DNA from: Escherichia phage JH2 | DNA length: 64,000 nucleotides | Strand: one strand, 5' to 3' | Sequence record: KF055347 | Shown here: positions 1-64,000 of the stretch, in pieces | How the letters are laid out: each line of letters starts with the position of its first letter | Position numbering within the stretch: position 1 is the first letter of the stretch | Translations under genes and position numbers: made by a program | The notes under the pieces: model-generated | What the model saw: only the letters and a program-made list of their open reading frames with translations | Told to the model about the DNA's origin: nothing | Databases searched by the model: none

Positions 1-240
1 GCTCTTAGCAACTTGGGTATCTGCTTCCCACTGCCACTTAAGAATCTCAAGCATTACACCTGACATTGATGCTGGTACACTCTCAAAATCAAGACGTGAT
101 TGTTCAAAAGGGAACTCATCTTCTGACCAGTCTTGTGCTTTTTGTTGTTTATATAGTTCAAAGATTTTTGGGTAGTGTTTATTAAGTGAGTCAAACGTCT
201 TTCTCTCACCACCTAAAAAGATTGGGTGTTGGTTAATCAT
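1..240 (-). CDS. nrdB: ribonucleotide reductase small subunit NrdB, N-terminal part (gene continues beyond window start)
   Basis: Reverse-complement translation from ATG at 240 gives MINQHPIFLGGERKTFDSLNKHYPKIFELYKQQKAQDWSEDEFPF..., matching the N-terminal pattern of class Ia NrdB (E. coli / T4) from memory; start overlaps the upstream stop as ATGA. Confidence 0.7.
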   Translation of the reverse strand, partial: MINQHPIFLGGERKTFDSLNKHYPKIFELYKQQKAQDWSEDEFPFEQSRLDFESVPASMSGVMLEILKWQWEADTQVAKS

Positions 241-494
241 AGTGTGATTTCTCCTTTCTTTATCATCTCTAAGGCTTGTTTTCTGTCTAAAACTTCCCAA
301 TTTTCTTTGTTAAACATCTCATAAGGTCTTGCGTAGATTTTACCATCTGCTGTAGAGATGTAAGAGATACCAGCAACCCATGAGTCATCCTTTTGTTTTA
401 TCATCATATCTGTGCTACTCACATAGTACAGCGTTTTCCGAGGTTTATGGAGCAAATATATGGGCCACTCGTGATTTGCTATTAAGTCTTTCAT
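237..494 (-). CDS. hypothetical small protein between nrdA and nrdB
   Basis: ORF trimmed to internal Met (MKDLIANHEW...) preceded by GGAGAAACT; the longer 237..578 version would overlap nrdA. Confidence 0.45.
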   Translation of the reverse strand: MKDLIANHEWPIYLLHKPRKTLYYVSSTDMMIKQKDDSWVAGISYISTADGKIYARPYEMFNKENWEVLDRKQALEMIKKGEITL

Positions 495-549
495 AGTTTC
501 TCCAAAGTTAATTTTAGAGGGTCTTTTACGACCCTCATAGTTATTAAAA

Positions 550-2784
550 CTAAACACCACAACCCTCGCAATAAGCATCTTGCAGTGCAGATTTACCTAC
601 ACCAATGCGACTGTTAAGGTAGTACATGGTTTTCATACCTACTGAGTTGGCATAAATCATGTACTTCAAAGCTTGAGCCAATGATACCTTCTTAGACTTT
701 GCATAGTCAACATAGAAATCTGAAGAGATAGCTTGACCAGTGAACTTTTGAACAATTGCATAACAATCAATCAGGTCAAAGGTGTCAATATCCCAAGCAA
801 TTTCATAGACATACTTCAACTCTTCGTAATCTGGAACAATAAACAGTACGTTACCAGTTGCAGACTTTTTAGTTAAAATAAAGTCACGAATTGGGTACAA
901 ACCATTTGTTGTATTAGTTGCCAGTGAAGAACTCTCATTAGGCATGTAAGCTTCTAATACAGAGTTACGGATTCCACCATTTTCTTTAATACGTTGTGCT
1001 AAGTCATCCCAATCATAACGAAGTTTTGCATCATGCTTCTCATCAATCTTCCTGTTAGCTGTTTTCGGAGGAACCCAACCTTCAGGATACTTAGTGAACT
1101 GCATATACTCAGGTACACCACGTTCTTTAGCAAGTCTTAAAGAAGCTTCGTGTAAGTAGTAAGAGTGCATTTCAGCAAGCTCATGAAGCTTCGTCTTACC
1201 TGCTCTTGAAGAGTAGTTCACGTAGTTTTTCGCAAGGTAATGAGCCACATTTGTAAGGCCAATCCCAACAGAACGACGCTTCTGAACATGGTTGCGCATC
1301 GACGGATACGGATAATCCATAAGGTCGATAACGGAGTCAACCATTGCAAGAGCATAATAAGCAACGTCAGCGTATTCATCTTCTGAAATTCTCCCTGCAA
1401 CCAAACTAGCTAGGAAGCAAAGGGCTACCTCACCATCCTCTTTCACAGCATCATCTCTGTAAAGGTCTGTCTCTTTCTCAAAGCCGTACACTGGCAACAC
1501 AATTTCCATACAAAGATTTGACATCTTCAAAGGTTCTTTAAATGGTGTATGTGTGTTTGCATTATTCGTGAAGAATGGATACACACGACCTGTTGCATAA
1601 CGCTGCTGGATAAACAGTTTAGCAATTTCACGAGCCTTCACCCGTCTGTGCTTAACACCTGAATGTACTGCATGACCAACTGCCATAGCAAACTCATCAG
1701 CAGATGCTGTGTAGAACATGTCATAGAGTTTTGGCGCATCCTTGTAAGAGAATAGCAACCAGTCTGTATCATATTGAACACACTGCCAGAAATAATCATT
1801 TGTACCAAATGAGTAGTCCATCTCGTTAATACGTTTTGAAGGAACCGTTGTAGGGTGCTTCAAACGTAGTAAATCTTCAATCTGCGGGTCTAGAGCAGTG
1901 TAGAAGTTGTTAGCTGAACCACCACGACTCTTCTGTTTGTTTGCCTCTACAGATGAACGTACAAGCTTGTAATAAGGTAGTTTACCCATGTGCTCAATAG
2001 TATTTTGACGAATACCATCACCAATAGTGCGAGTCTCCATCAACATACCAATACCAGCTTGCTTTGTAGTCATATCATAAGCAACCTTTGCAGCAATACC
2101 TAGAGATTCAGCAGTATCATTTGCCTTAATCAAACAGCATGACGCATAACCTGATTTAGTAGCTCTTAAACCATTCAGATAAGGCGTAGGAGCGTTAATC
2201 TTCAGGTCAGATAGGTAAGTGTACAGCTTGATAACATCTTGCAGTCTACGGTGCTTTGGTTGCTTCTCGAAGGCTTTCATAGCCATACCCATAAACATAA
2301 ACTGCGGTGACTCAAAAAGTCTTCCCGTTTTAATATCACGGATACCATACTTGTCTCTGAACTGTTTCAGGACTGCATAGCCGTAAGAGATATCTTTTGA
2401 GTGTACGATGTAACCTTGCAGATATTCAAGTTCTTCCTGTGAATAATCCATCTTCTCCCAAAGTCCTGCTCTCTCCATATTTTTAACGAAGGTAACCAGC
2501 GTAGGAACCTTAGTAAATCCTCCAAAGGCTTCTTTGTAGATAATACCCAGAAGTAGCCGTCCAGCCATGTCTGAGTACTCTTGAGTTTGTTTATCAACAC
2601 AAACATCAATCATGGCTTGGTGCATCTCTTTTGTGGTACAACCCTCATAGACACGTTTCATAGCTTCCATAGTGACTTCTGACCAGATAATTCCACGCTT
2701 ATCTGCCCATGATGCCCACTTATTCAGTCTTTCTGGGTCAAAGCTTACTACTGTACCGTTTGATTTTTTAATTGTCTTAATCAT
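550..2784 (-). CDS. nrdA: ribonucleotide reductase large subunit NrdA (class Ia)
   Basis: 744 aa ORF with C-terminal CEGCGV redox tail; length and layout typical of NrdA; terminator hairpin upstream at 2801-2824. Confidence 0.88.
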   Translation of the reverse strand: MIKTIKKSNGTVVSFDPERLNKWASWADKRGIIWSEVTMEAMKRVYEGCTTKEMHQAMIDVCVDKQTQEYSDMAGRLLLGIIYKEAFGGFTKVPTLVTFVKNMERAGLWEKMDYSQEELEYLQGYIVHSKDISYGYAVLKQFRDKYGIRDIKTGRLFESPQFMFMGMAMKAFEKQPKHRRLQDVIKLYTYLSDLKINAPTPYLNGLRATKSGYASCCLIKANDTAESLGIAAKVAYDMTTKQAGIGMLMETRTIGDGIRQNTIEHMGKLPYYKLVRSSVEANKQKSRGGSANNFYTALDPQIEDLLRLKHPTTVPSKRINEMDYSFGTNDYFWQCVQYDTDWLLFSYKDAPKLYDMFYTASADEFAMAVGHAVHSGVKHRRVKAREIAKLFIQQRYATGRVYPFFTNNANTHTPFKEPLKMSNLCMEIVLPVYGFEKETDLYRDDAVKEDGEVALCFLASLVAGRISEDEYADVAYYALAMVDSVIDLMDYPYPSMRNHVQKRRSVGIGLTNVAHYLAKNYVNYSSRAGKTKLHELAEMHSYYLHEASLRLAKERGVPEYMQFTKYPEGWVPPKTANRKIDEKHDAKLRYDWDDLAQRIKENGGIRNSVLEAYMPNESSSLATNTTNGLYPIRDFILTKKSATGNVLFIVPDYEELKYVYEIAWDIDTFDLIDCYAIVQKFTGQAISSDFYVDYAKSKKVSLAQALKYMIYANSVGMKTMYYLNSRIGVGKSALQDAYCEGCGV

Positions 2785-2830
2785 TTTTGAATCCTACAGG
2801 TGAAAAGAGCCTCCGAAGAGGCTCCGTAGT

Positions 2831-3169
2831 TTAAATCTTGAAAATTTGCTCGTTCTGCCACATATCGTAAAACTTATCACTTACCTTTATGACTGATGAA
2901 GTGTGCATACAATTCAGGGAGAACCATGATGGTGTATTATCATCCATAAGTGTTTCAAGTTTTTGTGTAACGTCCACATCCATGTCTGCAACAACGTAAT
3001 TGCCTCGCATCTTGCAAACAATTCTTCCAAACAAGATTGCACTTCTGCCTCTTCGGTCATCACAGTACATAACTGTGTCACCGTGCTTAACATCTTGTCC
3101 GATACTATCAACACCTAATTTAGCACCTGAGATAATGTCATCATAAGATAGCTTTTTTGCTTTAGACAC
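2831..3169 (-). CDS. hypothetical protein
   Basis: 112 aa ORF, GTG start after GGAGAAA; same strand and tight spacing with neighbours. Confidence 0.45.
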   Translation of the reverse strand: MSKAKKLSYDDIISGAKLGVDSIGQDVKHGDTVMYCDDRRGRSAILFGRIVCKMRGNYVVADMDVDVTQKLETLMDDNTPSWFSLNCMHTSSVIKVSDKFYDMWQNEQIFKI

Positions 3170-3485
3170 GGTATTTCTCCAAGTTTCTTTTTAGATATAA
3201 CCAACCATAGTCAGTTCTTTCTACACCCATGAATAGTGGAGCCATCACAACTTTACCGAAAGTATTCCTGTGTTGGCAGATTTCAAAGGAATACTCTTTC
3301 TCGATATCAATCCCGTATTTGTACAGAACTGCTTTTAAAACTTGTTCATTATCCAGAAGTGTATCTGGAGTCTCACCATACTTCTCAAGTAACGGGTCAT
3401 ACATAAACACCGTCATAGAGATATTGTAGTTTGAGAAGTGGCTCTTCTGAGCCACAACCTCTTTATTAATGCTCTGTGAATCCAT
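3162..3485 (-). CDS. hypothetical protein
   Basis: ORF trimmed to ATG (MDSQS...) after AAGGGG. Confidence 0.45.
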   Translation of the reverse strand: MDSQSINKEVVAQKSHFSNYNISMTVFMYDPLLEKYGETPDTLLDNEQVLKAVLYKYGIDIEKEYSFEICQHRNTFGKVVMAPLFMGVERTDYGWLYLKRNLEKYRV

Positions 3486-4221
3486 TATAACCAACCCCTT
3501 TTAACCAGCACTTCAGGTTATTAGCATCATAATTCAGTTTCGGGTATGAGGTTACATGGAACTGCTCACCATCATAGTAGACAATATCTGCAATCCATAG
3601 TCCATTCTCTTTACAGAAATCTTTATCTGCTTTAGAGGTAATTGGATTAACTTCTACAAAACCATCTACACCCAAATCCTTTAAGCTACCTACAATACCT
3701 TTGCAGATAACGCATGTCTCAGATACTACCACAAAAAGTTCTTGGCTTTCAAGCTCTACAATGTATTCACCAAGCTGTACTTTAGGGAGATTTGACTGCT
3801 TCATAATCTTCCCATCGGCTGCACGAACAATTGCATACCATTCTTTACCATCAACTACTGACATTCTGATAACACACTCTTGACCAGTACGCTTCTCAAT
3901 ATCTGCAAGACGTTTCAAAGCTTCTTCATAGTCGTCTGTGTACTTCAGGTCATTATTATGGCAAACAGCTTTCATAGCACCGTTATGGTCATGTTGTGAC
4001 AGATAAATCAGACCATCAAGAACATATTGCAAATCTGCCTGAGCATCCAGTGTCTCAATGGGGTCTTTCTCTTCAATTGCTTTTACAAGCTCTTTTGCTT
4101 CTTCAAGCATACACAGGGACTGGGATTTTAAAGATTCCCAATACTCATCACTGTAAGGTTGCTTTTGAGTGTTTCCACAACGAAGATTCCAGTTTTTTAC
4201 TGCTTCTCTTGAGTTAAACAT
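3466..4221 (-). CDS. hypothetical protein (N-terminal region possibly MazG-like NTP pyrophosphohydrolase)
   Basis: 251 aa ORF with AAGGAG RBS; acidic helical N-terminal region EEAKELVKAIEEKDPIETLDAQADLQ resembles MazG-type motifs (weak). Confidence 0.45.
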   Translation of the reverse strand: MFNSREAVKNWNLRCGNTQKQPYSDEYWESLKSQSLCMLEEAKELVKAIEEKDPIETLDAQADLQYVLDGLIYLSQHDHNGAMKAVCHNNDLKYTDDYEEALKRLADIEKRTGQECVIRMSVVDGKEWYAIVRAADGKIMKQSNLPKVQLGEYIVELESQELFVVVSETCVICKGIVGSLKDLGVDGFVEVNPITSKADKDFCKENGLWIADIVYYDGEQFHVTSYPKLNYDANNLKCWLKGVGYNGFTEH

Positions 4222-4444
4222 TTGGACTCCTTAAAAATCTGTTAACCTTTAGCTCTCGTGTTTCAATATATTCCAGATGCTCACGTAACTCTTGACGTTT
4301 GAGCATTAGGTGCTGCATTTGAGATTCAACAGCTTCAACTTCTTTAATTATTGACTCTCTGGCATTTGCAAGAATGCGCTCAAGTTCTTCAATCTTGCTG
4401 TCAACCTTTGCTACATGACTCACAGCTTTACTTTTGTTAAACAT
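4214..4444 (-). CDS. hypothetical coiled-coil protein
   Basis: ORF trimmed to ATG (MFNKSKAV...); charged, coiled-coil-like. Confidence 0.4.
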   Translation of the reverse strand: MFNKSKAVSHVAKVDSKIEELERILANARESIIKEVEAVESQMQHLMLKRQELREHLEYIETRELKVNRFLRSPNV

Positions 4445-4465
4445 TTTATTCTCTCTCAATAGTTA

Positions 4466-4963
4466 TCAAGCACAGTTTGCTTTCATTACCTTATGGATTC
4501 TTCTTTCAGCATCTTCATAAGTTTCTTTAGTGATAAACTTAATTGCTGCAATGTTGGCATTGTAGAAGAGTCTGAGCTTAGAGTCAATCCTTTTTGTCAT
4601 TACATCGAATTTATGTTGGAGGTTTGCTTCACCATAAACTAGACCACCTTTCGTGTAGTAGGTTTGGATAATGTAAAAGTCAAAAAATTCTTTTCCAAAG
4701 CTCTCAATATCTTTTTTAACATACTCAGAAGAAGTCTCATAAGTCATCCAATCACTCTCCTTAGTGACTACCTTCTTCCGAGTCTTGCCAGCAACTTTTC
4801 TTTTGGTCACGCTATTAAACTGTTTCTTTCCTATATAATATTGTCCGGTTTTCTTACAGTATACTAAATAGACAAAACCAAAATGTTTAGTGGGGTCAAC
4901 TTCCCCACATAAAGATACCCAATGACCATAGGTAGGACAATTGCCAAATCCTTTAATCTTCAT
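4466..4963 (-). CDS. putative GIY-YIG family (homing-type) endonuclease
   Basis: N-terminal FGFVYLVYCKKTGQYYIGKK fits the GIY-x10-YIG module; free-standing ORF between replication genes. Confidence 0.5.
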   Translation of the reverse strand: MKIKGFGNCPTYGHWVSLCGEVDPTKHFGFVYLVYCKKTGQYYIGKKQFNSVTKRKVAGKTRKKVVTKESDWMTYETSSEYVKKDIESFGKEFFDFYIIQTYYTKGGLVYGEANLQHKFDVMTKRIDSKLRLFYNANIAAIKFITKETYEDAERRIHKVMKANCA

Positions 4964-5993
4964 TCATACACGGCTCCCAATTATATTTCTTAAAAGAGAA
5001 ATTATCTTTTGGATTTCTCTCTTGATATGCTACCCAGAAATGCTGCTCCATTAACTCTAATGGTGTTTTTGTAACAGTCTGTCCATCCCATGATACATAG
5101 GTATAAGACTCTTTTTTAGCATAGAGTTCATATATAGCGTCAAGACACTCTTTATAGGTCTCTTTACCATCTAAAGCATTCACCACAGCTACTTTTCCAG
5201 CACCTTTAAGGCCGAAGTAGTTGTCTGCATTATCTCCAGCAACAGCCTGATAACACAAGAATTTAAAACCTACACCAACTGTTTTTGCAGCTTTTGGTTT
5301 TGATTTGATAGGACAATCCCAGATATCACCAACATTATTATCAGCGATAAAAATTAGTGGTGATTTTTCATAAGTCATATCAATACAATAGGTTCCTTCA
5401 GCTTGTCGAAGGTCTTTGTCAATACTCATAAGAGCAGCTTTCTTACCCATCTTTTCAGCTTTAGCAATTACGATGGAATCGGCTTCGAAGCCTCCCTTTA
5501 AGAGCTTGAACTCTGGTCTGGATAAAAGATATTCACGACAAGCGACTAAGTGTGTTGGTGTGACAGCATCTTTACGGTTACCTTGATATTGGTGCTCAAG
5601 ACCTTTAATGTCTTTATGTTTATGCACACCCTTCTCTGTTAAGTAACCTACCCAAGTTCTTTCTTTACCAACAACCTTAAGCCATTCCTGAAGAACCTGC
5701 TGAGTAGCCATGATAGCTTCTTTTTCACTCTTAGCTTCTTTCCAAGTCTGCCTTTCCCATTCATCTTCATCAAATGTTAGACCAAGCTCTTCCACAAAGA
5801 TTCTCTGGTCTGCTAACCATCTTGCAGCATCTTTTGCATTATCAAATGGTTCAGATTCTTCTGCTGTGAGTTTATTGACGTATTTATATTTTGCTTTCTC
5901 AACTACACAAGCACCTTTATAGGCAATACTGTCAGAGTCAATAAAGACATGTGTAACTGAATCGGGAAGTTTTGTTAGTGTATACTTCTCCAT
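4953..5993 (-). CDS. 5'-3' exonuclease / flap endonuclease (RNase H-like, T5 D15 / T4 RNase H type)
   Basis: N-terminal VFIDSDSIAYKGA (FEN metal-site I) and VAGDNADNYFGLKGAGKVA (GDxSDN + H3TH-like) motifs; GGAGAG RBS. Confidence 0.6.
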   Translation of the reverse strand: MEKYTLTKLPDSVTHVFIDSDSIAYKGACVVEKAKYKYVNKLTAEESEPFDNAKDAARWLADQRIFVEELGLTFDEDEWERQTWKEAKSEKEAIMATQQVLQEWLKVVGKERTWVGYLTEKGVHKHKDIKGLEHQYQGNRKDAVTPTHLVACREYLLSRPEFKLLKGGFEADSIVIAKAEKMGKKAALMSIDKDLRQAEGTYCIDMTYEKSPLIFIADNNVGDIWDCPIKSKPKAAKTVGVGFKFLCYQAVAGDNADNYFGLKGAGKVAVVNALDGKETYKECLDAIYELYAKKESYTYVSWDGQTVTKTPLELMEQHFWVAYQERNPKDNFSFKKYNWEPCMNED

Positions 5994-6055
5994 TGTGACT
6001 CTCCATATGAAAAAGCCCCATACTAAGTACAGGGCTTTAAAGTAACTTTTAGAGA

Positions 6056-6913
6056 TTAGTCTTCTGTATCGAAGTCTTCATCTTCTTCGTCATCTGGGTC
6101 TGGCAAGTCTTCATCGTCACCATCATCAGAATCATTAGAAGGTTTGTGGTCTTTTGCGTCTTCTTCAGTGATTTCACCGTTATCTTCAACACCATCAAGA
6201 CCAAGCATAGCCAGTTCGTCTTCATCCAGTTCAGGTTCACCGTTAGCACCGTTACCACCAGTGTAAGGTACAAGGGTATCAATGATAAACTGTTCCTGAA
6301 TAGGTTTTGTCAGAACATTGTTCTCAAAAGTGTAGAAGTGAGTAGAAAGAATCACACTACCAAAAGAACCGTTACCGACTGCAATATCTGGATGAATTAC
6401 ATCATAGTTCTTGTCATCTTCATGTTTGTCAGATGCTTGAGCTTTGATTTTCTTCATCGGCTGTTTAACAGCTACACGCTTACCATTTACTTCTTCAATC
6501 AGCATTACAGGGAATGACTGTTTAGCTGTCCACACAGCACCATCTTTATAAGCTGCTGCACGACTTACTTTCAAGATGTGGTAAGTGTCTGCTTCAAATG
6601 GTGGTTTGCAACCAAACTTCTCTTCGAAGTCATCTGCATCAACTGCTTCAGTAGTAACTTTATCCCAACCTTCTGGGTTTTTCTTAGACTTAGTAAACTC
6701 TTTAAACAGCTTGTTACCATCCTCTGCCAGAATTGAAACACTGTAGTTACAATCTTTTCCTGGGAATTTCTTATCAATGGATTTACCTTTTGCCGGACGT
6801 GGTGAAGTGTTCAGGTAATAAAACCAAACATCTTTCAGCAGGTAACGCAGAGTTTGACGTTCAGTACCATTGTACTTCTCTACCGGGGCTTTCATTTTAA
6901 CAACTTTAGACAT
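6056..6913 (-). CDS. single-stranded DNA-binding protein (T7 gp2.5-like)
   Basis: 285 aa with extremely acidic C-terminal tail ending ...DEEDEDFDTED (aromatic near terminus), as in gp2.5-type SSBs; sits next to a T7-like primase-helicase. Confidence 0.55.
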   Translation of the reverse strand: MSKVVKMKAPVEKYNGTERQTLRYLLKDVWFYYLNTSPRPAKGKSIDKKFPGKDCNYSVSILAEDGNKLFKEFTKSKKNPEGWDKVTTEAVDADDFEEKFGCKPPFEADTYHILKVSRAAAYKDGAVWTAKQSFPVMLIEEVNGKRVAVKQPMKKIKAQASDKHEDDKNYDVIHPDIAVGNGSFGSVILSTHFYTFENNVLTKPIQEQFIIDTLVPYTGGNGANGEPELDEDELAMLGLDGVEDNGEITEEDAKDHKPSNDSDDGDDEDLPDPDDEEDEDFDTED

Positions 6914-6985
6914 TATTTAAACCTCTATCTCAATTTATGAAGAGTACCAATTCTAATTTGTTGATACTCTATTGTCAAACATTAA

Positions 6986-7135
6986 TTACTGGAAGTTGTG
7001 CTTATCTTTAGAAGCTGCTTTACGTGCAGTTTTTCCAGTTCTTACACGCTTCTCTTCATAGTATTTTGCTGGTTTACCAGCAGTGGCTTTTAAGGAATCC
7101 CCAAAAACTTTTTCAAATGCTTTAGAGTGTTTCAT
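6986..7135 (-). CDS. small basic hypothetical protein (49 aa)
   Basis: Not in the ORF track (<60 aa); ATG preceded by GGAGAATATC; its start overlaps the upstream stop as ATGA. Confidence 0.3.
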   Translation of the reverse strand: MKHSKAFEKVFGDSLKATAGKPAKYYEEKRVRTGKTARKAASKDKHNFQ

Positions 7136-7413
7136 GATATTCTCCGATATACTTGATATTCAAACCCATTTTCTTTAATTATAAACAGCCAACTAATATT
7201 ATGCTGAGGCAGTGTAATGATGACTGTAATCGTGCTTTGGTAGAAATCTTCTTTTATCTCAACTTCTCCATTGCATTTCATGAGGAGCATTCTATAGAAC
7301 CTATCAACCTTTGTCAAACACTCTTCATGAAATTTATTTAAACTTTTTTCTTCAAAGAAGGGTGTGAACCCCTCTCTTTTATAACTGTCACTCAGTTTCA
7401 AATGGGCAGTCAT
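7132..7413 (-). CDS. hypothetical protein
   Basis: ORF trimmed to Met (MTAHLKLSD...) after GAGGA. Confidence 0.4.
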   Translation of the reverse strand: MTAHLKLSDSYKREGFTPFFEEKSLNKFHEECLTKVDRFYRMLLMKCNGEVEIKEDFYQSTITVIITLPQHNISWLFIIKENGFEYQVYRRIS

Positions 7414-9373
7414 CTGCATCCTCACTTAATACGGGTGGAATCGTTGAGCTTTGACGCTGTTCTTCAGTATAGACTTCACCAGTCTCACGGTCAAACACTT
7501 CATCCTCATAATGAGGTAAAGAGTCATCATAATGGTCTTCAGCTTCACCAATGCCAAACTGTTGGCGAATATTTTCTGCTGCGCCATCAATGTCAACACC
7601 ACATCCCGAAGCTTTGATGAGGCGTCCTGTGTCTGGATTGTACCAAGTATGACCAGCGATACCTGTTGACTTACCATGACGACGACACTTAGTTAACTTG
7701 ATTTTTGTCAAGTTTTTCTTAACAGGGTCTGGGTCAACCTTGTTACGCATTAACAGAATGTTATTCATAGAAATCTGGAAATACGCACCAGAACCCTTAA
7801 TATCCTCTTCAGAAATATCCCCACCTTCAGAGTTAGCTTTCTGACCACCTGCACTCTTACGAACGTGACAGACGTTCACCTGTGCATACTGGTAGCGTTT
7901 GCAACGACGCAATAGCTCAGACAAAACTTCCTCTTCATCCGTATCTGAGCGTGACAGAGCCAACGTGATAGGGTCAAGAATGATAATCTTACAGTCTAAA
8001 CTGTTAACAAGATAGTCAACAAACTCCAGCAAATTATCTTGGTCAATTGCCCCTTGATGGTCAACGATATGTATACGACGGCCTTTAGACAGTTCTGCGT
8101 GTGCTTCCTTCAATTCATCCCAATCTCGTTCATCATAAGGAATCTCAGAAATCTGCTTGCTCAGGTGAATTGCACAGAGCATCTCCATCAACTCTTCATA
8201 GGTATCTTCAACTGGAATTACACCAATATTGTAATCGGTTTCCTTCCAAGCAGTGTAAATCATTTCACGGGTATATGCTGATTTACCTACTGAAGATGGT
8301 GCTGCCAGAGTTGTAATCTCACCTAAACCATAACCACCATAAGTCAACCTGTTCAAATCCCCGAAAGATTCTGGGAAAGGAATCAATGGAATCTGACCAC
8401 GATTCTTCATTGCCTCAAAACCATCTGCGAAGTTCTTGATACCAGCAGGGCAGTAACGAGGTGCGTTGTAGATACGCTGTTTAAATCCTTCCAGAACTGT
8501 GTCTTTCTCTTTATAGAACTTTGTCCACCATTCGTTAAGGTCTTTTACGCCTTCTGGATACTGGAATAAACGAACCTTCTCAATAGGTAGTATGCCAGCC
8601 GCCTCTTTGGTAGCTTTAGCACCTGCTTCATCGTTATCAAAGCACAAGTAAATCTCATCAAATGATGTGATGTACTGATAGTTGTCTTTGATGGACTTAA
8701 TGTTTGCACCTGATGGAACAGATACGTGACAGTAATTCTTACGACGAGACTTATCTTTAATCGCCAAAGAAGTCATGTAGATAGCTGTCGCACATTCCAT
8801 CTCACCTTCCCAGATGAACAGTCGGTTCCCACCTTCTGGAGCAATCCATGAACCGAACATTGCCAGTTCACCTTTAATATCTCCAACACCACCTGAAAAG
8901 TCTTTTAACTTACCACGTAGGTGTTCTTTTGGATGGTCTTCTGGGTAACGGTGACGAACACGATAACCAACATGTTCTAGCTTGCCATCTTCATTACGCT
9001 TGTAAGTCGGATAGAAATGTGCATCAATTTCACCGTCACTATCAATATCAACCTTGATACCTAAACGTTCAAGGACTTTTGCAGGAATCTTCCTATCTTT
9101 CAAGTCCATTGCTTCTAGGTTTTCTTTTACATCGTCTAAATCCATTCCACGGAAAGTACGGTTTTTATTATCTGAACCAGTAGAATAAGTGCTCACGATT
9201 TGTCCTTTATCAAAATCCCACTCTGGGAAACCTTTGTTACAACTAAAGCAAGTCATCGAATAAGAATCATCGTCATGATGGTAGATTGAACCAGCATCTG
9301 ATGAACCACAACGTGGACATGCACAATGACCAATAAACTGACCAGCCTCTTTCAATTTACGACCTTTAGACAT
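7388..9373 (-). CDS. DNA primase-helicase (T7 gp4-like)
   Basis: N-terminal Cys4 zinc ribbon (CACPRCGSSD...CFSCNKG), TOPRIM-like middle, C-terminal DnaB-type helicase with Walker A GLGEITTLAAPSSVGKS. Confidence 0.85.
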   Translation of the reverse strand: MSKGRKLKEAGQFIGHCACPRCGSSDAGSIYHHDDDSYSMTCFSCNKGFPEWDFDKGQIVSTYSTGSDNKNRTFRGMDLDDVKENLEAMDLKDRKIPAKVLERLGIKVDIDSDGEIDAHFYPTYKRNEDGKLEHVGYRVRHRYPEDHPKEHLRGKLKDFSGGVGDIKGELAMFGSWIAPEGGNRLFIWEGEMECATAIYMTSLAIKDKSRRKNYCHVSVPSGANIKSIKDNYQYITSFDEIYLCFDNDEAGAKATKEAAGILPIEKVRLFQYPEGVKDLNEWWTKFYKEKDTVLEGFKQRIYNAPRYCPAGIKNFADGFEAMKNRGQIPLIPFPESFGDLNRLTYGGYGLGEITTLAAPSSVGKSAYTREMIYTAWKETDYNIGVIPVEDTYEELMEMLCAIHLSKQISEIPYDERDWDELKEAHAELSKGRRIHIVDHQGAIDQDNLLEFVDYLVNSLDCKIIILDPITLALSRSDTDEEEVLSELLRRCKRYQYAQVNVCHVRKSAGGQKANSEGGDISEEDIKGSGAYFQISMNNILLMRNKVDPDPVKKNLTKIKLTKCRRHGKSTGIAGHTWYNPDTGRLIKASGCGVDIDGAAENIRQQFGIGEAEDHYDDSLPHYEDEVFDRETGEVYTEEQRQSSTIPPVLSEDADDCPFETE

Positions 9374-9566
9374 TAGCACCTCTTCGTTGTAGTTCTGCCT
9401 TCAATCCGTTTTCAATCTTGTCCAGTTCATGAATTTCATCTGCAATCTCTTTCCTTCGTGATTCAACTCTCTTAAGACGTTCAATCATTACCTCATTGGA
9501 AAGAGATGAGAGTTCCACTAAACGATGGTCAATAACTTTAAAATTATCTTTTACTCTCATCTTCAT
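9366..9566 (-). CDS. hypothetical coiled-coil protein
   Basis: 66 aa ORF directly upstream of the primase-helicase gene. Confidence 0.4.
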   Translation of the reverse strand: MKMRVKDNFKVIDHRLVELSSLSNEVMIERLKRVESRRKEIADEIHELDKIENGLKAELQRRGANV

Positions 9567-9574
9567 CCTCTCTT

Positions 9575-10318
9575 TTAAATTTTCAGGATAGCTCTTAGCT
9601 TGCTTTCAAGGTCTTCAAGAGTACCATTATTCTGAATAATGTCACGCGCATATTTGGTAGAAATTCCATTTTCTGAAACATGTGATGAAACCTTGTCCAC
9701 ATTGTCTCTTTTTACTTCAATAGTCTGGTGTGCAAATCTACTCAGCCACTCAGCTTCAGAGTCAAACCTTAAGTCACTGATTAAAACAACACCTTCTTGA
9801 TTCCTAAGTGAGCAAACGTCAAAGAAATTTGCCATTCGTTTTTCTAGGTCTTTAGCCCAGAACTTGTCACCCATAACTTTACGGATAACTTCAGTACCCC
9901 AAATCTGTTGAATTTGCCTTGATGAGAATTTATACTTTTTACCAAATCCCAGACGTGTTAATAGAGTTGGTTTAGCAACCCTCTTAAGTTCCATGATTAA
10001 TCGTCCGGTTAACTCAGACATAAGCTTAAAGTCCATATGGTAACGTTCATCTCTGAAGGTGAACTCCATAGCTTCCGTAACTTTACTCATAAGTTCAGGG
10101 TATGATAAATCAAAAACCTGTGGGGTCTCTTTAGTTTCTCCGTAAAGGTCATTCCATGTCAAGTCAAATATCTTTGATGCAGATAGCTTAAGATTGTCTG
10201 CATAAGCCATTACTGCAACATTGTAGCCATACTCATCTTCTAAGATATTCTTAACAATAGAACATGAGGTGTCTTTTCCAGAACGTGCCTTTCCAGTAAA
10301 TGCAATAATACTACTCAT
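9575..10318 (-). CDS. deoxynucleoside monophosphate kinase (T5-like)
   Basis: P-loop IIAFTGKARSGKDT and C-terminal IQNNGTLEDLESKLRAILKI resemble T5 dNMP kinase; start moved to ATG after AAGGGAAATAGA. Confidence 0.7.
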   Translation of the reverse strand: MSSIIAFTGKARSGKDTSCSIVKNILEDEYGYNVAVMAYADNLKLSASKIFDLTWNDLYGETKETPQVFDLSYPELMSKVTEAMEFTFRDERYHMDFKLMSELTGRLIMELKRVAKPTLLTRLGFGKKYKFSSRQIQQIWGTEVIRKVMGDKFWAKDLEKRMANFFDVCSLRNQEGVVLISDLRFDSEAEWLSRFAHQTIEVKRDNVDKVSSHVSENGISTKYARDIIQNNGTLEDLESKLRAILKI

Positions 10319-10379
10319 TCTATTTCCCTTCATTACTAAAAAGCCCCCAACTAAGGAGGCTTGTAAGGTTTATAAAGAC

Positions 10380-11192
10380 TTAGTGCAGTTGGCCACTGGT
10401 AATCTGTGAATGCTCTTTTTCAGCCATAGCTGAGATTTGCTTCACAAAATCATCACCGAAGTTAATGCGTAGCTTCTCTTCAATGATTGAAGCGCCAATG
10501 TTTACCAAAACATCATTGATTGCTTGCATACTTACACCGCCAGTCATCTCCTCAACGAACTCAATGGTTACCCCCAACATCTGAGAAAGTTGGATTAGTG
10601 CAACGATATTCATCATTGTAGAGATAGCTGGAATCATCAGAGCAACCTTCACCTGTAGTGGTTCTACATCAGCTACAGAGTCATCTTTCACAGCTTCTTC
10701 TAAAGAGTCTTTAGTTTGCTGGATAATCTCTTGGATTCGTGGGTTTAACTCTTCTACACCCCAATCAAGTTTTTCATATCGTGACAGCTTCTCTTCCATT
10801 CGCTTCTCAAGAGCAGCCATAACAGAACTTGTTGATGAAATTATCATGGAAACTAACTCATTATCACCTAATGAGAGTAACAAGTCCTTTTCTTCAGAGT
10901 TAAGGGAGATATAGTCATTTTTCTGCATCTCATAAAAAATGAACTCTGCAAGAGCATCAACACCTACAACGATAGATGCTAAGGCAAGTGTTTTGTCAGA
11001 CAGCATCATATTAACCTGTTCTGCAAAAGCACCGTTATCAGACTTATCTTTAGGCAAGTTATAGCTTGCAGGCATAAACTGCTCTGTGTAGTTGTTTCCA
11101 CGAAGAATCATAGCCATGCTTTCTACGGCATTGATTAAGAAAGCTTCGTCAACACCTTTTTCTTTAAGCATCTGGTCTACAGTAGTATTCAT
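10380..11192 (-). CDS. hypothetical protein
   Basis: 270 aa ORF with upstream RBS; weak hairpin/T-run downstream. Confidence 0.5.
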   Translation of the reverse strand: MNTTVDQMLKEKGVDEAFLINAVESMAMILRGNNYTEQFMPASYNLPKDKSDNGAFAEQVNMMLSDKTLALASIVVGVDALAEFIFYEMQKNDYISLNSEEKDLLLSLGDNELVSMIISSTSSVMAALEKRMEEKLSRYEKLDWGVEELNPRIQEIIQQTKDSLEEAVKDDSVADVEPLQVKVALMIPAISTMMNIVALIQLSQMLGVTIEFVEEMTGGVSMQAINDVLVNIGASIIEEKLRINFGDDFVKQISAMAEKEHSQITSGQLH

Positions 11193-11193
11193 A

Positions 11194-11616
11194 TTATTTC
11201 TCTCTCAGTTGGTTAAGTTTCTTTCTAGAACATTTTAAGTTTTCAGATGAAGAAAAGTCAAGCGTCTTTTCAGAACGTGGATAGTAATGTCTATCCCAAG
11301 AAGTTTCAACATCGTTAATCAGTGACGCTAGACTACACAGGTCTGTACCACTTTGCAACCTCTTTTTAAGAGAATCTAGTAAAGCAACTGTGTCTTTAGC
11401 TTTACGTCTCGCTGTAGCAACATCTTTCATATGCTCAAATACAGAGCATTTTAAGTCATCTTCGTAGTTTTCAGACAACTCTATTTCATGTTGTATATCA
11501 ACCATTCTCCTGTGATGGTGAGCATATTCCCGTTGAGCAGCAATGTCAAGTTCTTCCAACTTCTGCAAAGCCCTAACAAAGTCAGCTATGTCTGGGTGAA
11601 CAAACATTTTCTGCAT
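11194..11616 (-). CDS. hypothetical protein (first gene of leftward operon)
   Basis: 140 aa ORF with AAGAGG RBS; divergent from the polymerase gene across an AT-rich control region. Confidence 0.5.
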   Translation of the reverse strand: MQKMFVHPDIADFVRALQKLEELDIAAQREYAHHHRRMVDIQHEIELSENYEDDLKCSVFEHMKDVATARRKAKDTVALLDSLKKRLQSGTDLCSLASLINDVETSWDRHYYPRSEKTLDFSSSENLKCSRKKLNQLREK

Positions 11617-11873
11617 GTAAGCCTCTTTTAAGTAACTATTAAGTTTTAATCTTTTATCTTAACGTATTCTATACGTTATACTTTAAAGCTTTTTAAAAGC
11701 TATTAAATAATCTTTTAAGAGTTTTAAAGTATCTGTATAGTTAAACTGTTAAGTAACCTTTTAAGTAAAAACCCACTTCGCAAAGATTAACACCTTGTCA
11801 AGTACATTGTCAACTTGCTTTTTATAATTTTTTGCAGTAATGTATGTGGTTAATGATTTTAGAGGGAGTAAAA

Positions 11874-14016
11874 ATGGAAAACGTAGATTTTAAAAACTTA
11901 CATTTAGTTGGCGATACAGAAACTGATGGTTTACTCCTTGAGTTCACTAAAGTGCACGTAATGGCTTTCGCAGACTATAAATCTGACGATGAAGAGCCAC
12001 CTGTATGGGTCTTTACAGATGAGCCTATCCTCGGCCACAAGTATACCAAGTACATTAAAGGTGGTTTGCGTGAAGGTGTCGAGTTTGCGTTAAAGGCAAA
12101 ACGGCTTTGCATCCATAATGGTCTGGGGTATGACTGGTGGGTTTTCAATCACATTGCACCTGATTTGTGGAACTTTGATAATCCAAAGTGTAAACCGTGG
12201 AGTAATTTCTTTCAGGATTCTCTTATCCAGTCTCGTGTTCAGTGGATGGATAGACCAACTCCAAAGGGTTATAAAGGTGCTCATGGTTTGGCTGCATGGG
12301 GTGCTCGTGTTGGTGTACGTAAACCAGAGATTGAACATTGGGGTGTGTGGAATGCAGAAATCTTCACTCGTGTTGTAGAAGATATCCGTATTAACGCCAA
12401 AACTAAACGTGCACTGGATAATGAATATCTCAAGCTGAAGAAGTGTGGCGTAGATACTTATGAAACCTACATGCGAGCTAAAGAAACATCTTTCTGGATG
12501 AGTCAACAAGCTATCAATGGTTGGAAAGCTGATAAAGAACTTATGGAGTTCCATGTAAAGGAACTTGACAAGTTGACTAATGAGCTTGCTTCAGAAGTTG
12601 AACCACATCTTCCTCCAACTATTAAGACCAAAGGTAAAGTCACTGGAGAAGAGTTTGCAAAAGCTTGGAATGAGTATGTTGAAGCATTCGGTCATGCAGA
12701 TGGACTGAAGAGAATTACCAAGTACCCTAAGACAAAGTATCGTCAGCAGGTACGTAACGGTGAGATGCAGACATATGAAATTAAGCCATTTGGTAAGCCA
12801 ACTACAAAGATTTTTAACATTGAAAAGCGGAATTGCTATACACCAACCAACTCTGTAACTGGTGAAGAGTACAAGGAAGGTTTTGTAGCAATGAAGGATG
12901 CTCGTGCAATTTGCAATGAGTTGAATGCAAAGATTGGTAAGAAATGCAAAGACTGGAAGCCAGTAAAAACAGTTAAAACTGTGAAGTACTATAACAGTCA
13001 TGTTGTGAACCACTTTGAGCTTGAGTCAAGTCGCTACACAGGTTTGATTGATGCACCATATACACCAATTGAGTTTGAAGTTTCTCGAATGACTCAGGTG
13101 GCTGTTGTGAAGGACTACTTGAAATCAGTTGGTTGGATTCCTGATGACTGGAACTATAAGAAAGACTCTGATGGTCGTCCTGTTAAGGTTTGTCGTTTCA
13201 AAGACAACAAAAAGATGATTACCAAACATCCTAAATGGGATGAGATGGTTGAACGGTGCGGTTTGAGTTATGTTGAACATGAAGGTGTACAGTACATTGA
13301 GCATAACTGGTCTGTTAAGAAGTACACAGATTTGCTTGAACCTTGCTTAATCCGTACTTCACCAAAACTTACTGAATCATCTTATGATACGATTGAAGGT
13401 GAGCTTGGGCAGAAGATTGCAAAATACTATACCTTGATGCACAGACGCAGAACTATTGAGAACTCAAAGGATGATGAAAAAGGTTGGTTAAACCAGATTC
13501 GTCCTGATGGTCGCCTTAGTGCTGGTGCAATGGTGTTTGGTACTTCAACTGGACGTATGACACAATATGGTATTGTAAACGTACCGTCTGGCGCTGCTGT
13601 CTATGGAGCACCCATGAGGGAAGTTTGGACTTGTGAAGAGGGTACTAATATTGTTTCAGCCGACATGAATAGCGCCCAACTTGTGCTGCTGTGTAACTTT
13701 ATGGGTGATAAAGATTTCACTAAAGCGGTGACAGAGGGTAAAGAAGAGGTTGAGTTTGTCAAACAAGAGGATGGTAGATACTATTGCAAACATTTTAACC
13801 AGTATCTAAACCCAGCTATTGACAAGTATTTACATTATGATTCTGAAAATGACTTATACGTGGTGTACTCAGGGACTGATGCACATACTTTAAACAGTAT
13901 CTACTTCAGCCTTAATAAAGAGGAAGACATCTTGACATGTCGAGCTACTCAGGATGCAAATCTTCTTCAAGAAATTAGTAAAGGCCGTAAGAAAGCCAAA
14001 AATGGCATTTATGCGT
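11874..14016 (+). CDS. DNA polymerase, family A (T7 gp5-like), exon 1
   Basis: ATG at 11874 after AGGGAGTAAAA; Exo I DTETDG and Exo II HNGLGYD motifs; ends in ...RKKAKNGIYA (motif B region, T7 RDNAKTFIYG). Exon boundary inferred from P1 pairing. Confidence 0.85.
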
Positions 14017-14818
14017 CAGTGGCGCATGTAAAACGTTGTGAATTGCTGGAAGCCTAAGTCTGTAAAGATATGGTAATCAGCAGCGAAGTCTCTGTTAGGA
14101 CTCCTAAAACAAAGGAGAGAGACAATGGCAGGTTACGAAGAGAGATTATGCACTGAGTGTGGTACGGAGTTTAAACCATATCAATACAATCAGAAACGGT
14201 GCAGAAGTTGTGTATTAAAGTTTGACAGAAGGGCAGAACACAGGGTTCTTACTAAGAAATGCCCTAGTTGTGAGAAGGTGTTCATGCCGAGAACAGCAAG
14301 GCAAGTTTATTGTTCGTCACATTGCGGTGAGAAAGGTAGAGTTAAGAATTACTACCTAAGAACATATGGATTGGAAAGAGAAGAGGTTGAGTCTCTACTC
14401 CGTGACTGTGATTACAAATGTCAAATTTGTGGCGGCGAAGGTTTTATCATGAATGGTTCACGACACAAGGCTAAACTTGTTGTTGACCATGACCATAAAA
14501 CCGGAAAGGTAAGAGGTATGTTATGCCACAATTGCAACAGAGCTTTGGGGTTGCTTGCAGATAGTGTTGATAACATGCAAAGAGCGATTGACTATCTAAG
14601 CAAATGATATAACTATAGAGATTCCTAACAGAGAAACGTTCAGAGACTATCGAAAAGCATACTTAACGTATGAACTGAGTAGAGTAGGGTGGTAAGCTAA
14701 TGACCATCCCCAAGTGCAACGGTAGCATCACTGCTACGTGATATAGTCCGACACTCCGTAGAAATGCGGAGAAGTTCATAAGAGAACTGGTACACCTTGC
14801 GAGTGTATTGACCAGATG
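14017..14818 (+). mobile_element. group I intron in the DNA polymerase gene, carrying an HNH endonuclease ORF
   Basis: Exon end ATGCGT (14011-14016) pairs with intron GCGCAT (14022-14027) across a 5-nt loop with U.G at the splice site (P1); proposed 3' end is G at 14818; splicing restores ...NGIYALLFGAGDEK... colinear with T7 ...FIYGFLYGAGDEK. Confidence 0.6.
14125..14607 (+). CDS. HNH homing endonuclease (intron-encoded)
   Basis: Strong RBS AAAGGAGAGAG; Cys-rich N-terminus and HNH core VVDHDHKTGKVRGMLCHNCNRALG. Confidence 0.85.
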   Translation: MAGYEERLCTECGTEFKPYQYNQKRCRSCVLKFDRRAEHRVLTKKCPSCEKVFMPRTARQVYCSSHCGEKGRVKNYYLRTYGLEREEVESLLRDCDYKCQICGGEGFIMNGSRHKAKLVVDHDHKTGKVRGMLCHNCNRALGLLADSVDNMQRAIDYLSK

Positions 14819-15375
14819 TATTGTTCGGGGCTGGCGATGAGAAATTTGCTAAGACGATTAAAGCATCTACAACTGAGGAAGGTGCTTTAACTAAGCAAAC
14901 ATACTTTGTACGTCTCCCTAAAATTAAGAAGTTGATAGATAATTTAGAAGCAGACTTCAAAGCCACTAAGAAGGCTCTTGAAGAGGTATTTGGTAAGACT
15001 GCCGCAATCTCTAAAGGGGGGTTTGTAAAGGTTGCTGGAGCTTGGTTGTGGTGTAAATCTCCACATAAGTTATTGAATTATTTGCTTATGGGTTCGGAAA
15101 GTCAGGTTCAGAATGAAGCCATCAACCTCGCTTGTAGAAGAACTTGTGAAGAGGGTCTTACAAAGTTGAATGGTCGAAAACCAGCTATTGGCGCTAGATT
15201 GCTTTTAGCATATCACGATGAGAATAGTTGGGAGTGTCCAGAAGACATGACGCAGGATGTTAAAGCAGTAATTGACTGGATGTATGGTCAAGCATCAAGA
15301 AATTTAGGGCTTAAGGAGGAAACTCTCGTAACTGGCACTGGTAAAGTTGGTAAAAATTGGCTTGAGGTACACTGA
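14819..15375 (+). CDS. DNA polymerase, family A, exon 2
   Basis: Begins ...LFGAGDEKFAKTIK and contains YHDE (motif C); matches the T7 gp5 C-terminal region; no independent ATG start. Confidence 0.8.
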
Positions 15376-15436
15376 TTAGTATTGACAAGGTGCTCATGGA
15401 AGAGTACCTTATACAATATCTTATATAGGAGGTCAC

Positions 15437-15655
15437 ATGACGCTTTCAGAGATTGAAGTTCAGTTGCAATGTGCAGGTTATTCTCAAAAAGAGATTGAAG
15501 GGATGTTTATTGTTCTTTGCAGTAGCTGTAGGAATTTGAAGGTAAAACCTGAAGTTCTACGTAGAGTCGATATCTTTATTGCTGGAGGCAAAATCGCAAA
15601 AGATAAGACGGGTTACTTAAAAGGTGAGCGTGTAAACATTGAGACTTTACTATGA
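15437..15655 (+). CDS. hypothetical protein (paralog of 15858..16070)
   Basis: GGAGGT RBS; C-terminal IFIAGGKIAKDKTGYLKGERVNIE parallels IIIVDGKIARDRTGVLKGERISID in the downstream paralog. Confidence 0.5.
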   Translation: MTLSEIEVQLQCAGYSQKEIEGMFIVLCSSCRNLKVKPEVLRRVDIFIAGGKIAKDKTGYLKGERVNIETLL

Positions 15656-15861
15656 GCCACCGTGGAAGAACCCATGCAGCAATGATGAAAGGTGCTTCAA
15701 AGGAAACTATCAAGAATCGTAAACAGAAGTTGTTTGAGAGGATGAACAGGTTAATTGACAATTCATCTCTTTCAGGTTCTGAGAAGGTTTTCTTGAAAGG
15801 TAATCTGAAAAGCATTGCACAAGAACTTATTGACATTGAGTATTGGAGACACCAAAAATGA
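15652..15861 (+). CDS. hypothetical protein
   Basis: 69 aa ORF; start overlaps upstream stop (ATGA). Confidence 0.4.
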   Translation: MSHRGRTHAAMMKGASKETIKNRKQKLFERMNRLIDNSSLSGSEKVFLKGNLKSIAQELIDIEYWRHQK

Positions 15862-16070
15862 CACTTGCAGACGTTATTCAGCAACTTCACAACAACTGCT
15901 ACACTCCAGAGTTGATTCAGGAGATGCTCATTGTAGTAATACCTAGTAAGTTCGTAAAAGGTTTTAATCGTGACTCCTTAATGTCTGCACATATCATTAT
16001 TGTTGACGGTAAGATTGCAAGAGACCGTACAGGAGTCCTTAAGGGTGAACGTATTAGCATTGACATCTGA
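15858..16070 (+). CDS. hypothetical protein (paralog of 15437..15655)
   Basis: ORF trimmed to ATG after TTGGAGACACCAAAA. Confidence 0.45.
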   Translation: MTLADVIQQLHNNCYTPELIQEMLIVVIPSKFVKGFNRDSLMSAHIIIVDGKIARDRTGVLKGERISIDI

Positions 16071-16087
16071 GTATTGGAGATACCAAA

Positions 16088-16243
16088 ATGAAACGCAAAG
16101 TAAAATTCTTTAGTTTATATGGAAGAGTCGGTAAAGGTTTTGATTGGCAACTCCTACGTTCAGATGTTAAAAGCAACGAGTTAGCACAGCTTATTATAAA
16201 CTATCGACGAACGTACAGAGAAGTAGAACATCGTGAACAGTAA
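16088..16243 (+). CDS. small hypothetical protein (51 aa)
   Basis: Not in ORF track; ATG after TTGGAGATACCAAA, a near-repeat of the RBS region at 15840-15857. Confidence 0.3.
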   Translation: MKRKVKFFSLYGRVGKGFDWQLLRSDVKSNELAQLIINYRRTYREVEHREQ

Positions 16244-16256
16244 CAGGAGAAGTATT

Positions 16257-16493
16257 ATGTGGAAAGCAGTAATTGTGCTTAGTGTTATCTTTCTATCTGG
16301 CTGTAATCCCTCTTACGAGGACAAAAACGCTTCTTATAGCCTCCCACCAGAGATGCAAGATTGCAAAGTCTATAAGTTACATGGTGATGCCATAAGCAGA
16401 GACATTGTTGTTGTCAGATGTCCAAACTCTCAAACAACAACATCTTATAGCTATGGTAAAAATGGTCAATCACACACTACTGTTATTGAGTGA
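16257..16493 (+). CDS. putative lipoprotein
   Basis: ORF trimmed to MWKAVIVLSVIFLSGC... (signal peptide with LSGC lipobox) after GGAGAAG. Confidence 0.5.
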   Translation: MWKAVIVLSVIFLSGCNPSYEDKNASYSLPPEMQDCKVYKLHGDAISRDIVVVRCPNSQTTTSYSYGKNGQSHTTVIE

Positions 16494-16503
16494 GGTGTTC
16501 AAG

Positions 16504-16710
16504 ATGGAAGTTCTAGTAAACTATATCTACTGTTATGATACTGTTCACTCCACTACAACGGTAGCCCAACGTAACCCAATCGTCCCACGAGAAGGTGAGT
16601 TGGTTCGAATCGAGGGTTGGACTTACACTGTGGAAAGCATCATTCATAAGTTTGATGTTGCTGGTGATGTTCAAGTTATTGACGTAGAGATTGGTGGTAA
16701 GAGAAAATGA
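16504..16710 (+). CDS. hypothetical protein
   Basis: ORF trimmed to ATG (MEVLVNY...) after GAGGTG. Confidence 0.4.
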   Translation: MEVLVNYIYCYDTVHSTTTVAQRNPIVPREGELVRIEGWTYTVESIIHKFDVAGDVQVIDVEIGGKRK

Positions 16711-16874
16711 AACCTAAGCAAACAATGACAGATGCAACCTTCACAGTACACAGTTTCGATAGATTGCACATCAAAGACACAAAAGATACACCAAAATGCG
16801 TTGTACATTTTATTAAAAGGCATAGTAACATGTCCTATATGAAATCTGACAAAGGCAATATCACAAATGAATAA
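16707..16874 (+). CDS. small hypothetical protein (55 aa)
   Basis: Not in ORF track; ATGA overlap with upstream stop; ends overlapping next start. Confidence 0.3.
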   Translation: MKPKQTMTDATFTVHSFDRLHIKDTKDTPKCVVHFIKRHSNMSYMKSDKGNITNE

Positions 16875-17058
16875 AGAAGACAAGCATAAAAATGCTGTAC
16901 GGACTCCTGATGGAAAGGTTCAATCCTTCATCCTGACAGTTGGTGGAAATCCGTTTCGTTGCCACTGCGGAGCAAACTGTTTTCATAAACCAGATAAAAA
17001 TGACTTAGAGCTTTACGCATGTAATGCTTGCAATACTTGGTATCACTCAGAGGAATAA
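16867..17058 (+). CDS. Cys-rich hypothetical protein
   Basis: 63 aa with CHCGANC...CNACN spacing suggestive of a zinc-binding fold. Confidence 0.45.
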   Translation: MNKEDKHKNAVRTPDGKVQSFILTVGGNPFRCHCGANCFHKPDKNDLELYACNACNTWYHSEE

Positions 17059-17059
17059 A

Positions 17060-18163
17060 ATGACAATACTGTACAAACAAAATAAAGACGGCTCTTTTAG
17101 CGTCTGGTCATGCGTTGCTGTAGGTGACAAAGTTGTTACCACGTATGGCAAAGAAAATGGCAAGATGATGTTTGAAGAGTATACAGCAGAACCTAAAAAC
17201 ATCGGTAAAAAGAATGAGCGTAACGCTGAACAACAAGCTCTCTTTGAAGTTGCTGCAAAGTATAAAAAGCAGGTTGACCGCAAAGGTTATGCTTACACAA
17301 AAGAGTCTGCACAGAATACTGAGAAGGTAGGTGTACAGCTTGCTCATGATGCTGCAAAGGTTAGCCATGCAAAGTATCTGAAGTTCCCTGCTGATGCTCA
17401 ACCGAAACTTGATGGTGTCCGTTGTAGGATTTCAAGGCACTTGAGTATTGGCAGTGTATTTACAGCATATTCTCGTGAGAATACTGTTTACAAAATCCCT
17501 ACTGAACTAATACCTGACATTATGGCAATGTTAAGGCTCCACAAAGATGTTGATGAATTTGATGGAGAGATTTATGCTCATGGGTGGGACTTAGAAGATA
17601 TCGTCTCCATGATTAAAAATGAAGACAATCCTGACAGACACTTGCTCAAGTTTTACTGGTATGATATCTGCGACAGTACTAAGACGTGGCCTGAGCGTAG
17701 AGATATCATTGAGACTTCACCATTGAATGACTTTAGAGACGGCTGTAAAGTTGTTCCTGTTAAGTCTCGTCGTGTGAACTCTTGGGAAGAGTTTGATGAA
17801 GCTCATGATAAGTGGGTTGAAGCTAAGTTTGAAGGTGCAATGTACCGTTCAATCTCTGAAGAATCTTTCTACGAGTGTTGTCACCGTTCATACTTCTTGA
17901 TTAAGCACAAGAAGATGCACACTGAAGAGTTTAAAGTGACTGGTGTCAAGACCGATAAACGTGGTCATGGCAAGTTCGTTGTAGAGACTCTTCCTAACGT
18001 CTTTGTAGATGTATCATGGAAGACTACTCATGAGAAGAAACAGTATCTTGCTGAGCATCCTGAAGAGTTTATCGGGAAACCTTTAACGGTTCAGTTCCAG
18101 AAGATGACTCGTAAGGGGTCTTTACAGTTCCCTGTTGGTCTAGTTATACGAGATTATGAATAA
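17060..18163 (+). CDS. ATP-dependent DNA ligase
   Basis: Motif I KLDGVRC (adenylation lysine); start trimmed to MTILYKQ... after AGAGGAATAAA; size typical of T7-type ligases. Confidence 0.8.
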   Translation: MTILYKQNKDGSFSVWSCVAVGDKVVTTYGKENGKMMFEEYTAEPKNIGKKNERNAEQQALFEVAAKYKKQVDRKGYAYTKESAQNTEKVGVQLAHDAAKVSHAKYLKFPADAQPKLDGVRCRISRHLSIGSVFTAYSRENTVYKIPTELIPDIMAMLRLHKDVDEFDGEIYAHGWDLEDIVSMIKNEDNPDRHLLKFYWYDICDSTKTWPERRDIIETSPLNDFRDGCKVVPVKSRRVNSWEEFDEAHDKWVEAKFEGAMYRSISEESFYECCHRSYFLIKHKKMHTEEFKVTGVKTDKRGHGKFVVETLPNVFVDVSWKTTHEKKQYLAEHPEEFIGKPLTVQFQKMTRKGSLQFPVGLVIRDYE

Positions 18164-18169
18164 AAGTTG

Positions 18170-18197
18170 TTGACATAGAAAATTTGGTGAGTATACT
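18170..18197 (+). promoter_or_regulatory. sigma70-type promoter (TTGACA - 16 nt - TATACT)
   Basis: Consensus -35 at 18170-18175 and -10 at 18192-18197, upstream of a G/T-rich repeat tract and gene 18440. Confidence 0.45.
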
Positions 18198-18439
18198 GAG
18201 CAGCATAAACCAACGGGTACTCACCAGCATCACTTAAGAGTCTTCTAAAAGGGTTTTTAAGTGAGGTTCAGTGTTGTATGTTTTGGTATGGTTTGGTAAG
18301 GTAGGGTTTGGTATGGAAGGATGGCAGTAGCCTTATAAAAATCTGCCAAATAAGCTATAAAATCTGTTGACAAGTCAGGTGTTATAGCTTATTTTTATAC
18401 TCAATGTAATACAAAATTTAATATAACTTTGAGGTCATT

Positions 18440-18823
18440 ATGAAAAAGATTTTATTAGCTGCTGCAATGGTTATGGCAATGAATTTACCAGTCAATGCAA
18501 CAGAACTCCCCAATGTGGACTTATCAGGTGTTCCAGAAGACACTTGCCAGATTGTAAAAGGTGTTGCTCTATCTAATGGTGAGTTACTTAAACCAATCTC
18601 TGAAGAGTCTTTGACAGAGATGACTGATAAGGTAACTGACTATCAGTATCGCGTTCTTGCAGAGTATTTCCTGCAATCTGCAAATATTAAAGAGAAACAC
18701 CATGATGATATTGATGTACAGGCTATGCTCAACCATCGTATTCAGTTTAAAGAAGATTTGATGCAAAAAGCTATGTACGGTGTTGAGTATTTCTTAGAAA
18801 ACAGAAGCTGCACAGGTATTTGA
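18440..18823 (+). CDS. secreted/periplasmic hypothetical protein
   Basis: N-terminal signal peptide MKKILLAAAMVMAMNLPVNA; GAGGTCATT RBS. Confidence 0.55.
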   Translation: MKKILLAAAMVMAMNLPVNATELPNVDLSGVPEDTCQIVKGVALSNGELLKPISEESLTEMTDKVTDYQYRVLAEYFLQSANIKEKHHDDIDVQAMLNHRIQFKEDLMQKAMYGVEYFLENRSCTGI

Positions 18824-18824
18824 T

Positions 18825-19037
18825 ATGGCTCTTAAAAAGTTACATCCCAGAAGCGGTTATGGTAAGATAATTGATGATACAGATGGCTTTACAGTCTTTA
18901 CAGTTATCTGTCAAGATGATTCACAGATTGAAAAGGCTCTTGACGATTATCTTAATGATGAACGTGAAAAGGTTAGGGCTACAAACATAGATTCATTGAT
19001 TGACACTTCACGTAAACGGAAGAAGAAAGATGAATGA
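18825..19037 (+). CDS. hypothetical protein
   Basis: 70 aa ORF with basic C-terminus. Confidence 0.4.
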   Translation: MALKKLHPRSGYGKIIDDTDGFTVFTVICQDDSQIEKALDDYLNDEREKVRATNIDSLIDTSRKRKKKDE

Positions 19038-19329
19038 GGTTTTTGACCCTTATGCTCCACAAGATGATTGGGAGGCTGACAGAGAGGCTGAAATGGAGAG
19101 TTATATTTGTCCAATGGATGTAGACGAAATGAGAGATTTCGTTGCACATCGTTTTAAGAGAGAGATTAAATCCAGAGGTCTTTCTCAAGAGCAAGTTGCT
19201 AAAATTTGTGGTATCTCTCAGGCTCGTGTATCCAACATAATCAATCTCACTGGTAATGTCTCTCTTGAGTTTATGTTGGAAGTATGTGAAAAATTTGGTG
19301 TTAATTTTAATTTAAGGTTGGCAGATTAA
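19030..19329 (+). CDS. HTH (XRE-like) DNA-binding protein
   Basis: Helix-turn-helix LSQEQVAKICGISQARVSNIIN; start trimmed to MNEVFDP... Confidence 0.55.
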   Translation: MNEVFDPYAPQDDWEADREAEMESYICPMDVDEMRDFVAHRFKREIKSRGLSQEQVAKICGISQARVSNIINLTGNVSLEFMLEVCEKFGVNFNLRLAD

Positions 19330-19330
19330 T

Positions 19331-19690
19331 ATGAAACGTGAAAACATTATCCACTCCGAAAACTTTGCATTAGGCTTTTATGGTGTACCTACTCACCTTG
19401 AAAAGTATTATGGTGTGAAGATTCTTTCCAACCTCATTATGGCTTACAAAGATGGTAAGATTAAGCATACTGAGAAGAAACGTGTCATGGGTTACATGGC
19501 TGTAGGTTCAGCAATCTCAAACATTAAGCTGGAAACAACTAGCAGCCAGATTGTGAAAGACCACTTCATCAAAGAGCTTTACCACAATCTTGATGGTGTA
19601 GATGTTCAGGCTGTTTGGCTGGATGTTGACGGTCACAACTACACAAGCTTCGTTTTCAAAAACGATGACATTAAATGTTTGTTCCCATAA
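19331..19690 (+). CDS. hypothetical protein
   Basis: 119 aa ORF, tightly packed in operon. Confidence 0.5.
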   Translation: MKRENIIHSENFALGFYGVPTHLEKYYGVKILSNLIMAYKDGKIKHTEKKRVMGYMAVGSAISNIKLETTSSQIVKDHFIKELYHNLDGVDVQAVWLDVDGHNYTSFVFKNDDIKCLFP

Positions 19691-19703
19691 TAGGTGATTA
19701 ACT

Positions 19704-20219
19704 ATGATTGATATCTACTTACAAGATGCTCATGCAGACTTCCTTAAAGTGATGCTTAAAAAGTTTATGGCTTCACAGTATGAGAATGAAGCATCTTTTA
19801 AAATAGTTACATGTGGCGATGAAGCTGGTTTTGTTGAGATTGAACATGAAGGTACTGGAAAGACTGTTTGCAAGTTACCTGATAGTATGTTCTCTAGCAC
19901 GTTCTTAGCAAAGACTAGTATAAATGTTAAGCTTGTTCCTCAGATTGAAACATACTCTGGTACAGATTATCCTAAAGGCTTTAAGTCACTGATGAAGTAC
20001 TTCTTAGATGACTTTGTGAGCAATCTTATTAGTGAGGTAACAGAAAGCCGTACAATATTAACTGTAGAGAATATCGGAGGGACTATCAGGATTACTTCTG
20101 ACCGCTACTCTATGAGTCTCTTCGACTTCGTTCCTAAGAACTTTGATGGTATTCTGGATGAAGAAGATGACTGTGTAGACTTTATATTGGTTCTTGAACC
20201 AGTTTTTGAGGTTAAATAA
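19704..20219 (+). CDS. hypothetical protein
   Basis: 171 aa ORF with AGGTGA RBS. Confidence 0.5.
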   Translation: MIDIYLQDAHADFLKVMLKKFMASQYENEASFKIVTCGDEAGFVEIEHEGTGKTVCKLPDSMFSSTFLAKTSINVKLVPQIETYSGTDYPKGFKSLMKYFLDDFVSNLISEVTESRTILTVENIGGTIRITSDRYSMSLFDFVPKNFDGILDEEDDCVDFILVLEPVFEVK

Positions 20220-20480
20220 ATGAAAATTGAACACTGCTATGAGTCTGATGGAACACCCATTCGTTGTCCACATTGTGGGTGTACAGACTTGCAAGGTGAA
20301 GTTCATATGATTGTTAATGGTCATATAGCTGAAGAAAGTACTACATGTGTTGGTTGTGGTGAGCATCTATCATTCTGGGCTTATGGTTCATACCAACCTA
20401 CACCACACTTAATCTACCATAGCAATAAAGCTGTGAAGAATGTTATCAACTGGTTCATTAAGAAAGGATTTACAAAATGA
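20220..20480 (+). CDS. zinc-ribbon hypothetical protein
   Basis: CPHCGC...CVGCGEH four-cysteine arrangement; GAGG RBS. Confidence 0.5.
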   Translation: MKIEHCYESDGTPIRCPHCGCTDLQGEVHMIVNGHIAEESTTCVGCGEHLSFWAYGSYQPTPHLIYHSNKAVKNVINWFIKKGFTK

Positions 20481-21022
20481 TTAAATTAATCTTTGCAAGT
20501 GGTGAAAATGGTGAGTTTGGTACTCCAACTGGTATGCCGTGGCCTCGACATAAACAGGATATGCAAGAGTTTAAGAGACTCACTAAAAATAACTTAGTAG
20601 TGATGGGGAATGAGACTTTTAAGACTCTGGGTAGTAAACCTTTACCAGAACGTGCAAACCTCATCTTAACAAATTCTGTACCATACTTAGGCATAGACTT
20701 TGGCAAAGATGACGTAATGTATGCTAAAGCCAGTAAAGAGTCATTTGGAGCATTTTTGAAATATCTTGATAGCTCTATTGATGAAGATATCTTTGTAATT
20801 GGTGGTGCAGGTGTCCTTGTCAATGCTTTACCGTATGCTAGTGTGGTGTTCCATACTGTTTTCCATAAAGTTACTGAAGAAGCCACTGTGTATTTACCTT
20901 TTGAAAACTTCTTTGAGAAGCTGTATGATAACCGTGTATTTACAAAGGTACAGTCAAAACCATCAGAGGATGGTAAAGCAACTTTTGAAATTTATGTTCC
21001 ACAAGTAAAAGGACACTTTTGA
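20477..21022 (+). CDS. dihydrofolate reductase
   Basis: N-terminal MIKLIFA...GMPWPRHKQDMQEFKRLT...VVMGNETFKTLG matches the DHFR fold signature (T4 frd / folA-like). Confidence 0.8.
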   Translation: MIKLIFASGENGEFGTPTGMPWPRHKQDMQEFKRLTKNNLVVMGNETFKTLGSKPLPERANLILTNSVPYLGIDFGKDDVMYAKASKESFGAFLKYLDSSIDEDIFVIGGAGVLVNALPYASVVFHTVFHKVTEEATVYLPFENFFEKLYDNRVFTKVQSKPSEDGKATFEIYVPQVKGHF

Positions 21023-21023
21023 T

Positions 21024-21923
21024 ATGTCACAAGCAGATACAAGTTACAAAAATATCCTGAACCATGTTTTATCCGTTGGTGAACTGCGTACTACACGAAC
21101 TGGAGATGTTATCTCTGCATTTGCTCCACCTCAGTTTCGTTTTGATATGCGAACTGGTTTCCCGCTCTTAACATCTAAACAGGTGTTTACACGGCAAGTT
21201 ATTGGGGAAGCTTTATGGTTCCTGAATGGTGAGAATAAGCTTGGTGAACTCCGTTATCGTACTTGGGGTGAAAATGATGGGGAACGCTGGACTATCTGGT
21301 CAGATGATTTTAAACGCTGGTTAAGCTCTAATTATTCTTCTGAACAAGATTGGTTAGAAGATGCAGGTGGAAGAATCTATGGGGTTCAGTGGAGAAACTT
21401 TGAAGGCCATAACGGTTGTGTTGTAGACCAGTTAGATGCCTTAGTAACAAAGATGAAGGGTGATATCACAGACCGTTACATGCTTGTTAATGCTTGGAAT
21501 GCAGCAGACATTGCAGCAAACTCAATGGCTTTAGCACCTTGTCATGTTCTGTTTCAGATTTATATCACTAATGAGGGTGAAGTTGACTTACAATGGTATC
21601 AGCGTTCAGTAGACACCTTTTTAGGACTTCCATTTAATATTGCATCTTATGGTTTTATTCTGGAAGTTCTTTGTAAGATGACTGGATACACTCCACGGTA
21701 CTTGATAGGTGTCTTTGGGGATACTCAGATTTATCAGAACCATATGAAACAGGTTTATGAACTGATGAACAATGAAGAGTTCCATGCACCAACTTTTGAG
21801 ATTGGTCTACAACTTAATACTTTAAGTGACCTAAAACATCTCACTGCAAGTGACTTTATCGGTGGCATTAACAACTACCAACATGCAGGAAAGATTGAAG
21901 CACCTTTATCAGTAGGTAAGTAA
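21024..21923 (+). CDS. thyA: thymidylate synthase
   Basis: Catalytic LAPCHVLFQ and RSVDTFLGLPFNIASY motifs, near-identical to the ThyA consensus. Confidence 0.9.
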   Translation: MSQADTSYKNILNHVLSVGELRTTRTGDVISAFAPPQFRFDMRTGFPLLTSKQVFTRQVIGEALWFLNGENKLGELRYRTWGENDGERWTIWSDDFKRWLSSNYSSEQDWLEDAGGRIYGVQWRNFEGHNGCVVDQLDALVTKMKGDITDRYMLVNAWNAADIAANSMALAPCHVLFQIYITNEGEVDLQWYQRSVDTFLGLPFNIASYGFILEVLCKMTGYTPRYLIGVFGDTQIYQNHMKQVYELMNNEEFHAPTFEIGLQLNTLSDLKHLTASDFIGGINNYQHAGKIEAPLSVGK

Positions 21924-21924
21924 A

Positions 21925-21960
21925 ACAAAAAAGGCTCCTTTTTATGGGAGCCTTAAATTT
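21925..21960. terminator. bidirectional rho-independent terminator between convergent operons
   Basis: Hairpin AAGGCTCC-TTTTTAT-GGGAGCCTT flanked by A-run on one side and T-rich tract on the other. Confidence 0.65.
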
Positions 21961-22331
21961 TACTTTTCAGTATTCTTTGTGTTCTTTTCAGTAATAGCTT
22001 GGAGGGCTGATACTGATTGAGCCAGATTGTTCACACTATCAGAGAATTTATCAAGGGTCTTAGTAAGTTTTGCGTTCTCACCCTTAACATTCTCTAACTG
22101 GACTTTCTGGTTCTCCATCCCTAGCTGAAGCAGCCTCATATCAGACTGTAAATCACGAATAGCTGAATAATTACTTTTGGAATAATTATCTAACTGCTGT
22201 AACTTTGTTGTGATAGACACTTCTTGTTTACCACTTGCAACCTGCATTGTGGTATACATCCCAATAACACTAAAAATACCAACTACAATTGCACCAATAT
22301 TGTTTTTAAAAGCTTCCTCTAGCCACTTCAT
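21960..22331 (-). CDS. membrane-anchored coiled-coil protein
   Basis: N-terminal TM segment IGAIVVGIFSVIGMYTTM followed by coiled-coil; last gene of the leftward structural operon. Confidence 0.5.
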   Translation of the reverse strand: MKWLEEAFKNNIGAIVVGIFSVIGMYTTMQVASGKQEVSITTKLQQLDNYSKSNYSAIRDLQSDMRLLQLGMENQKVQLENVKGENAKLTKTLDKFSDSVNNLAQSVSALQAITEKNTKNTEK

Positions 22332-22525
22332 TTATTCTCCCCCTTAAAAGCTTTTTCTAAGTTATCTACGAACTCATCATCAATAGGTGTGTCTGTTTTA
22401 CTCGCAAGGTATCTTGCAAGTCTAAAGAACACTTTCTCAATCATGTATTCACTTAGAAGGGATAAAATGAGTTTCCAGAAGAAGCTACCTAGATTTTTTA
22501 GAAGAATTGCTAGGATTGTAGGCAT
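22328..22525 (-). CDS. small hydrophobic protein
   Basis: 65 aa, hydrophobic N-terminal half; GAGGTG RBS. Confidence 0.45.
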   Translation of the reverse strand: MPTILAILLKNLGSFFWKLILSLLSEYMIEKVFFRLARYLASKTDTPIDDEFVDNLEKAFKGENK

Positions 22526-22604
22526 TTAATCACCTCATCAGCCAAGATGGTGAGAATACCCATAAAGAATATTAACACCATCTTAACAATCAGTCAACAA
22601 GGGA

Positions 22605-24950
22605 TTAAGCAGTTCTCACCCAAGCCATTAACTTATAGAACTGGTTAATTACACTAAATGCTGAACCAGAACCTGTACCACCAGTGTTACCACTTACTGT
22701 GTGGCTGTGAGCACCAATACCAACTGAGTGAGCGTGGTTACCATTTGATGCAGCAGTACCACTTACTGAGTGTGAGTGATTCCCAGCACTACCCGTTTGT
22801 ACGGTATTTCTGTTACCATCAGAATCCCAATCACCCCTTGTACCACTTGGTTGCGCACCAGTAATATAACCATGTGTATGAGCACCTGTTGTATTCGTTG
22901 AACCACTCACTGAGTGGGTGTGAGCACCAGTAGTGTTAGTGGTTTTAGTACCGTAGTCAAAGCTAGAGGTTGTCGCAGAGAAACTATGCGTGTGTGAAGG
23001 TAAGTTACCAACAGCTAACGTCACAGAATCTGAACCACCTGTTGTAGCAACATCTGAACCGTTTGCTGCTGCAATTCTGATAGTTCTACCAACACCATTG
23101 TTGAGGTACGTCCAAGTTAGACCAGGAAGTGCTGTATTAGGGTTAACATTGCTGTTAAACCAAGTTACAATACCTACTGGATAGATTTTATTAAGGTCTG
23201 TAGAGTCACTAATTGCCTGTGCAATCTTCTGGTCAGTTTCAGCTTTAGTGTATGCACCAATATCTGAAGGGGTTGGTTTAAAATCAGTTGTGTAAAGCTG
23301 TGCTTCCCCAGCATATCTGCCGTCTTTGTCATAGGCATAGGTGAATGTTGCCAGTCCATTTGAGCCATACACAAAAGAGATTCCTCTTGCATGTGCAGCA
23401 GTCTTATTAGAGTGAGCAACATGAATTGCCAACTCTTTCAGTCCACTAGTAACAGCATTGTTTCTGACAAAACCTGAGTACCCAAGATTAAACCCTGAAG
23501 GGTTTTCAAGGTTATCTACAGATAATGTCATTAAGGATTGGTTTAATAACTGAGTTTTAACAAAATATCTAGCATCTAAGTTAGAAAAGTTCGAAGGTTG
23601 AACTTGACCAGTGATTGCTAAATTCTTATTCGCAACAATTGCTGATGGTTCAAGGGCAATTTGAGTACCAGAGTAACTATTGTTTAAGGTTACCACATTA
23701 GAGTTTGGGCCACCTACACCTAACCACCACCTCGATACGTTCGCGGTATCCACACCACGGATATATAGCGGTTGCCCCTGTGTCAAGTTTCTTAATACTA
23801 AACCTTCGTTATTTGATACGATAGTCTGCACATTCACGAAAGTGTTTGCCACATTAAGTTTAGGGAGATTACTCAAAGTAGCTGCTGGAATATATCTAGA
23901 GTCAATATTAGCCCAATCAGAAGGTTGAACTTGACCAGTGATTCTGAAGTCCTTGTTTACTGCGACATGCCCATTGTCAAGTCTAAGATAAGAACCATAC
24001 ACATAGTTGCTGATGAATACAGCAGGTGTATTATCACCATTTCCTACATACCACTTACCAGAACCATCATTAGCTTCGGCTTTAACGTATAGTGCAGCAT
24101 TTGCTACAGTATTTTTCAACCTTAAAGCAGCACTGTCACTAATAATAAGTAGGTTTCTGCTAAACGTGTTAGTGCCAGTGAAATTGTTATTAGCAGCTAA
24201 CTGTGCAAATCTCTGATTAGCAACTGTCTGTGTGAAGTATCTAGCATCTAAGTTAGAGAAGTCAGAAGGTTGAACTTGACCAGTGATTGCTAAAGACTTA
24301 TTAACAGAGACATTGCTTGCAATAGTCAAAGCTGAGTCATATTTATTATTGTACAGTTGCACTGCATCAGAGCCATTTTTACTAATACCAACCAACCATC
24401 TAGCTGAACCATCTAGGTTTACACCTTCAATATATTGTGCATTGTTTGCATTTTGGTTTCTAAGGCGAAGTAAGTTAACATCACCTTGAATGTTCTGAGT
24501 TCCAGAGAATGTGTTTGTGACAGCAAGCCTTGCATATCTTGCATCATTCTCTTCATTAGTTCTCATACCAAGCTCATTAGGGCTTGGCTTATTCAGAGTA
24601 TGATAAACAGTTGCCGACCTTGAAGCATCTGCAATAGTTAGTTTAAGACCATTTGCGTTGATTTTAAAAGTCTTTAAAACATCCCCAATATTAATCTCAG
24701 AAGAACCTGTAGGGTCAAAGACTGCCTTACCACCATAAAGTAACTTAACAATACCTAAGTCACCCGTCATAGTACTACCAGCAATCTGAACAAATCTCTC
24801 AAGTTTAAAAGACGCTAAGAAGTCTTGATAGGTCATTCGACGGTCTTCATCACCTAGCATTTCAGGTCTCTTTTTAACCCTGACATGAAGAAGGTCATCT
24901 GAACGGATTGTGTCGATTGAGTTTAATTCACTCAACTTGTAATCTGCCAT
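22605..24950 (-). CDS. tail fibre protein (long) with HxH-rich C-terminal tip domain
   Basis: 781 aa; repeated internal segments; C-terminus rich in GAHTHS / GNHSHS / GAHSHT HxH motifs like the metal-binding tip of T4 gp37-type fibres; AAGAGGAAAA RBS. Confidence 0.75.
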
Positions 24951-24996
24951 TATAAATTTTCCTCTTAAAAGGGGCTATAAAGCCCCTGTAAAGAAA

Positions 24997-26166
24997 TTAA
25001 GCTGTTCTTTGCCATACATAAACTACAAAAGATGGTTGCTCAACACTAAATGCTTGACCAGCACCAACAGACCCTGTAGTTCCTGAATGGGTGTGTTCTC
25101 CAACTCCAGTAATGCTAACCGTTACATTGTGTGAATGTGCCCCGATAGCAACAGTGTGTGAGTGCGAGCCAATAGCCACCGTGTGATTATGATTACCATT
25201 AGACGCAGCAGTACCACTGATGGAGTGAGAGTGGTTACCAGCACTATCTGTCTGAACAGTATTCCTGTGCCCATCCCTATCCCAGTCCCCTGACGCACCA
25301 GTATCTTGGTAACCAGTGACATATCCATGCGTGTGAGCACCTGTTGTATTTGTTGAACCACTCACAGAGTGTGTATGAGCACCAGTAGTGTTTGTGGTCT
25401 TAGTACCGTAATCAAATGACGAGGTTGATTTAGTACCATAATCAAACGCACTAACTGAGACATTTGCACCATGACTATGATTTCCACCTGTTAGGTAGAT
25501 AGAATGACTGTGTGATGGTAAATTGTTGCTAGACAAACTAACACTACTAGAGCCAAAGTTACTACCGACTGGCCTTGAGTTATCACTGTAGCCTACTAAT
25601 GCCCGACCTTTTGATACCAACTCCCAAGTACCTCCACAAATTAGGTAGGTAGCTGGGTTAGCAGAGTTCATCGAAAGGTGCAATGTACCAACAGGATAAG
25701 AAGCCTGAACAGCCTTATACAAGTTATTTACTGCTCTTGCTGTAGCGTACTTATCTGCATCCTCATTATAAAGGTTAGATGTTGTCCAGTTCTGGACATT
25801 ACTTAAACCAACCTGCGCCTTAGTTGTATTGTGTGGGTTGCTCTTGTCATTAATATGCTGTTGAATAAGGCTATTAACCTCTTCTGAAGACATAATCTGT
25901 AGATTTGCTCTTGCCTCAGCTACATTAACAATATCTGATAAGTTATTTGCAGCAACTAACTGAAGAGCATTAATAACATTGTCTAGACCAATTTGTGTCT
26001 TAGTAACACCATGAGGGTTATTTCTTAGGCTTGAGTGTGGAGCAAGTAGTTGCTCAAGAGTACATCTCTTATCCTCAATACCCTGCTTAAGATGGAAGAT
26101 ATCACTAAGGTCAATTGGTAAGGCTGCTTGAGGCAAGGCACTAATTTGAATTTCACCTACTGCCAT
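24997..26166 (-). CDS. tail fibre protein (short) sharing the C-terminal tip module
   Basis: 389 aa; C-terminal ~130 aa nearly colinear with the 22605..24950 C-terminus at protein and DNA level. Confidence 0.7.
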   Translation of the reverse strand: MAVGEIQISALPQAALPIDLSDIFHLKQGIEDKRCTLEQLLAPHSSLRNNPHGVTKTQIGLDNVINALQLVAANNLSDIVNVAEARANLQIMSSEEVNSLIQQHINDKSNPHNTTKAQVGLSNVQNWTTSNLYNEDADKYATARAVNNLYKAVQASYPVGTLHLSMNSANPATYLICGGTWELVSKGRALVGYSDNSRPVGSNFGSSSVSLSSNNLPSHSHSIYLTGGNHSHGANVSVSAFDYGTKSTSSFDYGTKTTNTTGAHTHSVSGSTNTTGAHTHGYVTGYQDTGASGDWDRDGHRNTVQTDSAGNHSHSISGTAASNGNHNHTVAIGSHSHTVAIGAHSHNVTVSITGVGEHTHSGTTGSVGAGQAFSVEQPSFVVYVWQRTA

Positions 26167-26168
26167 TA

Positions 26169-34199
<8,031 letters not shown>

Positions 34200-34200
<1 letters not shown>

Positions 34201-34439
34201 TACATTTTTCCTGCTCTTCTAAGTTCGTTGTAAGCAATTTCCTCTTTATACGACCTCTGAATTTCAAGAAATTGTCTCAATGATAATAAATCAGAGAATG
34301 TCATAGCAAAGAGTTGGTCAAGTGTTTCTTTACACCCTTCCATACCATAAATAGCAAGCACAAATTTCATCTCGTCTGCTTCTTCATAGGTTGACTCTAC
34401 AGCAGCATCAGTTAGTGGTGTCTGTAGAGTGTTACCCAT
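34200..34439 (-). CDS. tail assembly chaperone, downstream ORF (possible frameshift extension)
   Basis: 79 aa ORF abutting the 34442..34840 stop with a weak RBS of its own; classic G/GT arrangement before tape measure. Confidence 0.4.
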
Positions 34440-34441
34440 GT

Positions 34442-34840
34442 TTACTGAGAAGTTAGGCTTTTGAAAATGCTTGCTTCGAAAAAACTTCCGAAGTTTGCCT
34501 CCAGCGCAAATGCTAAGTAATCAATAAATTCACCATAGTTTGCTTGGAAGTATGTATCAATATTAAGTGGGAAGTCATCAACAGTTGCCCCTTGAAATAA
34601 CATGGTAGCCATTTCTTCAAGGTTAATTTCTTCAATTCTGTCAAAACAAGCTTCAACAAGTTCTTTAAATGGAACCATTGGAACATCTTTCTTACCTTTA
34701 TCAGTCAGACTTGATAGCATCTGTGCAAAAGTTGGAACAACAATTTTACCCAACTTCATAGACATCTTAATACCATCTCTTGCCCCAAGCAGAATGATAT
34801 TTACTTTCTTACCATTAATTACTCTAGATTCTGTTTTCAT
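34442..34840 (-). CDS. tail assembly chaperone
   Basis: 132 aa ORF between tail tube and tape measure; AAGGAAT RBS. Confidence 0.5.
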   Translation of the reverse strand: MKTESRVINGKKVNIILLGARDGIKMSMKLGKIVVPTFAQMLSSLTDKGKKDVPMVPFKELVEACFDRIEEINLEEMATMLFQGATVDDFPLNIDTYFQANYGEFIDYLAFALEANFGSFFEASIFKSLTSQ

Positions 34841-34860
34841 TGTGATTCCTTAATACTTTT

Positions 34861-34900
34861 AAAAGAAACAAAAAAGGGGAAGACCTTTTAAAGTCTCCCC
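34861..34900 (-). terminator. rho-independent terminator (minus strand)
   Basis: Minus-strand hairpin GGGGGAGAC-UUUAAAAG-GUCUUCCCC followed by UUUUUUGUUUCUUUU, downstream of the tube gene. Confidence 0.6.
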
Positions 34901-34913
34901 CTTATAGGATATA

Positions 34914-35360
34914 TTAAACACTTGACGCTGGAATTGTAGAAGTGTAGTCTAGCTTCTCACAACCAAAAATCCAAGTTTTAGAGTTCTGGTCACGACCAAG
35001 TTCAATCTGTGGTAATTCCTGCAACCAAGCATTAATACCAGTTGCCAGAACAGAGCCTGATGGGTCGTAGATTACGAAGTTAGAAGAGATATCTTCTTCA
35101 AGTTCCATATTGTCTTGTTTAGCTTGAATTGCAGAAAGCATCTGGTTAGAGAGAGAAGTCTGCATTAGCTCAATCTCAATAGTACCTGTCTTGTCTGCAT
35201 TTCTTGTCAGAGCAACTTGACCACCTGCACCTACAACTGGTGTAATAAGTGGTGATGTTCTCTGTAGACGTAAGAATGAGTCTGGGGCAAAGCCTTCAAT
35301 AGCAATGCCGTTCCAGCTACATACAACGTCTTTAGGGGAATATTGCTGATACATAGCCAT
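34914..35360 (-). CDS. tail tube protein
   Basis: 148 aa ORF immediately downstream of the sheath gene (synteny; contractile-tail order). Confidence 0.55.
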   Translation of the reverse strand: MAMYQQYSPKDVVCSWNGIAIEGFAPDSFLRLQRTSPLITPVVGAGGQVALTRNADKTGTIEIELMQTSLSNQMLSAIQAKQDNMELEEDISSNFVIYDPSGSVLATGINAWLQELPQIELGRDQNSKTWIFGCEKLDYTSTIPASSV

Positions 35361-35375
35361 TCCAATTTACCTCTA

Positions 35376-36728
35376 TTATTCGTAAGCCACTGTACCTTTC
35401 AAGTCAACATCCAAGATAGCGCCTGCTAAGATACCTGCAAAGGTAATGTCTTTCAGGATACGAGCTTTCTTGTCTGCCAAAGCAACTTGAGAGGCTTTAG
35501 GAACATTAACTGTGTAAGATGACAGGAAGTTTCTGTTGACTGCTCTTTGTAGAGAGGTTTCAATGACTTGACGAATACGAGTAATACCAGTATCATCATA
35601 AGTAATCTTACCACCCTTCTGGTTAATTAGCAAGTCTCTCAGAGAAGTTTTCAGGTCTGATTCTAACCAGTCAACACCACGGATGATATCAATCCATTCC
35701 CCACCAGAAGTAATCCCTCTACGAACCACTGGAACACCACCATCAAGGTCAATAAAGTTACAGTGACGTGCATCTAAAGCTGACTTCTGAATACTTGTCA
35801 GAGGTCTCTGATTAGATGGTTGTAGAGAAGCAGCTACACCAGTTAACTGTGCGTTACCCCAAGCAATTGAACCTGCATCATATGGAGCACCATAAGCAAT
35901 GTATGCCATTTCTGGATAATCTTCTGCTGCTGTGTGATGCCATAAGCAAACTGTACGAGTGTACTTATTCTTAGCAAGTTGTGCTGGAACATCATTTGCA
36001 CTGGCTAATTCTGTACCTTGCAGTGCTGCTACATCAGAGTTAGCTGTAAAGAAAATCTTCTTGCGAGCCTGAATCTCAGAAGCCATTGCTAAGACAAACT
36101 GTTGAGTTCTATCTTCTGCTGCAATGAAATACCAGTCGGTAGAATAAGCTTCGATGGCTGCCAGAGCAGTTGATGCTGTATCAGCAGTTGTGCTTGCAAT
36201 AAATACAGTCTGTGCTATAGTTGTTACTTTCACGAAATCATTGTCACCAGCTTTGGTAATAATCATTGTGGCAGAACCAGCACTACCAGTTACGTTCACA
36301 GAAACCTTATCTTTGATTGTTGGGTCAGCTTCAATCTGTGTTTTAAACTGTTGCAATACTTTTTCAGCAGTGTCTGAGCTTTTCGCTGTATACTGATATG
36401 GTTGAGAAACTCCACCGCCCACAGCTACAGTTAAAGAATAATCGGTACTTTCAGTAACAGAGTCAGGAATTGATACAGTATACTGCATAGCACGTCTACC
36501 AATATAAAGCTGAGTTACTTTAGGAGTTTGACTCCAAAGTTGTTTAGCAGCCTTATATGCAGCAGACTTCTCATCGAAATCTTCAGCAACTTCAGTTAAG
36601 GAAGTGTAACCACGCACTCTTTCTTCAAAGTTATCTGTTGAAGCTAAGAATAGTGGCAAACCAAAACCTTCTCTTGTAGTTCCTGCGGTGTTCAATGTAA
36701 TATCTACATTAACAATTGGATTCCACAT
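35376..36728 (-). CDS. tail sheath protein
   Basis: 450 aa ORF preceding the tube gene; size and position typical of contractile sheath; AAGGGG RBS. Confidence 0.6.
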   Translation of the reverse strand: MWNPIVNVDITLNTAGTTREGFGLPLFLASTDNFEERVRGYTSLTEVAEDFDEKSAAYKAAKQLWSQTPKVTQLYIGRRAMQYTVSIPDSVTESTDYSLTVAVGGGVSQPYQYTAKSSDTAEKVLQQFKTQIEADPTIKDKVSVNVTGSAGSATMIITKAGDNDFVKVTTIAQTVFIASTTADTASTALAAIEAYSTDWYFIAAEDRTQQFVLAMASEIQARKKIFFTANSDVAALQGTELASANDVPAQLAKNKYTRTVCLWHHTAAEDYPEMAYIAYGAPYDAGSIAWGNAQLTGVAASLQPSNQRPLTSIQKSALDARHCNFIDLDGGVPVVRRGITSGGEWIDIIRGVDWLESDLKTSLRDLLINQKGGKITYDDTGITRIRQVIETSLQRAVNRNFLSSYTVNVPKASQVALADKKARILKDITFAGILAGAILDVDLKGTVAYE

Positions 36729-37328
36729 TTATTTTACCCCTTTGGAGTCTACATCTAGATGGATAGTATATTCTGGTGGCTCTTGTCCTTCTTCATAAAC
36801 TAACTCACCATCAACAATGACACGCTCAATAATACTTCCACGTTCATCTTTCAGGACTGAGTTTTTTACAAGAGTTACAACAAGAGGTGCAGAATTTTCG
36901 AAATCTGTATTGAGATAAGTGTAATCATTCGGGATTGCTCCAGTGTCTAGTACTGTAGCTCCTGTCTCTTCAAGAATTAAATCTCTGACTGAACTCATCT
37001 CTAATCGTTGTTTAAGCTCAAGCATAATACTGTGAGCACCTTTACCATTCACCGTAATCAATACAGGAATCTGAAAAGCAATTCTGTAGCAAACTACATC
37101 ATCCTCAACAAACTTATCAAGAACCCAACCATAAGGTGTTGCAGCATCTTGACAATATACGGTGATAAATGGCTGGTCAGGTTTTAAACCTTTGTCATTT
37201 GAGTTATCAGAAGGGTAAGCTCTAATTACATTTGGTCTATTATTTTTATCACGAGCTAGTCTGTGACCAATAACATCCACTAAGGTTCTAACTAGACCTT
37301 TTTCAAGTTCTGCTGTTTCTAACTGCAT
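36729..37328 (-). CDS. neck / tail completion protein
   Basis: 199 aa ORF between head and tail modules. Confidence 0.45.
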   Translation of the reverse strand: MQLETAELEKGLVRTLVDVIGHRLARDKNNRPNVIRAYPSDNSNDKGLKPDQPFITVYCQDAATPYGWVLDKFVEDDVVCYRIAFQIPVLITVNGKGAHSIMLELKQRLEMSSVRDLILEETGATVLDTGAIPNDYTYLNTDFENSAPLVVTLVKNSVLKDERGSIIERVIVDGELVYEEGQEPPEYTIHLDVDSKGVK

Positions 37329-37704
37329 TCATTTTATCCCTTCTAATAATGATATATTCATAATGGGACGTATGGGCTAATTGCTGTGACCAATCCATAG
37401 TCATAAATACTTCATACTCATGACCATCAATCATAACAATGTCAGACTCATTCCACTCTACATCGTCTGAAGTTCTAAGTTTGTATGTAGTATACAGGAT
37501 TCTTGTGTCGGTAAGTCTAATACCTTCCGGTAAAGCAATCTGTGTACCATTCTTTACAGAACCTTTGATATATGGCTGGATATTACCTTTACAGTTAACC
37601 TCTACAATATCTTGTGAAGCTACCCAATCACCATCATCATTATAATAACCGTCTTCAGAGACTTTACGCTTTACTACAAAGCTGTGCCTGTTTAAGAGTC
37701 TCAT
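37303..37704 (-). CDS. neck / head-tail joining protein
   Basis: 133 aa ORF, AAGGG RBS. Confidence 0.45.
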   Translation of the reverse strand: MRLLNRHSFVVKRKVSEDGYYNDDGDWVASQDIVEVNCKGNIQPYIKGSVKNGTQIALPEGIRLTDTRILYTTYKLRTSDDVEWNESDIVMIDGHEYEVFMTMDWSQQLAHTSHYEYIIIRRDKMNAVRNSRT

Positions 37705-38183
37705 TTTTTAATACCCTTCTTAGTAGAAATTTTATAAGCAAGGTTATCCCTTAAGTCACCTGTCTCAACAAGAGGTGCGTTAAAGCCTTTTTTCTTGACT
37801 GTGGAAGGTGCGTTAGGAGGGAGGATAGCAGAATTACCAAAACCTCTTTTAATTGCCTTCTGAGCATTCTTTGCAAATGCTTCTAAGGTATTTGAAGGGT
37901 CTGTGTTGAGACTGCTAAGTTGCTTATATAGATTCTTCTTAGTCTGCTCTAACAAGGTCTGTTTGTTTAGCATCATAGTGATTTCAAACAACCTACGATA
38001 TACTTTACCAGAAGCTGAAGGAACCCCAATAACTTCTTGTAAATACATTAAAGCAGGATAAGAAAAACCAGAGCTATGTTGACCTTGTTCTTGAAAATAC
38101 CCAACTTGAGCATTAGCCGTGTGCAAGTTCTTCATAGCCCCGACTAATTTTGCTCTAGCGGGGTGAATAACCCTTTTAACCAT
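37701..38183 (-). CDS. head completion / neck protein
   Basis: 160 aa ORF. Confidence 0.45.
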   Translation of the reverse strand: MVKRVIHPARAKLVGAMKNLHTANAQVGYFQEQGQHSSGFSYPALMYLQEVIGVPSASGKVYRRLFEITMMLNKQTLLEQTKKNLYKQLSSLNTDPSNTLEAFAKNAQKAIKRGFGNSAILPPNAPSTVKKKGFNAPLVETGDLRDNLAYKISTKKGIKK

Positions 38184-38632
38184 TATTCATCTCGCTCGAT
38201 AATAAATACGCCATTAACACGGTTGCAGTAATCTCTGCCTTCGTATCTGGCAGCATCACCATATTCTGTGTATTTCTTGACAGAGCAAGGATTCTGACGA
38301 CGCATGTCAATATCACACTGGCTAATACCACCCGCATAGGGTAGTCCTGAAACAGAGCTTTTAATAAGGTCGTCATAAACAGCTTTCAGAGATTTGAATC
38401 TGGAAGAGTTACGTAAGTAAACACCACCAACTTTCTCATCTCCCATCTTGGCTACTTGAAAGAGTAAATATTTAAGAGCTTTGATGGCTGCTTTCTTTTC
38501 ATCCTTTCCAGATTCTAGATAGAACCACTCTAGCACAGACTGCTCAATAAGAATTTCATCATTATTGGTGTCTGTGCAGAGGATTCTTACTCTATCAAGA
38601 GGGTTATTGGCTGGGTCGCCTGTATAACACAT
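38183..38632 (-). CDS. head-tail connector protein
   Basis: 149 aa ORF directly downstream of the major capsid gene; strong AGGAGGG RBS. Confidence 0.45.
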   Translation of the reverse strand: MCYTGDPANNPLDRVRILCTDTNNDEILIEQSVLEWFYLESGKDEKKAAIKALKYLLFQVAKMGDEKVGGVYLRNSSRFKSLKAVYDDLIKSSVSGLPYAGGISQCDIDMRRQNPCSVKKYTEYGDAARYEGRDYCNRVNGVFIIERDE

Positions 38633-38652
38633 TCATAACCCTCCTAAGTTTA

Positions 38653-39759
38653 TCAGCCACCTTGAGCGTCAGCGCGAACATCTACCAGCAACTGAGGGCG
38701 AGTGCAGTATGGCAGCATGTAAGAGTGAGCTTCGAAGTCAATACCTTCGTCACGGTCTTTTTCGTATTCAAATACGTACAGTTCCTGACCAAGTGTATTT
38801 GCATAACCCATCTTAGGACATGGGCCATATGCCACTTCGAAGATGTTGTTAGCTTCACCCAGCATAGATACGTTAGGGAAGGCATGACCAACACCAACAG
38901 TTGCTGCTACATCATCAATGCCCACCAGAGTGTGAACCTTACCACGCTTGTCTTTGAACTTACCGTTGTACTGGACAAACTTAACACCACCGTAGTAGAA
39001 GGTGTTCATGTGAGCCTGAACGCCGTCAGTACCACCAGTTCTCAGAGAACCAGTAATCTGTTGCCAAGCCAGCGGAGTCTGCTGTGCAAGATAAGCGTCA
39101 CGAATCTTAGGATGCTTAACCAGTTTGCTGAAGAATACACGGTCAACAACTACGTGAATTTCTTCGCCGTTGATTACAGTGCCAGTCTTAGCTTCGTCTT
39201 CCATGTGCATACGCAGTTCTTCGATAGAAGCGTCGATGTCAGCATTAGGGTTGGCAAGGTCGAAGTAAACAGTCTTCTTCTCAACGTCGAACTGCTTGTA
39301 CAGGTCAGCGTACAGAGTACCACGAGCATCAACAACTTTACCCTTCAGAGCTTGCATAAACAGGAACTCACGAGTAATATCGAACTTGGTACGAATCTTC
39401 ATCAGCTTCTTAGCACGTACTACAGCTTCAGTAGTCAGTTCGTTTGCAGTGCCTGGCTGACGTACACCCTGAATCTCATCAGGAGTAATGCTTTCAACTT
39501 CTTTGAAGTACATCATTGGGAAGCTGATTTGACGAACACGCTCAGGTGCGCTAGTCTCTGCTTTACGGCTATCACGGTCTACCGCATCAAGTAAGCTAAC
39601 ATCCCAATCAGTCAAGTCCATAAGGAAAGTGGTTTGGGTGATTGGTGCTGAACGGAACAGACCTAAGTTGGAAATATACCCATAAGTATTTGGGATAGAC
39701 TGGACTTCACCAGTCAGGTCAGCAAGGAAAAATCTGCTTTTTTCAGAATTAGTCAACAT
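38653..39759 (-). CDS. major capsid protein (lambda gpE-like)
   Basis: 368 aa; position after protease/scaffold and decoration genes; GGAGAA RBS; composition consistent with E-type capsid proteins. Confidence 0.8.
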   Translation of the reverse strand: MLTNSEKSRFFLADLTGEVQSIPNTYGYISNLGLFRSAPITQTTFLMDLTDWDVSLLDAVDRDSRKAETSAPERVRQISFPMMYFKEVESITPDEIQGVRQPGTANELTTEAVVRAKKLMKIRTKFDITREFLFMQALKGKVVDARGTLYADLYKQFDVEKKTVYFDLANPNADIDASIEELRMHMEDEAKTGTVINGEEIHVVVDRVFFSKLVKHPKIRDAYLAQQTPLAWQQITGSLRTGGTDGVQAHMNTFYYGGVKFVQYNGKFKDKRGKVHTLVGIDDVAATVGVGHAFPNVSMLGEANNIFEVAYGPCPKMGYANTLGQELYVFEYEKDRDEGIDFEAHSYMLPYCTRPQLLVDVRADAQGG

Positions 39760-39792
39760 TGTAAAATTCTCCAGAATGTCTTATTATTGTTA

Positions 39793-40170
39793 TTACAGGC
39801 CAGTTGGTACGAAATCAATACCTTTAGCAGCCAGAGCTTTCTTGACTTCAGCAGCATCAACGCTTGATTCAAGAATTAGCAGGTCTTTTAGCTCTGCATC
39901 ACGGTGGATACCAACAACTTTCAACTGACCGTGGTAAGACAGTTGCAGGTCTGCATAAAAGTTAACGATACATACAGAATCAGCCTGAGATTCTTCTCCT
40001 GCTGCAACTTTAGAGCCATCTGCTTTCAGAACTTCACCTACACGGTATTCTGTAGAAGCTTTTGGAGTATACTCTTTACGAGAGTGGCCTGTTGGGGTAA
40101 CCTGTTCCCAAAGAATGATATCATTCAGAGGTTCTCTTTTACCTAGCTTAGTAAAACCTTCATATGCCAT
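39793..40170 (-). CDS. head decoration protein (gpD-like)
   Basis: 125 aa ORF between protease/scaffold and capsid genes, as in lambda C-D-E order. Confidence 0.5.
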   Translation of the reverse strand: MAYEGFTKLGKREPLNDIILWEQVTPTGHSRKEYTPKASTEYRVGEVLKADGSKVAAGEESQADSVCIVNFYADLQLSYHGQLKVVGIHRDAELKDLLILESSVDAAEVKKALAAKGIDFVPTGL

Positions 40171-40181
40171 TATTGTGTTCC

Positions 40182-41528
40182 TTATTTAATAAGAGATTTT
40201 AGAGCATTCTGGAGAGCCAGTTTGCGTTGTTCAGCGGTGTCTTCGGAAGCATTCTTAGCTGGTTCTTTTTCTTCTTCAACCAAATCAGCTTCGCCGTCAT
40301 TACCCACTTCTTCCATAGCGTTGGAATGTTCAAGAACAGCACCAGCAGTTTCTTTCAACTTGGTAATTTCTGATTCTTTTTCTTCCATTGCAGAAGCATG
40401 GGATGCGATAGTTTCATTAAGTTTCTGGTTAGCACCTTCCATAGCATTCATAAACAGAACACTCAGAGGGTTATCAAGACCAGCACCTAAAATAGTCGTT
40501 GCAGCTTCTTTTGCATCAAATCCAAAAGCTTCAGCAGAAGCAGAAATCTTATTAGTCAAATCTGACAAAGCAGCTTCCTGTTCTTTAGCTTTCATTTGAG
40601 AAACCTGAAGACGCAAAGCTTCTAGTTCTTGCTTTTCTTGTTCAGTCATTTCTTCACCTGAATTGTTAACGTTTAAACTTACAGGAGCCTCTTCAGAACC
40701 TTGTAAGTAATTTAAGAAATCATCTTGAGACATGATTGAGTTAATTAAACCAAGTTCAAGAGCTTCCTGAGCAGAATAAACATTCGCCTCAGTATTCTTT
40801 ACAGCTTCTTCAGAGAGATTACGAGATTCGGCTACAAAACCTGTAAAGGTTGCGTAGGTATCATTAATTCTCTTTTGAAGTCTTTCTTTGCTTTCTTCTG
40901 AAAGTGCTTGGAATGGTGAACCCATACCTTTAAACTCACCAGCTTTGATGACGTTAATTGTTACGCCATTCTTTTCAAATGCTTTAGTTAATTCCTGATG
41001 AACCATGATTACACCAATAGAACCAACATCTGCATCTGGTGATGCAATAATTTCTTCAGCAGAAGATGCAAGAGCATATGCAGCGGAACAAGCGAACTCA
41101 TCTACATAAGCAATAATTTTCTTTTGGCCTCTTGAAGCCATAATGTGACGTGCTAATTCAAAGCAACCTGAAGCTTCACCACCACCAGAATCAATATGCA
41201 GAACAATAGTCTTAATTGACTCATCTGCTAAAGCTTCGTCAAAGCCTCTACGCAAACCTTCATAAGAGCTTAATCCACCTGTACACATTGCATCAATGAA
41301 TGTCATACGATGAGTTAAACCACCCATAATAGGAATAATAGCAATGTCATCTTTTACTTTTAAAAGACTTCTTGCTTCACCTTTGGGTTTATCAAAGTTT
41401 ACTGCTGCTTGGACATCACCCAGCAATCTGTTATTCACATAAGTTGCTGCTGAGTGAGCTAATGATTCAGTGGCTAGTAAAGGTTGGTTGAACAATCTAT
41501 CAGCAAGTCTGAAGATATTCGAACTCAT
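40182..41528 (-). CDS. prohead protease (S49/ClpP-like) fused to scaffold-like coiled-coil domain
   Basis: S49-type core (IIAYVDEFACSAAYALAS ... SIGVIMVHQE) followed by long acidic coiled-coil C-terminus; lambda gpC-like. Confidence 0.75.
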   Translation of the reverse strand: MSSNIFRLADRLFNQPLLATESLAHSAATYVNNRLLGDVQAAVNFDKPKGEARSLLKVKDDIAIIPIMGGLTHRMTFIDAMCTGGLSSYEGLRRGFDEALADESIKTIVLHIDSGGGEASGCFELARHIMASRGQKKIIAYVDEFACSAAYALASSAEEIIASPDADVGSIGVIMVHQELTKAFEKNGVTINVIKAGEFKGMGSPFQALSEESKERLQKRINDTYATFTGFVAESRNLSEEAVKNTEANVYSAQEALELGLINSIMSQDDFLNYLQGSEEAPVSLNVNNSGEEMTEQEKQELEALRLQVSQMKAKEQEAALSDLTNKISASAEAFGFDAKEAATTILGAGLDNPLSVLFMNAMEGANQKLNETIASHASAMEEKESEITKLKETAGAVLEHSNAMEEVGNDGEADLVEEEKEPAKNASEDTAEQRKLALQNALKSLIK

Positions 41529-41539
41529 TTTTACTCACC

Positions 41540-41872
41540 CTATTTGTTTAAATCTACAGAGACTGAAGAGATAACATAGATACCTTCTTCAGCAAAGAAT
41601 TGAGGTTTGCTAAGAGCACCAGTTGCCACGCATTTATCGTTAGCATCCCACAAGCTATAGTGTGAGACCGTTGCAGAAGCTGGAACAGTAATATTAACTG
41701 TATCTTCTGAGGCAATTAAGCCATTATCCGGTTCAGAAAAATAAATAGCCACTGGCTGAGTAACCTTATTTGCTGTAGGGTCTGCCGTTGGGTCTACATT
41801 GTGTAAAATAATAGTCGTTGGGGTTAGCGTGGCGAGGATTTTATTCTTACCATCAATAGTTAATGTTCCCAT
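41540..41872 (-). CDS. hypothetical head-module protein
   Basis: 110 aa ORF between portal and protease. Confidence 0.45.
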   Translation of the reverse strand: MGTLTIDGKNKILATLTPTTIILHNVDPTADPTANKVTQPVAIYFSEPDNGLIASEDTVNITVPASATVSHYSLWDANDKCVATGALSKPQFFAEEGIYVISSVSVDLNK

Positions 41873-42372
41873 TAATTAAACCTTACTTTTTGTTTAAGGA
41901 CTGTTGAATGGTTACCAGATTCATCTACCACATTTACAATCATATCATATACTTTACCTTTGACAAGTACTTTGTAATCATTTTGTGAAAAAATGTATTC
42001 AAGTCTGTTTGTTTCTTTATTAACTGTCATTGGAGATTGAAATGCAGTGTCGAGGGTAATGAAAGCGGCTTCAATGCTGTTAACATTAATACGTTTATTC
42101 TCGCAGTTATATAACTTTACACCCAAAAGGCATGAACTGTCAAATGGAATTTTAACAATTTCACTACAATTTCCTGAAATAAACGGTTTTCCACTCATCG
42201 GTGCATCAAGTAACCTGCAAATAGTGAAAACGTCAGAGGTTCCACCGTCACTTACATAACCTGAAAGGCTGACCCTTGAGCCAGCCTCTACAGATAACTT
42301 GTCAGTAATGATAAGAACACCTCTATACGAATGCACTCGTGTAGCATTTGAAATAGAGATAACTTCAGCCAT
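41872..42372 (-). CDS. hypothetical head-module protein
   Basis: 166 aa ORF downstream of portal. Confidence 0.45.
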   Translation of the reverse strand: MAEVISISNATRVHSYRGVLIITDKLSVEAGSRVSLSGYVSDGGTSDVFTICRLLDAPMSGKPFISGNCSEIVKIPFDSSCLLGVKLYNCENKRINVNSIEAAFITLDTAFQSPMTVNKETNRLEYIFSQNDYKVLVKGKVYDMIVNVVDESGNHSTVLKQKVRFN

Positions 42373-43835
42373 TATTTATTTGCCTTATTTGCTGTGCTTG
42401 GGTCTTTCGCTGAAGGTGTCTTTGCAGTACCTTCTCCAGCGGTCTTATAACCATCTCCTGAACGGCTTTGGGTATTTGGAGAAAGCTTTTCAGATACTGG
42501 CTGAGACTCATCAGCAGGAGGAAGACCAATATGCTCTCTAAGCTTGTTAGATAGCTCTTTGTCAACTTCCAAAGCACCTACTGCAACAGTCTTCTGGATA
42601 TAAGAACCAATTACTTCAAGGTCTGGGGTTTCGATATCATCATATGTGATTTGTACATGTTCTTCATCGTCCCACATATTAAGAGCATAAGTCTGTGCAA
42701 CTAAATCACGGTTAATTACGTTCTTAATTTGCTTCAGCAGAATATCTACTGACATTGCTAATAAGCTTGTCTTAGAATCTGCAAGAGAGAATGAACCATA
42801 TTTTGATTGACCCATAGCAAGAACATCTGACATAAATGCCATCATAATCTGCTTGGAATATCTGTCAATGATAGAGCCTGTATCATATGCTTTAGCACCC
42901 TGTCTAGAAACTAATGAGAACTCGAAAATATCCTCTTTAGTATCTGGGTCGATATATCTAGGCCAGATTAAACCTGCTCTGTCGTTAGCAATCATATCAT
43001 TAACAACAGTTTTGCAGTATTGTACGAAAGCTTTCTTTTCAGGTTCTGCATTTTCATCCAGATAATCTGGTGGTAAACCAATCTTTGGCATACCTACTAA
43101 GTCTCTTGAAACACCAACAGCTTCATACTCTTCAATCTGTACTTTATACTTCCACGGTACATAAGCATTAAGCAATGGTGAACGACCTTCTGGGTTACCA
43201 TACTCATCGTCATACTTAAACAGCATGAACTTAGCTCGTGGGAGTTTTCTTGTTAGTGGTCTTTCTCCAAGATTAATTGCTCCAGCAATATGCGAAACAT
43301 TTCTTAGATTTTGTCTGACACCAGTAACTTTTCTAAAGTCTTCGTCAAAATACCATTTATCAAGTGTTGATTGGTTTCTGATTGGTAATTTAGCCCACCC
43401 AATTAGACCGTCATCAAATTTTGACTGGTACTTTCCTTTTTTACCCTGACGTTTCTTATAAACCTTTTCGTTAACACAGAACCCATAAGTGCAGAATGAC
43501 ATTACAGAGTTAATAAAATCTGCCCAATCATGCTCCATGTCATCCATTAAAGAATTAAAGAAGTCTGCTCTTTCAAGCATTTTAGGGTCTTGCTCTTTTC
43601 CCTTTGGAGGTACGAATCTCCAGTTGACTTTTCTGACAAACATCTTAATAATATTTACAGATGCTGCTACAGCAGGGTCACGCATCATTAATTGGAAAGT
43701 TTTAATACTTTCAGGGAACCTTAGTGCCTGACGAGGTTCTTCATAGATTCTACCATTCTTAACCTTCAGACCCAAAGAACCTACTTCACCCATTCTAAAT
43801 GGTGGTAAGCTTTCTTGTGTTTCTGTAATATCTGC
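42372..43835 (-). CDS. portal protein
   Basis: ~487 aa ORF directly downstream of TerL; start trimmed to MADITE... after GGTGAGAAGA. Confidence 0.7.
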   Translation of the reverse strand, partial: ADITETQESLPPFRMGEVGSLGLKVKNGRIYEEPRQALRFPESIKTFQLMMRDPAVAASVNIIKMFVRKVNWRFVPPKGKEQDPKMLERADFFNSLMDDMEHDWADFINSVMSFCTYGFCVNEKVYKKRQGKKGKYQSKFDDGLIGWAKLPIRNQSTLDKWYFDEDFRKVTGVRQNLRNVSHIAGAINLGERPLTRKLPRAKFMLFKYDDEYGNPEGRSPLLNAYVPWKYKVQIEEYEAVGVSRDLVGMPKIGLPPDYLDENAEPEKKAFVQYCKTVVNDMIANDRAGLIWPRYIDPDTKEDIFEFSLVSRQGAKAYDTGSIIDRYSKQIMMAFMSDVLAMGQSKYGSFSLADSKTSLLAMSVDILLKQIKNVINRDLVAQTYALNMWDDEEHVQITYDDIETPDLEVIGSYIQKTVAVGALEVDKELSNKLREHIGLPPADESQPVSEKLSPNTQSRSGDGYKTAGEGTAKTPSAKDPSTANKANK

Positions 43836-43854
43836 CATTCTTCTCACCTAGCTA

Positions 43855-45456
43855 TCAACGTCTAAGCCCCTCATATGGGTTTCCTCTCACTAAGTCTGTA
43901 TGAGCACCCATTGATGGTGGCTTGAATAATTTAACTTCGTTAAGACTGTTGAAAGCATCACTGGTAGCATCCACTTGGTCATCTTTAGTTTTACCATCAC
44001 CACAAAAACCTTCAAGTTCTTGGAAGTAAGCTTCGTTCCAACTACCTCTCAAGACTTTTACAAGTCCAGCTTCAGAAGCAGCAGAAAATCCCGCAAAGCG
44101 GGTAACTTTATCTTTATTTGTTGGTTTAGCTCTTGCGCGATAACCTTTCTCGGCAAGTTTCCTGATGAGGGATGTTGCATAGGATTTACCAGCAGCGCCT
44201 GGGTCTTGAGGGATAAAAATACCAGTTCGCTTACCGTCACTTTCAGCAGTCAAATTAATTTGTGTTTCGACTCCAGAGGGTCTATCTCTAAATCTTACTA
44301 CATCAATGATATAATAGCAACCGTCTTTTTTAGATTTACCCATCTTAACACCCGCTGTCCAGTCTGGGTTAGGGTTAATTTCAGATGGTAAAGTCGCTGC
44401 TAAGTCCCATGCTCTGACATCAAACACATCTTCTGGGAGTGAATCAACAATCTCACACCATTGTCTTTGCCAATAGTTTGAACCTTCTGCACGAGCCTTC
44501 CAGTTACCGAAACGAAGTCTTGCAACGTTTACAGGTGTGTTGTTTTCCAACTTACCACGATATTTAGGCTCTAAGAAGTCAAGAATTGGGTTATCATCAA
44601 TCGTACCAGAGATGAAGGTGTATGTCTGAGGAATCTCAAGAGGGAACATTTCAAGAATCTTGTCTCTTTCCCAATCAGAAACCATCACACCATCATTCAT
44701 AACATACCAACGAATACGACCACACTTCTCAGGGTCTGGGTAACCTTCTTCATCTAAGAAGGGTTCTACCCAATCATAAATGAAGTGGTCTCTATCTGGG
44801 TTCATAGAAATCTTCATGTATGAGTCACCTTCAGCACCGGAACGTAGACGGGTCTGTAGGTATGAAATCTGTGAAGCAGAGAAGTGTGTACCTTCGTCAA
44901 AGTAGATAGCTGAGTATTCAATACCCTGATGACCTTCAGCGTGCTTTTCAAGTTCTAGGTAGGTGAACTTAATAGTTGCCCCAGAAGGGAATGTGATAGT
45001 CATCTTCTGCTCGTGAGGAACCCCACCAAACTTACCAAATAGTTTCTTTGCAGCAGGCCATAAACCACCTTGTAACTGTGTTGTATTTCGACGGAAATAT
45101 ACAGCATTATAGTTAGGGTCTTCAATAAACCTTAAAGAGTCCATTAACAATGCAGCAGTTTTACCAGCACCAGCAGCACCACCATATAAAACCAAGTCAG
45201 CATTAGTATTTAAAAACACCTCTTGAGAACCCGGCTGAGGGGCTACATAGTTCTTATCAGTCATCAATTTGAAGATAAGTCTAACTTGGTCTGGTGTATA
45301 TCTTAATAAAGTCAGAATTTGAGTTGGAAGGAATTTAGAGGGGTCTTTACCGAATGATTTGATAATTTCTTTTACTTCATCAGAAAGCCCCAACTCTCCA
45401 GCTAGGACTTTCCTAACATCTTCCACTCGCTTCTGCTTAACAGCATTTAAGTCCAT
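43855..45456 (-). CDS. terminase large subunit
   Basis: Walker A LVLYGGAAGAGKTAAL, Walker B-like IYFDEGTHF, C-terminal RNase H-like nuclease region; start trimmed to MDLNAVK... after GGAGGTG. Confidence 0.88.
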   Translation of the reverse strand: MDLNAVKQKRVEDVRKVLAGELGLSDEVKEIIKSFGKDPSKFLPTQILTLLRYTPDQVRLIFKLMTDKNYVAPQPGSQEVFLNTNADLVLYGGAAGAGKTAALLMDSLRFIEDPNYNAVYFRRNTTQLQGGLWPAAKKLFGKFGGVPHEQKMTITFPSGATIKFTYLELEKHAEGHQGIEYSAIYFDEGTHFSASQISYLQTRLRSGAEGDSYMKISMNPDRDHFIYDWVEPFLDEEGYPDPEKCGRIRWYVMNDGVMVSDWERDKILEMFPLEIPQTYTFISGTIDDNPILDFLEPKYRGKLENNTPVNVARLRFGNWKARAEGSNYWQRQWCEIVDSLPEDVFDVRAWDLAATLPSEINPNPDWTAGVKMGKSKKDGCYYIIDVVRFRDRPSGVETQINLTAESDGKRTGIFIPQDPGAAGKSYATSLIRKLAEKGYRARAKPTNKDKVTRFAGFSAASEAGLVKVLRGSWNEAYFQELEGFCGDGKTKDDQVDATSDAFNSLNEVKLFKPPSMGAHTDLVRGNPYEGLRR

Positions 45457-45477
45457 TAAGCACCTCCGCAAATAGAA

Positions 45478-45678
45478 TTATTCAGAGTCTGTAGCAGTCT
45501 CTTCTTTCTTAACTTCGAACTTTGCATCAACAGCATCAAGAAGTGCATCCATAGAGGCTTCTTTAATATCAATACCTGTTGCTACAGATAATCTGTCTGC
45601 AATTGCCATGATAGTATTCTGCATAAACACTAACTTCTTGTTAGCTTCATAAAGTTCTTTATAAACGTTCTCGCTCAT
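45478..45678 (-). CDS. hypothetical protein upstream of terminase
   Basis: 66 aa ORF with GGAGAAAAC RBS; too small to call a small terminase subunit. Confidence 0.45.
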   Translation of the reverse strand: MSENVYKELYEANKKLVFMQNTIMAIADRLSVATGIDIKEASMDALLDAVDAKFEVKKEETATDSE

Positions 45679-45710
45679 TATGTTTTCTCCAAATAATTAA
45701 TTATGTTTCC

Positions 45711-45738
45711 CCTTAAAAAAGACGGCACAGAGACCGTC
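45711..45738 (-). terminator. rho-independent terminator-like hairpin at 3' end of tRNA array (minus strand)
   Basis: Minus-strand hairpin GACGGUCUCUGUGCCGUC followed by UUUUUUAAGG. Confidence 0.5.
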
Positions 45739-45900
45739 AAGGAGAAACCACAATGTACGTCAGAGACATACTGTATAAGTCTTCTTATAAAGTATAACTC
45801 TGTAAAAAAGCCCTGTCTAAAAATACTCTTCGGTAGCGAAAGGAAGAATACTTATAGCAGGGCATTATTATTATTTTAATTGAGAGAGAGTAAAATAACT

Positions 45901-45976
45901 TGGAGAATCCGAAGGGACTCGAACCCTTATAAACCTGTTTTGCAGACAGGCACATATCCATTTCTGTCACGGATTC
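45901..45976 (-). tRNA. tRNA-Cys (anticodon GCA)
   Basis: Cloverleaf read by eye: CCA encoded, T-arm AAGGG/CCCTT with TTCGAGT loop, anticodon loop CUGCAAA, acceptor 7 bp. Confidence 0.7.
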
Positions 45977-45980
45977 AAAT

Positions 45981-46073
45981 TGGAGGAAGATACCAGACTT
46001 GAACTGGTACACCGATTTCTCAGCTACTGGCAGTTTAGCAAACTGCTCCCTTACCTTTTAGGGTTAATCTTCC
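45981..46073 (-). tRNA. tRNA-Ser (anticodon GCT), long variable arm
   Basis: T-arm ACCAG/CTGGT, anticodon arm GCAGT-UUGCUAA-ACUGC, ~21-nt variable arm, perfect 7-bp acceptor. Confidence 0.7.
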
Positions 46074-46074
46074 A

Positions 46075-46809
46075 TTATTTCTGTAATGCGTTCTTCATTT
46101 CTGGTGTTGCAATAGTGTCAATCACACCAGTTTTACAAGCATCATCAAACCAGTCTGGTAAGATACCTGCTAAGAACCCATTGATATTCGTTTTAAGGTA
46201 CTCTGCAATAAGGGCAGCTTCTTCTTCAATCATCTGCACAACTTCATCTGCATAAGCTGTAATCTTTGAGATACCTTCATTAATCTTGCTAACAGCTTGG
46301 TTAGCTAAATCAGAAATAGTATCAAGACCTTCATCAATAGCATCTTGTAAGTCACTTAATACACCATTAACACCATCTAGTGCGCTGTTAATTGTGTCAA
46401 TAGCTTTTTGACCATACTCTGTAGCAACACCCATAATACCACTAAATGGTGTACAACCGACTTGCTCTCCTGCTGCACCCATAACATTGGAATACCCCTT
46501 TGCTACCTGCATACGTGATGAAAACTCATCAATAGACTTTTGACCATAGTCTGTTAGGGTCTTAGTAGTTGCTGTAGTGCTTGTAAGGCTTGTTGTAAAG
46601 CTGTTTAGAAGGGCTGTTGTGAGTCCAGCAGCAACAAGTTTATCCTTTATTGTAGGGTCTGCTACAGAGCTAATAGAGCTTACAAGTGATGTAGAGGCAG
46701 CTACGGTTCCACCGAGAACTGCTGCACCAGTAATAAGGGGATTAGAAAACCCTCTACCGGTTTTTAAGAGATTAAAAATCTCCTTACCTTGTTCTGTCAT
46801 CTCTTTCAT
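46075..46809 (-). CDS. hypothetical Ala/Ser/Thr-rich protein embedded in tRNA array
   Basis: ORF trimmed to MKEMTEQ... after AAAGGTG to avoid overlapping the upstream tRNA. Confidence 0.5.
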   Translation of the reverse strand: MKEMTEQGKEIFNLLKTGRGFSNPLITGAAVLGGTVAASTSLVSSISSVADPTIKDKLVAAGLTTALLNSFTTSLTSTTATTKTLTDYGQKSIDEFSSRMQVAKGYSNVMGAAGEQVGCTPFSGIMGVATEYGQKAIDTINSALDGVNGVLSDLQDAIDEGLDTISDLANQAVSKINEGISKITAYADEVVQMIEEEAALIAEYLKTNINGFLAGILPDWFDDACKTGVIDTIATPEMKNALQK

Positions 46810-46825
46810 TAAGCACCTTTGAAAT

Positions 46826-46902
46826 TGGTAGTCCAGTGGGATTTGAACCCTCTTCTCATGTTTTTCAGACACGCGCTTTAACCATATAAGCTACTTGGAC
46901 TG
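46826..46902 (-). tRNA. tRNA-Phe (anticodon GAA)
   Basis: Anticodon arm CGUGU-CUGAAAA-ACAUG; T-loop UUCAAAU; T-stem and acceptor each carry one mismatch, ends approximate. Confidence 0.6.
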
Positions 46903-46907
46903 TAAAT

Positions 46908-46983
46908 TGGGGTGACCTACGGGATTTGAACCCGTATAGACCATGTTCACAGCATGGGTCATTACCTTTTATGATAAGGCCAC
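46908..46983 (-). tRNA. tRNA-His (anticodon GTG)
   Basis: Perfect T-arm ACGGG/CCCGU, anticodon loop with GUG, 76 nt. Confidence 0.7.
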
Positions 46984-47014
46984 ATTTAAGGACTCTCGTA
47001 AGAACCCTTAGAAG

Positions 47015-47090
47015 TGGCAGCGGCATAAGGATTTGAACCTTAATAAGACAGCTTCAGAGACTGCTGCATTGCCAGTTATGCTATACCGCT
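47015..47090 (-). tRNA. tRNA-Gln (anticodon CTG)
   Basis: T-arm TAAGG/CCTTA, D-arm GCAT/ATGC, anticodon stem with two G.U pairs, loop CUCUGAA. Confidence 0.6.
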
Positions 47091-47095
47091 AAATT

Positions 47096-47174
47096 TGGTA
47101 CTCCATATCGGATTCGAACCGATACATAACACAGATTTTAAGTCTGGCCTCTCTGCCAATTGGAGTAATGGAGC
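47096..47174 (-). tRNA. tRNA-Leu (anticodon TAA), atypical short variable region
   Basis: Perfect T-arm; anticodon loop CUUAAAA; ~7-nt variable region instead of a long arm, so identity is tentative. Confidence 0.5.
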
Positions 47175-47176
47175 AT

Positions 47177-47252
47177 TGGCGGGGGATGTTGGAATTGAAC
47201 CAACTTCTTCGATTTCAAAGACCGAGGTTTTAACCTTGTAAACTAATCCCCT
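47177..47252 (-). tRNA. tRNA-Gln (anticodon TTG)
   Basis: Perfect T-arm GTTGG/CCAAC; anticodon loop CUUUGAA. Confidence 0.6.
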
Positions 47253-47260
47253 TTAAATCT

Positions 47261-47818
47261 TTACTTTCTCAGTGGATGAATAAAGAATGCCAACATAACT
47301 CTTTCCCTTGAGAATGCTCTTTCTTCTGGGACAACACTTTTTAGTTTCCACCCAACATAAATTCTCCAGTAAAATTGTTTACCAAAGACTTTGATTGATG
47401 GGACAAAAGCGAATAATCCCCAAGCATTGCTGTTCCACATTAGGAGATAACCAGTCTGATTATCTTCAGGGTCAGAACTTACGTTGATATTACCTTTCCA
47501 CTTAGTAACATCTTTTACATCTCTTCCTAATACATGGTAAGAGAAGTTATAAGCTTTGTTTCTCCAGAGCCATCCAACTCTCTGCAAATAGACACCAAGC
47601 TTACCAATCTTTCTAATCTTAGCCCATCGTTTAATGTGACCTTCATCACCATCAATAGGGTTGTCATATGTCTCCATCCATCTGAATCCAAAAGGTAGAT
47701 GTCCTTTCTTCTCACTATAGAATGGAACTACAAAAGGTGCTAAGATAACTGCTAAGGTTGCTGCCAATGGGTCTAACAAAGCTAGGAAAATCCATGAAGC
47801 ATACTTCAAATATCTCAT
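47261..47818 (-). CDS. hypothetical membrane protein embedded in tRNA array
   Basis: 185 aa, N-terminal TM helices (WIFLALLDPLAATLAVILAPFVVPF); AAGAGG RBS. Confidence 0.5.
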   Translation of the reverse strand: MRYLKYASWIFLALLDPLAATLAVILAPFVVPFYSEKKGHLPFGFRWMETYDNPIDGDEGHIKRWAKIRKIGKLGVYLQRVGWLWRNKAYNFSYHVLGRDVKDVTKWKGNINVSSDPEDNQTGYLLMWNSNAWGLFAFVPSIKVFGKQFYWRIYVGWKLKSVVPEERAFSRERVMLAFFIHPLRK

Positions 47819-47830
47819 TTAAATAGCCTC

Positions 47831-47906
47831 TTTAAATTGGTGCAGGATAAGGGATTCGAACCCCTATTAACAGCTTCGTAGACTGTTGCTCTATCCATTT
47901 GAACTA
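47831..47906 (-). tRNA. tRNA-Arg (anticodon ACG)
   Basis: T-arm with TTCGAAT loop; anticodon loop CUACGAA; acceptor 7 bp. Confidence 0.65.
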
Positions 47907-47911
47907 ATCCT

Positions 47912-47989
47912 GCAAAATTGGTGTTCCAAGACGGATTCGAACCGTCACTAATACAAGGTTTGAGCTTGCATCCTCTGCCAATTGGGATA
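47912..47989 (-). tRNA. tRNA-Leu (anticodon CAA), atypical short variable region
   Basis: Perfect T-arm GACGG/CCGTC; anticodon loop CUCAAAC; 78 nt without long extra arm. Confidence 0.5.
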
Positions 47990-47990
47990 C

Positions 47991-48065
47991 TGGAACGTGG
48001 TACTCACTAAAGGACTTGAACCTTTTTCTTCATCTTGTAAGGGTGATGTTTTACCATATAAACTA
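47991..48065 (-). tRNA. tRNA-Val (anticodon TAC)
   Basis: Perfect T-arm AAAGG/CCTTT; anticodon loop CUUACAA. Confidence 0.65.
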
Positions 48066-48160
48066 AGCGAGTATGAAAGAGGTCTGAAGTTGTGCCGCTA
48101 ACTCAACTCCGTGGAATTTGTTACGGTCTTCAGTTGACACCAGCGGTCTTTCACTTGACC

Positions 48161-48236
48161 TCTGAATTGGTGCTCCCACAAGGATTCGAACCCTGATAAG
48201 TTGCTTACAAGGCAACCGTAATAGCCAATTATACGA
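48161..48236 (-). tRNA. tRNA-Thr (anticodon TGT)
   Basis: Perfect anticodon stem GTTGC/GCAAC; loop CUUGUAA. Confidence 0.7.
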
Positions 48237-48243
48237 TAGGAGC

Positions 48244-48318
48244 ATTAATTTGGAGCATCCAGAGGGAATCGAACCCTCAACCTCAGTTTGGAAGACTGTA
48301 ATTTTCCCGTTTAAACTA
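48244..48318 (-). tRNA. tRNA-Gly (anticodon TCC)
   Basis: Perfect T-arm GAGGG/CCCTC and perfect acceptor GCATCCA/TGGATGC; anticodon loop CUUCCAA. Confidence 0.7.
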
Positions 48319-48324
48319 TGGATG

Positions 48325-48400
48325 CACTAATTGGTGGAGTCACTGAGAATTGAACTCAGTTCCCGAGTTTGCAAAACTCGAATTTTAACCATATAAACTA
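48325..48400 (-). tRNA. tRNA-Ala (anticodon TGC)
   Basis: Perfect T-arm CTGAG/CTCAG and anticodon stem CGAGT/ACTCG; loop UUUGCAA. Confidence 0.7.
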
Positions 48401-48406
48401 TGACCC

Positions 48407-48482
48407 CAATGTTTGGTGCAGGTGGAGGGAATTGAACCCATCGTCTTACTGATTAAGAGTCAGCCGCATAACCATTTTGCTA
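48407..48482 (-). tRNA. tRNA-Lys (anticodon CTT)
   Basis: Perfect acceptor GCAGGTG/CACCTGC; anticodon loop CUCUUAA; weak T-stem; paralog of the tRNA at 49729. Confidence 0.6.
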
Positions 48483-48489
48483 CACCTGC

Positions 48490-48567
48490 ATTAATTTGGT
48501 AGGAGACAAGGGATTCGAACCCTCAAACACCAACTTCTAAGGATGGTAGGTTTACCAATTACCGTCA
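48490..48567 (-). tRNA. tRNA-Leu (anticodon TAG), atypical
   Basis: T-arm AAGGG/CCCTC; anticodon loop CUUAGAA; acceptor pairing needs 2 extra nt near the D-arm; no long variable arm. Confidence 0.5.
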
Positions 48568-48829
48568 ATCTCCCATTAAATCTTTTTAGAGAACTTCTAA
48601 GAACCTAAGCAACAAGGTTCCACAACAAGCTGTAATAACCTTAGAAGCCCTCTAAAAAGACCTAAATTGGTCTTTGCATAGTCTTGTTTAATCCGGTGAC
48701 TAGAACCTTTGGAGAGCTTGATATTATCTCTTCTCCGTGACACCTACTAGGTGCTTTATCAGTGTGTACGACAATACACGAGGGATACCAAAGCAACATC
48801 CGAATGAAGCTTGGCTTTAAATCTTATTA

Positions 48830-48919
48830 GGCGGTAAGTAAAGGAGTCGAACCCTCACCGTATCTCTACAGTGGCAACAGTTTTCAAGACTGTTTGGCTG
48901 CCATTAGCCGCTACCTACC
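48830..48919 (-). tRNA. tRNA-Ser (anticodon TGA), long variable arm
   Basis: Perfect anticodon stem ACAGT/ACTGT with loop CUUGAAA; ~20-nt variable arm; CCA only partly encoded. Confidence 0.6.
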
Positions 48920-48932
48920 CCTAATAAGACTT

Positions 48933-49015
48933 TGGCATGGGACGGAGGAGTTGAACCCCTTTGAAACGGTTTTGGAGGCCGTTGCTCATGCCTTAGAGTC
49001 TTAACATCGTCCCAC
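48933..49015 (-). tRNA. tRNA-Trp (anticodon CCA), with ~7 extra nt between D-arm and acceptor
   Basis: Anticodon arm ACGGC-CUCCAAA-ACCGU; acceptor strands pair only if the gene is ~83 nt. Confidence 0.5.
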
Positions 49016-49157
49016 ACTATAATTCGAAGCTTACCGTATTTTCGCAACACTGTAAAGCCCCTTCTCAGATTATTTACATGTTCTGGAAAACATGAGATAC
49101 AGACCACCTCCTTACACGGAGACCCGATAAGGTCGTCTAAGCAATCTGCTAACTATT

Positions 49158-49234
49158 TGGCACACCCTACAGGATTCGAACCTGTAACTCAATGATTAGA
49201 AGTCATTTGCTCTGTCCAGTTGAACTAAGGGTGC
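49158..49234 (-). tRNA. tRNA-Arg (anticodon TCT)
   Basis: Perfect T-arm ACAGG/CCTGT and anticodon stem AATGA/TCATT; loop CUUCUAA. Confidence 0.7.
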
Positions 49235-49570
49235 ATTAATCTTTAAAGACTCTCTTAGAAAGCCCTTAAAGATGCCCACCTTATTAATCATACCGTGGGC
49301 GAGTACGCCAAATTCTTTGATGAGGGATTGGAAGACCTCACTGGTGTTTAGCCTATCAAGCTACTGCCAGAAAAACATTGTCGTTTGCATTTATTTTAAA
49401 TTTGCAAAATAGACGCTACGCAACGAAAACTATTCAGAATATGTACAACAAATTTCCCCACATTGTGTTACGTCTAACGCTCATGTATTGGTGTTTGAAT
49501 TATACATATTATGAAGTATTTTAGTTACTATAAAGTGGTCACATCTCAATGTCAACAACTTTATTGAAAT

Positions 49571-49645
49571 TGGTTGTAGGTGAGGGTATCGAACCCTCTT
49601 CTAACGGTTATCAGCCGTTTGCATTACCATTTATGCTAACCCACA
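49571..49645 (-). tRNA. tRNA-Ile (anticodon GAT)
   Basis: Perfect T-arm GAGGG/CCCTC and anticodon stem AACGG/CCGTT; loop CUGAUAA. Confidence 0.7.
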
Positions 49646-49647
49646 AT

Positions 49648-49724
49648 TGGAGGTTCAGATGGGAATCGAACCCACATTCATAGGGCTTATGAAACCCTTG
49701 CATTACCTTATCTGCGACTGAACC
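49648..49724 (-). tRNA. tRNA-Met (anticodon CAT)
   Basis: Perfect acceptor GGTTCAG/CTGAACC; anticodon loop UUCAUAA. Confidence 0.6.
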
Positions 49725-49728
49725 ATAT

Positions 49729-49804
49729 TGGTAGAAGTGGAGGGATTCGAACCCATCGCCTGTCAGATTAAAAGTCTGCCGCATCACCATTCTGCTACAC
49801 TTCC
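49729..49804 (-). tRNA. tRNA-Lys (anticodon TTT)
   Basis: Paralog of the tRNA at 48407 with the same atypical T-stem; anticodon loop CUUUUAA. Confidence 0.6.
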
Positions 49805-49810
49805 ATTAAA

Positions 49811-49950
49811 TTATCTTTGTAGATAAGCTACCCAGACTTGCTTAAGGTCTGTAGCGATGTGCTTTGTTGGGTTTAAATCTAGAATTTACCCTTTCACCCT
49901 TTGTGGTCGCATACTCACAGGTAAGCTTAATAACTTATCTACAAAGATAA
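49811..49950 (-). ncRNA. candidate structured ncRNA closed by a perfect 17-bp long-range stem
   Basis: TTATCTTTGTAGATAAG (49811-49827) is the exact reverse complement of CTTATCTACAAAGATAA (49934-49950), enclosing 106 nt with internal hairpins; no ORF or tRNA. Confidence 0.35.
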
Positions 49951-49953
49951 TTA

Positions 49954-50084
49954 CCAGACCGTTGTTTATCATCTTAAGTGCTACCATTACACCAACTCGA
50001 CATCTGCCGAGTGAAGGAATCGAACCTTCGCCTTTTCTTTACCGAGAAATAGATTGTTTAAGTTTTGCTGTAAACGGTCTTCTG
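49954..50084 (-). ncRNA. candidate Y RNA-like ncRNA with circularly permuted tRNA-like module (YrlA-type)
   Basis: Minus-strand RNA: closing stem CAGAAGACCGUU...AACGGUCUGG; internal canonical T-arm GAAGG-UUCGAUU-CCUUC; acceptor-like stem CUCGGC-AGAU-GUCGAG capped by a tetraloop; D-arm-like GUG-UAAUGGUAG-CAC; no anticodon arm. Confidence 0.45.
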
Positions 50085-50097
50085 TAAATTTGTTGAG

Positions 50098-50174
50098 CCA
50101 GACCAAGTTTTAAATTTTTTCAAAATTAAATTGGCTTGAAAATATCATACGTACTTGCTGAATTTGGTCTTCTG
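50098..50174 (-). ncRNA. structured intergenic element with the same closing stem (CCAGACC / GGTCTTCTG family)
   Basis: Terminal inverted repeat CCAGACCAA ... TTGGTCTTCTG as in the 49954-50084 element; AT-rich interior. Confidence 0.3.
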
Positions 50175-50261
50175 CTCCTTTAAAGAATACTCGTAAGAAC
50201 TCTTTAAGGGAGGGGCTAAATAGCCCTCTCAAAACATCATCTTGAAATACTTATTATAATT

Positions 50262-50339
50262 TGGCGGTTACGAAGGGATTTGAACCCTCATCATCTCCCG
50301 TGACAGGGGAGTATTTTAACCAGATTAAACTACATAACC
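50262..50339 (-). tRNA. tRNA-Asp (anticodon GTC)
   Basis: Perfect anticodon stem CTCCC/GGGAG; loop CUGUCAC. Confidence 0.65.
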
Positions 50340-50345
50340 TTTATT

Positions 50346-50433
50346 TGGTGTGCCGTGTAGGAGTCGAACCTACCGAGTCTCAATGACAAGGGATTTACAG
50401 TCCCCACCGCTACCATCTACGGGATAACGACAC
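50346..50433 (-). tRNA. tRNA-Tyr (anticodon GTA), long variable arm
   Basis: Perfect T-arm GTAGG/CCTAC; anticodon loop CUGUAAA; ~15-nt variable arm. Confidence 0.6.
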
Positions 50434-50493
50434 ATTTTATTTTCTATTCAGGCTAAGGACTTGCACCTTACAAATCGGTGAGCAATCGCTTCT

Positions 50494-50570
50494 CTCCTAA
50501 ATTTGGCGGTTAGTCAGGGATTCGAACCCTGTGCCATTCGCTTAACAGGCGACCGCACATACCTTATGTG
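50494..50570 (-). tRNA. tRNA-Asn (anticodon GTT)
   Basis: Perfect T-arm CAGGG/CCCTG; anticodon loop CUGUUAA. Confidence 0.65.
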
Positions 50571-50591
50571 CTTCCTAACCTTAATACATTG

Positions 50592-50651
50592 CCAGACCGT
50601 GTTTTTTCTTTTATCCGCAAAAAGTAGTTTGTTGCTGCATACGGTCTTCTG
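50592..50651 (-). ncRNA. structured intergenic element (CCAGACC / GGTCTTCTG family)
   Basis: GCCAGACCGT ... ACGGTCTTCTG terminal inverted repeat enclosing ~45 nt with an internal hairpin. Confidence 0.3.
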
Positions 50652-50657
50652 CAAAAT

Positions 50658-50733
50658 TGGAGGCGGGTGCAGGAGTCGAACCTGCCGATACCATGCTAAT
50701 GAGACATGTGAGACGCCCTTTCTCTATACCCGC
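50658..50733 (-). tRNA. tRNA with CAT anticodon (Met, initiator or Ile-lysidine type); unusual U37
   Basis: Perfect T-arm GCAGG/CCTGC, D-arm GAGA/TCTC, anticodon loop CUCAUUA. Confidence 0.5.
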
Positions 50734-50745
50734 AATTCTTAATGA

Positions 50746-50818
50746 CCAGACCAAATCTCTTCTTTGTCCGATTTATCTTCAGATGAATAAGATTAAGTTT
50801 GCTGTAATTGGTCTTCTG
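50746..50818 (-). ncRNA. structured intergenic element (CCAGACC / GGTCTTCTG family)
   Basis: CCAGACCAA ... TTGGTCTTCTG terminal inverted repeat as in the other three family members. Confidence 0.3.
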
Positions 50819-50825
50819 TCAAAAC

Positions 50826-50903
50826 TGGCGTTCCAGAAGGGATTTGAACCCTCAAATATCCACTTTGAAAGAGTGGTGACTTTACCATTTTGTCTACTGG
50901 AAC
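50826..50903 (-). tRNA. tRNA-Glu (anticodon TTC)
   Basis: Perfect anticodon stem CCACT/AGTGG with loop CUUUCAA; perfect acceptor GTTCCAG/CTGGAAC. Confidence 0.65.
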
Positions 50904-50910
50904 ATTAATT

Positions 50911-50987
50911 TGGTCTCTGTTGGAGGACTTGAACCTCCGGCCTTACCGCCCCAAACGGAACGCTCTACCAAGCTGAGCTAAACAGAG
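50911..50987 (-). tRNA. tRNA-Pro (anticodon TGG)
   Basis: Perfect T-arm GGAGG/CCTCC and perfect acceptor; anticodon loop UUUGGGG. Confidence 0.65.
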
Positions 50988-51104
50988 ATAAACTTTTCAA
51001 ACTCTATGTAACCACTTTAACATTATTTTTTAGTGGTTGTCAAGAACTTTTTTAAAATATTTTTCAGTATCTTAGAAAAGCTCTCATTTCGTTTCTATGT
51101 AGAA

Positions 51105-51133
51105 CATATTAAAGGGTATCAAACACATTGTCA
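51105..51133 (-). promoter_or_regulatory. sigma70-type promoter heading the tRNA array (TTGACA - 17 nt - TAATAT)
   Basis: Minus strand: TTGACA (plus 51128-51133), 17-nt spacer, TAATAT (plus 51105-51110); the -35 sits in the loop of an inverted repeat AGGGTAT/ATACCCT. Confidence 0.45.
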
Positions 51134-51152
51134 ATACCCTTTTTAAAACTTT

Positions 51153-52568
51153 TTACCAGATGTAACGGTCAATCATTACTGCTTTGAGCATTACGCTGAT
51201 TGGGTCAAACTTCTCACCACCAAGCAGAGCTTTTAAAGTGGCTGGAGAAAACCCTGATACCATTGCTACACCATTATCCTTAACAGACACTTCGCAAGTA
51301 CCATTACGGTTTGCTAAGTACCAGAATACTAGTTGTGGCATTTCATATCCAGCTTTTTTGTACTTACTCTGAATTGCTTCAAAGTTTGTACGACCGTTAG
51401 CTCCATCAACCTGATTGAACTCCATATCGGAGAAGATGATAAGCTTACTTGGCATATCTTTCTGAGTCAAGTTGTTTCTCTTACCTATTTCAAGAATACG
51501 GTCAAAAGCTGCTTGTAAGTTAGTTGAACCATATTCAACATGACGCATTACCTGACGATGACGGTTTCGTAAATCGCCACTCAGTTCAATGAAGTGAGGG
51601 TTTGTTGAATAAACCATTAACTCATTCTTAAAGCAGCCTGTATTGCGTTCTGCTACATACAAGGCAAGTGATACACCAATATCAAGGGCAGTGATTGAAC
51701 CAAGATTCACCCAAGACATTGAGCTTGAAACATCAGTCATACACAAGATGTTTTCACCTTCTGCCATCCAGTTTGGTAGTGCTTTCCACTGCTCATTAGC
51801 AACATCTGCATTACCATACTTAATAGATTTAATCACATCGTATGGGTAAACAGCACCAGCGTTAATCTTAGCCTCACCTTTTGAGAGTGACTCGATGTAA
51901 GCTTTGTAACGTTCCCCATCTTTACGGTTAAAGAGCTTTTGGTAACGCGCAGCAGCGAGTGAAGGAATCTTGCTGTAGTCAATCTTACCAAACTCATTAG
52001 CAGAGATTTTTTGCTCAACCGTATCAGACAGTGCAGATAACAGTGTGCGATACTCCTTCTCGCTTAAGTTTGCAAACTTACAGAAACGTTTTACAAACTG
52101 TTTGTGGCGTGGTTTTACTCGTGGTAACCACTTAGCTGCTAAACCTGCTGTTGCAGGGTCTAGTAATGCTGCTTCTAAATGTTTGAAGGCGTCTGTCTCA
52201 AAACGAGTACCTACGAAGATTTTGAAGTCATCAAAACGACCAAGCTCTGCAATCTTATCCATAATGCGAAGAACCTGTGTAGGTTCTAAAACCTTATCTT
52301 CAATCGCTTGAAGTAAAACAGTTCGGAAAGCTTTACGCTCACCCATACCTTCTCGTACATCTCGCATATGCAGTAAAATACGAACTGCAACATCAACATC
52401 CTCACGCAAAGCTTTGTAGAACAGGTCTGGTAAGATTTCTACATTGCTACGGCTTGAGCCAGCGGCTTTGTAAAAGTCTACCAGAGCAGACATTGATGAA
52501 GTATGGTTTACAGCACCATTTTCAGTTCGACCTGCATGAAGGTGCGCATGTTTAAATAACTCGCTCAT
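51153..52568 (-). CDS. Ro60/Rsr-like protein (TROVE-like helical N-domain + vWA domain with MIDAS motif)
   Basis: C-terminal vWA with MIDAS DVSSSM (human Ro60 DVSASM, recalled) and LIIFSDMEF (VFIVFTDNETF); upstream GERKAFRTVLLQAI and VYPYDVIKSIKYG resemble Ro60 TROVE segments; GAGAAGAGAG RBS. Confidence 0.55.
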   Translation of the reverse strand: MSELFKHAHLHAGRTENGAVNHTSSMSALVDFYKAAGSSRSNVEILPDLFYKALREDVDVAVRILLHMRDVREGMGERKAFRTVLLQAIEDKVLEPTQVLRIMDKIAELGRFDDFKIFVGTRFETDAFKHLEAALLDPATAGLAAKWLPRVKPRHKQFVKRFCKFANLSEKEYRTLLSALSDTVEQKISANEFGKIDYSKIPSLAAARYQKLFNRKDGERYKAYIESLSKGEAKINAGAVYPYDVIKSIKYGNADVANEQWKALPNWMAEGENILCMTDVSSSMSWVNLGSITALDIGVSLALYVAERNTGCFKNELMVYSTNPHFIELSGDLRNRHRQVMRHVEYGSTNLQAAFDRILEIGKRNNLTQKDMPSKLIIFSDMEFNQVDGANGRTNFEAIQSKYKKAGYEMPQLVFWYLANRNGTCEVSVKDNGVAMVSGFSPATLKALLGGEKFDPISVMLKAVMIDRYIW

Positions 52569-52649
52569 ATTTTACTCTCTTCTCTCATTTGTTGTTTGAT
52601 GTGACAGACTTTAGAGCAACTTTGTAGAGTCTGTCAACACCTTTTAAAA

Positions 52650-53021
52650 TTATTTTTTGAGAGTCGCTACAGCAGAGAACGTTGGTTTGTTATCTGTCTG
52701 TTGTTGACCACCATTATCAGGAGTCTTCTTAGTGTCTGCTGCAAGTGCTTTCATCTCACCTGCTGAGTGAGTAAAGATAGTTTTACCGACCTCAATCATG
52801 CTCTTGATGGTTACGTCATCTGTGTTTAACCCGAACTCTGCAAGCTTAGCAGCGTCCCTTGTAACAATCGCCTCAAACAGCTTTGCAGCGAACTCAGCAG
52901 AATTATCAATGGTCAGTTGAGCTTTTACGAGTGAGCTTTTGTTACGAGAACCTTTTGGTCTTCCAGATGGGTTACCAGACTGGCCTTTTTTAAACTGGCC
53001 TTTGTTTGTTCTGTTTTTCAT
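52650..53021 (-). CDS. putative DNA-binding protein (possible small terminase subunit)
   Basis: Basic N-terminus with GQSGNPSGRPKGSRNK, a motif common in phage small-terminase-like proteins; first gene of the rightward-region minus operon. Confidence 0.4.
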   Translation of the reverse strand: MKNRTNKGQFKKGQSGNPSGRPKGSRNKSSLVKAQLTIDNSAEFAAKLFEAIVTRDAAKLAEFGLNTDDVTIKSMIEVGKTIFTHSAGEMKALAADTKKTPDNGGQQQTDNKPTFSAVATLKK

Positions 53022-53270
53022 TGGTATGCCTCTTATAAGACCTCTTAAAAGGCTTTTAAGATAAAAGATAGATATCCAGAAAGATATCTGTTTAAATAGC
53101 CTTTTTAGAGGAACCTTTTAAGTTATCTTCTAAGTATTTATAAGCCTACACCTTGTCAAGTCCTTTGTCAACAACTTTTTTAACTTGCAATAGTTCTTGA
53201 CTTGTTGTATGGATTACTGTACCATCTTACTTAAAGCTGTAGGTCTGCCTTGTTCTACAAAGGAGACTTA

Positions 53271-53432
53271 ATGAGAAAATCAAACAACCCGAAGAAAGGT
53301 AAAAATACCAATCACTGTAAGGAATCAAAAAGGGTAGAGTTACTCTACTATTCATCCTCTGAAATTGGTCTGTACCTGTTCTTTCAAAATTACAGAAGAC
53401 AAGAGGATTATCTATGTGTAGTTCCCAATTAG
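53271..53432 (+). CDS. hypothetical small protein
   Basis: ATG after AAGGAGA; overlaps next ORF start by ~19 nt, so uncertain. Confidence 0.3.
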   Translation: MRKSNNPKKGKNTNHCKESKRVELLYYSSSEIGLYLFFQNYRRQEDYLCVVPN

Positions 53433-53647
53433 AAATCGCAGATATTATAGATTTATATAAAACTGCAAAGAGTCATGGCTATATAACCTCAATTGGAAAG
53501 AATAGTCACTACGATGCTTTGACTGGAATGTATTTCAGGGCAATGGCTCAATCTAGTGAACAACACTTAATGGTTTCTTCCAGTGAGTTTACTTCGTTTC
53601 TCTATTGCAGCAAAATCATAAATCGCAGGAGAACTGAAAAATGTTAA
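53414..53647 (+). CDS. hypothetical protein
   Basis: 77 aa ORF, GAGGA RBS. Confidence 0.4.
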   Translation: MCSSQLEIADIIDLYKTAKSHGYITSIGKNSHYDALTGMYFRAMAQSSEQHLMVSSSEFTSFLYCSKIINRRRTEKC

Positions 53648-54231
53648 CAGTAAGTTTTAATTATAATAGTGATGGCTCTGTATCAATTAATTCACCATAT
53701 GCAAATGACCTATTGAAAGAGCTAGTTAATCAGTGTGATAGAGGTCTTCACTATGTTCCAAATTCTTTCAAGCAGAAGACTATTGCCAATAACTTGATGC
53801 GTGTGACGGTTACAACATCAAACCCAAACTATGACATTGATAGTGAAAGTCCTTATTCTTTAGTGGCTCTTGGTGAATGTAGTCAATTCAAACTTGTATG
53901 CCACGACTCAGAAACATTCCTTAAGGTATTTTCAAACCTTATTCACAATAATAAGTATGGGTATGTTGATGGTAGTGCAAACTTCTATCCAGCGAACTAT
54001 ACCTGTCTGTTGATTGATAATATGAGAAGTAGCAAGCAAGAGCCTACAGAGATTTCATTTGATGTGAACTCTAGTCCAGACGCAGAAACAAGCAATAACT
54101 TTGATATGAGTTACGCATTATCACTTAGTAAGAAATCCGAGTTCATTGATTATGTCAATGGATTTGGTTTTAAGTTTGACGAGAGCATGAATCTCAAAAA
54201 GCTTAAGAACCTACTTAAGACCAAAGCTTAA
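53641..54231 (+). CDS. hypothetical protein
   Basis: 196 aa ORF with AGGAGAA RBS. Confidence 0.5.
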   Translation: MLTVSFNYNSDGSVSINSPYANDLLKELVNQCDRGLHYVPNSFKQKTIANNLMRVTVTTSNPNYDIDSESPYSLVALGECSQFKLVCHDSETFLKVFSNLIHNNKYGYVDGSANFYPANYTCLLIDNMRSSKQEPTEISFDVNSSPDAETSNNFDMSYALSLSKKSEFIDYVNGFGFKFDESMNLKKLKNLLKTKA

Positions 54232-54278
54232 GTATAAATAGGGGCTAATGCCCCTTTATCTATTTATAAGGATATTTA

Positions 54279-54650
54279 ATGAAGGCTAAGAGTGCAAAAG
54301 ACTTTTATTGCTTCCTACAATCCTATATCCACTCCGTGGAGAACGGTGAAAGATATAATCTCAACGATGTTATTGCATCACCTTTAACATGGAGAATGAG
54401 TAAATGGCCTGAAGAGGATATTACACCAACTGCCGAACAACCCACCTATAACCCAGAAATTAAACTCCCAGATTCAGATAAGTTACTATACCCAATGTTC
54501 CACATTGTTGGGCTTGGTACGTTTCTTATGGATATTCAGTATGTAATTGGTAAGGGTTATAAAGTTGAAGGTATTGTTGTTAGTGATGTGTCTCCACAGC
54601 ATAAAGACTATTTTAGATTAAACGCACGTTTAGAGGCTAAAAAGAAATGA
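54279..54650 (+). CDS. hypothetical protein (paralog of N-terminal domain of 54647..55279)
   Basis: Shares KAK..F...I..V..G.RY...PLT...WPE.DI...Y.P..K.P.SD.LLY...FM.DLQY.I..G...LNA.L.A pattern with the next gene. Confidence 0.5.
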   Translation: MKAKSAKDFYCFLQSYIHSVENGERYNLNDVIASPLTWRMSKWPEEDITPTAEQPTYNPEIKLPDSDKLLYPMFHIVGLGTFLMDIQYVIGKGYKVEGIVVSDVSPQHKDYFRLNARLEAKKK

Positions 54651-55279
54651 TTAAAGCAAAGACTTACCCAGACTTCAAAGAATTTGTGAAGGGCTTCATC
54701 GCAAATGTAAAGGCTGGTAAGAGATATGATTTTAGAACATATCAAGAAGCTATTTTACCACTCACCTATAGCTCATATTGGCCTGAAGCTGATATCGCAG
54801 AAGTTAAGAAGCTTGACTACAAACCAGACTACAAAGTCCCTTTTAGTGATGAACTCCTTTACAGTGTTGGTGCACAGATGAGGACTGCTGATTTCTTCAT
54901 GGATTTACAGTATGCAATCATCAACGGTAAAGATGTTGACACAATTTACTGTGAATGGCTGGCAAGAGTTAAACCATTCTCAATGTTGAATGCTAAGCTG
55001 AAGGCTGCTGTCAAACCACCAGCAATCACTCAGCAGCCAACCAATCAAGAAATCACTGAAGGTGACACCTTGACATTAAGTGTTGTTGCTACTGATGCAA
55101 CAGGCTATCAGTGGAAGAAGGGTGAGGAAAACATCCCAGACGCAACTGCTGCAACTTACACCAAAGAAAGTGCAACTACTACTGACGCAGGAAGCTACAC
55201 CTGTGTAGTTACTGGTGCAGGTGGCTCTGTAACGTCTAATGCAGCAACAGTTACAGTTAATCCAACAGGGGGGGTATAA
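54647..55279 (+). CDS. hypothetical protein with C-terminal Ig-like domain
   Basis: N-terminal paralog domain plus C-terminal beta-rich segment (PPAITQQPTNQEITEGDTLTLSVVATDATGYQW...SYTCVVTGAGGSVTSNAATVTV) typical of Ig-like domains. Confidence 0.5.
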   Translation: MIKAKTYPDFKEFVKGFIANVKAGKRYDFRTYQEAILPLTYSSYWPEADIAEVKKLDYKPDYKVPFSDELLYSVGAQMRTADFFMDLQYAIINGKDVDTIYCEWLARVKPFSMLNAKLKAAVKPPAITQQPTNQEITEGDTLTLSVVATDATGYQWKKGEENIPDATAATYTKESATTTDAGSYTCVVTGAGGSVTSNAATVTVNPTGGV

Positions 55280-55743
55280 TGCAACTCTCAAGAAAAGGTT
55301 TAGAAGCTATTAAGTTCTTTGAAGGTCTGAAGTTAGAGGCTTACGAAGACTCTGCCGGAATCCCAACAATCGGGTATGGTACAATCCGTATTGACGGAAA
55401 ACCTGTTAAGATGGGTATGAAAATTACTGCTGAACAAGCTGAACAGTATCTTCTCGCAGATGTTGAGAAGTTCGTTGCAGCAGTGAATAAAGCTATCAAG
55501 GTTCCAACTTCTCAGAATGAGTTCGATGCACTTGTAAGTGAAACATACAACATCGGTATCACTGCCATGCAGGATTCTACATTTATCAAGCGCCACAATG
55601 CTGGTAATAAGGTAGGTTGTGCAGAAGCTATGCAGTGGTGGAACAAGGTTACAGTCAAAGGTAAGAAGGTCACTTCAAATGGTCTGAAAAACAGACGTAG
55701 AATGGAAGCTGACATTTATCTTGACAGTGTATATCCAAAGTAA
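55279..55743 (+). CDS. endolysin, GH24 (T4 lysozyme-like) family
   Basis: Catalytic region FEGLKLEAYEDSAGIPTIGYGT (Glu ... Asp ... Thr triad spacing) and downstream NIGITAM motif. Confidence 0.85.
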   Translation: MQLSRKGLEAIKFFEGLKLEAYEDSAGIPTIGYGTIRIDGKPVKMGMKITAEQAEQYLLADVEKFVAAVNKAIKVPTSQNEFDALVSETYNIGITAMQDSTFIKRHNAGNKVGCAEAMQWWNKVTVKGKKVTSNGLKNRRRMEADIYLDSVYPK

Positions 55744-55752
55744 TATCTTCAT

Positions 55753-55780
55753 AGGCTCCTTCGGGAGCCTTTTTATTTTC
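55753..55780 (+). terminator. rho-independent terminator
   Basis: Hairpin AGGCTCC-TTCG-GGAGCCT followed by TTTTTATTTT immediately after the endolysin stop. Confidence 0.7.
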
Positions 55781-55793
55781 TAAGGAGAAAACT

Positions 55794-56192
55794 ATGAAGC
55801 TTTGGGCTAGTGACTTTGGGACTTTTAAGTACACTCGTAATGGTTCGCTTGTACGCATTATTGGAAGTAACATTGTTACAGTTGGTGATAGGGTGCATAC
55901 AATGTTCACCGTTGAGTTGGTTGAACTCTCACCTATTGAGGCTGCTAATAACGGTTTATTCAAGTTTGAAACTTACCATGTAAATGAACATGGACAGTTT
56001 AATACTCTAGGTGAAAGTGGTCTCGATATTATTTCAGAGAACCCATTGACAAGAGAGCAACTTGCAGGTTACTATAAAACCATTCTTGAAAGAACTTTGG
56101 CGACACATGAGAATGAAGCCAGATATCACATTGAAAGGTGTGAAGTTCTAAAAGCAAAAATCGAACAAGCAGAGAGAGGTTTTTATGAATAA
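55794..56192 (+). CDS. hypothetical protein
   Basis: 132 aa ORF, AAGGAGAAAA RBS. Confidence 0.5.
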   Translation: MKLWASDFGTFKYTRNGSLVRIIGSNIVTVGDRVHTMFTVELVELSPIEAANNGLFKFETYHVNEHGQFNTLGESGLDIISENPLTREQLAGYYKTILERTLATHENEARYHIERCEVLKAKIEQAERGFYE

Positions 56193-56583
56193 AGATGTTA
56201 GAGATATCCAAGTCAAGGTGGACACATTTGGTCATGATGGTCGAGAAGACATTGGTTTTGCCGACGCAGTAATATTCAAGTGCAACGGAGATTTATTCCT
56301 TCGTTTTACAGGGTCTGGAAGCACCCTTCATCGAGTGCGAGATGATGAAGATGGCTGCCCTGTATTTGGTTGGTTTGACATGGAGTTTCCTCTTTATGCC
56401 ATCCACTACCCAGATGGTGGAGAAGACTGGACAACTCAATCAATCTTTGATGAGCTTAACGGCATTCCGGTTGAGCAAGAAGAGGAAGAACCTGTTGAAC
56501 TCACCTTCACTTTTATCAAAGAAGAGAAAGTAGGTGAATTGTCCGTCACTGAAGCAATTCAAGTCACACAGGTGATTCGTTAA
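56185..56583 (+). CDS. hypothetical protein
   Basis: 132 aa ORF, GAGAGG RBS, overlapping start/stop. Confidence 0.5.
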   Translation: MNKDVRDIQVKVDTFGHDGREDIGFADAVIFKCNGDLFLRFTGSGSTLHRVRDDEDGCPVFGWFDMEFPLYAIHYPDGGEDWTTQSIFDELNGIPVEQEEEEPVELTFTFIKEEKVGELSVTEAIQVTQVIR

Positions 56584-56876
56584 TGAGTAAAGTACAGGTT
56601 ATTTTCCCAATTTGTGACTTCTCACTAGAGCGTGAACTTGACCTGTACGAAGAAATTACTGACGAAATCATCTGGTCTGTTGTAGAAGAGGCTATCAAGA
56701 AACTGTATGGTGGCCTCTTAAACCCATCAAGTAAGAAGCTCAACACTAAACAAGTAGCTGATACGTACACTTCATATGATGCCTACAACAAACCTTTTGA
56801 GAACACCTGCTTTGACCTTATGGTAGGCAATAACAAAGTCAATTATTTCTTCGTCAGAGAGTTTAACGATGAGTAA
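56583..56876 (+). CDS. hypothetical protein
   Basis: 97 aa ORF coupled to neighbours. Confidence 0.45.
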   Translation: MSKVQVIFPICDFSLERELDLYEEITDEIIWSVVEEAIKKLYGGLLNPSSKKLNTKQVADTYTSYDAYNKPFENTCFDLMVGNNKVNYFFVREFNDE

Positions 56877-57213
56877 GCTCCATGTCACAGTGTACAAAAA
56901 CTTCTCAGACATCAAAGAGTCTTTAACCAATAAACTTGACATGCAACGGAAGAGACTCTTTTTAATGTACGATATCAACAACTATGACCATCCTAAAGAG
57001 TTTAACTACAAAGATGGTACAAAGATTGTCGAATTTGAAGATTCTGTAACGGTGTATGTCAAACACGACTTACCAGCAAAGTATATAGGGATGTTAGAGT
57101 ACTATATATTCAAACATACAGGTATGCGTGGTGAATCTGTTAAGATATCTTCTATAGAAGTTTTTGAGAAACCTAACACACAACTTAAAAAGTATTTAAT
57201 GAGGAAACTGTAA
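56869..57213 (+). CDS. hypothetical protein
   Basis: 114 aa ORF. Confidence 0.45.
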   Translation: MSKLHVTVYKNFSDIKESLTNKLDMQRKRLFLMYDINNYDHPKEFNYKDGTKIVEFEDSVTVYVKHDLPAKYIGMLEYYIFKHTGMRGESVKISSIEVFEKPNTQLKKYLMRKL

Positions 57214-57794
57214 TGTCCGAAGAGCAACAGGATATTATCCCACAAGTAACATTAGTCCAACATTTTGGAAACATTGAAGGGTGTGTTGCACTTTTTCAAC
57301 CAAGTATCAATTCCCCTGCAAAAGTTTGCAAGTTGACTATGAATGTTAATAACATTAGTGTCTGCCTTGTTGATGAAGTCCAGTACTTCAAGTTTAATGA
57401 CAGAGAAGTTGATGCTGCACTTTTGAAGTATCGAGCTAATCTCGAAAAAGACATTGACCATAAAGAACTTGTAACACTGTTCGGTGACCTTCACAAGCTT
57501 CTTGAAAAGGTCATGAAGCGTACATACTACATGAATAATGGTTCAATTATCACCACCCTAATTTCACCGTGTATCTCAGAGCCAATTCTGACCGATGATG
57601 GCGGGTACTATGTTGTAGCATCAGCAGACTCTGACTGGTGGATGAAAAATACAGCACTGAAGACAGTGATTGAAGCTATTCGTGAGCATATCCCTTCATT
57701 CAGCCCGTGGAAAGGCAAAGGTGACGATTTTATCGCACTATTGGGTGAAGAGAGTAACAAGCGTAGCGCATTACTGCCTAAAAAATACTCTTGA
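57213..57794 (+). CDS. hypothetical protein
   Basis: 193 aa ORF, GAGGAAA RBS. Confidence 0.5.
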   Translation: MSEEQQDIIPQVTLVQHFGNIEGCVALFQPSINSPAKVCKLTMNVNNISVCLVDEVQYFKFNDREVDAALLKYRANLEKDIDHKELVTLFGDLHKLLEKVMKRTYYMNNGSIITTLISPCISEPILTDDGGYYVVASADSDWWMKNTALKTVIEAIREHIPSFSPWKGKGDDFIALLGEESNKRSALLPKKYS

Positions 57795-57866
57795 CCAAGT
57801 ATACAATATTAACTATGATGGGAGCTATCGAGAGGTGGTTCCCTTTTTAGTTTCTGGAGAATAGAT

Positions 57867-58412
57867 ATGCCTAAAGTAAAAGAACACGATAAAATTATTT
57901 TGTATGTGAAACAGAACCCTTCGAAGAGTGTTGAGGCTGTTGTGACACATGTTTCGCATACTGGCACAGTTTATTTTCGACCACTGAAGAACTTAGACTT
58001 TGACATAACACAAAACCACACATTTAGTACCTCTGCAAGACTGTGCGCAGGGACTGTATACTCAACTGCTGAGATTGAGTCTTTAGCTTTCACAGGTGCT
58101 TACAAGAACTTTATAGGGATTGCTTTAAAGGACTCTGAAGAATCTTTTAAATTTTTCATGGATGCTGCTAAAGGTGGTCATACACATCTCATGCCAGTAT
58201 TTAAGAAGGCTGACACAGAGCTTACAAGTAAGTGCGAAGAGATTAGTAGTGACCTGAAGGAACTTAAAACATCTGTGCAGAATGCTGTTTACATTATTGA
58301 AAGGAACCACTTAGAAGTTCTTTTCAGAGATATGCTGAAAGCAGGATTTACTCCAAACGAAATTACAAGAGAAACTCAACGTCAGTTCAGAAATGCTATG
58401 GTGAAAGAATGA
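57867..58412 (+). CDS. hypothetical protein
   Basis: 181 aa ORF, GGAGAA RBS. Confidence 0.5.
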   Translation: MPKVKEHDKIILYVKQNPSKSVEAVVTHVSHTGTVYFRPLKNLDFDITQNHTFSTSARLCAGTVYSTAEIESLAFTGAYKNFIGIALKDSEESFKFFMDAAKGGHTHLMPVFKKADTELTSKCEEISSDLKELKTSVQNAVYIIERNHLEVLFRDMLKAGFTPNEITRETQRQFRNAMVKE

Positions 58413-58627
58413 AAAAACTAACTACAGTTGAAGATTACTACAAGCTATCTCTATTAGAACAATATCGTAGAAGTCAGAATATCAGAAAATGCTATGGTAA
58501 ACACGCTGAAGGTGACTTTTACCGTTGCTACGATGCAGATTTAAAAGGTGTAACACCTAGAGGGAAAGTCCTACAAAGACTTGTTGACCTTGAGTGGAAC
58601 AAACGTTTGAGAGAGGTTGGAAAATGA
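58409..58627 (+). CDS. hypothetical protein
   Basis: 72 aa ORF, ATGA overlap with upstream stop. Confidence 0.45.
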   Translation: MKKLTTVEDYYKLSLLEQYRRSQNIRKCYGKHAEGDFYRCYDADLKGVTPRGKVLQRLVDLEWNKRLREVGK

Positions 58628-59127
58628 TTTACGAAGAAAGATACAAAATAGACTACCAAGACACTCGTCATCATACTTCTTTGAGAGTAACCAAACCAAA
58701 TGGAGATACTGGCATCATAGCACATTTCGGTGGTGATTATTGGTACGGTACAGGTTGCTTTGAAGGTTATAGTCAAGAATACTTGAAAGCTTTCTACAGA
58801 GACTTTACAAATGACTACAACAGGGTTGTTGACGAAAAGAATAAGTGCATTAAGCATGAATACCATGCCAGAGGTTGTCTGAGTATTGCTATGATACTGG
58901 TTTTCTTCTTAGCAACATTACTGGCAGTATCAGCAATTAGTTACATAGCTCAAGATTTGACCATTACACAGATTACCGCAAAGGTATATGATGTTTGGTA
59001 CTTGTATGCTGTCCCTTTAGTTGGTATCATCACCTCACTAATGAGATTCAGAGTTCATAAGAAACGACTTAAGGACTCTGAGGTTAAACTTGAAGAGGTA
59101 AGTAAAGAATGCAACCTACAATTATAG
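58624..59127 (+). CDS. hypothetical membrane protein
   Basis: ORF trimmed to MIYEERYK... after GAGAGAGG; two predicted TM segments (LSIAMILVFFLATLLAVSAISYIA; YLYAVPLVGIITSLM). Confidence 0.5.
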   Translation: MIYEERYKIDYQDTRHHTSLRVTKPNGDTGIIAHFGGDYWYGTGCFEGYSQEYLKAFYRDFTNDYNRVVDEKNKCIKHEYHARGCLSIAMILVFFLATLLAVSAISYIAQDLTITQITAKVYDVWYLYAVPLVGIITSLMRFRVHKKRLKDSEVKLEEVSKECNLQL

Positions 59128-59203
59128 CCGTATGTGTTCGTTTTGCAATCGCTGAAATGATTAACAAGGCAATTTTAAAAGATGCCTATGGAGAAACTAA
59201 GTA

Positions 59204-59428
59204 ATGATTAAGACACCTGTACCAATTTTTGGATTCCCTTCTATTGAAGAGTTCAAAGTTTATCTTGACAAAAACTTCTACAATGAGCAGCCTGTTACTC
59301 TGCTGAAGAGTGACCTATCAGAGCTTCTTGATATGATTATCAAGGAAACTTCTGAGAAGGAACCTGAGCAGAAAGCTGAGAAGAAGACTAGTAAGAAATC
59401 TGATAAGAAAACTGAAAAGTCTGAGTAA
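59204..59428 (+). CDS. hypothetical protein
   Basis: 74 aa ORF with Lys/Glu-rich C-terminus; terminator-like hairpin follows. Confidence 0.45.
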   Translation: MIKTPVPIFGFPSIEEFKVYLDKNFYNEQPVTLLKSDLSELLDMIIKETSEKEPEQKAEKKTSKKSDKKTEKSE

Positions 59429-59481
59429 TAACTTGAGGGGCTACTTGATAGCCCCTTTGTAGGAACTTAGAAGGTAGCGAA

Positions 59482-59946
59482 ATGAAAATTAAAGAAGTCG
59501 TTCAAAAAGCAATGCTTAACAATTCAACTAAACATGAAATGTACATAGAGATTTGTGATAAGCTGAATTGTTCAAGACATGCTGCTAAGGTTCTTGTAAG
59601 TTGCTTTATCTGGGAATGCTCAGAAGCTTATATGCAATATGTAGCTTTTGAAAGTTCTAACTTACTAGGTGATGTAGAAGCTGGTGAGAAACTAAAAGAA
59701 CCTGAGATGAAAACAGTTCCTAAAGTTGGTAATGTATACCCTCTTAAAGATTTCAAGACTGGAAAGGTTGTTGCAAAAGGTGTAGTAGAATCTGTTTATC
59801 ACGATGGTAAATACTTACTTAAAATATTTGAGTATGATAGCCACTACACACACTTATGTGGGCTTACATTCTTAGTAACAGAAGAAGACCTCATTAAGAA
59901 CAACAACAACAAGTTTGCAGTACCAGATTACCAAGTTTTACGATAA
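59482..59946 (+). CDS. hypothetical protein
   Basis: 154 aa ORF. Confidence 0.5.
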   Translation: MKIKEVVQKAMLNNSTKHEMYIEICDKLNCSRHAAKVLVSCFIWECSEAYMQYVAFESSNLLGDVEAGEKLKEPEMKTVPKVGNVYPLKDFKTGKVVAKGVVESVYHDGKYLLKIFEYDSHYTHLCGLTFLVTEEDLIKNNNNKFAVPDYQVLR

Positions 59947-59959
59947 TGGTGTGATAGAT

Positions 59960-60508
59960 ATGAAAAAAGATAACTTAAAAGAAGTTGAAGGCAACTACCT
60001 AGTCCTTGACTGGAATGATATTCGGGAAGCACTCTCCGAAGAAAGCCTTGACATACTAGAGCAACTTATCTTCTCAGTACGTCATACCAGAGGTATTGTA
60101 AACGGTAAAGAGCCATTAGAAGGAATCTTTGTAGAGAAGTCTTATCCGTTCTATGAAGACACTTTACAGAAAGTTAAGATGTACTTTAGACAGAAGAACC
60201 GTAAAGTGGTCACTATGGTATCTCTTGGTGGACAGAGTATGTCTGTGATGGAGGATATCAACCCTAAGAGACCAAGTAAAGGTGTCTGTATAAAAATCAC
60301 AGGGCATGAAGAGTATATCTCAGTAGATGACTTTAGTGCATTCTGTAATGGTTCTGCTGTCTTTAATGGGTTCCACTATGATATCCGAGTGTACCCAATC
60401 AAGGGAGATGATATCATGATGCAGATATTTGATAACAACAATGGATTTACTCATTTTTATCAGACAACCAAGTCATCACTGAAGACAGTTCTGGAAACAC
60501 TGATTTAA
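59960..60508 (+). CDS. hypothetical protein
   Basis: ORF trimmed to MKKDNLKEV...; followed by a terminator hairpin. Confidence 0.5.
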   Translation: MKKDNLKEVEGNYLVLDWNDIREALSEESLDILEQLIFSVRHTRGIVNGKEPLEGIFVEKSYPFYEDTLQKVKMYFRQKNRKVVTMVSLGGQSMSVMEDINPKRPSKGVCIKITGHEEYISVDDFSAFCNGSAVFNGFHYDIRVYPIKGDDIMMQIFDNNNGFTHFYQTTKSSLKTVLETLI

Positions 60509-60518
60509 AATATCTTAA

Positions 60519-60551
60519 GAGCCTCCTTAATTGGGGGCTTTTTAATTTTTA
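60519..60551 (+). terminator. rho-independent terminator
   Basis: Hairpin GAGCCTCC-TTAATTG-GGGGCTT followed by TTTTAATTTTT. Confidence 0.6.
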
Positions 60552-62140
60552 TAAAATTTCATCGGTTGTCCCAACCTCTGGGTCACCATCATATGTGAAT
60601 AAAATATCTACCCTTCTTAATAACCTTCTTAAGCTTACTCTCTATATATAGTTATATAGTACTATATAGTATCTTAGTATCTATCTAGTGGTCTTAATAG
60701 CCCCTCTGTATAGCCCTTCTAAACACTCTTCTAACAAGCCTTCTTAACAACCTATACAATCACCTTAACCATCTCTCTACACACTCTTAGAAGCCCCTAT
60801 ACACCTCTTAATCTCTAGGTTACCTGTGTTACTTAACAGTAACCCATCATGTTAGCTATGTTACCCTCTATAGGTGTTCACTAGGTATTACTAAGCCTCT
60901 ATATAGACTGTTTTAACAAACTTAACAGGAATATCTTTACAGACCTTATCTCACAAGGTCTAACACGGTACTAACAAGGTATCTTATAAGCCTGTTTATG
61001 CCTGTATTTTTAGAAGACTGTTTAGGTAATTATTCAGAATTTTAAAATTTTTATAAAATAGGGCTATCAAGTCATTTTTTAGGGTCTTTGAAGGAACTCA
61101 AAAATATCTGTAGAGTTGATTCGGTAGAATCTACCTCATGATGTATATCTGCTTGGTAGCCCTTAACAGCTCCTTAACACCCCCTTTGCAAAATTTTAAA
61201 ATATCATTAACAATCTCTCAACAGTTCTTACAACCTTTTAACATCTCTTCAGAGGTCTTAACAGATTCTTAACAGAACTAACAAGGGTGTAACAAGTTCT
61301 TAACAGTTGATACATAGTCTTTACAGAGTCTTAACAGATGACTAACAATAGCTAACAAGTTAATTTTAAAGAGTTATTTTGTTAAGATAATTAACAAGTT
61401 CCTAACAAGTGTTTAATCTTTTTAACAAGCTGTTAACACGGTCACTATCTCTTTTCTTATCGTTCCCTTTCCCTCTTAGTGATTCTCTAAATAGCCCTCT
61501 TAAAAGCTCTCTATAGCTCCTTGTAAGCTCTTTTAAGCCTCTTCCTAGTAATTACACCCCAACTATGAAGAAAGCTCTTTATAGGGCTTTACAGAGGCTT
61601 TAAAGGCTATGTCAAAGACTCTTACAAGGCTTTTACGTGGTTTTAACAGAGATTTAACAAGGGGCTAACAAGTCTCTAACAAGTGCCTTAAAAACATAAC
61701 TATGTAGGGTTTGTTAAGAAATTGTTAAGAAAATGTTAAGGGGGCTAGCATTTACGTAACTTTTAAGCTACTTCAAAGCAACTTTTAAGCCCCTATAACA
61801 TACTTTTTAGTTACTATCAAGGGGCTTGTTTAGTTATTCACAAGGAACTAACGAGATAATAAAGCTTACACCCTTATAAGATTCTTTTAAGGCTCTAGAA
61901 AGCTTTATAAAGGGCTTTTAAGGGTGAGGTAATGCAATCCCTTAAGTTAGGTTAATAAGGCTGTTATAGGTCTTTATAGAGCGTTTAAATGGTTGCCCTT
62001 CCCTTTCGGGTTATGGGCTTATATTTAAGTTGATTTAATAAAAGGCTATAGAGTAAGCTATAGAGTTATTGCTTTTTAAGGTCTAGTAAGATTCTGGAAA
62101 GGGAAAGGGAAAGGATTGTATAAGGATTGTATAAGACGTA
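60552..62140. repeat. ORF-free, repeat-dense non-coding region (degenerate YTAACAR / CTTTWAAGG motifs, short tandem repeats)
   Basis: No ORF of 60 aa or more on either strand; many copies of CTTAACAG / CTAACAAG / TTAACAAG-like octamers (densest 61200-61450), tandem GGGAAA x3 and GGATTGTATAA x2 at 62098-62141. Confidence 0.6.
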
Positions 62141-62166
62141 AAAAAGCCCCTATTGGAAAGGGGCTG
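62141..62166 (-). terminator. rho-independent terminator ending the early gene array (minus strand)
   Basis: Minus-strand hairpin AGCCCCU-UUCCAAU-AGGGGCU followed by UUUUU; a second hairpin GGGGCUAUUUAGCCCC lies just upstream. Confidence 0.65.
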
Positions 62167-62203
62167 TAAAGGTATCTGGGGCTAAATAGCCCCGTTGCGT
62201 CGA

Positions 62204-62452
62204 TTAGTTATAATCTTGTTTGTTGTAGTACAGGGAGACGATTTTTTCTCCCCAATAGTGATAAGTGTAACCATCTTTAAGAACTTCCTGTTTTGTTTCT
62301 TTCCAGAACTCATCTGAAGGATTATAGTCTTTGATGGTCTGACTGATAAGAACTTTCACCATTTCAAAGGCGTTATCAGTGCCCACAAGGTCGAATTTAA
62401 CATCCAGAGAGTAGAAGCCAAATTCATTAACAGTTGCGCGGATAGTTGCCAT
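62204..62452 (-). CDS. early protein D (hypothetical, 82 aa)
   Basis: ATG 8 nt after AGGAG inside a conserved cassette; the track's longer ORF would read through the 5' hairpin. Confidence 0.55.
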   Translation of the reverse strand: MATIRATVNEFGFYSLDVKFDLVGTDNAFEMVKVLISQTIKDYNPSDEFWKETKQEVLKDGYTYHYWGEKIVSLYYNKQDYN

Positions 62453-62543
62453 TTTCGAATCTCCTAGTTTAAGGATTTTGTTTAGTAGGGAGGTCATCCC
62501 TCCCGTTGATTAGTAATTTACTGCATGTTGGCGTATGTTGCAA
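62453..62543 (-). promoter_or_regulatory. early cassette 1: sigma70-type promoter (TTGCAA - 17 nt - TAAATT) + 5'-UTR hairpin + RBS
   Basis: -35 at plus 62538-62543, -10 at 62515-62520, hairpin GGGAGG-loop-CCUCCC at 62487-62504, AGGAG at 62461-62465; near-identical cassettes precede the next three genes. Confidence 0.55.
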
Positions 62544-62781
62544 GCCTTTTTTCGTTGTATTTTGTAAGAATCTCACAAGATAAAACATCGTAATTTGTAA
62601 CAGCGTTGCCTTTATCGAGGTCAAAGAATCCAAATGTTTTACCATCTTTGAATCCGACAACTTCGTAAGACTCTTTGATGATTTCACCATTGAACAAATC
62701 ACTTTCGATGCGGTGAATTAATGCTACGTTTTCTTTATCGGTTGCAATTTGTAAAAGTGTGGTTAATTCTACGTTTTCCAT
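62518..62781 (-). CDS. early protein C (hypothetical, 87 aa)
   Basis: ATG after conserved CCTTAAACTAGGAG leader. Confidence 0.55.
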   Translation of the reverse strand: MENVELTTLLQIATDKENVALIHRIESDLFNGEIIKESYEVVGFKDGKTFGFFDLDKGNAVTNYDVLSCEILTKYNEKRLATYANMQ

Positions 62782-62872
62782 CTTGATAACTCCTAGTTTA
62801 AGGACTTTACTTAGTGGGGAGGTTATCCCTCCCGTTGATTAGTAATTTACAGATTTTTGATTGTCTCGTCAA
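62782..62872 (-). promoter_or_regulatory. early cassette 2: promoter (TTGACG - 17 nt - TAAATT) + 5'-UTR hairpin + RBS
   Basis: -35 at plus 62867-62872, -10 at 62844-62849, hairpin 62816-62833. Confidence 0.55.
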
Positions 62873-63377
62873 TATCTTTTTCAATATCTTTTAAAGTTTT
62901 TTCTAAGTTCTTGATATTGAATGATAAACCTTCACCGAGAGTCTTAGAGTAACCGCTAGGGCGTAAGTCATGCAGTTCGATTTCTTCCACATTGGATAAG
63001 TTGACCATCCCACCATTTGCAGCATAGGCTATTGACACAGTATTTTCAGGTGCGTTGTAAAACTTGTTTAAGGACTTGATAGAACGTTCATAAGCCATTT
63101 TATAACTGTTTAAAAGGTTTTTAACGTGATTGTGAACGTTTTTACACTCATCTAAGTAAAGCCCTAAAAACATCGGGAGGAGTTCCGCAACGGCTTGCAT
63201 AAAGTGAGAGACTACAACGGTTGCAACATTACGACGATGAATGTAATAAGCCCCATTTTCTGATTTAGTGATGGTTGCAAAGTGTACACCATTACAACGG
63301 AATTCATAGGTGTCTTTAACAGGCTTTGACATAACACTATTTGAGCGGATGTAATTGATGGCTTTGAACTTGTTCAT
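62847..63377 (-). CDS. early protein B (hypothetical, ~176 aa)
   Basis: ATG (MNKFKAINY...) after conserved leader; the stop codon overlaps the -10 of the downstream cassette. Confidence 0.55.
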   Translation of the reverse strand: MNKFKAINYIRSNSVMSKPVKDTYEFRCNGVHFATITKSENGAYYIHRRNVATVVVSHFMQAVAELLPMFLGLYLDECKNVHNHVKNLLNSYKMAYERSIKSLNKFYNAPENTVSIAYAANGGMVNLSNVEEIELHDLRPSGYSKTLGEGLSFNIKNLEKTLKDIEKDIDETIKNL

Positions 63378-63468
63378 TTTTGAATCTCCTAGTTTAAGGA
63401 CTTTACTTAGTGGGGAGGTCATCCCTCCCGTTGATTAGTAATTTACTTGTTTTGATAGCTGATTGCAA
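63378..63468 (-). promoter_or_regulatory. early cassette 3: promoter (TTGCAA - 17 nt - TAAATT) + 5'-UTR hairpin + RBS
   Basis: -35 at plus 63463-63468, -10 at 63440-63445, hairpin 63412-63429. Confidence 0.55.
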
Positions 63469-63597
63469 GCAATTTTTTAAGTTTATCTATAAAGAATCTT
63501 TTAAGTTAATCCCTTTTAGATAAACCCCCTCGAACAAAGTTACCAATGTCAAGAGGGATTGTCAACACTTTTTTAAAAGTTTTTTGTAAGTTATTGA

Positions 63598-63939
63598 TTA
63601 ACTGATGAATATTTTTTCAGGTTTTACATAGCTGATACGCTGACTTTTTAGGAGGTCATCCCAGATTAGCGCGGCAATATGAGAATAGCCGGATTCACGT
63701 AAGAGTTTCATTGCTTTACTTCTCGTTTCGAATCTGGTTGCATAGTACTCACTATTCAAAACAGTTTTATTCCCTTCGTTGTCTGTATGGATAATCTGCA
63801 TTACTTGAAAGGGGCTTGTTTCCTCACCTTTGTTCCATTGCTCAAAGTATTTTAGGCACTGCATAGGTGACATCTTATCGCTTACTTGAGTTGACCAAGA
63901 TGAGCCAGCTTTATCGGTAATTACGGTTACATAAGCCAT
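63598..63939 (-). CDS. early protein A (hypothetical, 113 aa)
   Basis: ATG after conserved leader. Confidence 0.55.
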   Translation of the reverse strand: MAYVTVITDKAGSSWSTQVSDKMSPMQCLKYFEQWNKGEETSPFQVMQIIHTDNEGNKTVLNSEYYATRFETRSKAMKLLRESGYSHIAALIWDDLLKSQRISYVKPEKIFIS

Positions 63940-64000
63940 TTTTGAATCTCCTAGTTTAAGGATTTTACTTAGTGGGGAGGTTATCCCTCCCGTTGATTGA
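63940..64000 (-). promoter_or_regulatory. early cassette 4 (RBS + 5'-UTR hairpin; promoter truncated by window end)
   Basis: Same CTCCTAGTTTAAGGA ... GGGGAGGTTATCCCTCCC element at 63943-63991. Confidence 0.45.

Follow-up and report, generated by a model that had tools for sequence, protein, structure and literature searches.

A conserved combination of T7-like replication, partly lambda-like head and contractile tail modules in a probable Felixounavirus genome with a predicted polymerase-gene intron

Here we have analysed a 64,000-nucleotide stretch of Escherichia phage JH2 (KF055347; the window) and find it very probable (about 95%) that the phage is a virulent myovirus belonging to the genus Felixounavirus (subfamily Ounavirinae) and that the window is 64 kb of its genome, with positions 1-45700 corresponding to the early and late modules standard for the genus. 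The original prediction had read this region as a mosaic, with T7-like replication genes joined to head genes of lambda type and to a contractile tail. All of the gene types it listed are found in the window, and the co-occurrence of T7-like replication, a partly lambda-like head and a contractile tail in one genome is real; however, the mixture is not peculiar to the present genome, as more than 200 Felixounavirus records share the arrangement.

The assignment is carried by nucleotide identity and gene order. Positions 1-22000 and 22000-46000 are 93-96% identical to FelixO1, BPS15Q2, pEP20, HK3 and others over 94-99% of their length, with 197 and 237 records, respectively, covering at least 80% of the query; 51-64 kb is ~91% identical to Felixounavirus members, and the best whole-segment identities in the phage collection searched are ~95-96.5%. 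The ICTV genus criterion is ~70% nucleotide identity, and the window shows correspondingly high identity to recognised members of the genus. Furthermore, the genes run in the same order as in the early and late modules of Felix O1, matching NC_005282 and NC_031939 ORF by ORF, and this order is shared over the whole region by Felix O1, BPS15Q2, HK3, pEP20 and Bas63/JohannRWettstein. Virion chains solved for closely related phages (9ncf, 9c2d, 9mt4, 9c39) are near-identical to the capsid, decoration, Hex-Dec, sheath and tube proteins of the window, and we met no evidence contradicting the assignment. The genome is roughly 87 kb long; the window covers 64 kb of it and leaves ~23 kb outside. Within the window, two divergent early operons holding the replisome and dNTP supply genes meet at ~11.7 kb, and a late operon runs leftward from 45.5 to 22.6 kb through terminase, portal, head, connector, tail, baseplate and fibre genes. 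An ORF-free, iteron-like region is also seen at 60.5-62.2 kb.

By homology, the early operons encode a compact T7-style replisome consisting of a gp4-like primase-helicase, a family-A polymerase, a gp2.5-family SSB and a gp6-like 5'-3' exonuclease, together with an ATP ligase. Apart from the polymerase, the genes are:

4953-5993, minus strand: 5'-3' exonuclease, T7 gp6-like (PHROG 107, 3.3e-63)
6056-6913, minus strand: predicted gp2.5-family SSB with acidic C-terminal tail ...EDEDFDTED (profile and fold)
7388-9379, minus strand: bifunctional primase-helicase, T7 gp4-like (Pfam Toprim_2 and DnaB_C)
17024-18163, plus strand: ATP-dependent DNA ligase (Pfam DNA_ligase_A_M and DNA_ligase_OB_2)

The T7 character proposed for the primase-helicase is borne out. 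Its top PDB matches are T7 gp4 structures (best solved relative 6n7i, E=1.3e-40), it matches PHROG 239 at 3.9e-185, and it joins a zinc-ribbon/TOPRIM primase to a DnaB-family hexameric helicase in one polypeptide, with a CxxC...CxxC zinc motif near the N-terminus and an acidic tail, ...DADDCPFETE. The exonuclease aligns with T7 gp6 by BLASTP (E=3e-6, 21% identity over 221 aa), which agrees with the PHROG result and with the type originally proposed, the evidence being moderate because the protein has no Pfam match. The ligase is a different case: an ATP-dependent ligase is indeed present, but a T7 type is undetectable, with BLASTP against T7 gp1.3 not significant (E=1.4) and the nearest solved structures being 6imj (deposited as plain 'DNA ligase') and the PBCV-1 ligase.

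The predicted SSB is a 'hypothetical protein' in public records and had no direct match in Pfam or PDB sequence searches, and its assignment to the gp2.5 family comes from transitive profile and fold evidence. A profile built from Felix-type sequences only retrieved 63 relatives at a library-wide E<=1e-3; among 49 sequences (the window protein and 48 relatives), a Pfam scan labelled six as SBB_T7 and four as Enc34_ssDNA-bd, and the nine best remote relatives carried no Pfam label. By hhalign the family matches T7 gp2.5 at 94.4% (E=9e-8), compared with 26% for the first, Felix-only profile, while direct BLASTP against gp2.5 is weak (E=0.005, in a biased region). An AF2 model (pLDDT 83.6) agrees: its top nine Foldseek matches in the PDB are all gp2.5-family (4klk, 5odj/k/l, 1je5 and 4jg2, these being gp2.5, Enc34 or DUF2815 structures). 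Both the OB fold and the acidic C-terminal tail with an aromatic residue are found, F281 and T283 of the tail being invariant, and the acidic-tail gp2.5-like protein of the original prediction is supported on both counts. An acidic C-terminal "F-x-T-E" tail is common to the SSB and the helicase, analogous to T7. It is possible that these Phe-containing tails dock on the polymerase, as in T7, and the exonuclease and ligase may process Okazaki fragments.

Compared with T7, the window shares gp4-, gp5- and gp6-like proteins and a gp2.5-fold SSB with an acidic, Phe-containing tail, yet identities are only ~20-25%, the gene order differs, the set is divided between two divergent operons, no relationship of the ligase to gp1.3 is detectable, and the polymerase, at 906 aa, is longer than the 704-aa T7 gp5. 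A phage RNA polymerase, another T7 trait, was found in none of the scanned ORFs of the window; Felix O1 is reported to lack one as well (PMC3185647).

The polymerase gene appears to carry a group I intron with an endonuclease ORF, as judged from the following features:

11853-14016, plus strand: DNA polymerase exon 1 (family A; 3'-5' exonuclease and N-terminal part of the polymerase domain)
14017-14818, plus strand: predicted group I intron of 802 nt inside polymerase motif B, absent from the FelixO1 gene
14125-14607, plus strand: intron-encoded endonuclease, Endonuclease VII / HNH-type (Pfam Endonuclease_7, 1.1e-19)
14819-15375, plus strand: DNA polymerase exon 2

Exon 1 is 91.5% identical in nucleotides to positions 1-2162 of FelixO1 gp96, and T7 gp5 is its best PDB match, gp5 chains being the only PDB matches. 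The predicted spliced product is a 906-aa protein with no internal stops, 92% identical to FelixO1 gp96, that scores 57.9 bits against Pfam DNA_pol_A (cutoff 34.3). By BLASTP, its polymerase domain aligns with T7 gp5 at 9e-13, the alignment running collinearly past motif B and reaching the C-terminus, and its exonuclease domain at 0.008. A family-A polymerase with an N-terminal 3'-5' exonuclease, the gp5-like enzyme originally called, is thus recovered.

An alternative, which we regard as unlikely, is that the polymerase is truly two polypeptides (737 aa and 184 aa), with a free-standing endonuclease gene dividing the polymerase into a 'gene in pieces'. Two ORFs do exist, the second with a TTG start at 14821, GenBank/RefSeq records give 'DNA polymerase (x2)', and the Mushroom genome note describes two polymerase genes (PMC4392139). 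Against this, the first ORF reads 13 codons into the insert before its stop, the break sits inside catalytic motif B, and removal of the insert restores IYALLFGAGDEKF exactly at the exon junction, and with it motif B and an ORF collinear with FelixO1 gp96. The insert also bears group I hallmarks: a U before the 5' splice site, a G at the 3' end (14818), and a P1 of 6 bp that includes a U.G pair and is formed by exon 14011-14016 (...ATGCGT) and intron 14022-14027 (GCGCAT). A P6 stem (14089-14100 / 14623-14634) surrounds the endonuclease ORF, which has AAGGAG 7 nt upstream of its ATG. As its P6 is interrupted by the ORF, the window copy scores 24.6 bits (E=5e-4) against Rfam Intron_gpI, below the gathering score of 50; orthologous introns in Mushroom and HMD-P8 that lack the ORF, with cores 97-99% identical to the window copy, pass at 62.2-62.3 bits. 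Under the preferred intron reading, the polymerase mRNA would need splicing, with removal of the group I intron, to yield the 906-aa enzyme. Public records annotate the intron-split polymerase as two polymerase genes.

Comparable arrangements are known in other phages. Bacillus phage SPO1 has a group I intron with a homing endonuclease ORF in its DNA polymerase gene. Staphylococcus phage K likewise has polymerase-gene group I introns with homing endonuclease ORFs (cited in PMC3185647). The predicted intron resembles these in being of self-splicing type, in lying in a conserved polymerase motif, and in carrying, in a peripheral loop, an endonuclease ORF that is optional, some close relatives having it and others not; it differs in that its host phage is a Gram-negative enterobacterial myovirus and its ORF has an Endonuclease VII domain. 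FelixO1, in contrast, has an uninterrupted polymerase gene and other homing-endonuclease insertions, with an HNH ORF following the polymerase gene and a second insertion following the exonuclease gene, whereas the window has the intron and a GIY-YIG ORF.

Beyond the replisome, homology shows the early operons to encode a T4/T5-style dNTP supply (NrdAB, ThyA, DHFR, dNMP kinase and a MazG-like enzyme), listed here with the other early gene:

1-240, minus strand: nrdB, N-terminal 80 codons only, cut by the window edge
550-2784, minus strand: nrdA, class I ribonucleotide reductase large subunit (Pfam Ribonuc_red_lgC, 3.9e-91; Ribonuc_red_lgN, 2.7e-14)
3466-4221, minus strand: MazG-like / PRA-PH pyrophosphohydrolase (Pfam PRA-PH, 8.3e-6)
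4466-4963, minus strand: free-standing GIY-YIG (SegE-like) homing endonuclease (Pfam SegE_GIY-YIG, 7.5e-28)
9575-10333, minus strand: deoxynucleotide monophosphate kinase (Pfam DNMK, 1.4e-22)
20477-21022, plus strand: dihydrofolate reductase (Pfam DHFR_1, 1.3e-22)
21024-21923, plus strand: thymidylate synthase (Pfam Thymidylat_synt, 3.8e-73)

Pfam supports thyA, DHFR, dNMP kinase and nrdA as they had been named, but of nrdB the window holds only the 80-codon fragment, which is 100% identical to residues 1-80 of FelixO1 NrdB, a protein that at full length matches Pfam Ribonuc_red_sm (1.9e-34). The 3466-4221 product is annotated as MazG-like in both BPS15Q2 and FelixO1, and RefSeq relatives of the GIY-YIG endonuclease are labelled 'NAD synthetase'.

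Turning to the late operon, the head genes and a distant decoration gene are:

43855-45471, minus strand: T4-type large terminase (Pfam Terminase_6N, 8.7e-43; Terminase_6C, 4.4e-33)
42372-43847, minus strand: portal, Mu gp29 type (Pfam Portal_Mu, PF06074, 5.2e-26)
40182-41528, minus strand: S49 head-maturation protease (Pfam Peptidase_S49, 5.6e-39)
39793-40170, minus strand: head decoration protein, described as a trimeric beta-tulip (PDB 9ncf_J, 3.4e-73; PHROG 4146)
38653-39759, minus strand: major capsid protein, Phage_cap_E family, HK97 fold (Pfam Phage_cap_E, 8e-79; PDB 9ncf_A, 1.5e-246)
54647-55279, plus strand: second decoration protein, Hoc-like and placed at the hexamer centre, with a single Ig-like domain (PDB 9ncf_S, 1.7e-212; Pfam Ig_3, Ig_2)

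The lambda likeness of this head holds for the protease-decoration-capsid trio only. The order portal, S49 protease, decoration, capsid does match lambda B-C/Nu3-D-E; the protease is 33% identical to lambda gpC (BLASTP E=1.5e-38), and for its C-terminal ~150 aa we infer only a putative scaffold role; the capsid belongs to the Pfam family named after lambda gpE; and the decoration protein is described as a trimeric beta-tulip like lambda gpD (PMC12609058). However, a Mu gp29-type portal and a T4-type terminase take the place of the lambda-type versions, with no significant BLASTP match to lambda gpB and gpA, respectively; two further genes, in the collar and whisker region, separate the portal from the protease; and neither capsid nor decoration protein has pairwise similarity to its lambda counterpart (no significant match to gpE itself; no BLASTP similarity to gpD). 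The decoration protein, which also has no Pfam match, is assigned a beta-tulip fold with a divergent alpha domain on the strength of PMC12609058; 9ncf_J was deposited as 'Head stabilization/decoration protein', and RefSeq and PHROGs mislabel the protein as 'tail protease'. In congeners the capsid is T=9, and a Hoc-like protein encoded elsewhere serves as a second decoration protein (PMC12609058); in the window that gene lies ~9 kb away from the head module, and its product has a single Ig domain where Bas63 Hex-Dec has four.

The tail genes follow:

36729-37328, minus strand: tail terminator (Pfam Phage_tail_terminator_9, 5.4e-13)
35376-36728, minus strand: contractile tail sheath (PHROG 205 tail sheath, 2.2e-124; Pfam DUF3383)
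34914-35360, minus strand: tail tube (PDB 9mt4_P 'Tube protein', 4e-96; Pfam KPP10_Orf10)
34442-34840, minus strand: tail assembly chaperone (Pfam Phage_TAC_15, 7.3e-19)
31957-34200, minus strand: tape measure (Pfam TMP_3, 2.5e-16)
26471-31957, minus strand: baseplate genes (Baseplate_J-like wedge, spike, hub, Pam3 gp18-like plug, Dit-like protein; Pfam and FelixO1 annotation)
22605-26166, minus strand: two tail-fibre genes, one of 781 aa with T4 gp37-type repeats (Pfam gp37_trimer, 4.7e-76) and one of 389 aa with a Gp10_C domain (1.5e-18)

The sheath, decoration and E-like capsid calls, which the original prediction had staked on homology searches, were upheld by near-identical cryo-EM chains (9mt4_Q, 9ncf_J and 9ncf_A, respectively) and, for sheath and capsid, by Pfam as well. 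The sheath matches 9mt4_Q at 2.4e-285 and also 9cb9 (a deposited tail sheath) and 8hdr (the Pam3 sheath); the tail tube and tape measure, likewise proposed earlier, are confirmed by 9mt4_P and TMP_3. The large tRNA array is present too, but ~200 nt past 45700, outside the range given for it:

45901-50987, minus strand: tRNA array with DUF7217 and DUF7338 ORFs in between (26 genes by ARAGORN, 24 by Rfam)

An integrase domain was found in none of the 45 scanned ORFs of at least 150 aa, a set made up of those lying outside larger opposite-strand ORFs (three nested ones, at 12090-12554, 26727-27251 and 38662-39594, do not belong to it), as had been claimed, and the virulent lifestyle proposed on that ground is consistent with this absence. 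One gene could suggest otherwise:

19000-19329, plus strand: Cro/C1-type HTH protein, transcriptional regulator (Pfam HTH_3, 5.2e-11)

A temperate element or prophage remnant in which this HTH protein acts as the lysogeny repressor is nonetheless highly improbable: the scanned ORFs contain no integrase, recombinase or excisionase domain, the HTH gene lies within an early operon and not in a divergent immunity cassette, every nucleotide match is to a phage isolate from a genus known to be virulent, and the SPJ41 paper too reports no integrase.

Finally, T7-, lambda-, Mu- and T4-type families do adjoin one another here, as they would in a recent recombinant or assembly chimera that had newly joined T7-like podovirus replication, a lambda-like head and a myovirus tail. 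We give this reading almost no credence and consider it effectively refuted: more than 200 independently sequenced genomes show the identical arrangement, amino-acid identity with T7 and lambda proteins reaches only ~20-33% or is undetectable, GC is uniform throughout (0.35-0.44) with no jump at module boundaries, and gp4-like helicases occur also in other myoviruses (Pakpunavirus, phAPEC8-type phages and Rheinheimera Barba phages). The Felix O1 genome paper (PMC3185647) reported the T7/podovirus affinity of helicase and polymerase together with the Mu-type portal and the S49 protease, and the Bas63 cryo-EM paper (PMC12609058) describes structural mosaicism. The mosaic is the conserved architecture of a known genus, already published in 2010 and 2025, and not a new recombinant; it is an ancient, lineage-wide sharing of protein families rather than a recent joint between T7-like and lambda-like parts.

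Judged by its Megablast identity, gene order, even GC content and strand-following GC skew, the window represents 64 kb from the genome of a virulent myovirus of the Felix O1 type. Against 50,697 phage records, 278 matched 1-22000 (197 covering at least 80% of the query) and 306 matched 22000-46000 (237 at that coverage), with 93-96.5% identity over these two queries to Salmonella phage FelixO1, BPS15Q2, HK3, pEP20 and other Felixounavirus (Ounavirinae); identity to Felixounavirus is ~91% for the right-hand 13 kb. Gene order agrees ORF for ORF with FelixO1 and BPS15Q2 as annotated in RefSeq, GC stays within 0.35-0.44, and skew tracks the transcribed strand, with reversals near 11.7 kb and 22 kb. 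The original prediction had described 1-45700 as a mosaic of T7-like replication genes, lambda-like head genes and a contractile tail. The gene types are present and the observation as a whole is confirmed; its interpretation is largely right, but the portal, terminase, ligase, nrdB and tRNA coordinates need correction.

This gene content is already known for the Felix O1 group. In 2010, Whichard et al. (PMC3185647) placed the Felix O1 polymerase nearest to podovirus polymerases, that of T7 among them, and the primase-helicase nearest to the T7-like phage enzymes; the phage encodes a 5' exonuclease, an ATP ligase, an Nrd/Td/Frd/dNMP kinase set, a Mu-type portal and an S49 protease, and lacks a phage RNA polymerase (PMC3185647). 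Structural mosaicism has been treated explicitly in a near-atomic virion atlas (Hodgkinson-Bean et al., 2025; PMC12609058). A recent chimera is rejected because identities to T7 and lambda proteins are only ~20-33% and composition is uniform; the mosaic is ancient and lineage-wide. Other myovirus groups with gp4-like helicases are Pakpunavirus, phAPEC8-type phages and Rheinheimera Barba phages.

The genes on which the replication and nucleotide-metabolism claims turn, apart from the polymerase, include:

1-240, minus strand: nrdB, first 80 codons only, 100% identical to FelixO1 NrdB
4953-5993, minus strand: exonuclease, 346 aa, PHROG 107 'exonuclease'
6056-6913, minus strand: candidate single-stranded DNA-binding protein (SSB), 285 aa, C-terminus ...DDEEDEDFDTED, PHROG 3877
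7388-9379, minus strand: primase-helicase, 663 aa, Toprim_2 and DnaB_C domains
17024-18163: ATP ligase, ATP-dependent adenylation and OB domains

Three of the predicted T7 affinities hold directly. T7 gp4 structures are the best solved relatives of the primase-helicase (E=1.3e-40), whose N-terminus shows a CxxC...CxxC motif, and the exonuclease aligns with T7 gp6 at E=3e-6. The first polymerase ORF (11844-14057) has T7 gp5 as its only PDB match, at ~1e-4; with the intron removed, the 906-aa product is a passing match to Pfam DNA_pol_A (57.9 bits), and its alignment with T7 gp5 (E=9e-13) extends from the fingers across motif B as far as the final residue. The ligase is ATP-dependent by its domains, as proposed, but does not significantly resemble T7 gp1.3; among solved structures it is nearest to PDB entry 6imj and the PBCV-1 ligase, and eukaryote-like affinities have been seen for the Felix O1 ligase (PMC3185647). 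NrdA, dNMP kinase, DHFR and ThyA give clear Pfam matches. Of the proposed nrdAB pair, nrdB is only a fragment: a Pfam scan of its 80 aa alone found no match, and its identity came via FelixO1 NrdB.

Two other ORFs carry questionable public labels. An apparently helical 270-aa product inside the replication operon (10380-11192, minus strand) is labelled 'minor tail protein' (PHROG 4251, RefSeq), a doubtful name given its position and one for which Pfam gives no support. A free-standing GIY-YIG SegE-like homing endonuclease lies at 4466-4963 (minus strand); RefSeq names the orthologous ORF 'NAD synthetase' in FelixO1 and BPS15Q2, where an HNH ORF that is missing from the window adjoins it.

The polymerase gene itself is interrupted. 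FelixO1 gp96 is a single 906-aa ORF without an intron, and its homologue in the window is broken between 14016 and 14819:

11853-14016, plus strand: exon 1
14017-14818, plus strand: putative group I intron, 802 nt, in polymerase motif B
14125-14607, plus strand: endonuclease within the intron, 160 aa, Endonuclease_7 domain, AAGGAG ribosome-binding site
14819-15375, plus strand: exon 2
1460-1764 of the Mushroom locus (L006) and 1489-1721 of the HMD-P8 locus (L007): ORF-less introns passing Rfam Intron_gpI

Joining ...ATTTATGCGT to TATTGTTCGGG... gives back IYALLFGAGDEKFAKT, polymerase motif B. U is the last base of the exon and G that of the insert; intron positions 14022-14027 (GCGCAT) can pair with exon positions 14011-14016 (ATGCGT), with a U.G pair at the splice site, and a 12-bp stem (P6; 14089-14100/14623-14634) surrounds the ORF. 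Against Rfam Intron_gpI the copy in the window scores just 24.6 bits, versus 62 bits for the ORF-less copies in Mushroom and HMD-P8 (gathering score 50). At the gathering threshold, Rfam returned only tRNAs across the whole window and missed the intron, which surfaced only at an E-value threshold and via its ORF-less orthologues. From these sequence features, the insert is very probably a functional group I intron.

The element occurs in 95 phage records, in its full ORF-containing form in 39; the remaining ~56 match just two core pieces and are apparently ORF-less, as judged from sampled rows. GenBank and RefSeq records routinely carry two 'DNA polymerase' CDSs for the intron-bearing gene. 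A literature search for a described Felixounavirus polymerase intron returned only the Mushroom genome note, with its 'two genes' and 383-bp spacer (PMC4392139), and a mention of 'two introns' without location (PMC9951933).

Within the genus, the polymerase gene diverges to an unusual degree at its 3' end (window 13417-15375 versus FelixO1, Mushroom and HMD-P8). Identity to these three phages is 81-86% over the last 600 nt of exon 1 and 73-86% over exon 2 (73% to FelixO1), against 91.5% for exon 1 overall. Intron-linked co-conversion was considered as the cause of the divergent exon 2 and is unsupported: HMD-P8, which carries the intron, likewise reaches just 78% identity there. The gene's 3' end is thus simply variable in the genus, its divergence not simply tied to intron presence. 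In Pseudomonas phage PaoP5, a Pakpunavirus (L009 4035-7018), a T7-like primase-helicase likewise accompanies a DNA polymerase whose annotation is divided in two ('part II'); such myoviruses may commonly have family-A polymerase genes that are interrupted.

The predicted gp2.5-like acidic-tail SSB corresponds to the 285-aa product of 6056-6913, which is annotated 'hypothetical' everywhere in public records. Compared directly with gp2.5 by Pfam, PDB-sequence and BLASTP searches, this product gave negative or marginal results, hhalign with a shallow alignment of Felix-type phages (A1) gave only 26%, and a first AlphaFold model was unusable (pLDDT 49). A deeper alignment was built by a library-wide profile search of A1 against 1.84 billion representatives, which recovered 63 proteins at E<=1e-3, mostly of 200-240 aa. 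When the window protein and 48 of these relatives were scanned with Pfam, SBB_T7 was found in 6/49 and Enc34_ssDNA-bd in 4/49; this link comes from weaker members, because the nine strongest remote relatives carry no Pfam label. The enlarged profile matches T7 gp2.5 with 94.4% probability (hhalign, E=9e-8) around a conserved GNGS strand. An AlphaFold model on the enlarged alignment has pLDDT 83.6 (>90 for residues 1-220), and its best nine Foldseek matches in the PDB are all gp2.5-family (4klk, 5odj/k/l, 1je5, 4jg2; E 7e-5 to 9e-3), at modest TM-scores of 0.40-0.54. We accept the product as a predicted gp2.5-family SSB on this transitive evidence from profiles and a model.

The C-terminus of this protein is mirrored in the helicase.

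C-terminal tails of the primase-helicase and SSB
Window: helicase ...DADDCPFETE; SSB ...EDEDFDTED
Erwinia phage Rouille (Kolesnikvirus): helicase ...DDDDIPFRTE; SSB ...DDDDDVPFKTE
T7: gp4 ...NDTDF; gp2.5 ...EDGDF

In the window, an acidic run and F-x-T-E end both the SSB (FDTED) and the primase-helicase (PFETE), at 6056-6085 and 7388-7417 (minus-strand C-termini), and SSB residues F281 and T283 are invariant across A1. The Rouille tails (L008 2115-4991) vary in parallel, with PF[RK]TE on both proteins (PFKTE on the SSB, PFRTE on the helicase). The tails of both phages parallel the Phe-terminated acidic tails of T7 gp2.5 and gp4, both of which bind the polymerase. By analogy, we infer that the SSB and helicase tails would likewise dock on the polymerase.

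The head and tail genes largely follow the predicted mosaic, with corrections for the portal and terminase.

38653-39759: capsid protein, Phage_cap_E (8e-79), near-identical to 9ncf_A
39793-40170: decoration protein, 125 aa, near-identical to 9ncf_J, 'Head stabilization/decoration protein'

The S49 protease and lambda gpC share 33% identity (E=1.5e-38). The portal is Portal_Mu, the terminase T4-type (Terminase_6N/6C), and neither these two nor the capsid and decoration proteins have significant pairwise similarity to their lambda counterparts. The term 'lambda-like' thus fits the order of the genes and the families to which protease and capsid belong; it does not fit the portal or the packaging enzyme. 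In the relative Bas63, the capsid is T=9 and the decoration protein is a trimeric beta-tulip that resembles lambda gpD but has a diverged alpha domain (PMC12609058). The 'tail protease' label that RefSeq and PHROGs give the 125-aa protein has already been pointed out as an error (PMC12609058). The contractile tail is borne out by Pfam or PHROGs and by solved chains (9mt4_Q, 9mt4_P) for sheath, tube, chaperone, tape measure, tail terminator and baseplate. A second, hexamer-center (Hoc-like) decoration protein lies ~9 kb from the head module (54647-55279, plus strand); it has 210 aa and one Ig-like domain, whereas that of Bas63 (9ncf_S) has 460 aa and four.

Two further features bear on lifestyle and extent:

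19000-19329: Cro/C1-type HTH protein within the early operon
45901-50987: tRNA array, 26 by ARAGORN, 24 by Rfam

As anticipated, none of the 45 ORFs of at least 150 aa scanned with Pfam has an integrase or recombinase domain, and a temperate-phage reading is rejected; scanned were ORFs not nested in a larger opposite-strand ORF (leaving out 12090-12554, 26727-27251 and 38662-39594). The large tRNA array is real but lies just beyond the claimed end of the mosaic; Tyr (50346-50433) and Met (50658-50734) fall below the Rfam gathering threshold. Two minus-strand ORFs are embedded in it (DUF7217 and DUF7338; 46075-46872 and 47261-47818), and a 471-aa protein with DUF2828, DUF7788 and VWA_2 domains (51153-52568, minus strand) directly adjoins it. 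Farther right, 60509-62203 is 1.7 kb without an ORF of at least 45 aa (GC ~0.35), flanked by convergent gene blocks and conserved in 255 Felixounavirus records at 60-95% (mostly 80-95%). Within 60743-61740 lie 18 of the window's 70 YTTAACA copies, often 11 nt apart, with inverted copies at 61712-61740; Rfam found no match in the region, which could be an origin, an iteron array or a regulatory region.

As stated, the mosaic has little significance, re-deriving published Felix O1-group gene content from raw sequence. Felix O1-group phages are widely used in Salmonella typing and biocontrol, and the practical value lies in annotation fixes for the decoration protein, SSB, GIY-YIG endonuclease and intron-split polymerase. 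Three features provide modest leads: the intron, the tail motif of SSB and helicase, and the repeat region that lacks ORFs. We put at roughly three in four the reading that a mobile motif-B group I intron and a gp2.5-family SSB with a helicase-mirrored tail, the latter implying T7-style SSB/helicase-polymerase coupling, are both under-described here. The shared tail motif would offer a simple, testable handle on T7-type replisome wiring in a myovirus.

Follow-up and report, generated by a model that had tools for sequence, protein, structure and literature searches.

The window analysed here, a 64,000-nucleotide stretch of Escherichia phage JH2 (sequence record KF055347), comes from a Felixounavirus (Felix O1-like) genome. 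A search with a 5-kb segment surrounding the motif described below matched 260 phage records, nearly all of them Felix O1-like, with identity up to 97%, and the hosts of these Felix O1-like matches were Escherichia, Salmonella, Shigella and Citrobacter. The window is reversed relative to the Felix O1 reference, and the four 'transcriptons' of that reference are seen in it: minus-strand genes at 1-11616, plus-strand genes from DNA polymerase to thymidylate synthase at 11844-21923, minus-strand genes including the structural genes and 26 tRNAs at 21960-53021, and plus-strand genes at 53250-60508. After 60508, an ORF-free iteron stretch (60509-62203) is followed by small early genes on the minus strand. 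The gene map is simple (90% coding, with a non-coding share of 9.4%), and an Rfam search of the whole window returned tRNAs only.

We found three regions of this genome that carry the hexamer TTGACA twice in close succession. On the minus strand, TTGACA-N6-TTGACA is present at 11813-11796 (site A) and 53171-53154 (site B), and an N7 version is present at 63565-63547 (site C). Site A reads TTGACA-ATGTAC-TTGACA-AGGTGT (11813-11790), site B reads TTGACA-AAGGAC-TTGACA-AGGTGT (53171-53148), and site C reads TTGACA-ATCCCTC-TTGACA. A fourth location, site D, carries a single TTGACAAGGTG on the plus strand at 15382-15392. The initial annotation had reported a recurrent motif at these four places; the sequences are indeed present at all four, but the coordinates it gave were 1-13 nt off (11788-11812 for A, 53148-53172 for B, 15383-15395 for D, and 63553-63578, displaced by about 12 nt, for C).

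The motif is not randomly distributed. TTGACA-N4-10-TTGACA was observed 3 times against 0.28 expected, and TTGACAAGGTG with at most one mismatch 7 times against 1.8 expected; 0/100 shuffles reached 3 and 7, respectively. None of the three exact 11-mers or the three tandems of the window lies in coding sequence. TTGACA occurs 1.49 times per kb between genes against 0.51 times per kb within them, and 17/18 intergenic copies are oriented with local transcription. Sites A-D, all of them intergenic, have the orientation of their downstream genes. The motif is commoner in intergenic than in coding DNA, so the possibility that it occurs no more often between genes than within them, on which the initial annotation had made its own claim depend, did not hold. 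No further tandem sites were found in the rest of the genome, as read in the close relative pEP20, which has one more TTGACAAGGTG outside the window, at its position 21961.

Relatives of the three tandem sites were retrieved from IMG/VR by the downstream flank only, so the boxes themselves were unselected. This gave 28 loci with 14 variants for site A, 23 loci with 7 variants for site B, and 18 unique Felix-like sequences (16 in the ungapped column count) for site C.

Site A is located on the minus strand at the polymerase junction. Reading the sequence, we found an A-rich, UP-element-like tract (TTACTGCAAAAAATTATAAAAAGCAAG, 11814..11840), whose aaaaaGTTG/aaaaGCAAG context also precedes other single-box promoters of the window. 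The first TTGACA (box 1, 11808..11813) is the functional -35, located 18 bp upstream of TAATCT and invariant in all 28 loci. The second (box 2, 11796..11801) lies in the spacer at about -24 to -19 and is invariant in 14/14 variants, among which 4/6 positions of the N6 before it vary. No TAnnnT was found 16-18 bp downstream of box 2. The following AGGTGT (11790..11795) places TG at -15/-14 as an extended -10 (TGn), and TGn is kept in the Michonne variant, AGGTGG-TAGTCT. The -10 itself, TAATCT (11784..11789), assigned by its position relative to box 1, is weak and keeps T-12, A-11 and T-7; TAnnnT is kept in relatives. Transcription is predicted to start near 11777, and an untranslated leader (11617..11776) precedes a 140-aa gene at 11616-11194. 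This leader contains CTTAAAAG-type words at 11765, 11753, 11719, 11688, 11643 and 11632, and the same word style was found at the corresponding junction in Michonne, SUSP1, Wc4-1 and Pistou. The folds of the leader RNAs of A and B are modest (z = -2.3 and -2.7). We also considered whether TTGTCA, the reverse complement of the boxes, serves as the -35 of the divergent polymerase operon, and rejected it on account of its spacers of 10 and 22 bp to the sole TATAAT (11823-11828). Moreover, this TATAAT is not kept in SUSP1 or Michonne.

At site B, also on the minus strand, an A-rich tract (…GTTAAAAAAGTTG, 53172..53195) is followed by box 1 (53166..53171), a -35 located 17 bp upstream of TAGGCT and invariant in all 23 loci. 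In the Felix O1 paper this promoter is P41 and is given an N15 spacer (PMC3185647), and KR014248 has a matching 'promoter' feature. Box 2 (53154..53159), at -23 to -18 in the spacer, is invariant in 7/7 variants. The N6 between the boxes reads AAGGAC, AAGTAC, AGCCTC or AGGGGA, and the flank of box 2 is AGGTG, or AGATG in one variant. The -10, TAGGCT (53143..53148), is replaced by TAAGTT or TAGTGT in relatives. We predict a transcript start near 53136. The leader that follows (53022..53135) contains CTTAAAAGG (53122) along with words related to it, and leads up to the DUF5681 gene (53021-52650). Two other candidates at this junction were rejected. A T4-type late promoter, TATAAATA at 53142-53135, adjoins the -10, and relatives have TCTAAATA or AATAAAAC in its place. 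The reverse complements of the boxes were considered as the -35 of the divergent partner of site B, for which TTGACT-N17-TACCAT, some 22 bp away, is the better explanation.

Site C is found on the minus strand. Its box 1 (63560..63565), preceded by CTTTTAAAAAAGTG, is a -35 located 17 bp upstream of TAACTT and is invariant in the Felix-like set; box 2 (63547..63552), at -22 to -17 in the spacer, is invariant in all variants. The -10, TAACTT (63537..63542), has the variants TAGATT, TACATT and TAATGT. The transcript would start near 63530, as predicted from the position of these elements, and its leader (63423..63529) contains a 5' hairpin (GUUUAUCUAAAAGGGAU…AUUCUUUAUAGAUAAAC; fold z = -4.6). Further down the leader we found an ordinary cassette promoter, TTGCAA (63468-63463)-N17-TAAATT, and the gene behind site C likely starts with the ATG at 63377. 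The small-gene cassettes beside this site, with promoter, 5' hairpin and ribosome-binding site, resemble the PeSL cassettes of T4-type phages, which are likewise repeated paralogous early-promoter cassettes scattered in a phage genome. However, PeSLs act as recombination modules within the hyperplastic regions of T4-like phages, and they have a single -35 with no counterpart of box 2.

Single boxes serve as -35 elements elsewhere in the genome. At site D (15382..15392, plus strand), the TTGACA of TTGACAAGGTG is a -35 with N17 to TACCTT (15405-15410), upstream of a 72-aa gene at 15437, and the site is conserved in 3/3 available variants. The copy of TTGACAAGGTG at pEP20 21961 is the -35 of a TTGACA-N18-TAGGCT promoter that overlaps the terminator after nrdD. 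In the window, single-box promoters with good -10s were found at 49555 (TATAGT), 51134 (TAATAT), 18170 (TATACT) and also 52637, and the A-rich …GTTG context precedes all of them.

Sites A, B and C are paralogous promoters that have in common a UP tract, both boxes, TAnnnT and CTTAAAAGG. The tract before box 1 is A-rich and ends in …GTTG, GCAAG or AGTG, and A/T-rich sequence at about -40 to -60, in qualitative agreement with a UP element, was found at A (AAAAAATTATAAAAAG), B (GTTAAAAAAG) and C (CAAAAAACTTTTAAAAAAG). Box 1 matches the sigma-70 -35 consensus at 6/6 positions at all three sites. The -10s, TAATCT (N18), TAGGCT (N17) and TAACTT (N17), match at 3/6 positions each, with T-12, A-11 and T-7 present, and both relatives and single-box orthologues retain these key bases, in agreement with a sigma-70 -10. 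A simple scanner missed the three promoters because it needs 9/12 matches in total and at least 4/6 per hexamer. The sites lie between genes and upstream of co-directed ones, as sigma-70 promoters do. The proposal in the initial annotation that they are promoter control regions is supported, the sites being intergenic and gene-directed, with sigma-70 hexamers kept among relatives.

Box 2 is located 6-7 bp past box 1 and 6, 5 and 4 bp ahead of the -10 at A, B and C. Since TAnnnT stands 18, 17 and 17 bp from box 1, box 2 lies within the spacer. The box-to-box period is 12 bp at A and B and 13 bp at C, and only the distance from box 1 to the -10 is fixed. No -10-like hexamer was found 16-18 bp past box 2 at A, B or C, where the sequences are AAGTGG, TACTTA and GGGGGT. 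As regards an extended -10, TGn is present at A (GGTGT-TAATCT), TG at -14/-13 abuts the hexamer at B and in some variants of C, and the C of the window has GG. The leaders after the three promoters are untranslated, AT-rich and 100-160 nt long, and those of A and C share a G-rich start, GGGTTT..C.TAAAAGG; the conserved G-rich start can be written GGGTTTnnCTTAA. In the window, CTTAAAAG-type words number 22 against 5.6 expected, and 14/22 are intergenic.

The relatives allowed us to separate what is kept at these promoters from what drifts. Among approximately 40 sequence variants of A, B and C, none of the 12 hexamer positions varies. At site C, 24/70 columns vary, including 5/7 between the boxes, 4/4 after box 2 and 2/6 in the -10, and the bases after box 2 read TTGG, AGTG, TTGA or ATAG. 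Because both hexamers are invariant while the N6/N7, AGGTG and the inner -10 bases vary, we conclude that the doubled hexamer is under selection and that AGGTG is not a general part of it; in these alignments the selected positions are those of the two hexamers plus T-12, A-11 and T-7. AGGTG is shared only by A, B, D and pEP20 21961, and we rejected it as part of a universal extended motif on the grounds that site C and its variants are without it. Conservation beyond the -35 hexamer, which the initial annotation had put forward as a general feature, therefore has to be given up: AGGTG has no counterpart at C, where these bases are variable, and at site A it coincides with the extended -10 TGn. 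The other part of that proposal, that the duplication of the box is not accidental, gains strength from the invariance of both hexamers in all retrieved relatives while the surrounding bases drift. Taken together, these data establish the anatomy, geometry and paralogy of the three promoters and the selection on both hexamers. The doubled -35 is real and under selection, but it departs only modestly from an ordinary bacterial promoter.

We then compared the orthologous polymerase junction in more distant phages. The tandem is kept in Mooglevirus (Michonne) and Suspvirus (SUSP1). A single TTGACA-N17-TAGGCT was found in Pectobacterium phage Wc4-1, and a single TTGACA-N17-TACATT in Erwinia phage Pistou. 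These single-box orthologues keep the geometry, which identifies box 1 as the -35. A whole-genome scan of Wc4-1 found no tandem anywhere. The same scan of Pistou found one non-coding tandem, aataaaaagcccTTGACAttctacTTGACAggggcTAAAGTgttttaagggttttctcttaa, which is common to two more Kolesnikvirus genomes and has the form TTGACA-N6-TTGACA-GGGGC-TAAAGT. Its G-rich start and its upstream AATCAG-N4-TTA motif match site C, and this resemblance indicates that the C-type tandem is ancestral to the subfamily; A and B probably gained box 2 later. The Pistou tandem promoter reads into 1.4 kb of ORF-free iteron sequence, and no gene lies behind it.

To look beyond these relatives, an exact scan of IMG/VR for TTGACA-N6-TTGACAAGGTG was conducted and returned 85 loci. 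Besides the Felix-like sites, many of these are coding and specify LDKV or VDKALDKV peptides. A gut 'Clostridium-phage-like' group was rejected as a promoter family, being coding sequence for VDKALDKV, and several other cross-phage loci were rejected because they encode LDKV peptides with spacings in multiples of 3. Marine T4-like contigs contain a homologous non-coding family with N5, N6 or N7 between the boxes, in which box 1 to a TACAYT -10 is always 17-18 bp, both among the matches listed. A flank-only scan for this marine T4-like family yielded no new members. Cross-phage conservation is partly built in here because the search pattern required both boxes, and we regard the possibility that the marine family represents the same design in an unrelated lineage as a lead rather than a result.

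We propose that A, B and C are early promoters for host RNA polymerase with sigma-70 and, tentatively, that the most likely reader of box 2 is region 4 of sigma-70. The early timing is an inference. The sites would head leftward transcription units served by host polymerase. Each promoter combines a UP-like, A-rich tract with a consensus -35 (box 1) and, across a spacer of 17-18 bp, a deliberately weak TAnnnT -10. Box 2 is kept in the spacer by purifying selection and would be an auxiliary docking site for region 4, where it could boost the capture or retention of polymerase at a poor -10. Alternatively, it may act as a hand-over site that retains sigma over one helical turn during promoter escape, and a further possible effect is that of a brake. 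The phage-specific promoter class suggested in the initial annotation would survive in part: the promoters form a distinct class within the phage as a variant of the host sigma-70 type, and there is no sign of a phage sigma factor.

Several observations agree with this proposal. The boxes are exactly TTGACA twice and loosely positioned, which makes a single domain, sigma-70 region 4, the simplest reader of both. The conserved block consists of exactly the six bases read by sigma region 4, and the bases flanking box 2 vary. The loose spacing (N6 or N7, with 4, 5 or 6 bp from box 2 to the -10) is what one would expect if each hexamer is read on its own, and it does not suit a rigid dimer. The promoters T7 A1-A3, the T5 early promoters and E. 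coli rrnB P1 likewise combine an A-rich upstream tract with a -35 at or near consensus and a spacer of 16-18 bp, and they too stand at the start of early transcription units and are served by unmodified host polymerase. As far as is known, each of them has a single -35, whereas A, B and C add an exact TTGACA in the spacer and have a markedly weak -10 (3/6).

Other considerations speak against reading by sigma. If polymerase docked on box 2, one would expect productive binding to suffer from the competition. Since other strong promoters of the phage are without box 2 and Wc4-1 is without any tandem, polymerase does not need it. To our knowledge, and in a targeted literature search, no sigma-70 promoter has a spacer-embedded -35 of demonstrated positive role. 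Furthermore, sigma region 4 is nearly identical across Enterobacterales, the Erwinia and Pectobacterium hosts included, so a benefit intrinsic to polymerase alone does not account for the restriction of doubled A and B sites to the Escherichia/Salmonella/Citrobacter clade.

The main rival to the sigma reading is a phage operator, which we consider possible but doubtful. Here the TTGACA(A) boxes would be bound by a phage protein that occupies the -35 together with the spacer, shutting down or tuning the three promoters after the first minutes of infection. The initial annotation had named an HTH protein as a candidate, and the product of 19000-19329 is a genuine HTH_3/XRE protein. A tblastn search found its gene only in the Escherichia/Salmonella/Shigella/Citrobacter clade, where Felixounavirus, Mooglevirus and Suspvirus carry it, whereas the syntenic operon of Pistou and Wc4-1 lacks it; the gene is thereby limited to the clade in which all three sites are doubled. 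An operator also accords with just three copies per genome, each at the head of a transcription unit, and with the single-box promoters of the same genome, which show that box 2 is dispensable for polymerase. TTGACAA is a 3-1-3 palindrome, and the tandem forms an operator-sized 19-bp pseudo-dyad, TTGnCAA-N5-TTGnCAA; a search for TTGWCAA-N5-TTGWCAA with at most 2 mismatches gave A and B as the sole real hits. However, the tandem design exists without the HTH gene, since Pistou and the two other Kolesnikviruses of Erwinia keep one tandem promoter with no HTH homologue, and sites and regulator therefore do not co-occur across genomes. The difference in period between A and B (12 bp) and C (13 bp) and the restriction of the conserved block to the sigma-70 hexamer further weaken the case for the HTH protein. 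XRE proteins normally bind true inverted repeats; in place of dyad symmetry with fixed half-site spacing, as in an XRE/Cro operator, we found a direct repeat that is pseudo-symmetric only via TTGACAA. A unique inverted repeat with 19-bp arms, unlike the tandem boxes, surrounds the -35 of the promoter before the HTH operon (18348-18394) and is a more conventional operator candidate, or else a terminator. Known operators give partial parallels. The lambda CII and P22 C1 sites (TTGC-N6-TTGC over the -35 of PRE, PI and PaQ) are likewise TTG direct repeats with 6 intervening bases, but they have a 10-bp period, flank a poor -35 and belong to temperate phages. At A, B and C the repeat is TTGACA, the period is 12-13 bp, both repeats are consensus -35s and the phage is virulent, so these are not CII-type sites. 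Spacer operators such as lambda OR1/OL1, or lacO in engineered T5 and tac promoters, likewise lie between -35 and -10, where a bound protein would occlude polymerase; they are dyad-symmetric and unlike a -35 in sequence, whereas box 2 is the -35 consensus. The host regulators and sites CRP, FNR, PhoB, PhoP, OmpR, the DnaA box, sigma-54, -32, -24 and -28 were compared by eye through their consensus sequences, and none fits.

It is unlikely that box 2 serves sigma retention, pausing or priming. According to this explanation, after about 12-13 bp region 4 would re-dock on box 2 and hold the early elongation complex as at lambda PR', loading a read-through factor, or the G-rich transcript start would prime or activate replication in AT-rich, iteron-like DNA downstream. 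Its attractions are the position of box 2 one helical turn downstream of box 1, the long AT-rich leader with CTTAAAAG-type words and conserved G-rich start (GGGTTTnnCTTAA) after each tandem, the Pistou tandem that points straight into geneless iteron DNA, and the unexplained read-through of many terminators noted by the Felix O1 authors (PMC3185647). The PR' pause sites of lambda and phage 82 likewise have an extra -35-like hexamer near the promoter that is read by region 4 in a non-canonical way, yet they lie in the transcribed region beside a -10-like pause hexamer and serve Q antitermination. Box 2 is upstream of the start, without a -10-like partner, and no Q-like protein is known here. 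A sigma-dependent pause requires a -10-like hexamer, and none stands 16-18 bp past box 2; moreover, neither an antiterminator nor an initiator protein has been identified, and that the iteron region acts as an origin is only a guess. We rejected a second promoter that uses box 2 as its -35 and starts about 12 bp further downstream, and we give it very little credence: TTGACAAGGTG does serve as a -35 at site D and pEP20 21961, but the hexamers past box 2 at A, B and C are without the key -10 bases in register, and the region is conserved as GGGTTT… and not as a -10. Least probable of all is a functionless relic, in which slippage duplicated 12 bp at the -35 and the product was copied along with the promoter cassette. 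The paralogy of A, B and C means that one ancestral accident could account for all of them, but box 2 is invariant in every A, B and C variant and in Kolesnikvirus while the adjacent bases are saturated with change.

If region 4 of sigma-70 does read box 2, a wider interpretation can be drawn, which we regard as speculative and rather improbable. A spacer-embedded consensus -35 would then be an undescribed core-promoter element, a landing or hand-over site for region 4, and unrelated virulent phages would build immediate-early promoters around weak -10s with it. The lineages concerned would be the Ounavirinae of Enterobacterales and the marine T4-like phages, with N5-N7 between the boxes and the distance from box 1 to the -10 kept. 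The ancestral copy of the Ounavirinae would drive into the ORF-free iteron region, maybe a replication origin.

Apart from P41, the Felix O1 paper reports no promoter at the 40-41 or 96-97 junctions and calls temporal control unknown, and its end-point RT-PCR timing table is too coarse and internally odd to be informative on timing (PMC3185647). GenBank record KR014248 marks B and C as 'promoter' by pattern matching, with implied spacers of 23-24 bp. Our literature search did not find tandem -35 boxes or start-site mapping in Felixounavirus or Ounavirinae.

Transcription timing is an admitted gap in Felix O1-like phages, which are widely used for Salmonella typing and biocontrol. At the polymerase junction, where the genome paper found no promoter (PMC3185647), our analysis identifies a well-defined one of the host type, and it gives a correct -35/-10 assignment for two sites whose spacers in GenBank records are impossible. 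It also isolates a six-base element, present in three copies, that is clearly protected by evolution. If sigma-70 reads box 2, this would be a small addition to bacterial promoter grammar and could help in designing promoters that are strong and tunable. If the reader is a phage protein, box 2 would identify the switch for the main leftward transcription units of the phage.

Within the leader of site A, a minus-strand promoter with a doubled TTGACA, we found CTGTATAGTT on the plus strand (11733-11742), a sequence that Felixounavirus, Mooglevirus and Suspvirus all retain. This sequence could be the (extended) -10 element of the DNA polymerase promoter, which was not found in the Felix O1 paper (PMC3185647). 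If so, the polymerase promoter and promoter A would face each other, and about 30 bp would separate their starts. The polymerase gene itself (within 11844-15375) is split into two parts, 11844-14057 and 14821-15375, with an endonuclease gene between them (14125-14607) that is annotated as endonuclease VII or HNH homing endonuclease in relatives. Translation of the polymerase seems in fact to begin at an ATG near 11873, behind GAGGGAG, rather than at 11844.

Upstream of site C, another minus-strand promoter of this tandem type, we identified AATCAATAACTTA (63587-63599, minus strand), which fits the IHF consensus WATCAR-N4-TTR. The consensus positions are constant across the site C variants and the N4 is variable. 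The Erwinia phage Pistou carries AATCAGACACTTA upstream of its tandem promoter.

The operon containing the HTH protein gene is preceded by a 276 bp intergenic region (18164-18439) with GGT-rich repeats and no ORF. It opens with TTGACA-N16-TATACT (18170-18197), the top promoter match in that part of the window, and closes with an inverted repeat (19-bp arms at 18348-18366 and 18376-18394) followed by a T-run. The loop of this repeat serves as -35 for the promoter that comes next. The repeat occurs once in the window, and is kept in relatives including SUSP1. The region could encode a small RNA of roughly 190 nt together with its terminator; alternatively, it could serve the downstream HTH operon as its operator.

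Promoters overlap terminator-like hairpins at two places on the minus strand of the close relative pEP20: TTGACAAGGTGGTGTGAGTCTTGATAGGCTTACATCACCTTTTTT after nrdD (21961) and TTGACAAGGGGCTTCAAAGCCCCTTAGAAT before rIIB (13348). At both, the spacer forms the stem-loop.

A doubled -35 element, TTGACA-N5-7-TTGACAAGGTG-TACAYT, is carried by a set of marine T4-like contigs (L037, L021, L038, L047, L049 and L076, as well as L167, L110 and L151; for example, 9052-9074 in L037). In the L037 group, a mauE-like ORF and gene 55 lie on either side of the element, and all the flanking genes are on the other strand. Its -10 region folds as a small hairpin whose stem shows a compensatory change (ACAC/GTGT versus ACAT/ATGT). 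One possibility is that this marine element is the promoter of an antisense transcript or a small RNA.

A Ro60/TROVE-like RNA-binding protein (51153-52568; DUF2828/DUF7788/vWA; PHROG 'RNA-binding protein') is encoded directly upstream of 26 clustered tRNA genes (45901-50987). Homologues are scattered among unrelated large phages (KVP40, mycobacteriophages, Listeria and Staphylococcus phages), but the Erwinia and Pectobacterium relatives lack them.

Each small early gene is preceded by a repeated cassette of 62-84 nt (62445-62528, 62774-62857, 63370-63453 and 63937-63998), in which a 5' UTR hairpin (GGGAGGGATGACCTCCCC) is followed by AGGAGA and the ATG. The promoter TTGACA/TTGCAA-N17-TAAATT is usually located upstream. 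These cassettes recall the promoter-early stem-loop cassettes of T4-type phages.

We also observed a 1.7 kb region without ORFs (60509-62203), flanked by convergent terminators. It is dense in strand-biased words, namely TTGTTA (15 versus 0.9 expected), TGTTAA (17 versus 1.3 expected), CTTAAAAG and CTGTAAAG, with partial 11-bp phasing of words at 61197-61347. The Pistou counterpart is an ORF-free, iteron-rich region (81699-83106), into which the Pistou tandem promoter points. The pEP20 GenBank record, which has no terminal repeat, is opened at window position 61154/61155, inside the ORF-free region. The ORF-free stretch is a candidate for a replication origin or a packaging region.

Follow-up and report, generated by a model that had tools for sequence, protein, structure and literature searches.

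A group I intron encoding an Endo VII-motif nuclease in the family A DNA polymerase gene of Escherichia phage JH2

Is the DNA polymerase of Escherichia phage JH2 (KF055347), a Felixounavirus member with 98.8% identity to Escherichia phage HK3, encoded by one gene or by two? In the stretch of 64,000 nucleotides analyzed here (the window), an insert of 802 nt that carries a nuclease gene interrupts the family A DNA polymerase gene, with boundaries at 14016/14017 and 14818/14819. A first-pass annotation had proposed a group I intron with an HNH endonuclease, splitting a T7-like DNA polymerase gene. Of the label "T7-like", only the assignment to family A holds, and the enzyme is of the Felix O1 type.

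Reading frames of the split polymerase gene

Exon 1 of the polymerase gene (11844..14016, + strand) was delimited from the ORF list and Pfam DNA_pol_A, taking the first ATG of the ORF as an uncertain start. The uninterrupted genes of wV8, FO1a, LF82P5 and Michonne run colinear with this exon, which ends in U14016, the opening position of a Leu codon divided by the insert. The upstream reading frame runs on past the exon (11844..14057) and terminates at TAA 14055-14057, just where the first-pass annotation had placed its stop. Exon 2 (14819..15375, + strand, stop codon included) is defined by Pfam DNA_pol_A and by the alignment of T7 polymerase across the junction. As the annotation had also read, its frame resumes without a start codon: it is open from 14812, directly after TGA 14809-14811, and lacks an ATG, the sole start candidate in the mechanical ORF list being TTG 14821.

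Joining the exons after T14016 and G14818, the splice points predicted at the outset, yields a frame of 909 aa (...KNGIYALLFGAGDEKF...) with zero internal stops, which is colinear with T7 motif B and with the four uninterrupted genes, and, over the junction, aligns with residues 517-536 of T7 DNA polymerase. The predicted ligated junction reads ...UAUGCGU/UAUUGUUC..., where the slash marks the joint. It aligns with T7 G527/F528, between the residues matching Y526 and Y530 of the O-helix (motif B). By the standard T7/Klenow motif B correspondence, we take the T7 F528 codon to be about L764 of E. coli Pol I. A comparison with intron-less homologues, suggested in the first-pass annotation, revealed that the wV8, FO1a, LF82P5 and Michonne genes are uninterrupted exactly at the insertion point. 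The wV8-type allele reads ...ATCTATGCAC/TGCTGTTCGG... at this point, and the exon positions that form the P1 strand are occupied by other synonymous codons in the intron-less alleles.

Most GenBank records of these phages annotate two separate polymerase genes. Read literally, the annotation of "DNA polymerase (x2)" plus "endonuclease VII" describes two polymerase polypeptides of about 737 and about 184 aa, made with no splicing from genes that flank a free-standing nuclease gene, and TTG 14821 could in principle start the second of them. Against this reading, the break splits a codon midway along the O-helix, flanked by the residues aligned with T7 Y526 and Y530, uninterrupted alleles exist at exactly the same point, and neither an ATG nor a Shine-Dalgarno sequence was seen ahead of 14821. 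Moreover, the intervening non-coding RNA is 97-100% conserved, compared to 72-80% for the coding sequence, and is a member of the group I intron family RF00028, as described below. We thus leave two polypeptides hardly any probability.

An intein, or a different insertion excised from the translated protein, would likewise interrupt a conserved polymerase motif, but nothing further speaks for it. The polymerase frame stops at 14055-14057, only 13 codons into the insertion, the nuclease is read in a separate frame from a ribosome-binding site of its own, no frame runs unbroken through 14608-14811 into exon 2, and Pfam shows no intein domains. We give this alternative no weight at all.

Architecture and family membership of the intron

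The group I intron spans 14017..14818 (802 nt), as defined by partial Rfam matches, ORF-less siblings in related phages, helix mapping and pair counts; all its features lie on the + strand. The 5′ splice site is part of P1 (14011..14027), a helix of 6 bp in which the exon strand AUGCGU (14011-14016) pairs with the internal guide GCGCAU (14022-14027) across the loop CAGUG, leaving a U14016-G14022 wobble at the splice site. This helix, with its loop of five nucleotides and U.G pair, is the one first recognized from the DNA letters (ATGCGT and GCGCAT, loop CAGTG), and it shows no variation among the intron-containing alleles examined. P10, absent from the first-pass annotation, was found here: the P1 loop CAGUG (14017-14021) forms 5 bp with the start of exon 2, UAUUG (14819-14823). 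The final intron nucleotide is G14818, the terminal omega G.

The 5′ half of the core (14034..14100), assigned from the Rfam matches, ORF-less siblings, helix map and pair counts, begins with the 5′ strand of P3 (14034-14040) and J3/4 AAU. These are followed by P4 (14044-14049 with 14077-14082), P5 (14053-14056 with 14069-14073, with U14071 bulged) and the 5′ strands of P6 (14083-14084) and P6a (14089-14100). The 3′ strands of P6a (14623-14634, from the helix map) and P6 (14638-14639), lying within 14623..14639, close a stem that loops out the ORF. The next segment (14640..14748) comprises J6/7 UCAGA, P7 (14645-14650 with 14743-14748), P7.1 (14658-14662 with 14668-14672), P7.2 (14687-14693 with 14703-14709), the 3′ strand of P3 (14715-14721), P8 (14722-14727 with 14732-14737) and J8/7. 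The 3′ end of the intron (14754..14818) consists of P9 (14754-14760 with 14765-14771, capped by a GAAA loop), P9.1 (14774-14777 with 14784-14787) and P9.2 (14788-14795 with 14803-14814), and then GAUG ending in G14818. Helix mapping of the 5′ half of the core revealed no evident P2, and the two hairpins at 14658-14672 and 14687-14709 separate the 5′ strand of P7 from the 3′ strand of P3. With P7.1 and P7.2 present and P2 absent, the JH2 intron is of the subgroup IA type, perhaps IA2-like. A scan within the intron found no sigma-70 promoter or intrinsic terminator.

The membership in RF00028, for which the gathering score is 50 bits, is less obvious from JH2 itself. The JH2 window gave only sub-threshold partial matches of 24.6 (P4-P6) and 14.9 bits, and a search of all 64 kb (gathering threshold; E <= 0.05) returned tRNAs and one sub-threshold intron fragment only. 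The score is low because the 483-nt ORF plus its leader sits in the P6a loop; the consensus strings of J6/7, P7 and P9 are present. ORF-less copies from Mushroom, IME338, SPJ41, REP9 and fBSPA4, which differ from the JH2 ribozyme at only 1-8 of 255 nt, score 59.9-62.3 bits with E values of about 1e-14. Thus, the Rfam comparison put forward as a check fails for JH2 taken alone and succeeds for its near-identical siblings; through these siblings and the helices mapped on JH2, the intron belongs to RF00028, and the expected P3-P9 core is present.

Further analysis of the pairing revealed that all 16 helix segments (16/16) map on JH2 with standard pairs. The 85 pairs are 100% paired in six sequences, compared to 25-45% in a slid control with the 3′ partner shifted by 1-3 columns. 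Two compensatory changes were found, both from C-G to U-A: one in P6a, between the long and short forms of this helix, and one in P8. Covarying pairs are this few within the genus because the ribozyme is almost invariant. In a hand alignment of three intron lineages, the KBNP1711 and Yep-phi introns keep P3, P4, P5, P6a, P7.1, P7.2, P8 and P9 paired with differing sequences; P9 covaries over the three lineages, with a GNRA loop in each.

The intron-encoded nuclease and the proposed mechanism

The nuclease gene (14125..14607, + strand; 483 nt, 160 aa) lies in the terminal loop of the extended P6a stem, which gives a precise place to the peripheral loop predicted earlier, and the strong ribosome-binding site then noted is AAGGAG, 7 nt upstream of the ATG. 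The product has CxxC zinc ribbons towards its N-terminus and, at the C-terminus, an Endo VII (DHHRN) catalytic motif, with CQIC at residues 98-101, DHDH at 121-124, R130, CHNC at 134-137 and N138. This order agrees with the published definition of the Endo VII motif (CX2-4C ... DHDH ... R ... CX2C-N) (PMC6083498). The ORF matches Pfam Endonuclease_7 (PF02945) with an E value of 1.1e-19, other Pfam matches being weak zinc-ribbon ones only, and PHROG 307 "endonuclease VII" with an E value of 3e-41. Among PDB structures, Hpy99I (E 1.5e-5) and T4 Endo VII (E 0.005) were matched, the motif being aligned with both, whereas no NCBIfam model matches the ORF. An identity as a canonical HNH enzyme of the I-HmuI type was rejected, since Pfam gives Endonuclease_7 and no HNH family match. 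The earlier call of an HNH endonuclease therefore survives as an intron-internal nuclease, of the Endo VII-motif kind; the Endo VII-motif and canonical HNH enzymes are different families of one beta-beta-alpha-metal superfamily (PMC6083498).

Compared to its orthologue in EC6, which is annotated as "DNA polymerase I" in GenBank, the nuclease shows a pN of 0.13 and a pS of 0.87; the ORF is intact and, judged from these values, under purifying selection. In the 5′ leader of the gene (14101..14124, + strand), CUCCU (14101-14105) can pair with the Shine-Dalgarno segment AGGAG (14113-14117), and an alternative local pairing joins AGAGAC (14117-14122) to GUCUCU (14088-14093). The leader stem is retained in EC6 with a different loop. 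The fold of 14085-14135, at -12 kcal/mol, is not significant compared to shuffled sequences (z = -1.2). Such a small hairpin over the Shine-Dalgarno sequence may limit translation of the nuclease.

We propose, with a probability of roughly 93%, that 14017-14818 is a mobile group I intron that interrupts an O-helix codon of the Felixounavirus polymerase and carries an Endo VII-motif homing nuclease. This proposal builds on the anatomy, the RNA-family membership via the ORF-less copies, the exon colinearity and the purifying selection on ribozyme and nuclease alike, all of them observed. In the proposed process, the transcript would fold into the P3-P9 core, and an exogenous guanosine would attack after U14016, which is positioned in P1 by the guide GCGCAU. 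The released exon 1 would then attack after G14818, with exon 2 aligned via P10, and the ligated mRNA would be translated into a single polymerase of 909 aa. In a mixed infection, the 160-aa nuclease would presumably cleave polymerase alleles that lack the intron, close to the insertion site, upon which recombinational repair would copy the intron into the cut allele. Indirect evidence for such homing comes from the presence or absence of the intron within the genus and from the purifying selection on the ORF.

Distribution in the genus and comparison with known systems

The genus holds intron-less, ORF-less and ORF-containing states: the intron is present in about 95 phage records, of which about 39 also have the ORF, and absent from roughly 80. 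Compared to EC6, the ribozyme parts of JH2 are identical at 84/84 positions on the 14034..14100 side and at 190/196 positions in the other part, whereas identity falls to 76-80% in the exon flanks and to 72.6% in the ORF. Among the Felixounavirus copies, only 1-9 of the 255 ribozyme nucleotides differ, whereas between the same phages synonymous sites are saturated in the polymerase 3′ region (about 13613-15375) and the intron nuclease gene. The ribozyme is under purifying selection. As a separate observation, a weak similarity to Staphylococcus phage SEP9 falls just upstream of the annotated endolysin gene of that phage and not within a polymerase gene.

Might the intron be impaired, either dependent on a protein cofactor from host or phage or decaying and tolerated at some cost, so that it self-splices inefficiently and its nuclease is inactive in homing? 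The ORF has been lost in many relatives, the ORF-less copies of the Mushroom type keep the last ORF codons as a deletion scar, and the nuclease ORF of the KBNP1711 relative appears frameshifted. In JH2, by contrast, the nuclease reading frame is unbroken and shows purifying selection, and the ribozyme core, which hardly varies within the genus, retains every consensus element. Moreover, the polymerase is presumably essential for replication, so that the exons must be joined. An impaired intron accordingly appears very unlikely.

We also considered that the ORF-less intron is tied to a free-standing HNH-AP2 nuclease gene, akin to the "collaborative homing" of S-PM2 psbA, but this does not hold as a simple rule. 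Such a gene directly follows the polymerase gene in IME338 and Mushroom; it is also found with the intron-less alleles of Alf5, LMP33, adrianh and dune, and beside the ORF-containing intron of PC79-13.

The JH2 intron is a real but ordinary mobile element: GenBank contains nearly identical copies, and the ORF has already been called intron-encoded for its EC6 orthologue (PMC6083498). These results will hardly surprise specialists. Their value lies in annotation, where one spliced polymerase gene with a mobile intron should replace two polymerase genes plus "endonuclease VII" in phages that are widely used for biocontrol and typing. In addition, a genus with all states of the element would be well suited to work on homing by Endo VII-motif nucleases, which have received little study.

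The introns of EC6, FSL SP-010, JH2, SPJ41, Mushroom and Meda, the last three of these ORF-less, are one element at one site. Fang et al. 2018 (PMC6083498) list the EC6 ORF product AFU62407, with 79% protein identity to the JH2 nuclease, as intron-encoded. For Meda, an intron without the ORF has been described in the polymerase gene (PMC6486253), and for SPJ41, two Rfam "introns" at an unstated location (PMC9951933). No introns were reported when the Felix O1 genome was first described (PMC3185647), in line with the FO1a allele, which lacks the intron. Among the Felixounavirus copies, JH2 is distinguished by an HK3-type nuclease allele (99% to HK3) and a divergent exon allele of its own. The literature searched contained no experiment that demonstrates splicing or nuclease activity in this intron family.

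Two more distant relatives also sit in motif B. The intron of Berlinvirus (Yersinia phage Berlin / Yep-phi) likewise interrupts a family A polymerase gene and encodes an Endo VII-motif nuclease, with 51% identity over residues 44-159; the Berlin ORF has been called intron-encoded (PMC6083498). The Yep-phi intron shares the architecture and the strings GACUAU, GAUAUAGUC and GUUCAUAAGAGAAC with that of JH2, whereas the helix sequences differ throughout, the polymerase is a T7-type podovirus enzyme and the insertion lies 11 nt upstream (T7 F524 codon), with splice sites read from colinearity and P1. The intron of KBNP1711 (Escherichia phage, Gordonclarkvirinae) is 84% identical to JH2 across P3-P5, gives partial RF00028 matches of 34.7 and 48.1 bits, and also loops its ORF out from P6a. 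It differs in having a P2 hairpin, an insertion read as 6 nt downstream (T7 Y530 codon) and an ORF of an unrelated canonical HNH type that appears frameshifted.

As read here, three staggered intron sites (Berlinvirus -11, Felixounavirus 0 and KBNP1711 +6 nt) fall within 17 nt of O-helix coding sequence, in three unrelated phage groups with different nucleases. One tentative reading, to which we give somewhat less than even odds, is that the ribozyme halves evolve or spread separately from the nuclease gene and the exons, a single lineage having reached all three O-helix sites. If so, the intron-less, ORF-less and ORF-containing alleles of the genus, together with the free-standing nuclease gene at the end of the polymerase gene, would form a natural test series bearing on the assembly of mobile introns and the exchange of nuclease cassettes.

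Family A polymerase genes are also interrupted in SPO1, SP82, Bastille and Pf-WMP3 (I-HmuI, I-HmuII, I-BasI and I-PfoP3I) and in PhiI/W31 (I-TslI). These introns are self-splicing group I introns, lie in highly conserved coding segments and encode beta-beta-alpha-metal nucleases. Their insertion sites, that of PhiI/W31 included, are given as E. coli Pol I positions 674, 676 and 881, not about 764, with SPO1, SP82 and Bastille at 674 and phiL7 at 676 (PMC3428280). An assignment of the JH2 intron to the SPO1 type was rejected, since its site is at about 764 and not at 674. The likeness to SPO1-type polymerase introns drawn at first thus stands as an analogy, which extends neither to the site nor to the nuclease family: the nucleases of the introns just named are canonical HNH nicking enzymes (PMC3428280), whereas that of JH2 has the Endo VII motif. 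The O-helix site (about E. coli L764) is a further position beside those tabulated earlier for polymerase introns, at E. coli Pol I 674, 676 and 881 (PMC3428280).

The nuclease itself resembles in design F-CphI of cyanophage S-PM2, the founding DHHRN homing endonuclease, which has the same catalytic motif and the same domain order with a C-terminal Endo VII motif. S-PM2 g49 (F-CphI) is 33% identical over 96% of the JH2 ORF, and the JH2 nuclease has every one of the catalytic residues (D, H, R and N) that were altered by mutation in F-CphI (PMC6083498). They differ in their setting: F-CphI is free-standing beside an ORF-less psbA intron and acts by "collaborative homing", whereas the JH2 gene lies within its intron.

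The intron of the DNA polymerase gene

The polymerase gene is represented by two plus-strand ORFs, namely the N-terminal part of a family A enzyme (11844..14057) and the C-terminal part (14821..15375), between which lies a nuclease ORF (14125..14607), as assigned from the ORF list and Pfam. As described in the first-pass annotation, the upstream frame is terminated by TAA at 14055-14057 and the downstream frame is open from 14812 without an ATG, and the nuclease ATG at 14125 is preceded at 7 nt by AAGGAG. Splicing after T14016 and G14818, which that annotation had proposed, joins T14016 to T14819 and yields a 909-aa frame with zero internal stops that reads ...GRKKAKNGIYALLFGAGDEKF... and aligns without a gap to residues 517-536 of T7 DNA polymerase, TRDNAKTFIYGFLYGAGDEK. 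An intein is ruled out by the reading frames. The P1 helix was likewise recovered, with ATGCGT (14011-14016) pairing to GCGCAT (14022-14027) and a U14016-G14022 wobble at the proposed splice site. Moreover, the five-nucleotide P1 loop CAGUG is complementary to exon 2 nucleotides 1-5 (UAUUG), forming a P10 helix, which is independent support for the 3' splice site.

With the spliced junction as an artificial 600-nt query, many Felixounavirus and Mooglevirus genomes gave a single uninterrupted match. The alleles of wV8, FO1a (Felix O1), LF82P5 and Michonne are continuous across the predicted junction, and encode the same residues by other synonymous codons (GCA C/TG CTG versus GCG T/TA TTG in the window, the slash marking the junction). 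The 2010 paper on Felix O1 reported no introns (PMC3185647), which fits the intron-less FO1a allele of species Felixounavirus felixO1.

Rfam search of the window alone gave 24.6 bits to P4-P6 (14044-14134) and a second match of 14.9 bits that holds the GUUCAGAGACUA and GAUAUAGUC consensus strings; these scores are weak because of the inserted ORF. Five ORF-less copies, differing from the window by 1-8 nt in the 255-nt ribozyme, scored 59.9-62.3 bits on RF00028 (E ~1e-14), against a gathering score of 50, so that membership of the group I family was established via these siblings.

A complete secondary structure could be placed on the plus strand of the window using standard pairs only. It consists of P1, P3 (14034-14040/14715-14721), P4 (14044-14049/14077-14082), P5 (14053-14056/14069-14073, with U14071 bulged), P6 (14083-14084/14638-14639), P6a (14089-14100/14623-14634), P7 (14645-14650/14743-14748), P7.1 (14658-14662/14668-14672), P7.2 (14687-14693/14703-14709), P8 (14722-14727/14732-14737), P9 (14754-14760/14765-14771, closed by a GAAA loop), P9.1 (14774-14777/14784-14787), P9.2 (14788-14795/14803-14814) and the terminal G14818. 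P2 is absent from this map, and the presence of P7.1 and P7.2 places the intron in subgroup IA. All 85 pairs are intact in six of six sequences, compared to 25-45% when the 3' partner is shifted by one to three columns. The near-invariance of the ribozyme leaves little covariation within the genus: two C-G to U-A compensatory changes (P6a and P8), and in P7.2 a single change from G-C to G-U. In a hand alignment, the introns of phages KBNP1711 and Yep-phi have P3, P4, P5, P6a, P7.1, P7.2, P8 and P9 in the same order, formed by different yet complementary sequences.

Comparison of the window with phage EC6 showed 78.5% and 80.0% identity in the 150-nt exon flanks and 72.6% in the nuclease ORF, whereas the ribozyme is identical at 84 of 84 positions (14017-14100) and 190 of 196 (14623-14818). 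Such non-coding sequence, far better conserved than the coding sequence, is unlike a spacer that separates neighbouring genes. Most GenBank records annotate two polymerase subunits and an intervening nuclease gene, a reading that is very improbable; the O-helix would be cut in the middle of a codon, and the second part has neither an ATG nor an evident ribosome-binding site. Altogether, the intron-less alleles, the RNA family, the helix map and the non-coding conservation indicate that the element is a group I intron, as the first-pass annotation had concluded. A crippled or cofactor-dependent intron fits poorly with a near-invariant core in a presumably essential gene.

The element is already known, with near-identical copies in dozens of GenBank genomes, most of which still show two polymerase genes. 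In 2018 an orthologous ORF was described as intron-encoded (PMC6083498); published work also notes a polymerase intron lacking the ORF in phage Meda (PMC6486253) and, for SPJ41, introns detected with Rfam whose location is not stated (PMC9951933). The literature searched contained no experiment that demonstrates splicing or homing in this intron family.

The intron-borne nuclease

The nuclease ORF sits in the loop of the 12-bp P6a. It had been annotated as an HNH endonuclease, of which the intron-borne nuclease stands and the canonical HNH identity was rejected: Pfam assigned Endonuclease_7 (PF02945, E 1.1e-19), PHROGs matched 'endonuclease VII' families, and among solved structures the restriction enzyme Hpy99I and T4 endonuclease VII come closest. 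The product contains the complete motif CX2C ... DHDH ... R ... CX2C-N, which defines the DHHRN homing endonuclease family of Fang et al. 2018, founded on F-CphI of cyanophage S-PM2 (PMC6083498). S-PM2 g49 is 33% identical to the window protein over 96% of its length. EC6 AFU62407, one of four myovirus sequences termed 'intron-encoded' in that study (PMC6083498), is an orthologue with 79% protein identity. A pN of 0.13 against a pS of 0.87 between the two ORFs indicates purifying selection on the protein. In the EC6 GenBank record (segment L009:263-745, AFU62407.1), the nuclease is labelled 'DNA polymerase I, 3'-5' exonuclease and polymerase domains' and both polymerase exons are labelled hypothetical proteins, an error that may propagate. 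The closest relatives outside the genus are polymerase-intron ORFs of Yersinia T7-like phages, such as Yep-phi (51% identity).

Upstream of the ORF, CUCCU (14101-14105) is complementary to the Shine-Dalgarno sequence AGGAG (14113-14117), and the stem is retained in EC6 with a different loop. Judging from phage intron nucleases such as T4 I-TevI, this hairpin may restrain translation of the nuclease; as its fold showed no significance against shuffles, the restraint is suggested by that analogy.

Alleles, mosaic ages and neighbourhood

Over the intron region, Escherichia phage HK3 shares 98.8% identity with the window, and ~15 further listed phage records share 93-98%; all are from Felixounavirus (Felix O1-like myophages). 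Approximately 177 phage-collection records match the spliced exons, ~95 with the intron and ~39 of these with the ORF, counts that are approximate and include duplicate GenBank/RefSeq records. Searching with the ORF-deleted intron revealed two ORF-less forms, of 311 nt (Mushroom, EC106, Tf, NJ12) and 267-268 nt (IME338, SPJ41, REP9, fBSPA4 and many others). In the window the ORF cassette is flanked by a 7-bp inverted repeat, GUUAGGA/UCCUAAC, that lengthens P6a; the P6a of the 268-nt form has just 4-5 bp. The 311-nt form retains the final ORF codons, ..GCAAATAA (Mushroom, L005:251-290 versus window 14101-14622), and from its sequence seems to have arisen by deletion between short CTAA(A) direct repeats, with CTAAA 5' and CTAAG 3' of the cassette.

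Pairwise comparison of the window, EC6, IME338, Mushroom and intron-less wV8 showed 95-98% identity from 12217 to ~13613 (13616), the part of the gene compared upstream, and 75-85% (one pair 94%) from there to the polymerase stop at 15375, a hypervariable patch whose synonymous sites are saturated or nearly so. Within this patch, the 255-nt ribozyme differs by only 1-9 nt among six intron-containing relatives. Its common ancestor is therefore far younger than those of its flanking exons and of the nuclease gene it encloses, unless the ribozyme is being homogenised. This age mismatch is not explained by ordinary homing with co-conversion alone.

In many relatives, among them Mushroom, IME338, Alf5, LMP33 and PC79-13, the polymerase gene is followed immediately, or overlapped at its end, by a free-standing gene for an HNH-AP2 homing nuclease (L015:2829-3357, L016:2855-3391). 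Its insertion point corresponds to window 15378/15382 (15376-15382), where the window lacks it. The gene accompanies all three kinds of polymerase allele (intron-less, ORF-less and ORF-containing), so that simple 'collaborative homing' is not supported and was rejected. The IME338 copy is apparently frameshifted.

Further downstream, the small ORFs 15437-15655 and 15843-16070 resemble paralogues (...GGKIAKDKTGYLKGERVNIE... versus ...DGKIARDRTGVLKGERISID...). Nothing in EC6, IME338 or wV8 corresponds to the stretch 15451-15857, and the window thus seems to hold an extra copy of the small ORF. Rfam search of the window also revealed a minus-strand cluster of 24 tRNA genes (45904-50987), one of which (48832-48919) is long, with a weak tRNA score (31 bits) and a sub-threshold tRNA-Sec match; for Felix O1 itself, 22 tRNAs were reported in 2010 (PMC3185647).

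Insertion site and related introns

The intron is inserted after the first nucleotide of the codon aligned to T7 F528. In the standard alignment of motif B, T7 R518/K522/Y526/Y530 correspond to Klenow R754/K758/F762/Y766, which makes the site L764 of E. coli Pol I. Polymerase intron sites have been tabulated at 674 (SPO1, SP82, Bastille, Pf-WMP3), 676 (phiL7) and 881 (PhiI, W31) (PMC3428280), none of which is L764; the earlier comparison with SPO1-type introns therefore holds as an analogy, not as a shared site. In Staphylococcus phage SEP9, 70 nt (L011:2501-2570) are 78% identical to the P1-P5 part; this stretch, ~280 nt upstream of an annotated endolysin gene and overlapping a short hypothetical ORF, may by its sequence be another group I intron.

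Of all these observations, only the mosaic ages and the stagger of the insertion sites might repay more work. The intron of Yep-phi (Berlinvirus; L013:1016-1695) is of the same lineage and lies ~11 nt upstream, in the T7 F524 codon; the end of its Endo VII-motif ORF overlaps the P6 and J6/7 region, and its RefSeq record joins both exons. The related group I intron in the polymerase gene of KBNP1711, a phiEco32-like podovirus (L012:1957-2740) whose record annotates two polymerase genes, lies ~6 nt downstream in the T7 Y530 codon, possesses a P2 hairpin and carries a different, apparently frameshifted HNH ORF in its P6a loop. With both positions read from colinearity and P1, these related introns would be inserted at three staggered points, all inside a 17-nt stretch of the sequence that encodes the O-helix.

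Follow-up and report, generated by a model that had tools for sequence, protein, structure and literature searches.

Organization of the tail fiber locus

The 64,000-nucleotide stretch of Escherichia phage JH2 DNA analyzed here (sequence record KF055347; hereafter, the window) belongs to a myovirus of the genus Felixounavirus that is akin to Felix O1. A megablast search with the window matched 234 phage records, nearly all of which belong to Felixounavirus, and Felix O1 itself aligned at 85.6% identity with 93% coverage. The locus of interest is a run of genes on one strand, encoding wedge 2 (489 amino acids), wedge 1 (285 amino acids), a 100-amino-acid protein, a short tail fiber (STF), a long tail fiber (LTF), and the products of two small open reading frames (ORFs), beyond which td and frd lie on the opposite strand. 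This is the Felixounavirus order, and the arrangement of fiber genes and two small minus-strand ORFs opposed by td/frd is kept in 11 annotated Felixounavirus records. In Bas63, the products numbered gp23 to gp27 are wedge 2, wedge 1, the LTF platform, STF, and LTF, and the wedge proteins are equal in size (489 and 285 residues) to those of the window (PMC12609058). Judging from synteny and this numbering, the 100-amino-acid protein is probably the LTF platform, the counterpart of Bas63 gp25.

The 781- and 389-amino-acid ORFs that the initial annotation had called tail fiber genes are present as described, both on the minus strand (Table 1), and their identity as fibers is borne out by PHROG matches, Pfam domains, and synteny. 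The LTF matches PHROG 4277 ("tail fiber protein") over its full length (1 to 781 of 780, E=0), contains Pfam gp37_trimer (three times), Gp10_C, and Phage_fiber domains, and is orthologous to Felix O1 ORF77, VpaE1 gp75, and Bas63 gp27. The STF has as its orthologs Felix O1 ORF76, VpaE1 gp74, and Bas63 gp26. Block-wise identity profiles revealed that the N-terminal bins of the fibers are 90 to 100% identical to all relatives and that the LTF shaft is a mosaic, with blocks matching different relatives; a DNA repeat family, D2, recurs in the shaft at 23563, 23890, and 24235. For attachment to the baseplate, the LTF and STF use different N-terminal regions.

T4 and Stf-like fibers come with assembly helpers, namely, the chaperones gp38 and gp57A in T4 and Caudo_TAP in Stf-like fibers (seen downstream of the fiber gene in genome L041), whereas the window fiber genes have no adjoining gp38-like or Caudo_TAP-like gene. 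Pfam and PHROGs searches with the 65- and 123-amino-acid ORFs downstream and the 100-amino-acid ORF upstream returned no chaperone-family match and assigned them no function. The absence of a chaperone at the fiber locus bears on assembly, not on fold. A promoter and terminator scan of positions 21900 to 26600 yielded no more sites than shuffled sequence did. Its sole convincing element is a bidirectional hairpin at 21931 to 21954, which is separate from the fiber finding.

Table 1. Features of the fiber locus, in window coordinates
Feature	Position	Strand	Evidence
LTF gene, 781 aa	22605..24950	-	ORF; PHROG 4277; Pfam; synteny with 11 Felixounavirus records
LTF C-terminal 18 residues	22608..22661	-	Aligned with STF tail
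LTF ascending needle arm, aa 725-763, 39 aa	22662..22778	-	3 HxH; length matches 41-aa descending arm
LTF head, type A, aa 694-724	22779..22871	-	Aligns with T4 gp37 segment between central HxH
LTF descending needle arm, aa 653-693, 41 aa	22872..22994	-	3 HxH, one FDYGTK unit; 2XGF homology
LTF collar, aa 587-652, start near YPVG	22995..23192	-	Gp10_C aa 587-704; BLASTP alignment with STF collar
LTF shaft, three ~110-aa repeats (gp37_trimer domains)	23196..24503	-	Pfam gp37_trimer, 3 stretches, E=4.7e-76
STF gene, 389 aa	24997..26166	-	ORF; PHROG 2097 E=5e-142; Gp10_C E=1.5e-18; synteny
STF C-terminal 18 residues: AFSVEQPSFVVYVWQRTA	25000..25053	-	Alignment with LTF tail
STF ascending needle arm, aa 312-371, 60 aa	25054..25233	-	5 HxH
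STF head, type A subtype, aa 281-311: GYVTGYQDTGASGDWDRDGHRNTVQTDSAGN	25234..25326	-	
STF descending needle arm, aa 219-280, 62 aa	25327..25512	-	4 HxH, two FDYGTK units
STF collar, aa 154-218	25513..25707	-	Pfam Gp10_C
100-aa protein, 5' of fiber genes	26169..26471	-	ORF; PHROG 4141 full-length match

A tip module common to both fibers

BLASTP with compositional adjustment aligned LTF residues 590 to 781 with STF residues 157 to 389 at 51% identity over 235 columns (E=7e-55). Similarity had initially been noticed over about 130 C-terminal residues; its colinearity holds, while its true extent is greater, at about 190 to 235 residues from the collar to the C terminus. This module includes a near-identical core of about 95 residues and a 31-residue stretch that is 100% identical between the two proteins, and it closes with an 18-residue C-terminal tail that is common to every fiber examined. 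The alignment has two gaps of exactly 21 residues, one per arm, and no other indels; relative to the LTF, the STF carries one 21-residue insertion in its descending arm and the matching one in its ascending arm. At the DNA level, a direct repeat runs ungapped for 277 nt at 77% identity (22696 to 22972 versus 25151 to 25427), and a second piece (22651 to 22673 versus 25043 to 25065) is shifted by 63 nt, the length of the 21-residue insertion. These coordinates agree closely with the similar DNA first noted at 22680 to 22990 and 25060 to 25430. No further copies of the module were found in the 64-kb window.

HxH motifs punctuate both arms, with six in the LTF (residues 653, 677, and 691 descending and 725, 739, and 748 ascending) and nine in the STF (219, 230, 264, and 278, followed by 312, 326, 335, 344, and 358). 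Their spacing is the same in the two proteins, bar the matched insertions, and intervals of 14, 34, 14, and 9 residues are identical. Across an aligned set of 58 homologs, conservation of these histidines is either complete or no lower than 90%. Because the spacing is conserved, the similarity extends beyond Gly/Ser/Thr runs, and pairwise alignment of the 3' regions thus identifies real homology. Glycine, serine, threonine, and histidine are abundant in the region, and its Pfam Phage_fiber matches are short and marginal, as might be expected if low-complexity sequences resembled each other by chance. We consider such a coincidence vanishingly improbable in light of the compositionally adjusted E value, the shared spacing, the invariant histidines, the ungapped DNA repeat, and the match of the STF to a T4 structure that is described below. 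A low-complexity artifact was ruled out by BLASTP, His spacing, and histidine conservation in the 58 homologs.

Homology to the T4 gp37 tip and the predicted fold

The proposed likeness of the tips to the metal-binding needle of T4 gp37 proved to be genuine homology, as evidenced by phmmer searches against the PDB, Gp10_C and Phage_fiber domains, and cryo-electron microscopy (cryo-EM) of Bas63. STF residues 146 to 360 align with residues 18 to 230 of the 2XGF chain (E=4.6e-28), and LTF residues 651 to 758 align with residues 105 to 216 (E=2.5e-14); 2XGF is the crystallized receptor-binding tip of T4 gp37, the structure of which was reportedly described by Bartual et al. in 2010. Pfam and phmmer also relate the collars of both fibers to T4 gp10. 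The STF collar matches the C-terminal domain of T4 gp10 in 5hx2 and 2fkk (E of about 1e-6), and the Gp10_C score of the LTF, at 25.8 bits, is under the curated cutoff of 27 bits. Across relatives, the LTF collar is conserved at about 90% or more. VpaE1 gp74 and gp75 were reported to be gp37 homologs in 2015 (PMC4690856), and both Bas63 fibers display a collar, an HxH needle, and a head in which the chain doubles back (PMC12609058).

Direct observation of this hairpin comes from the Bas63 orthologs only, and arm lengths provide indirect support for it elsewhere. Across 78 of 79 fiber proteins from 40 genomes, descending and ascending arms change length in step, and the pairs fall into three classes (27/25, 41/39, and 62/59-60 residues). 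The head was defined as the largest gap between HxH motifs, a rule by which about seven STFs were misparsed (L028, L029, L031, L033-L035, and L039), and these were excluded from the arm-length argument. Together with the paired 21-residue indels, this co-variation suggests a chain that folds back on itself.

Structure prediction was attempted for the STF tip. An AlphaFold2 monomer model (244 amino acids, 58-sequence alignment) reached a pLDDT of 70 and a pTM of 0.33. A Foldseek search of the PDB with this monomer gave no match at E<=0.001 and did not retrieve 2XGF; the collar of the model matched 2fkk with a probability of 0.95 and a nonsignificant E of 0.23. An intertwined trimer modeled as a monomer is uninformative, and so the model is not used as evidence for the needle. 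Given the modest model and the lack of a Foldseek match, the fold assignment rests on sequence homology and the published Bas63 structure.

From these comparisons, the collar would come first in each tip, and the chain would then run down a thin needle, turn in a small distal head, and pass back up. Three chains would form a six-stranded needle with a core lined by HxH motifs. In the T4 tip, the HxH motifs bind iron, and a row of metal ions would be bound along the needles considered here. The LTF head is predicted to be the receptor-contacting turn of the fiber, and the receptor that a head would touch is most likely the lipopolysaccharide (LPS) core for Felixounavirus.

Age of the two copies in the window

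Both window heads are 31 residues long, belong to type A, and have a GDWDxDGxRNTVQT core in common; they are identical at 22 of 31 residues and 68% of nucleotides. Per synonymous site, the LTF and STF differ by 0.42 in the descending arm, 0.74 in the head, and 0.62 in the ascending arm, values close to saturation, and the nonsynonymous difference in the descending arm is 0.03. Moreover, the LTF head has more in common with heads of unrelated phages (28 of 31 residues) than with its STF counterpart in the window. The two copies are, on this evidence, best read as old paralogs whose likeness has been kept by purifying selection and not as the products of recent duplication. The near-identical residues would be those of the structural His-box arms, on which purifying selection acts, and the two long-separated type A subtypes could derive either from old common ancestry or from independent acquisition out of a shared pool.

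The ungapped 277-nt repeat and the identical 31-residue stretch would fit a module that was recently duplicated or converted between the two fiber genes, and such conversions do occur in the relatives BPS17L1, L026, and Felix O1. For the window, however, we regard this history as very unlikely. There is no identical tract amid the synonymous differences; divergence is greatest in the head, which is the reverse of the pattern in converted genomes; the LTF and STF head subtypes stay separate in HK3 and mio; and the closest relatives of the LTF head sit on unrelated scaffolds. Recent intragenomic duplication in the window was rejected on the strength of the synonymous-site analysis. The idea of a cassette for receptor-binding tips stands at the level of the genus but is not supported as an account of recent duplication or recombination between the window's own genes.

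Exchange of heads across the genus and beyond

A survey of 41 genomes, some of them near-duplicates, found that the head between the central His boxes is 31 to 67 residues long and falls into discrete types, at least 10 in LTFs and at least 7 in STFs. The type on one fiber gene is independent of that on the other, and in many relatives the LTF and STF heads are wholly unlike. Records with type A heads are few (mio, HK3, and JLBYU28). The window STF head has a near-identical counterpart on the STF of each of the three, the window LTF head recurs in HK3 and mio, and in JLBYU28, type A is confined to the STF and occurs alongside an unrelated LTF head. Outside the genus, the LTF type A head is also present in a fiber of a Mangalitsa-like E. 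coli myovirus of ~52 kb and in a Mu-like prophage fiber with a T4/Stf-like C terminus. A T4-like head is found in the LTFs of VpaE1 and L011 and in one STF, P0030. The recorded host of mio and JLBYU28 is E. coli K-12 MG1655, and that of HK3 is Escherichia sp.; going by these recorded hosts only, type A heads may recognize the LPS core of E. coli K-12.

Swapping of tips among relatives, as first proposed, is therefore supported by independent head assortment, by the same heads on unrelated scaffolds, and by identical tracts between genes that are limited to the head. The unit of exchange differs from the proposal in that it is not the whole module of ~130 residues but the head with its flanking His boxes, ~200 nt. 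The head would act as the variable specificity element between His-box arms, and heads with their flanking His boxes would recombine between phages as well as between both fiber genes of one genome. We hold with great confidence that Felixounavirus LTFs and STFs end in gp37-type tips, that their heads have been exchanged genus-wide, and that the window copies are old.

Evidence for transfer between the two genes comes from Felix O1-type Salmonella phages, in which the LTF and STF heads differ at 0 to 12 positions per 102 nt, compared with 29 to 59 per 162 nt in the arms. In BPS17L1 and L026, the head DNA is 100% identical in both genes, whereas the arms are 18 to 28% different, and the identical tract stops sharply just past the first ascending HxH. 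The 5' joints of head tracts fall inside descending His boxes. Fisher tests of head versus arms in five genomes gave p values of 7e-3 to 1e-11. From these tracts, the head alone appears to have been copied recently between the LTF and STF genes of Felix O1-type Salmonella phages. Identity of heads within one genome could instead come from recombination with a co-infecting relative and not from strict intragenomic conversion.

A broader proposal, which we put forward only tentatively and consider rather doubtful, is that the head and its His boxes (~200 nt) constitute a mobile specificity cassette that moves across lineages and between fiber genes, with the window representing a stable two-specificity state. 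Such a cassette would have crossed among Felixounavirus, T4-like, Mangalitsa-like, and Mu-like prophage lineages and would be converted between LTF and STF genes at a fixed joint that directly follows the first ascending HxH. A phage could thereby switch between the same head on both fibers and two different heads. A limited literature search found no mention of LTF-STF head transfer with a fixed joint.

One specificity or two

What two type A heads would mean for a single phage can be read in two ways. First, both heads may see the same receptor, and two sets of fibers would then add avidity or allow reach from the baseplate at two distances. We would place this reading slightly short of an even chance. 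It is consistent with the common type, length, and core of the window heads, and the LTF and STF heads of Felix O1-type phages are often identical, which indicates that identical specificity on both fibers is viable. Yet 9 of the 31 head residues differ, and these differences are stable in the window, HK3, and mio. The mismatched pair in JLBYU28 further indicates that the two heads need not match.

Second, the type A subtypes may have diverged toward different epitopes or receptor variants and so would provide two specificities, a serious possibility that we nevertheless stop just short of calling probable. Nonsynonymous divergence (dN) is about 0.23 in the head versus 0.03 in the descending arm, both subtypes have been retained in three phages, and the many relatives with unlike heads on their two fibers fit this reading. 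On the other hand, head dN/dS is well under 1, and because dS is also saturated, positive selection cannot be shown.

Comparison with known systems and significance

The fibers of Bas63, Felix O1, and VpaE1 have the same genes, order, and domain plan as the window, with 85 to 93% DNA identity outside the tips, and both fibers likewise terminate in a gp37-like tip, with collar, needle, head, and HxH motifs; the window differs from other Felixounavirus fibers in its head allele, type A, which is rare among phage records. All STFs examined have nine HxH motifs (four down and five up), while the Bas63 STF needle has seven by the count of its authors (PMC12609058). T4 gp37 is colinear with the window tips from the collar through both arms to the C terminus, FDYGTK and HxH motifs included. 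It differs in its number of HxH motifs (seven, versus six in the window LTF and nine in the STF) and in its head, the sequence of which is unrelated to the window heads. Also, the window tips are carried on single-polypeptide fibers of 389 or 781 residues, whereas the T4 tip is on the last of four long-fiber proteins.

For distal fiber loci of T-even phages, Tetart et al. (1998) reportedly described the exchange of adhesin segments between conserved motifs, which are termed "His boxes" in gp37 and are rich in glycine in gp38. These loci resemble those of Felixounavirus in having a hypervariable specificity segment flanked by conserved His motifs with joints inside the motifs. Unlike them, Felixounavirus also exchanges heads between paralogous fiber genes of one genome and with Mangalitsa-like myovirus and Mu-like prophage fibers. 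Searches with tblastn and HMMER also located the His-box needle module in lambda, HK629, and many prophage fibers of E. coli. In lambda Stf and prophage side tail fibers, Phage_fiber repeats (PF03335) accompany a Collar domain of the PF07484 type, whereas the window collars score with Gp10_C instead.

That a gp37-like tip is common to both Felixounavirus fibers is already known from the 2015 report on VpaE1 (PMC4690856) and the 2025 cryo-EM study of Bas63 (PMC12609058). The tip exchange findings are nothing new in kind, and the window contributes just one more allele, type A, linked to phages whose isolation host was E. coli K-12.

In general, the tips of tail fibers decide which bacteria a phage infects, and Felix O1-type phages serve in Salmonella typing and biocontrol; exact boundaries of the exchange unit are therefore useful for host-range engineering. 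That unit spans about 200 nt and comprises the head together with its His boxes; its joint immediately past the first ascending HxH is a recurrent one. The observation that one head fits at least four different fiber scaffolds should also help in such designs.

A gp37-like tip on both tail fibers

The long and short tail fibers (LTF and STF) of JH2 are encoded by consecutive genes and share a C-terminal module, as evidenced by a BLASTP alignment of LTF residues 590 to 781 with STF residues 157 to 389 (51% identity over 235 aligned columns, E=7e-55). Apart from two gaps, each exactly 21 residues long, this alignment has no indels. In the DNA, the module forms an ungapped direct repeat of 277 nt with 77% identity (22696-22972 versus 25151-25427), and a second short repeat piece is offset by 63 nt, the length of one 21-aa insertion. 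A third copy was not found within the 64-kb window. HxH spacings of 14, 34, 14, and 9 are common to both fibers, and, among 58 aligned homologues, the HxH histidines show either no variation or conservation of at least 90%. The initial annotation's observation of a similar, HxH-rich module in the 781-aa and 389-aa proteins is thereby confirmed, as the likeness includes conserved histidine spacing. Six HxH motifs in the LTF and nine in the STF were counted in 11/11 genomes (the window and 10 GenBank relatives), and some IMG/VR loci deviate, with four in certain LTFs and seven in certain STFs.

A PDB search aligned STF residues 146 to 360 with chain residues 18 to 230 of 2XGF, the crystal structure of the T4 gp37 receptor-binding tip (E=4.6e-28), and also matched the LTF to 2XGF (E=2.5e-14). 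The 2XGF alignment is colinear across the FDYGTK units, both HxH sets, and the intervening segment. Homology of both tips to the T4 gp37 tip is, therefore, demonstrable at the sequence level, which puts the resemblance to a metal-binding needle proposed in the initial annotation on firmer ground. In the same search, the collar additionally hit the C-terminal domain of T4 gp10. Pfam places three gp37_trimer domains in the LTF shaft and a Gp10_C collar domain with Phage_fiber repeats in both fibers, the LTF Gp10_C match being slightly under the curated cut-off.

In T4 gp37, HxH motifs coordinate iron; for the JH2 fibers, binding of metal, assembly as trimers, and the identity of the receptor are inferred. 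Based on 2XGF homology and cryo-electron microscopy of the orthologous Bas63 fibers (PMC12609058), each tip would comprise a collar followed by a needle with a small head at its distal end. The chain would descend the needle, turn in the head, and return upward, such that three chains would build a six-stranded needle with HxH motifs lining its axis. Support for this putative hairpin topology comes from the 21-aa insertions of the STF, of which there is one per arm, and from arm lengths, which fall into three matched descending/ascending classes (27/25, 41/39, and 62/59-60 residues) among fibers from 40 genomes. An AlphaFold2 monomer model of moderate confidence (pLDDT 70, pTM 0.33) yielded only a gp10-like collar and no significant Foldseek match.

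Features of the JH2 fiber locus
Feature	Position	Strand	Remarks
ORFs of 65 and 123 aa	21960-22525		downstream of LTF
LTF ORF	22605-24950	minus	781 aa
LTF collar	22995-23192	minus
LTF descending arm	22872-22994	minus
LTF head	22779-22871	minus
LTF ascending arm	22662-22778	minus
LTF tail		minus	18 residues, C-terminal
LTF HxH motifs		minus	residues 653/677/691/725/739/748
STF ORF	24997-26166	minus	389 aa
STF collar	25513-25707	minus
STF descending arm	25327-25512	minus
STF head	25234-25326	minus
STF ascending arm	25054-25233	minus
STF tail		minus	18 residues, C-terminal
STF HxH motifs		minus	residues 219/230/264/278/312/326/335/344/358
ORFs of 100, 285, and 489 aa	upstream of fiber genes	minus	489-aa product is a Baseplate_J protein
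Hairpin	21931-21954		G+C-rich, T runs on both strands
Thymidylate synthase and dihydrofolate reductase genes	beyond the hairpin	plus

Heads as exchangeable units

In the T-even model of Tetart and colleagues (1998), adhesin segments are reportedly exchanged between conserved His-containing motifs. The shared gp37-like tip itself is not new, either as a type of finding or for this particular pair of genes. Both fiber proteins of VpaE1 were reported in 2015 to be homologous to T4 gp37, and conserved N-termini with variable C-termini were described for fibers of the genus (PMC4690856). In 2025, cryo-electron microscopy of Bas63 revealed a T4 gp37-like tip with a collar, an HxH needle, and a head on both fibers; its chain doubles back on itself, and variability among felixounaviruses peaks at the tips (PMC12609058). 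Our modest additions are the boundaries of the mobile unit, a joint that recurs past the first ascending HxH, the transfer of heads between LTF and STF in Felix O1-type genomes, and a type A head (the type found in both JH2 fibers) on four different scaffolds.

Fiber genes were compared from 10 GenBank relatives, 29 IMG/VR loci, and phage mio. Heads, the segments between the central HxH motifs, span 31 to 67 aa and form discrete, mutually unalignable types, at least 10 in LTFs and at least 7 in STFs, that assort independently between the two fibers. For instance, the STF type A head is paired with an LTF type A head (the window, HK3, and mio) or an unrelated one (JLBYU28), and the STF "DVYPREND" head with a T4-like LTF head (VpaE1 and L011) or "RISQGDNAN" (L013 and others). 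Type C is paired with either of two LTF heads, and type B, the Felix O1 type, with B or "QFGGYINS" (L037). In DNA identity profiles, the window's STF tip matches only HK3 and JLBYU28, and its LTF tip only HK3; phage mio matches the latter too. The LTF collar and C-terminal tail are about 90% or more identical to all relatives, and the STF collar drops to about 70-79%.

Type A heads also occur beyond Felixounavirus, on other scaffolds. An unrelated, Mangalitsa-like E. coli myovirus of ~52 kb (L040; Logan SRR7685263) encodes a 342-aa fiber (8001-9029) whose head matches that of the window LTF at 28/31 residues, and DNA similarity (79%) is limited to 212 nt comprising the head and a His box, or HxH-bearing flank, on each side. 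This contig also encodes a PF00940 (RNA_pol) protein, and its fiber scaffold differs from the window LTF. A contig with Mu-like baseplate genes (L041; Logan ERR930250) carries a type A head on a 282-aa prophage fiber (3123-3971) with a PF07484 collar and a T4 gp37/Stf-like C-terminus (…NIAYNYIVRLA), followed by a Caudo_TAP assembly gene. T4-like heads are found on the LTFs of VpaE1 (L006 and L016) and L011, where the head is near-identical to the T4 gp37 head (YIEAWNGTG.GG.KMSSYA.SYR.GGSNTNAAG), and a related one is on a single Felixounavirus STF (P0030). That head types recur on unrelated scaffolds marks the exchangeable unit as the head and flanking His boxes, about 200 nt, rather than the shared module as a whole. 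The recorded host of VpaE1 is E. coli B strains, and T4 gp37 recognizes E. coli B LPS (PMC4690856).

Head transfer between LTF and STF genes

In type B genomes, LTF and STF resemble each other much more in the head than in the surrounding arms (Fisher tests, p 7e-3 to 1e-11 in five genomes).

Nucleotide differences between LTF and STF in type B genomes
Genome	Head and first ascending HxH	Arms
BPS17L1	0/102	29/162
L026	0/102	46/162
Felix O1	6/102	44/162
CECAV041	12/102	42/162
SP116	12/102	59/162

In the head, synonymous differences amount to 0-0.19, versus 0.5-0.85 for the arms; the exception is the descending arm of BPS17L1 (0.13), which falls inside its conversion tract. Identical tracts start at varying points within the descending His boxes and stop sharply right past the first ascending HxH in all type B genomes compared. 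Also, heads are not sorted by locus, as the L020 LTF head and the SP116 STF head share 96% identity. Together, the contrast between head and arms, the tract ends, and the absence of locus sorting are the hallmark of heads having moved repeatedly between LTF and STF genes, either intragenomically or via a co-infecting relative.

The window's own copies do not follow this pattern. No identical LTF/STF tract was found in the window, where the two copies differ at synonymous sites by 0.42 (descending arm), 0.74 (head), and 0.62 (ascending arm). A 31-residue stretch is 100% identical in protein between the two fibers; nevertheless, high synonymous and low nonsynonymous change (0.03 in the descending arm) indicate that it was kept by purifying selection on the needle rather than by recent copying. 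Divergence is greatest in the head (22/31 residues and 68% nucleotide identity), LTF and STF type A subtypes are likewise distinct in HK3 and mio, and the window LTF head resembles the Mangalitsa-like and Mu-like heads more closely than it does the STF head encoded alongside it. The synonymous divergence, the diverged heads, and the separate subtypes contradict a recent duplication in this genome. Thus, the "recombination or duplication cassette" of the initial annotation holds at the genus level, given independent head assortment and head transfer, and not as a recent duplication in the window. The two type A subtypes may bind the same epitope or different epitopes, two readings that we weigh about equally.

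Variation outside the heads and genomic setting

The LTF shaft (23271-24530) is a mosaic. Its ~24231-24530 portion shares 90-100% identity with Felix O1 and SP116 but only ~40-55% with EF202P1 and LTH02, and the pattern is reversed at ~23271-24230 (80-100% to EF202P1 and LTH02), so recombination shuffles shaft repeats as well as tips. Three in-register 68-nt repeats (23563-23630, 23890-23957, and 24235-24302; 74-91% identity, spaced by 327 and 345 nt) encode ITGQVQPSD(F/W)xN(L/I)DxRY and mark the three gp37_trimer domains. In the STF, a 120-nt collar patch (25567-25686, aa ~160-200) has about 60-90%, mostly 70-79%, identity to relatives, and ~70-79% even to HK3 and JLBYU28, to which the rest of the gene is at least 90% identical; this patch may be a small imported segment. 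The fiber N-termini (24950-24360 versus 26166-25580) are weakly similar (23% over 197 columns, E=0.015), which agrees with the structurally alike baseplate-binding domains of Bas63 that have little sequence similarity (PMC12609058). In IMG/VR genomes L018 and L021, the LTF gene downstream of the STF is seemingly broken up over two or three frames, which could be sequencing error or a real pseudogene; the LTF of phage Si3 has been flagged as probably truncated (PMC12609058).

By megablast, 22400-26500 matched 234 phage records, nearly all Felixounavirus, including Felix O1 (85.6% identity, 93% of the query). Gene order is identical in 11 annotated relatives, which label both genes as tail fiber, and tail fiber PHROGs 4277 (full length, E=0) and 2097 (E=5e-142) match the LTF and STF, respectively. 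The 65-aa and 123-aa proteins each have an N-terminal hydrophobic segment and are present in all relatives; Pfam and PHROGs gave no function for either. "Holin" is a name that various records give the 123-aa product; in one record the 65-aa product is labeled "L-fuculose phosphate aldolase," which looks spurious. The hairpin, a candidate bidirectional terminator, lies where the minus-strand structural operon ends and separates it from plus-strand td. The structural backbone (27000-51000) is 96-97% identical to Salmonella felixounaviruses SapYZU01 and BPS15Q2, and the fiber tips match phages isolated on E. coli K-12 (mio and JLBYU28) or Escherichia sp. (HK3). The backbone is not host-discriminating, since 237 records fall within its 95-99% identity band.
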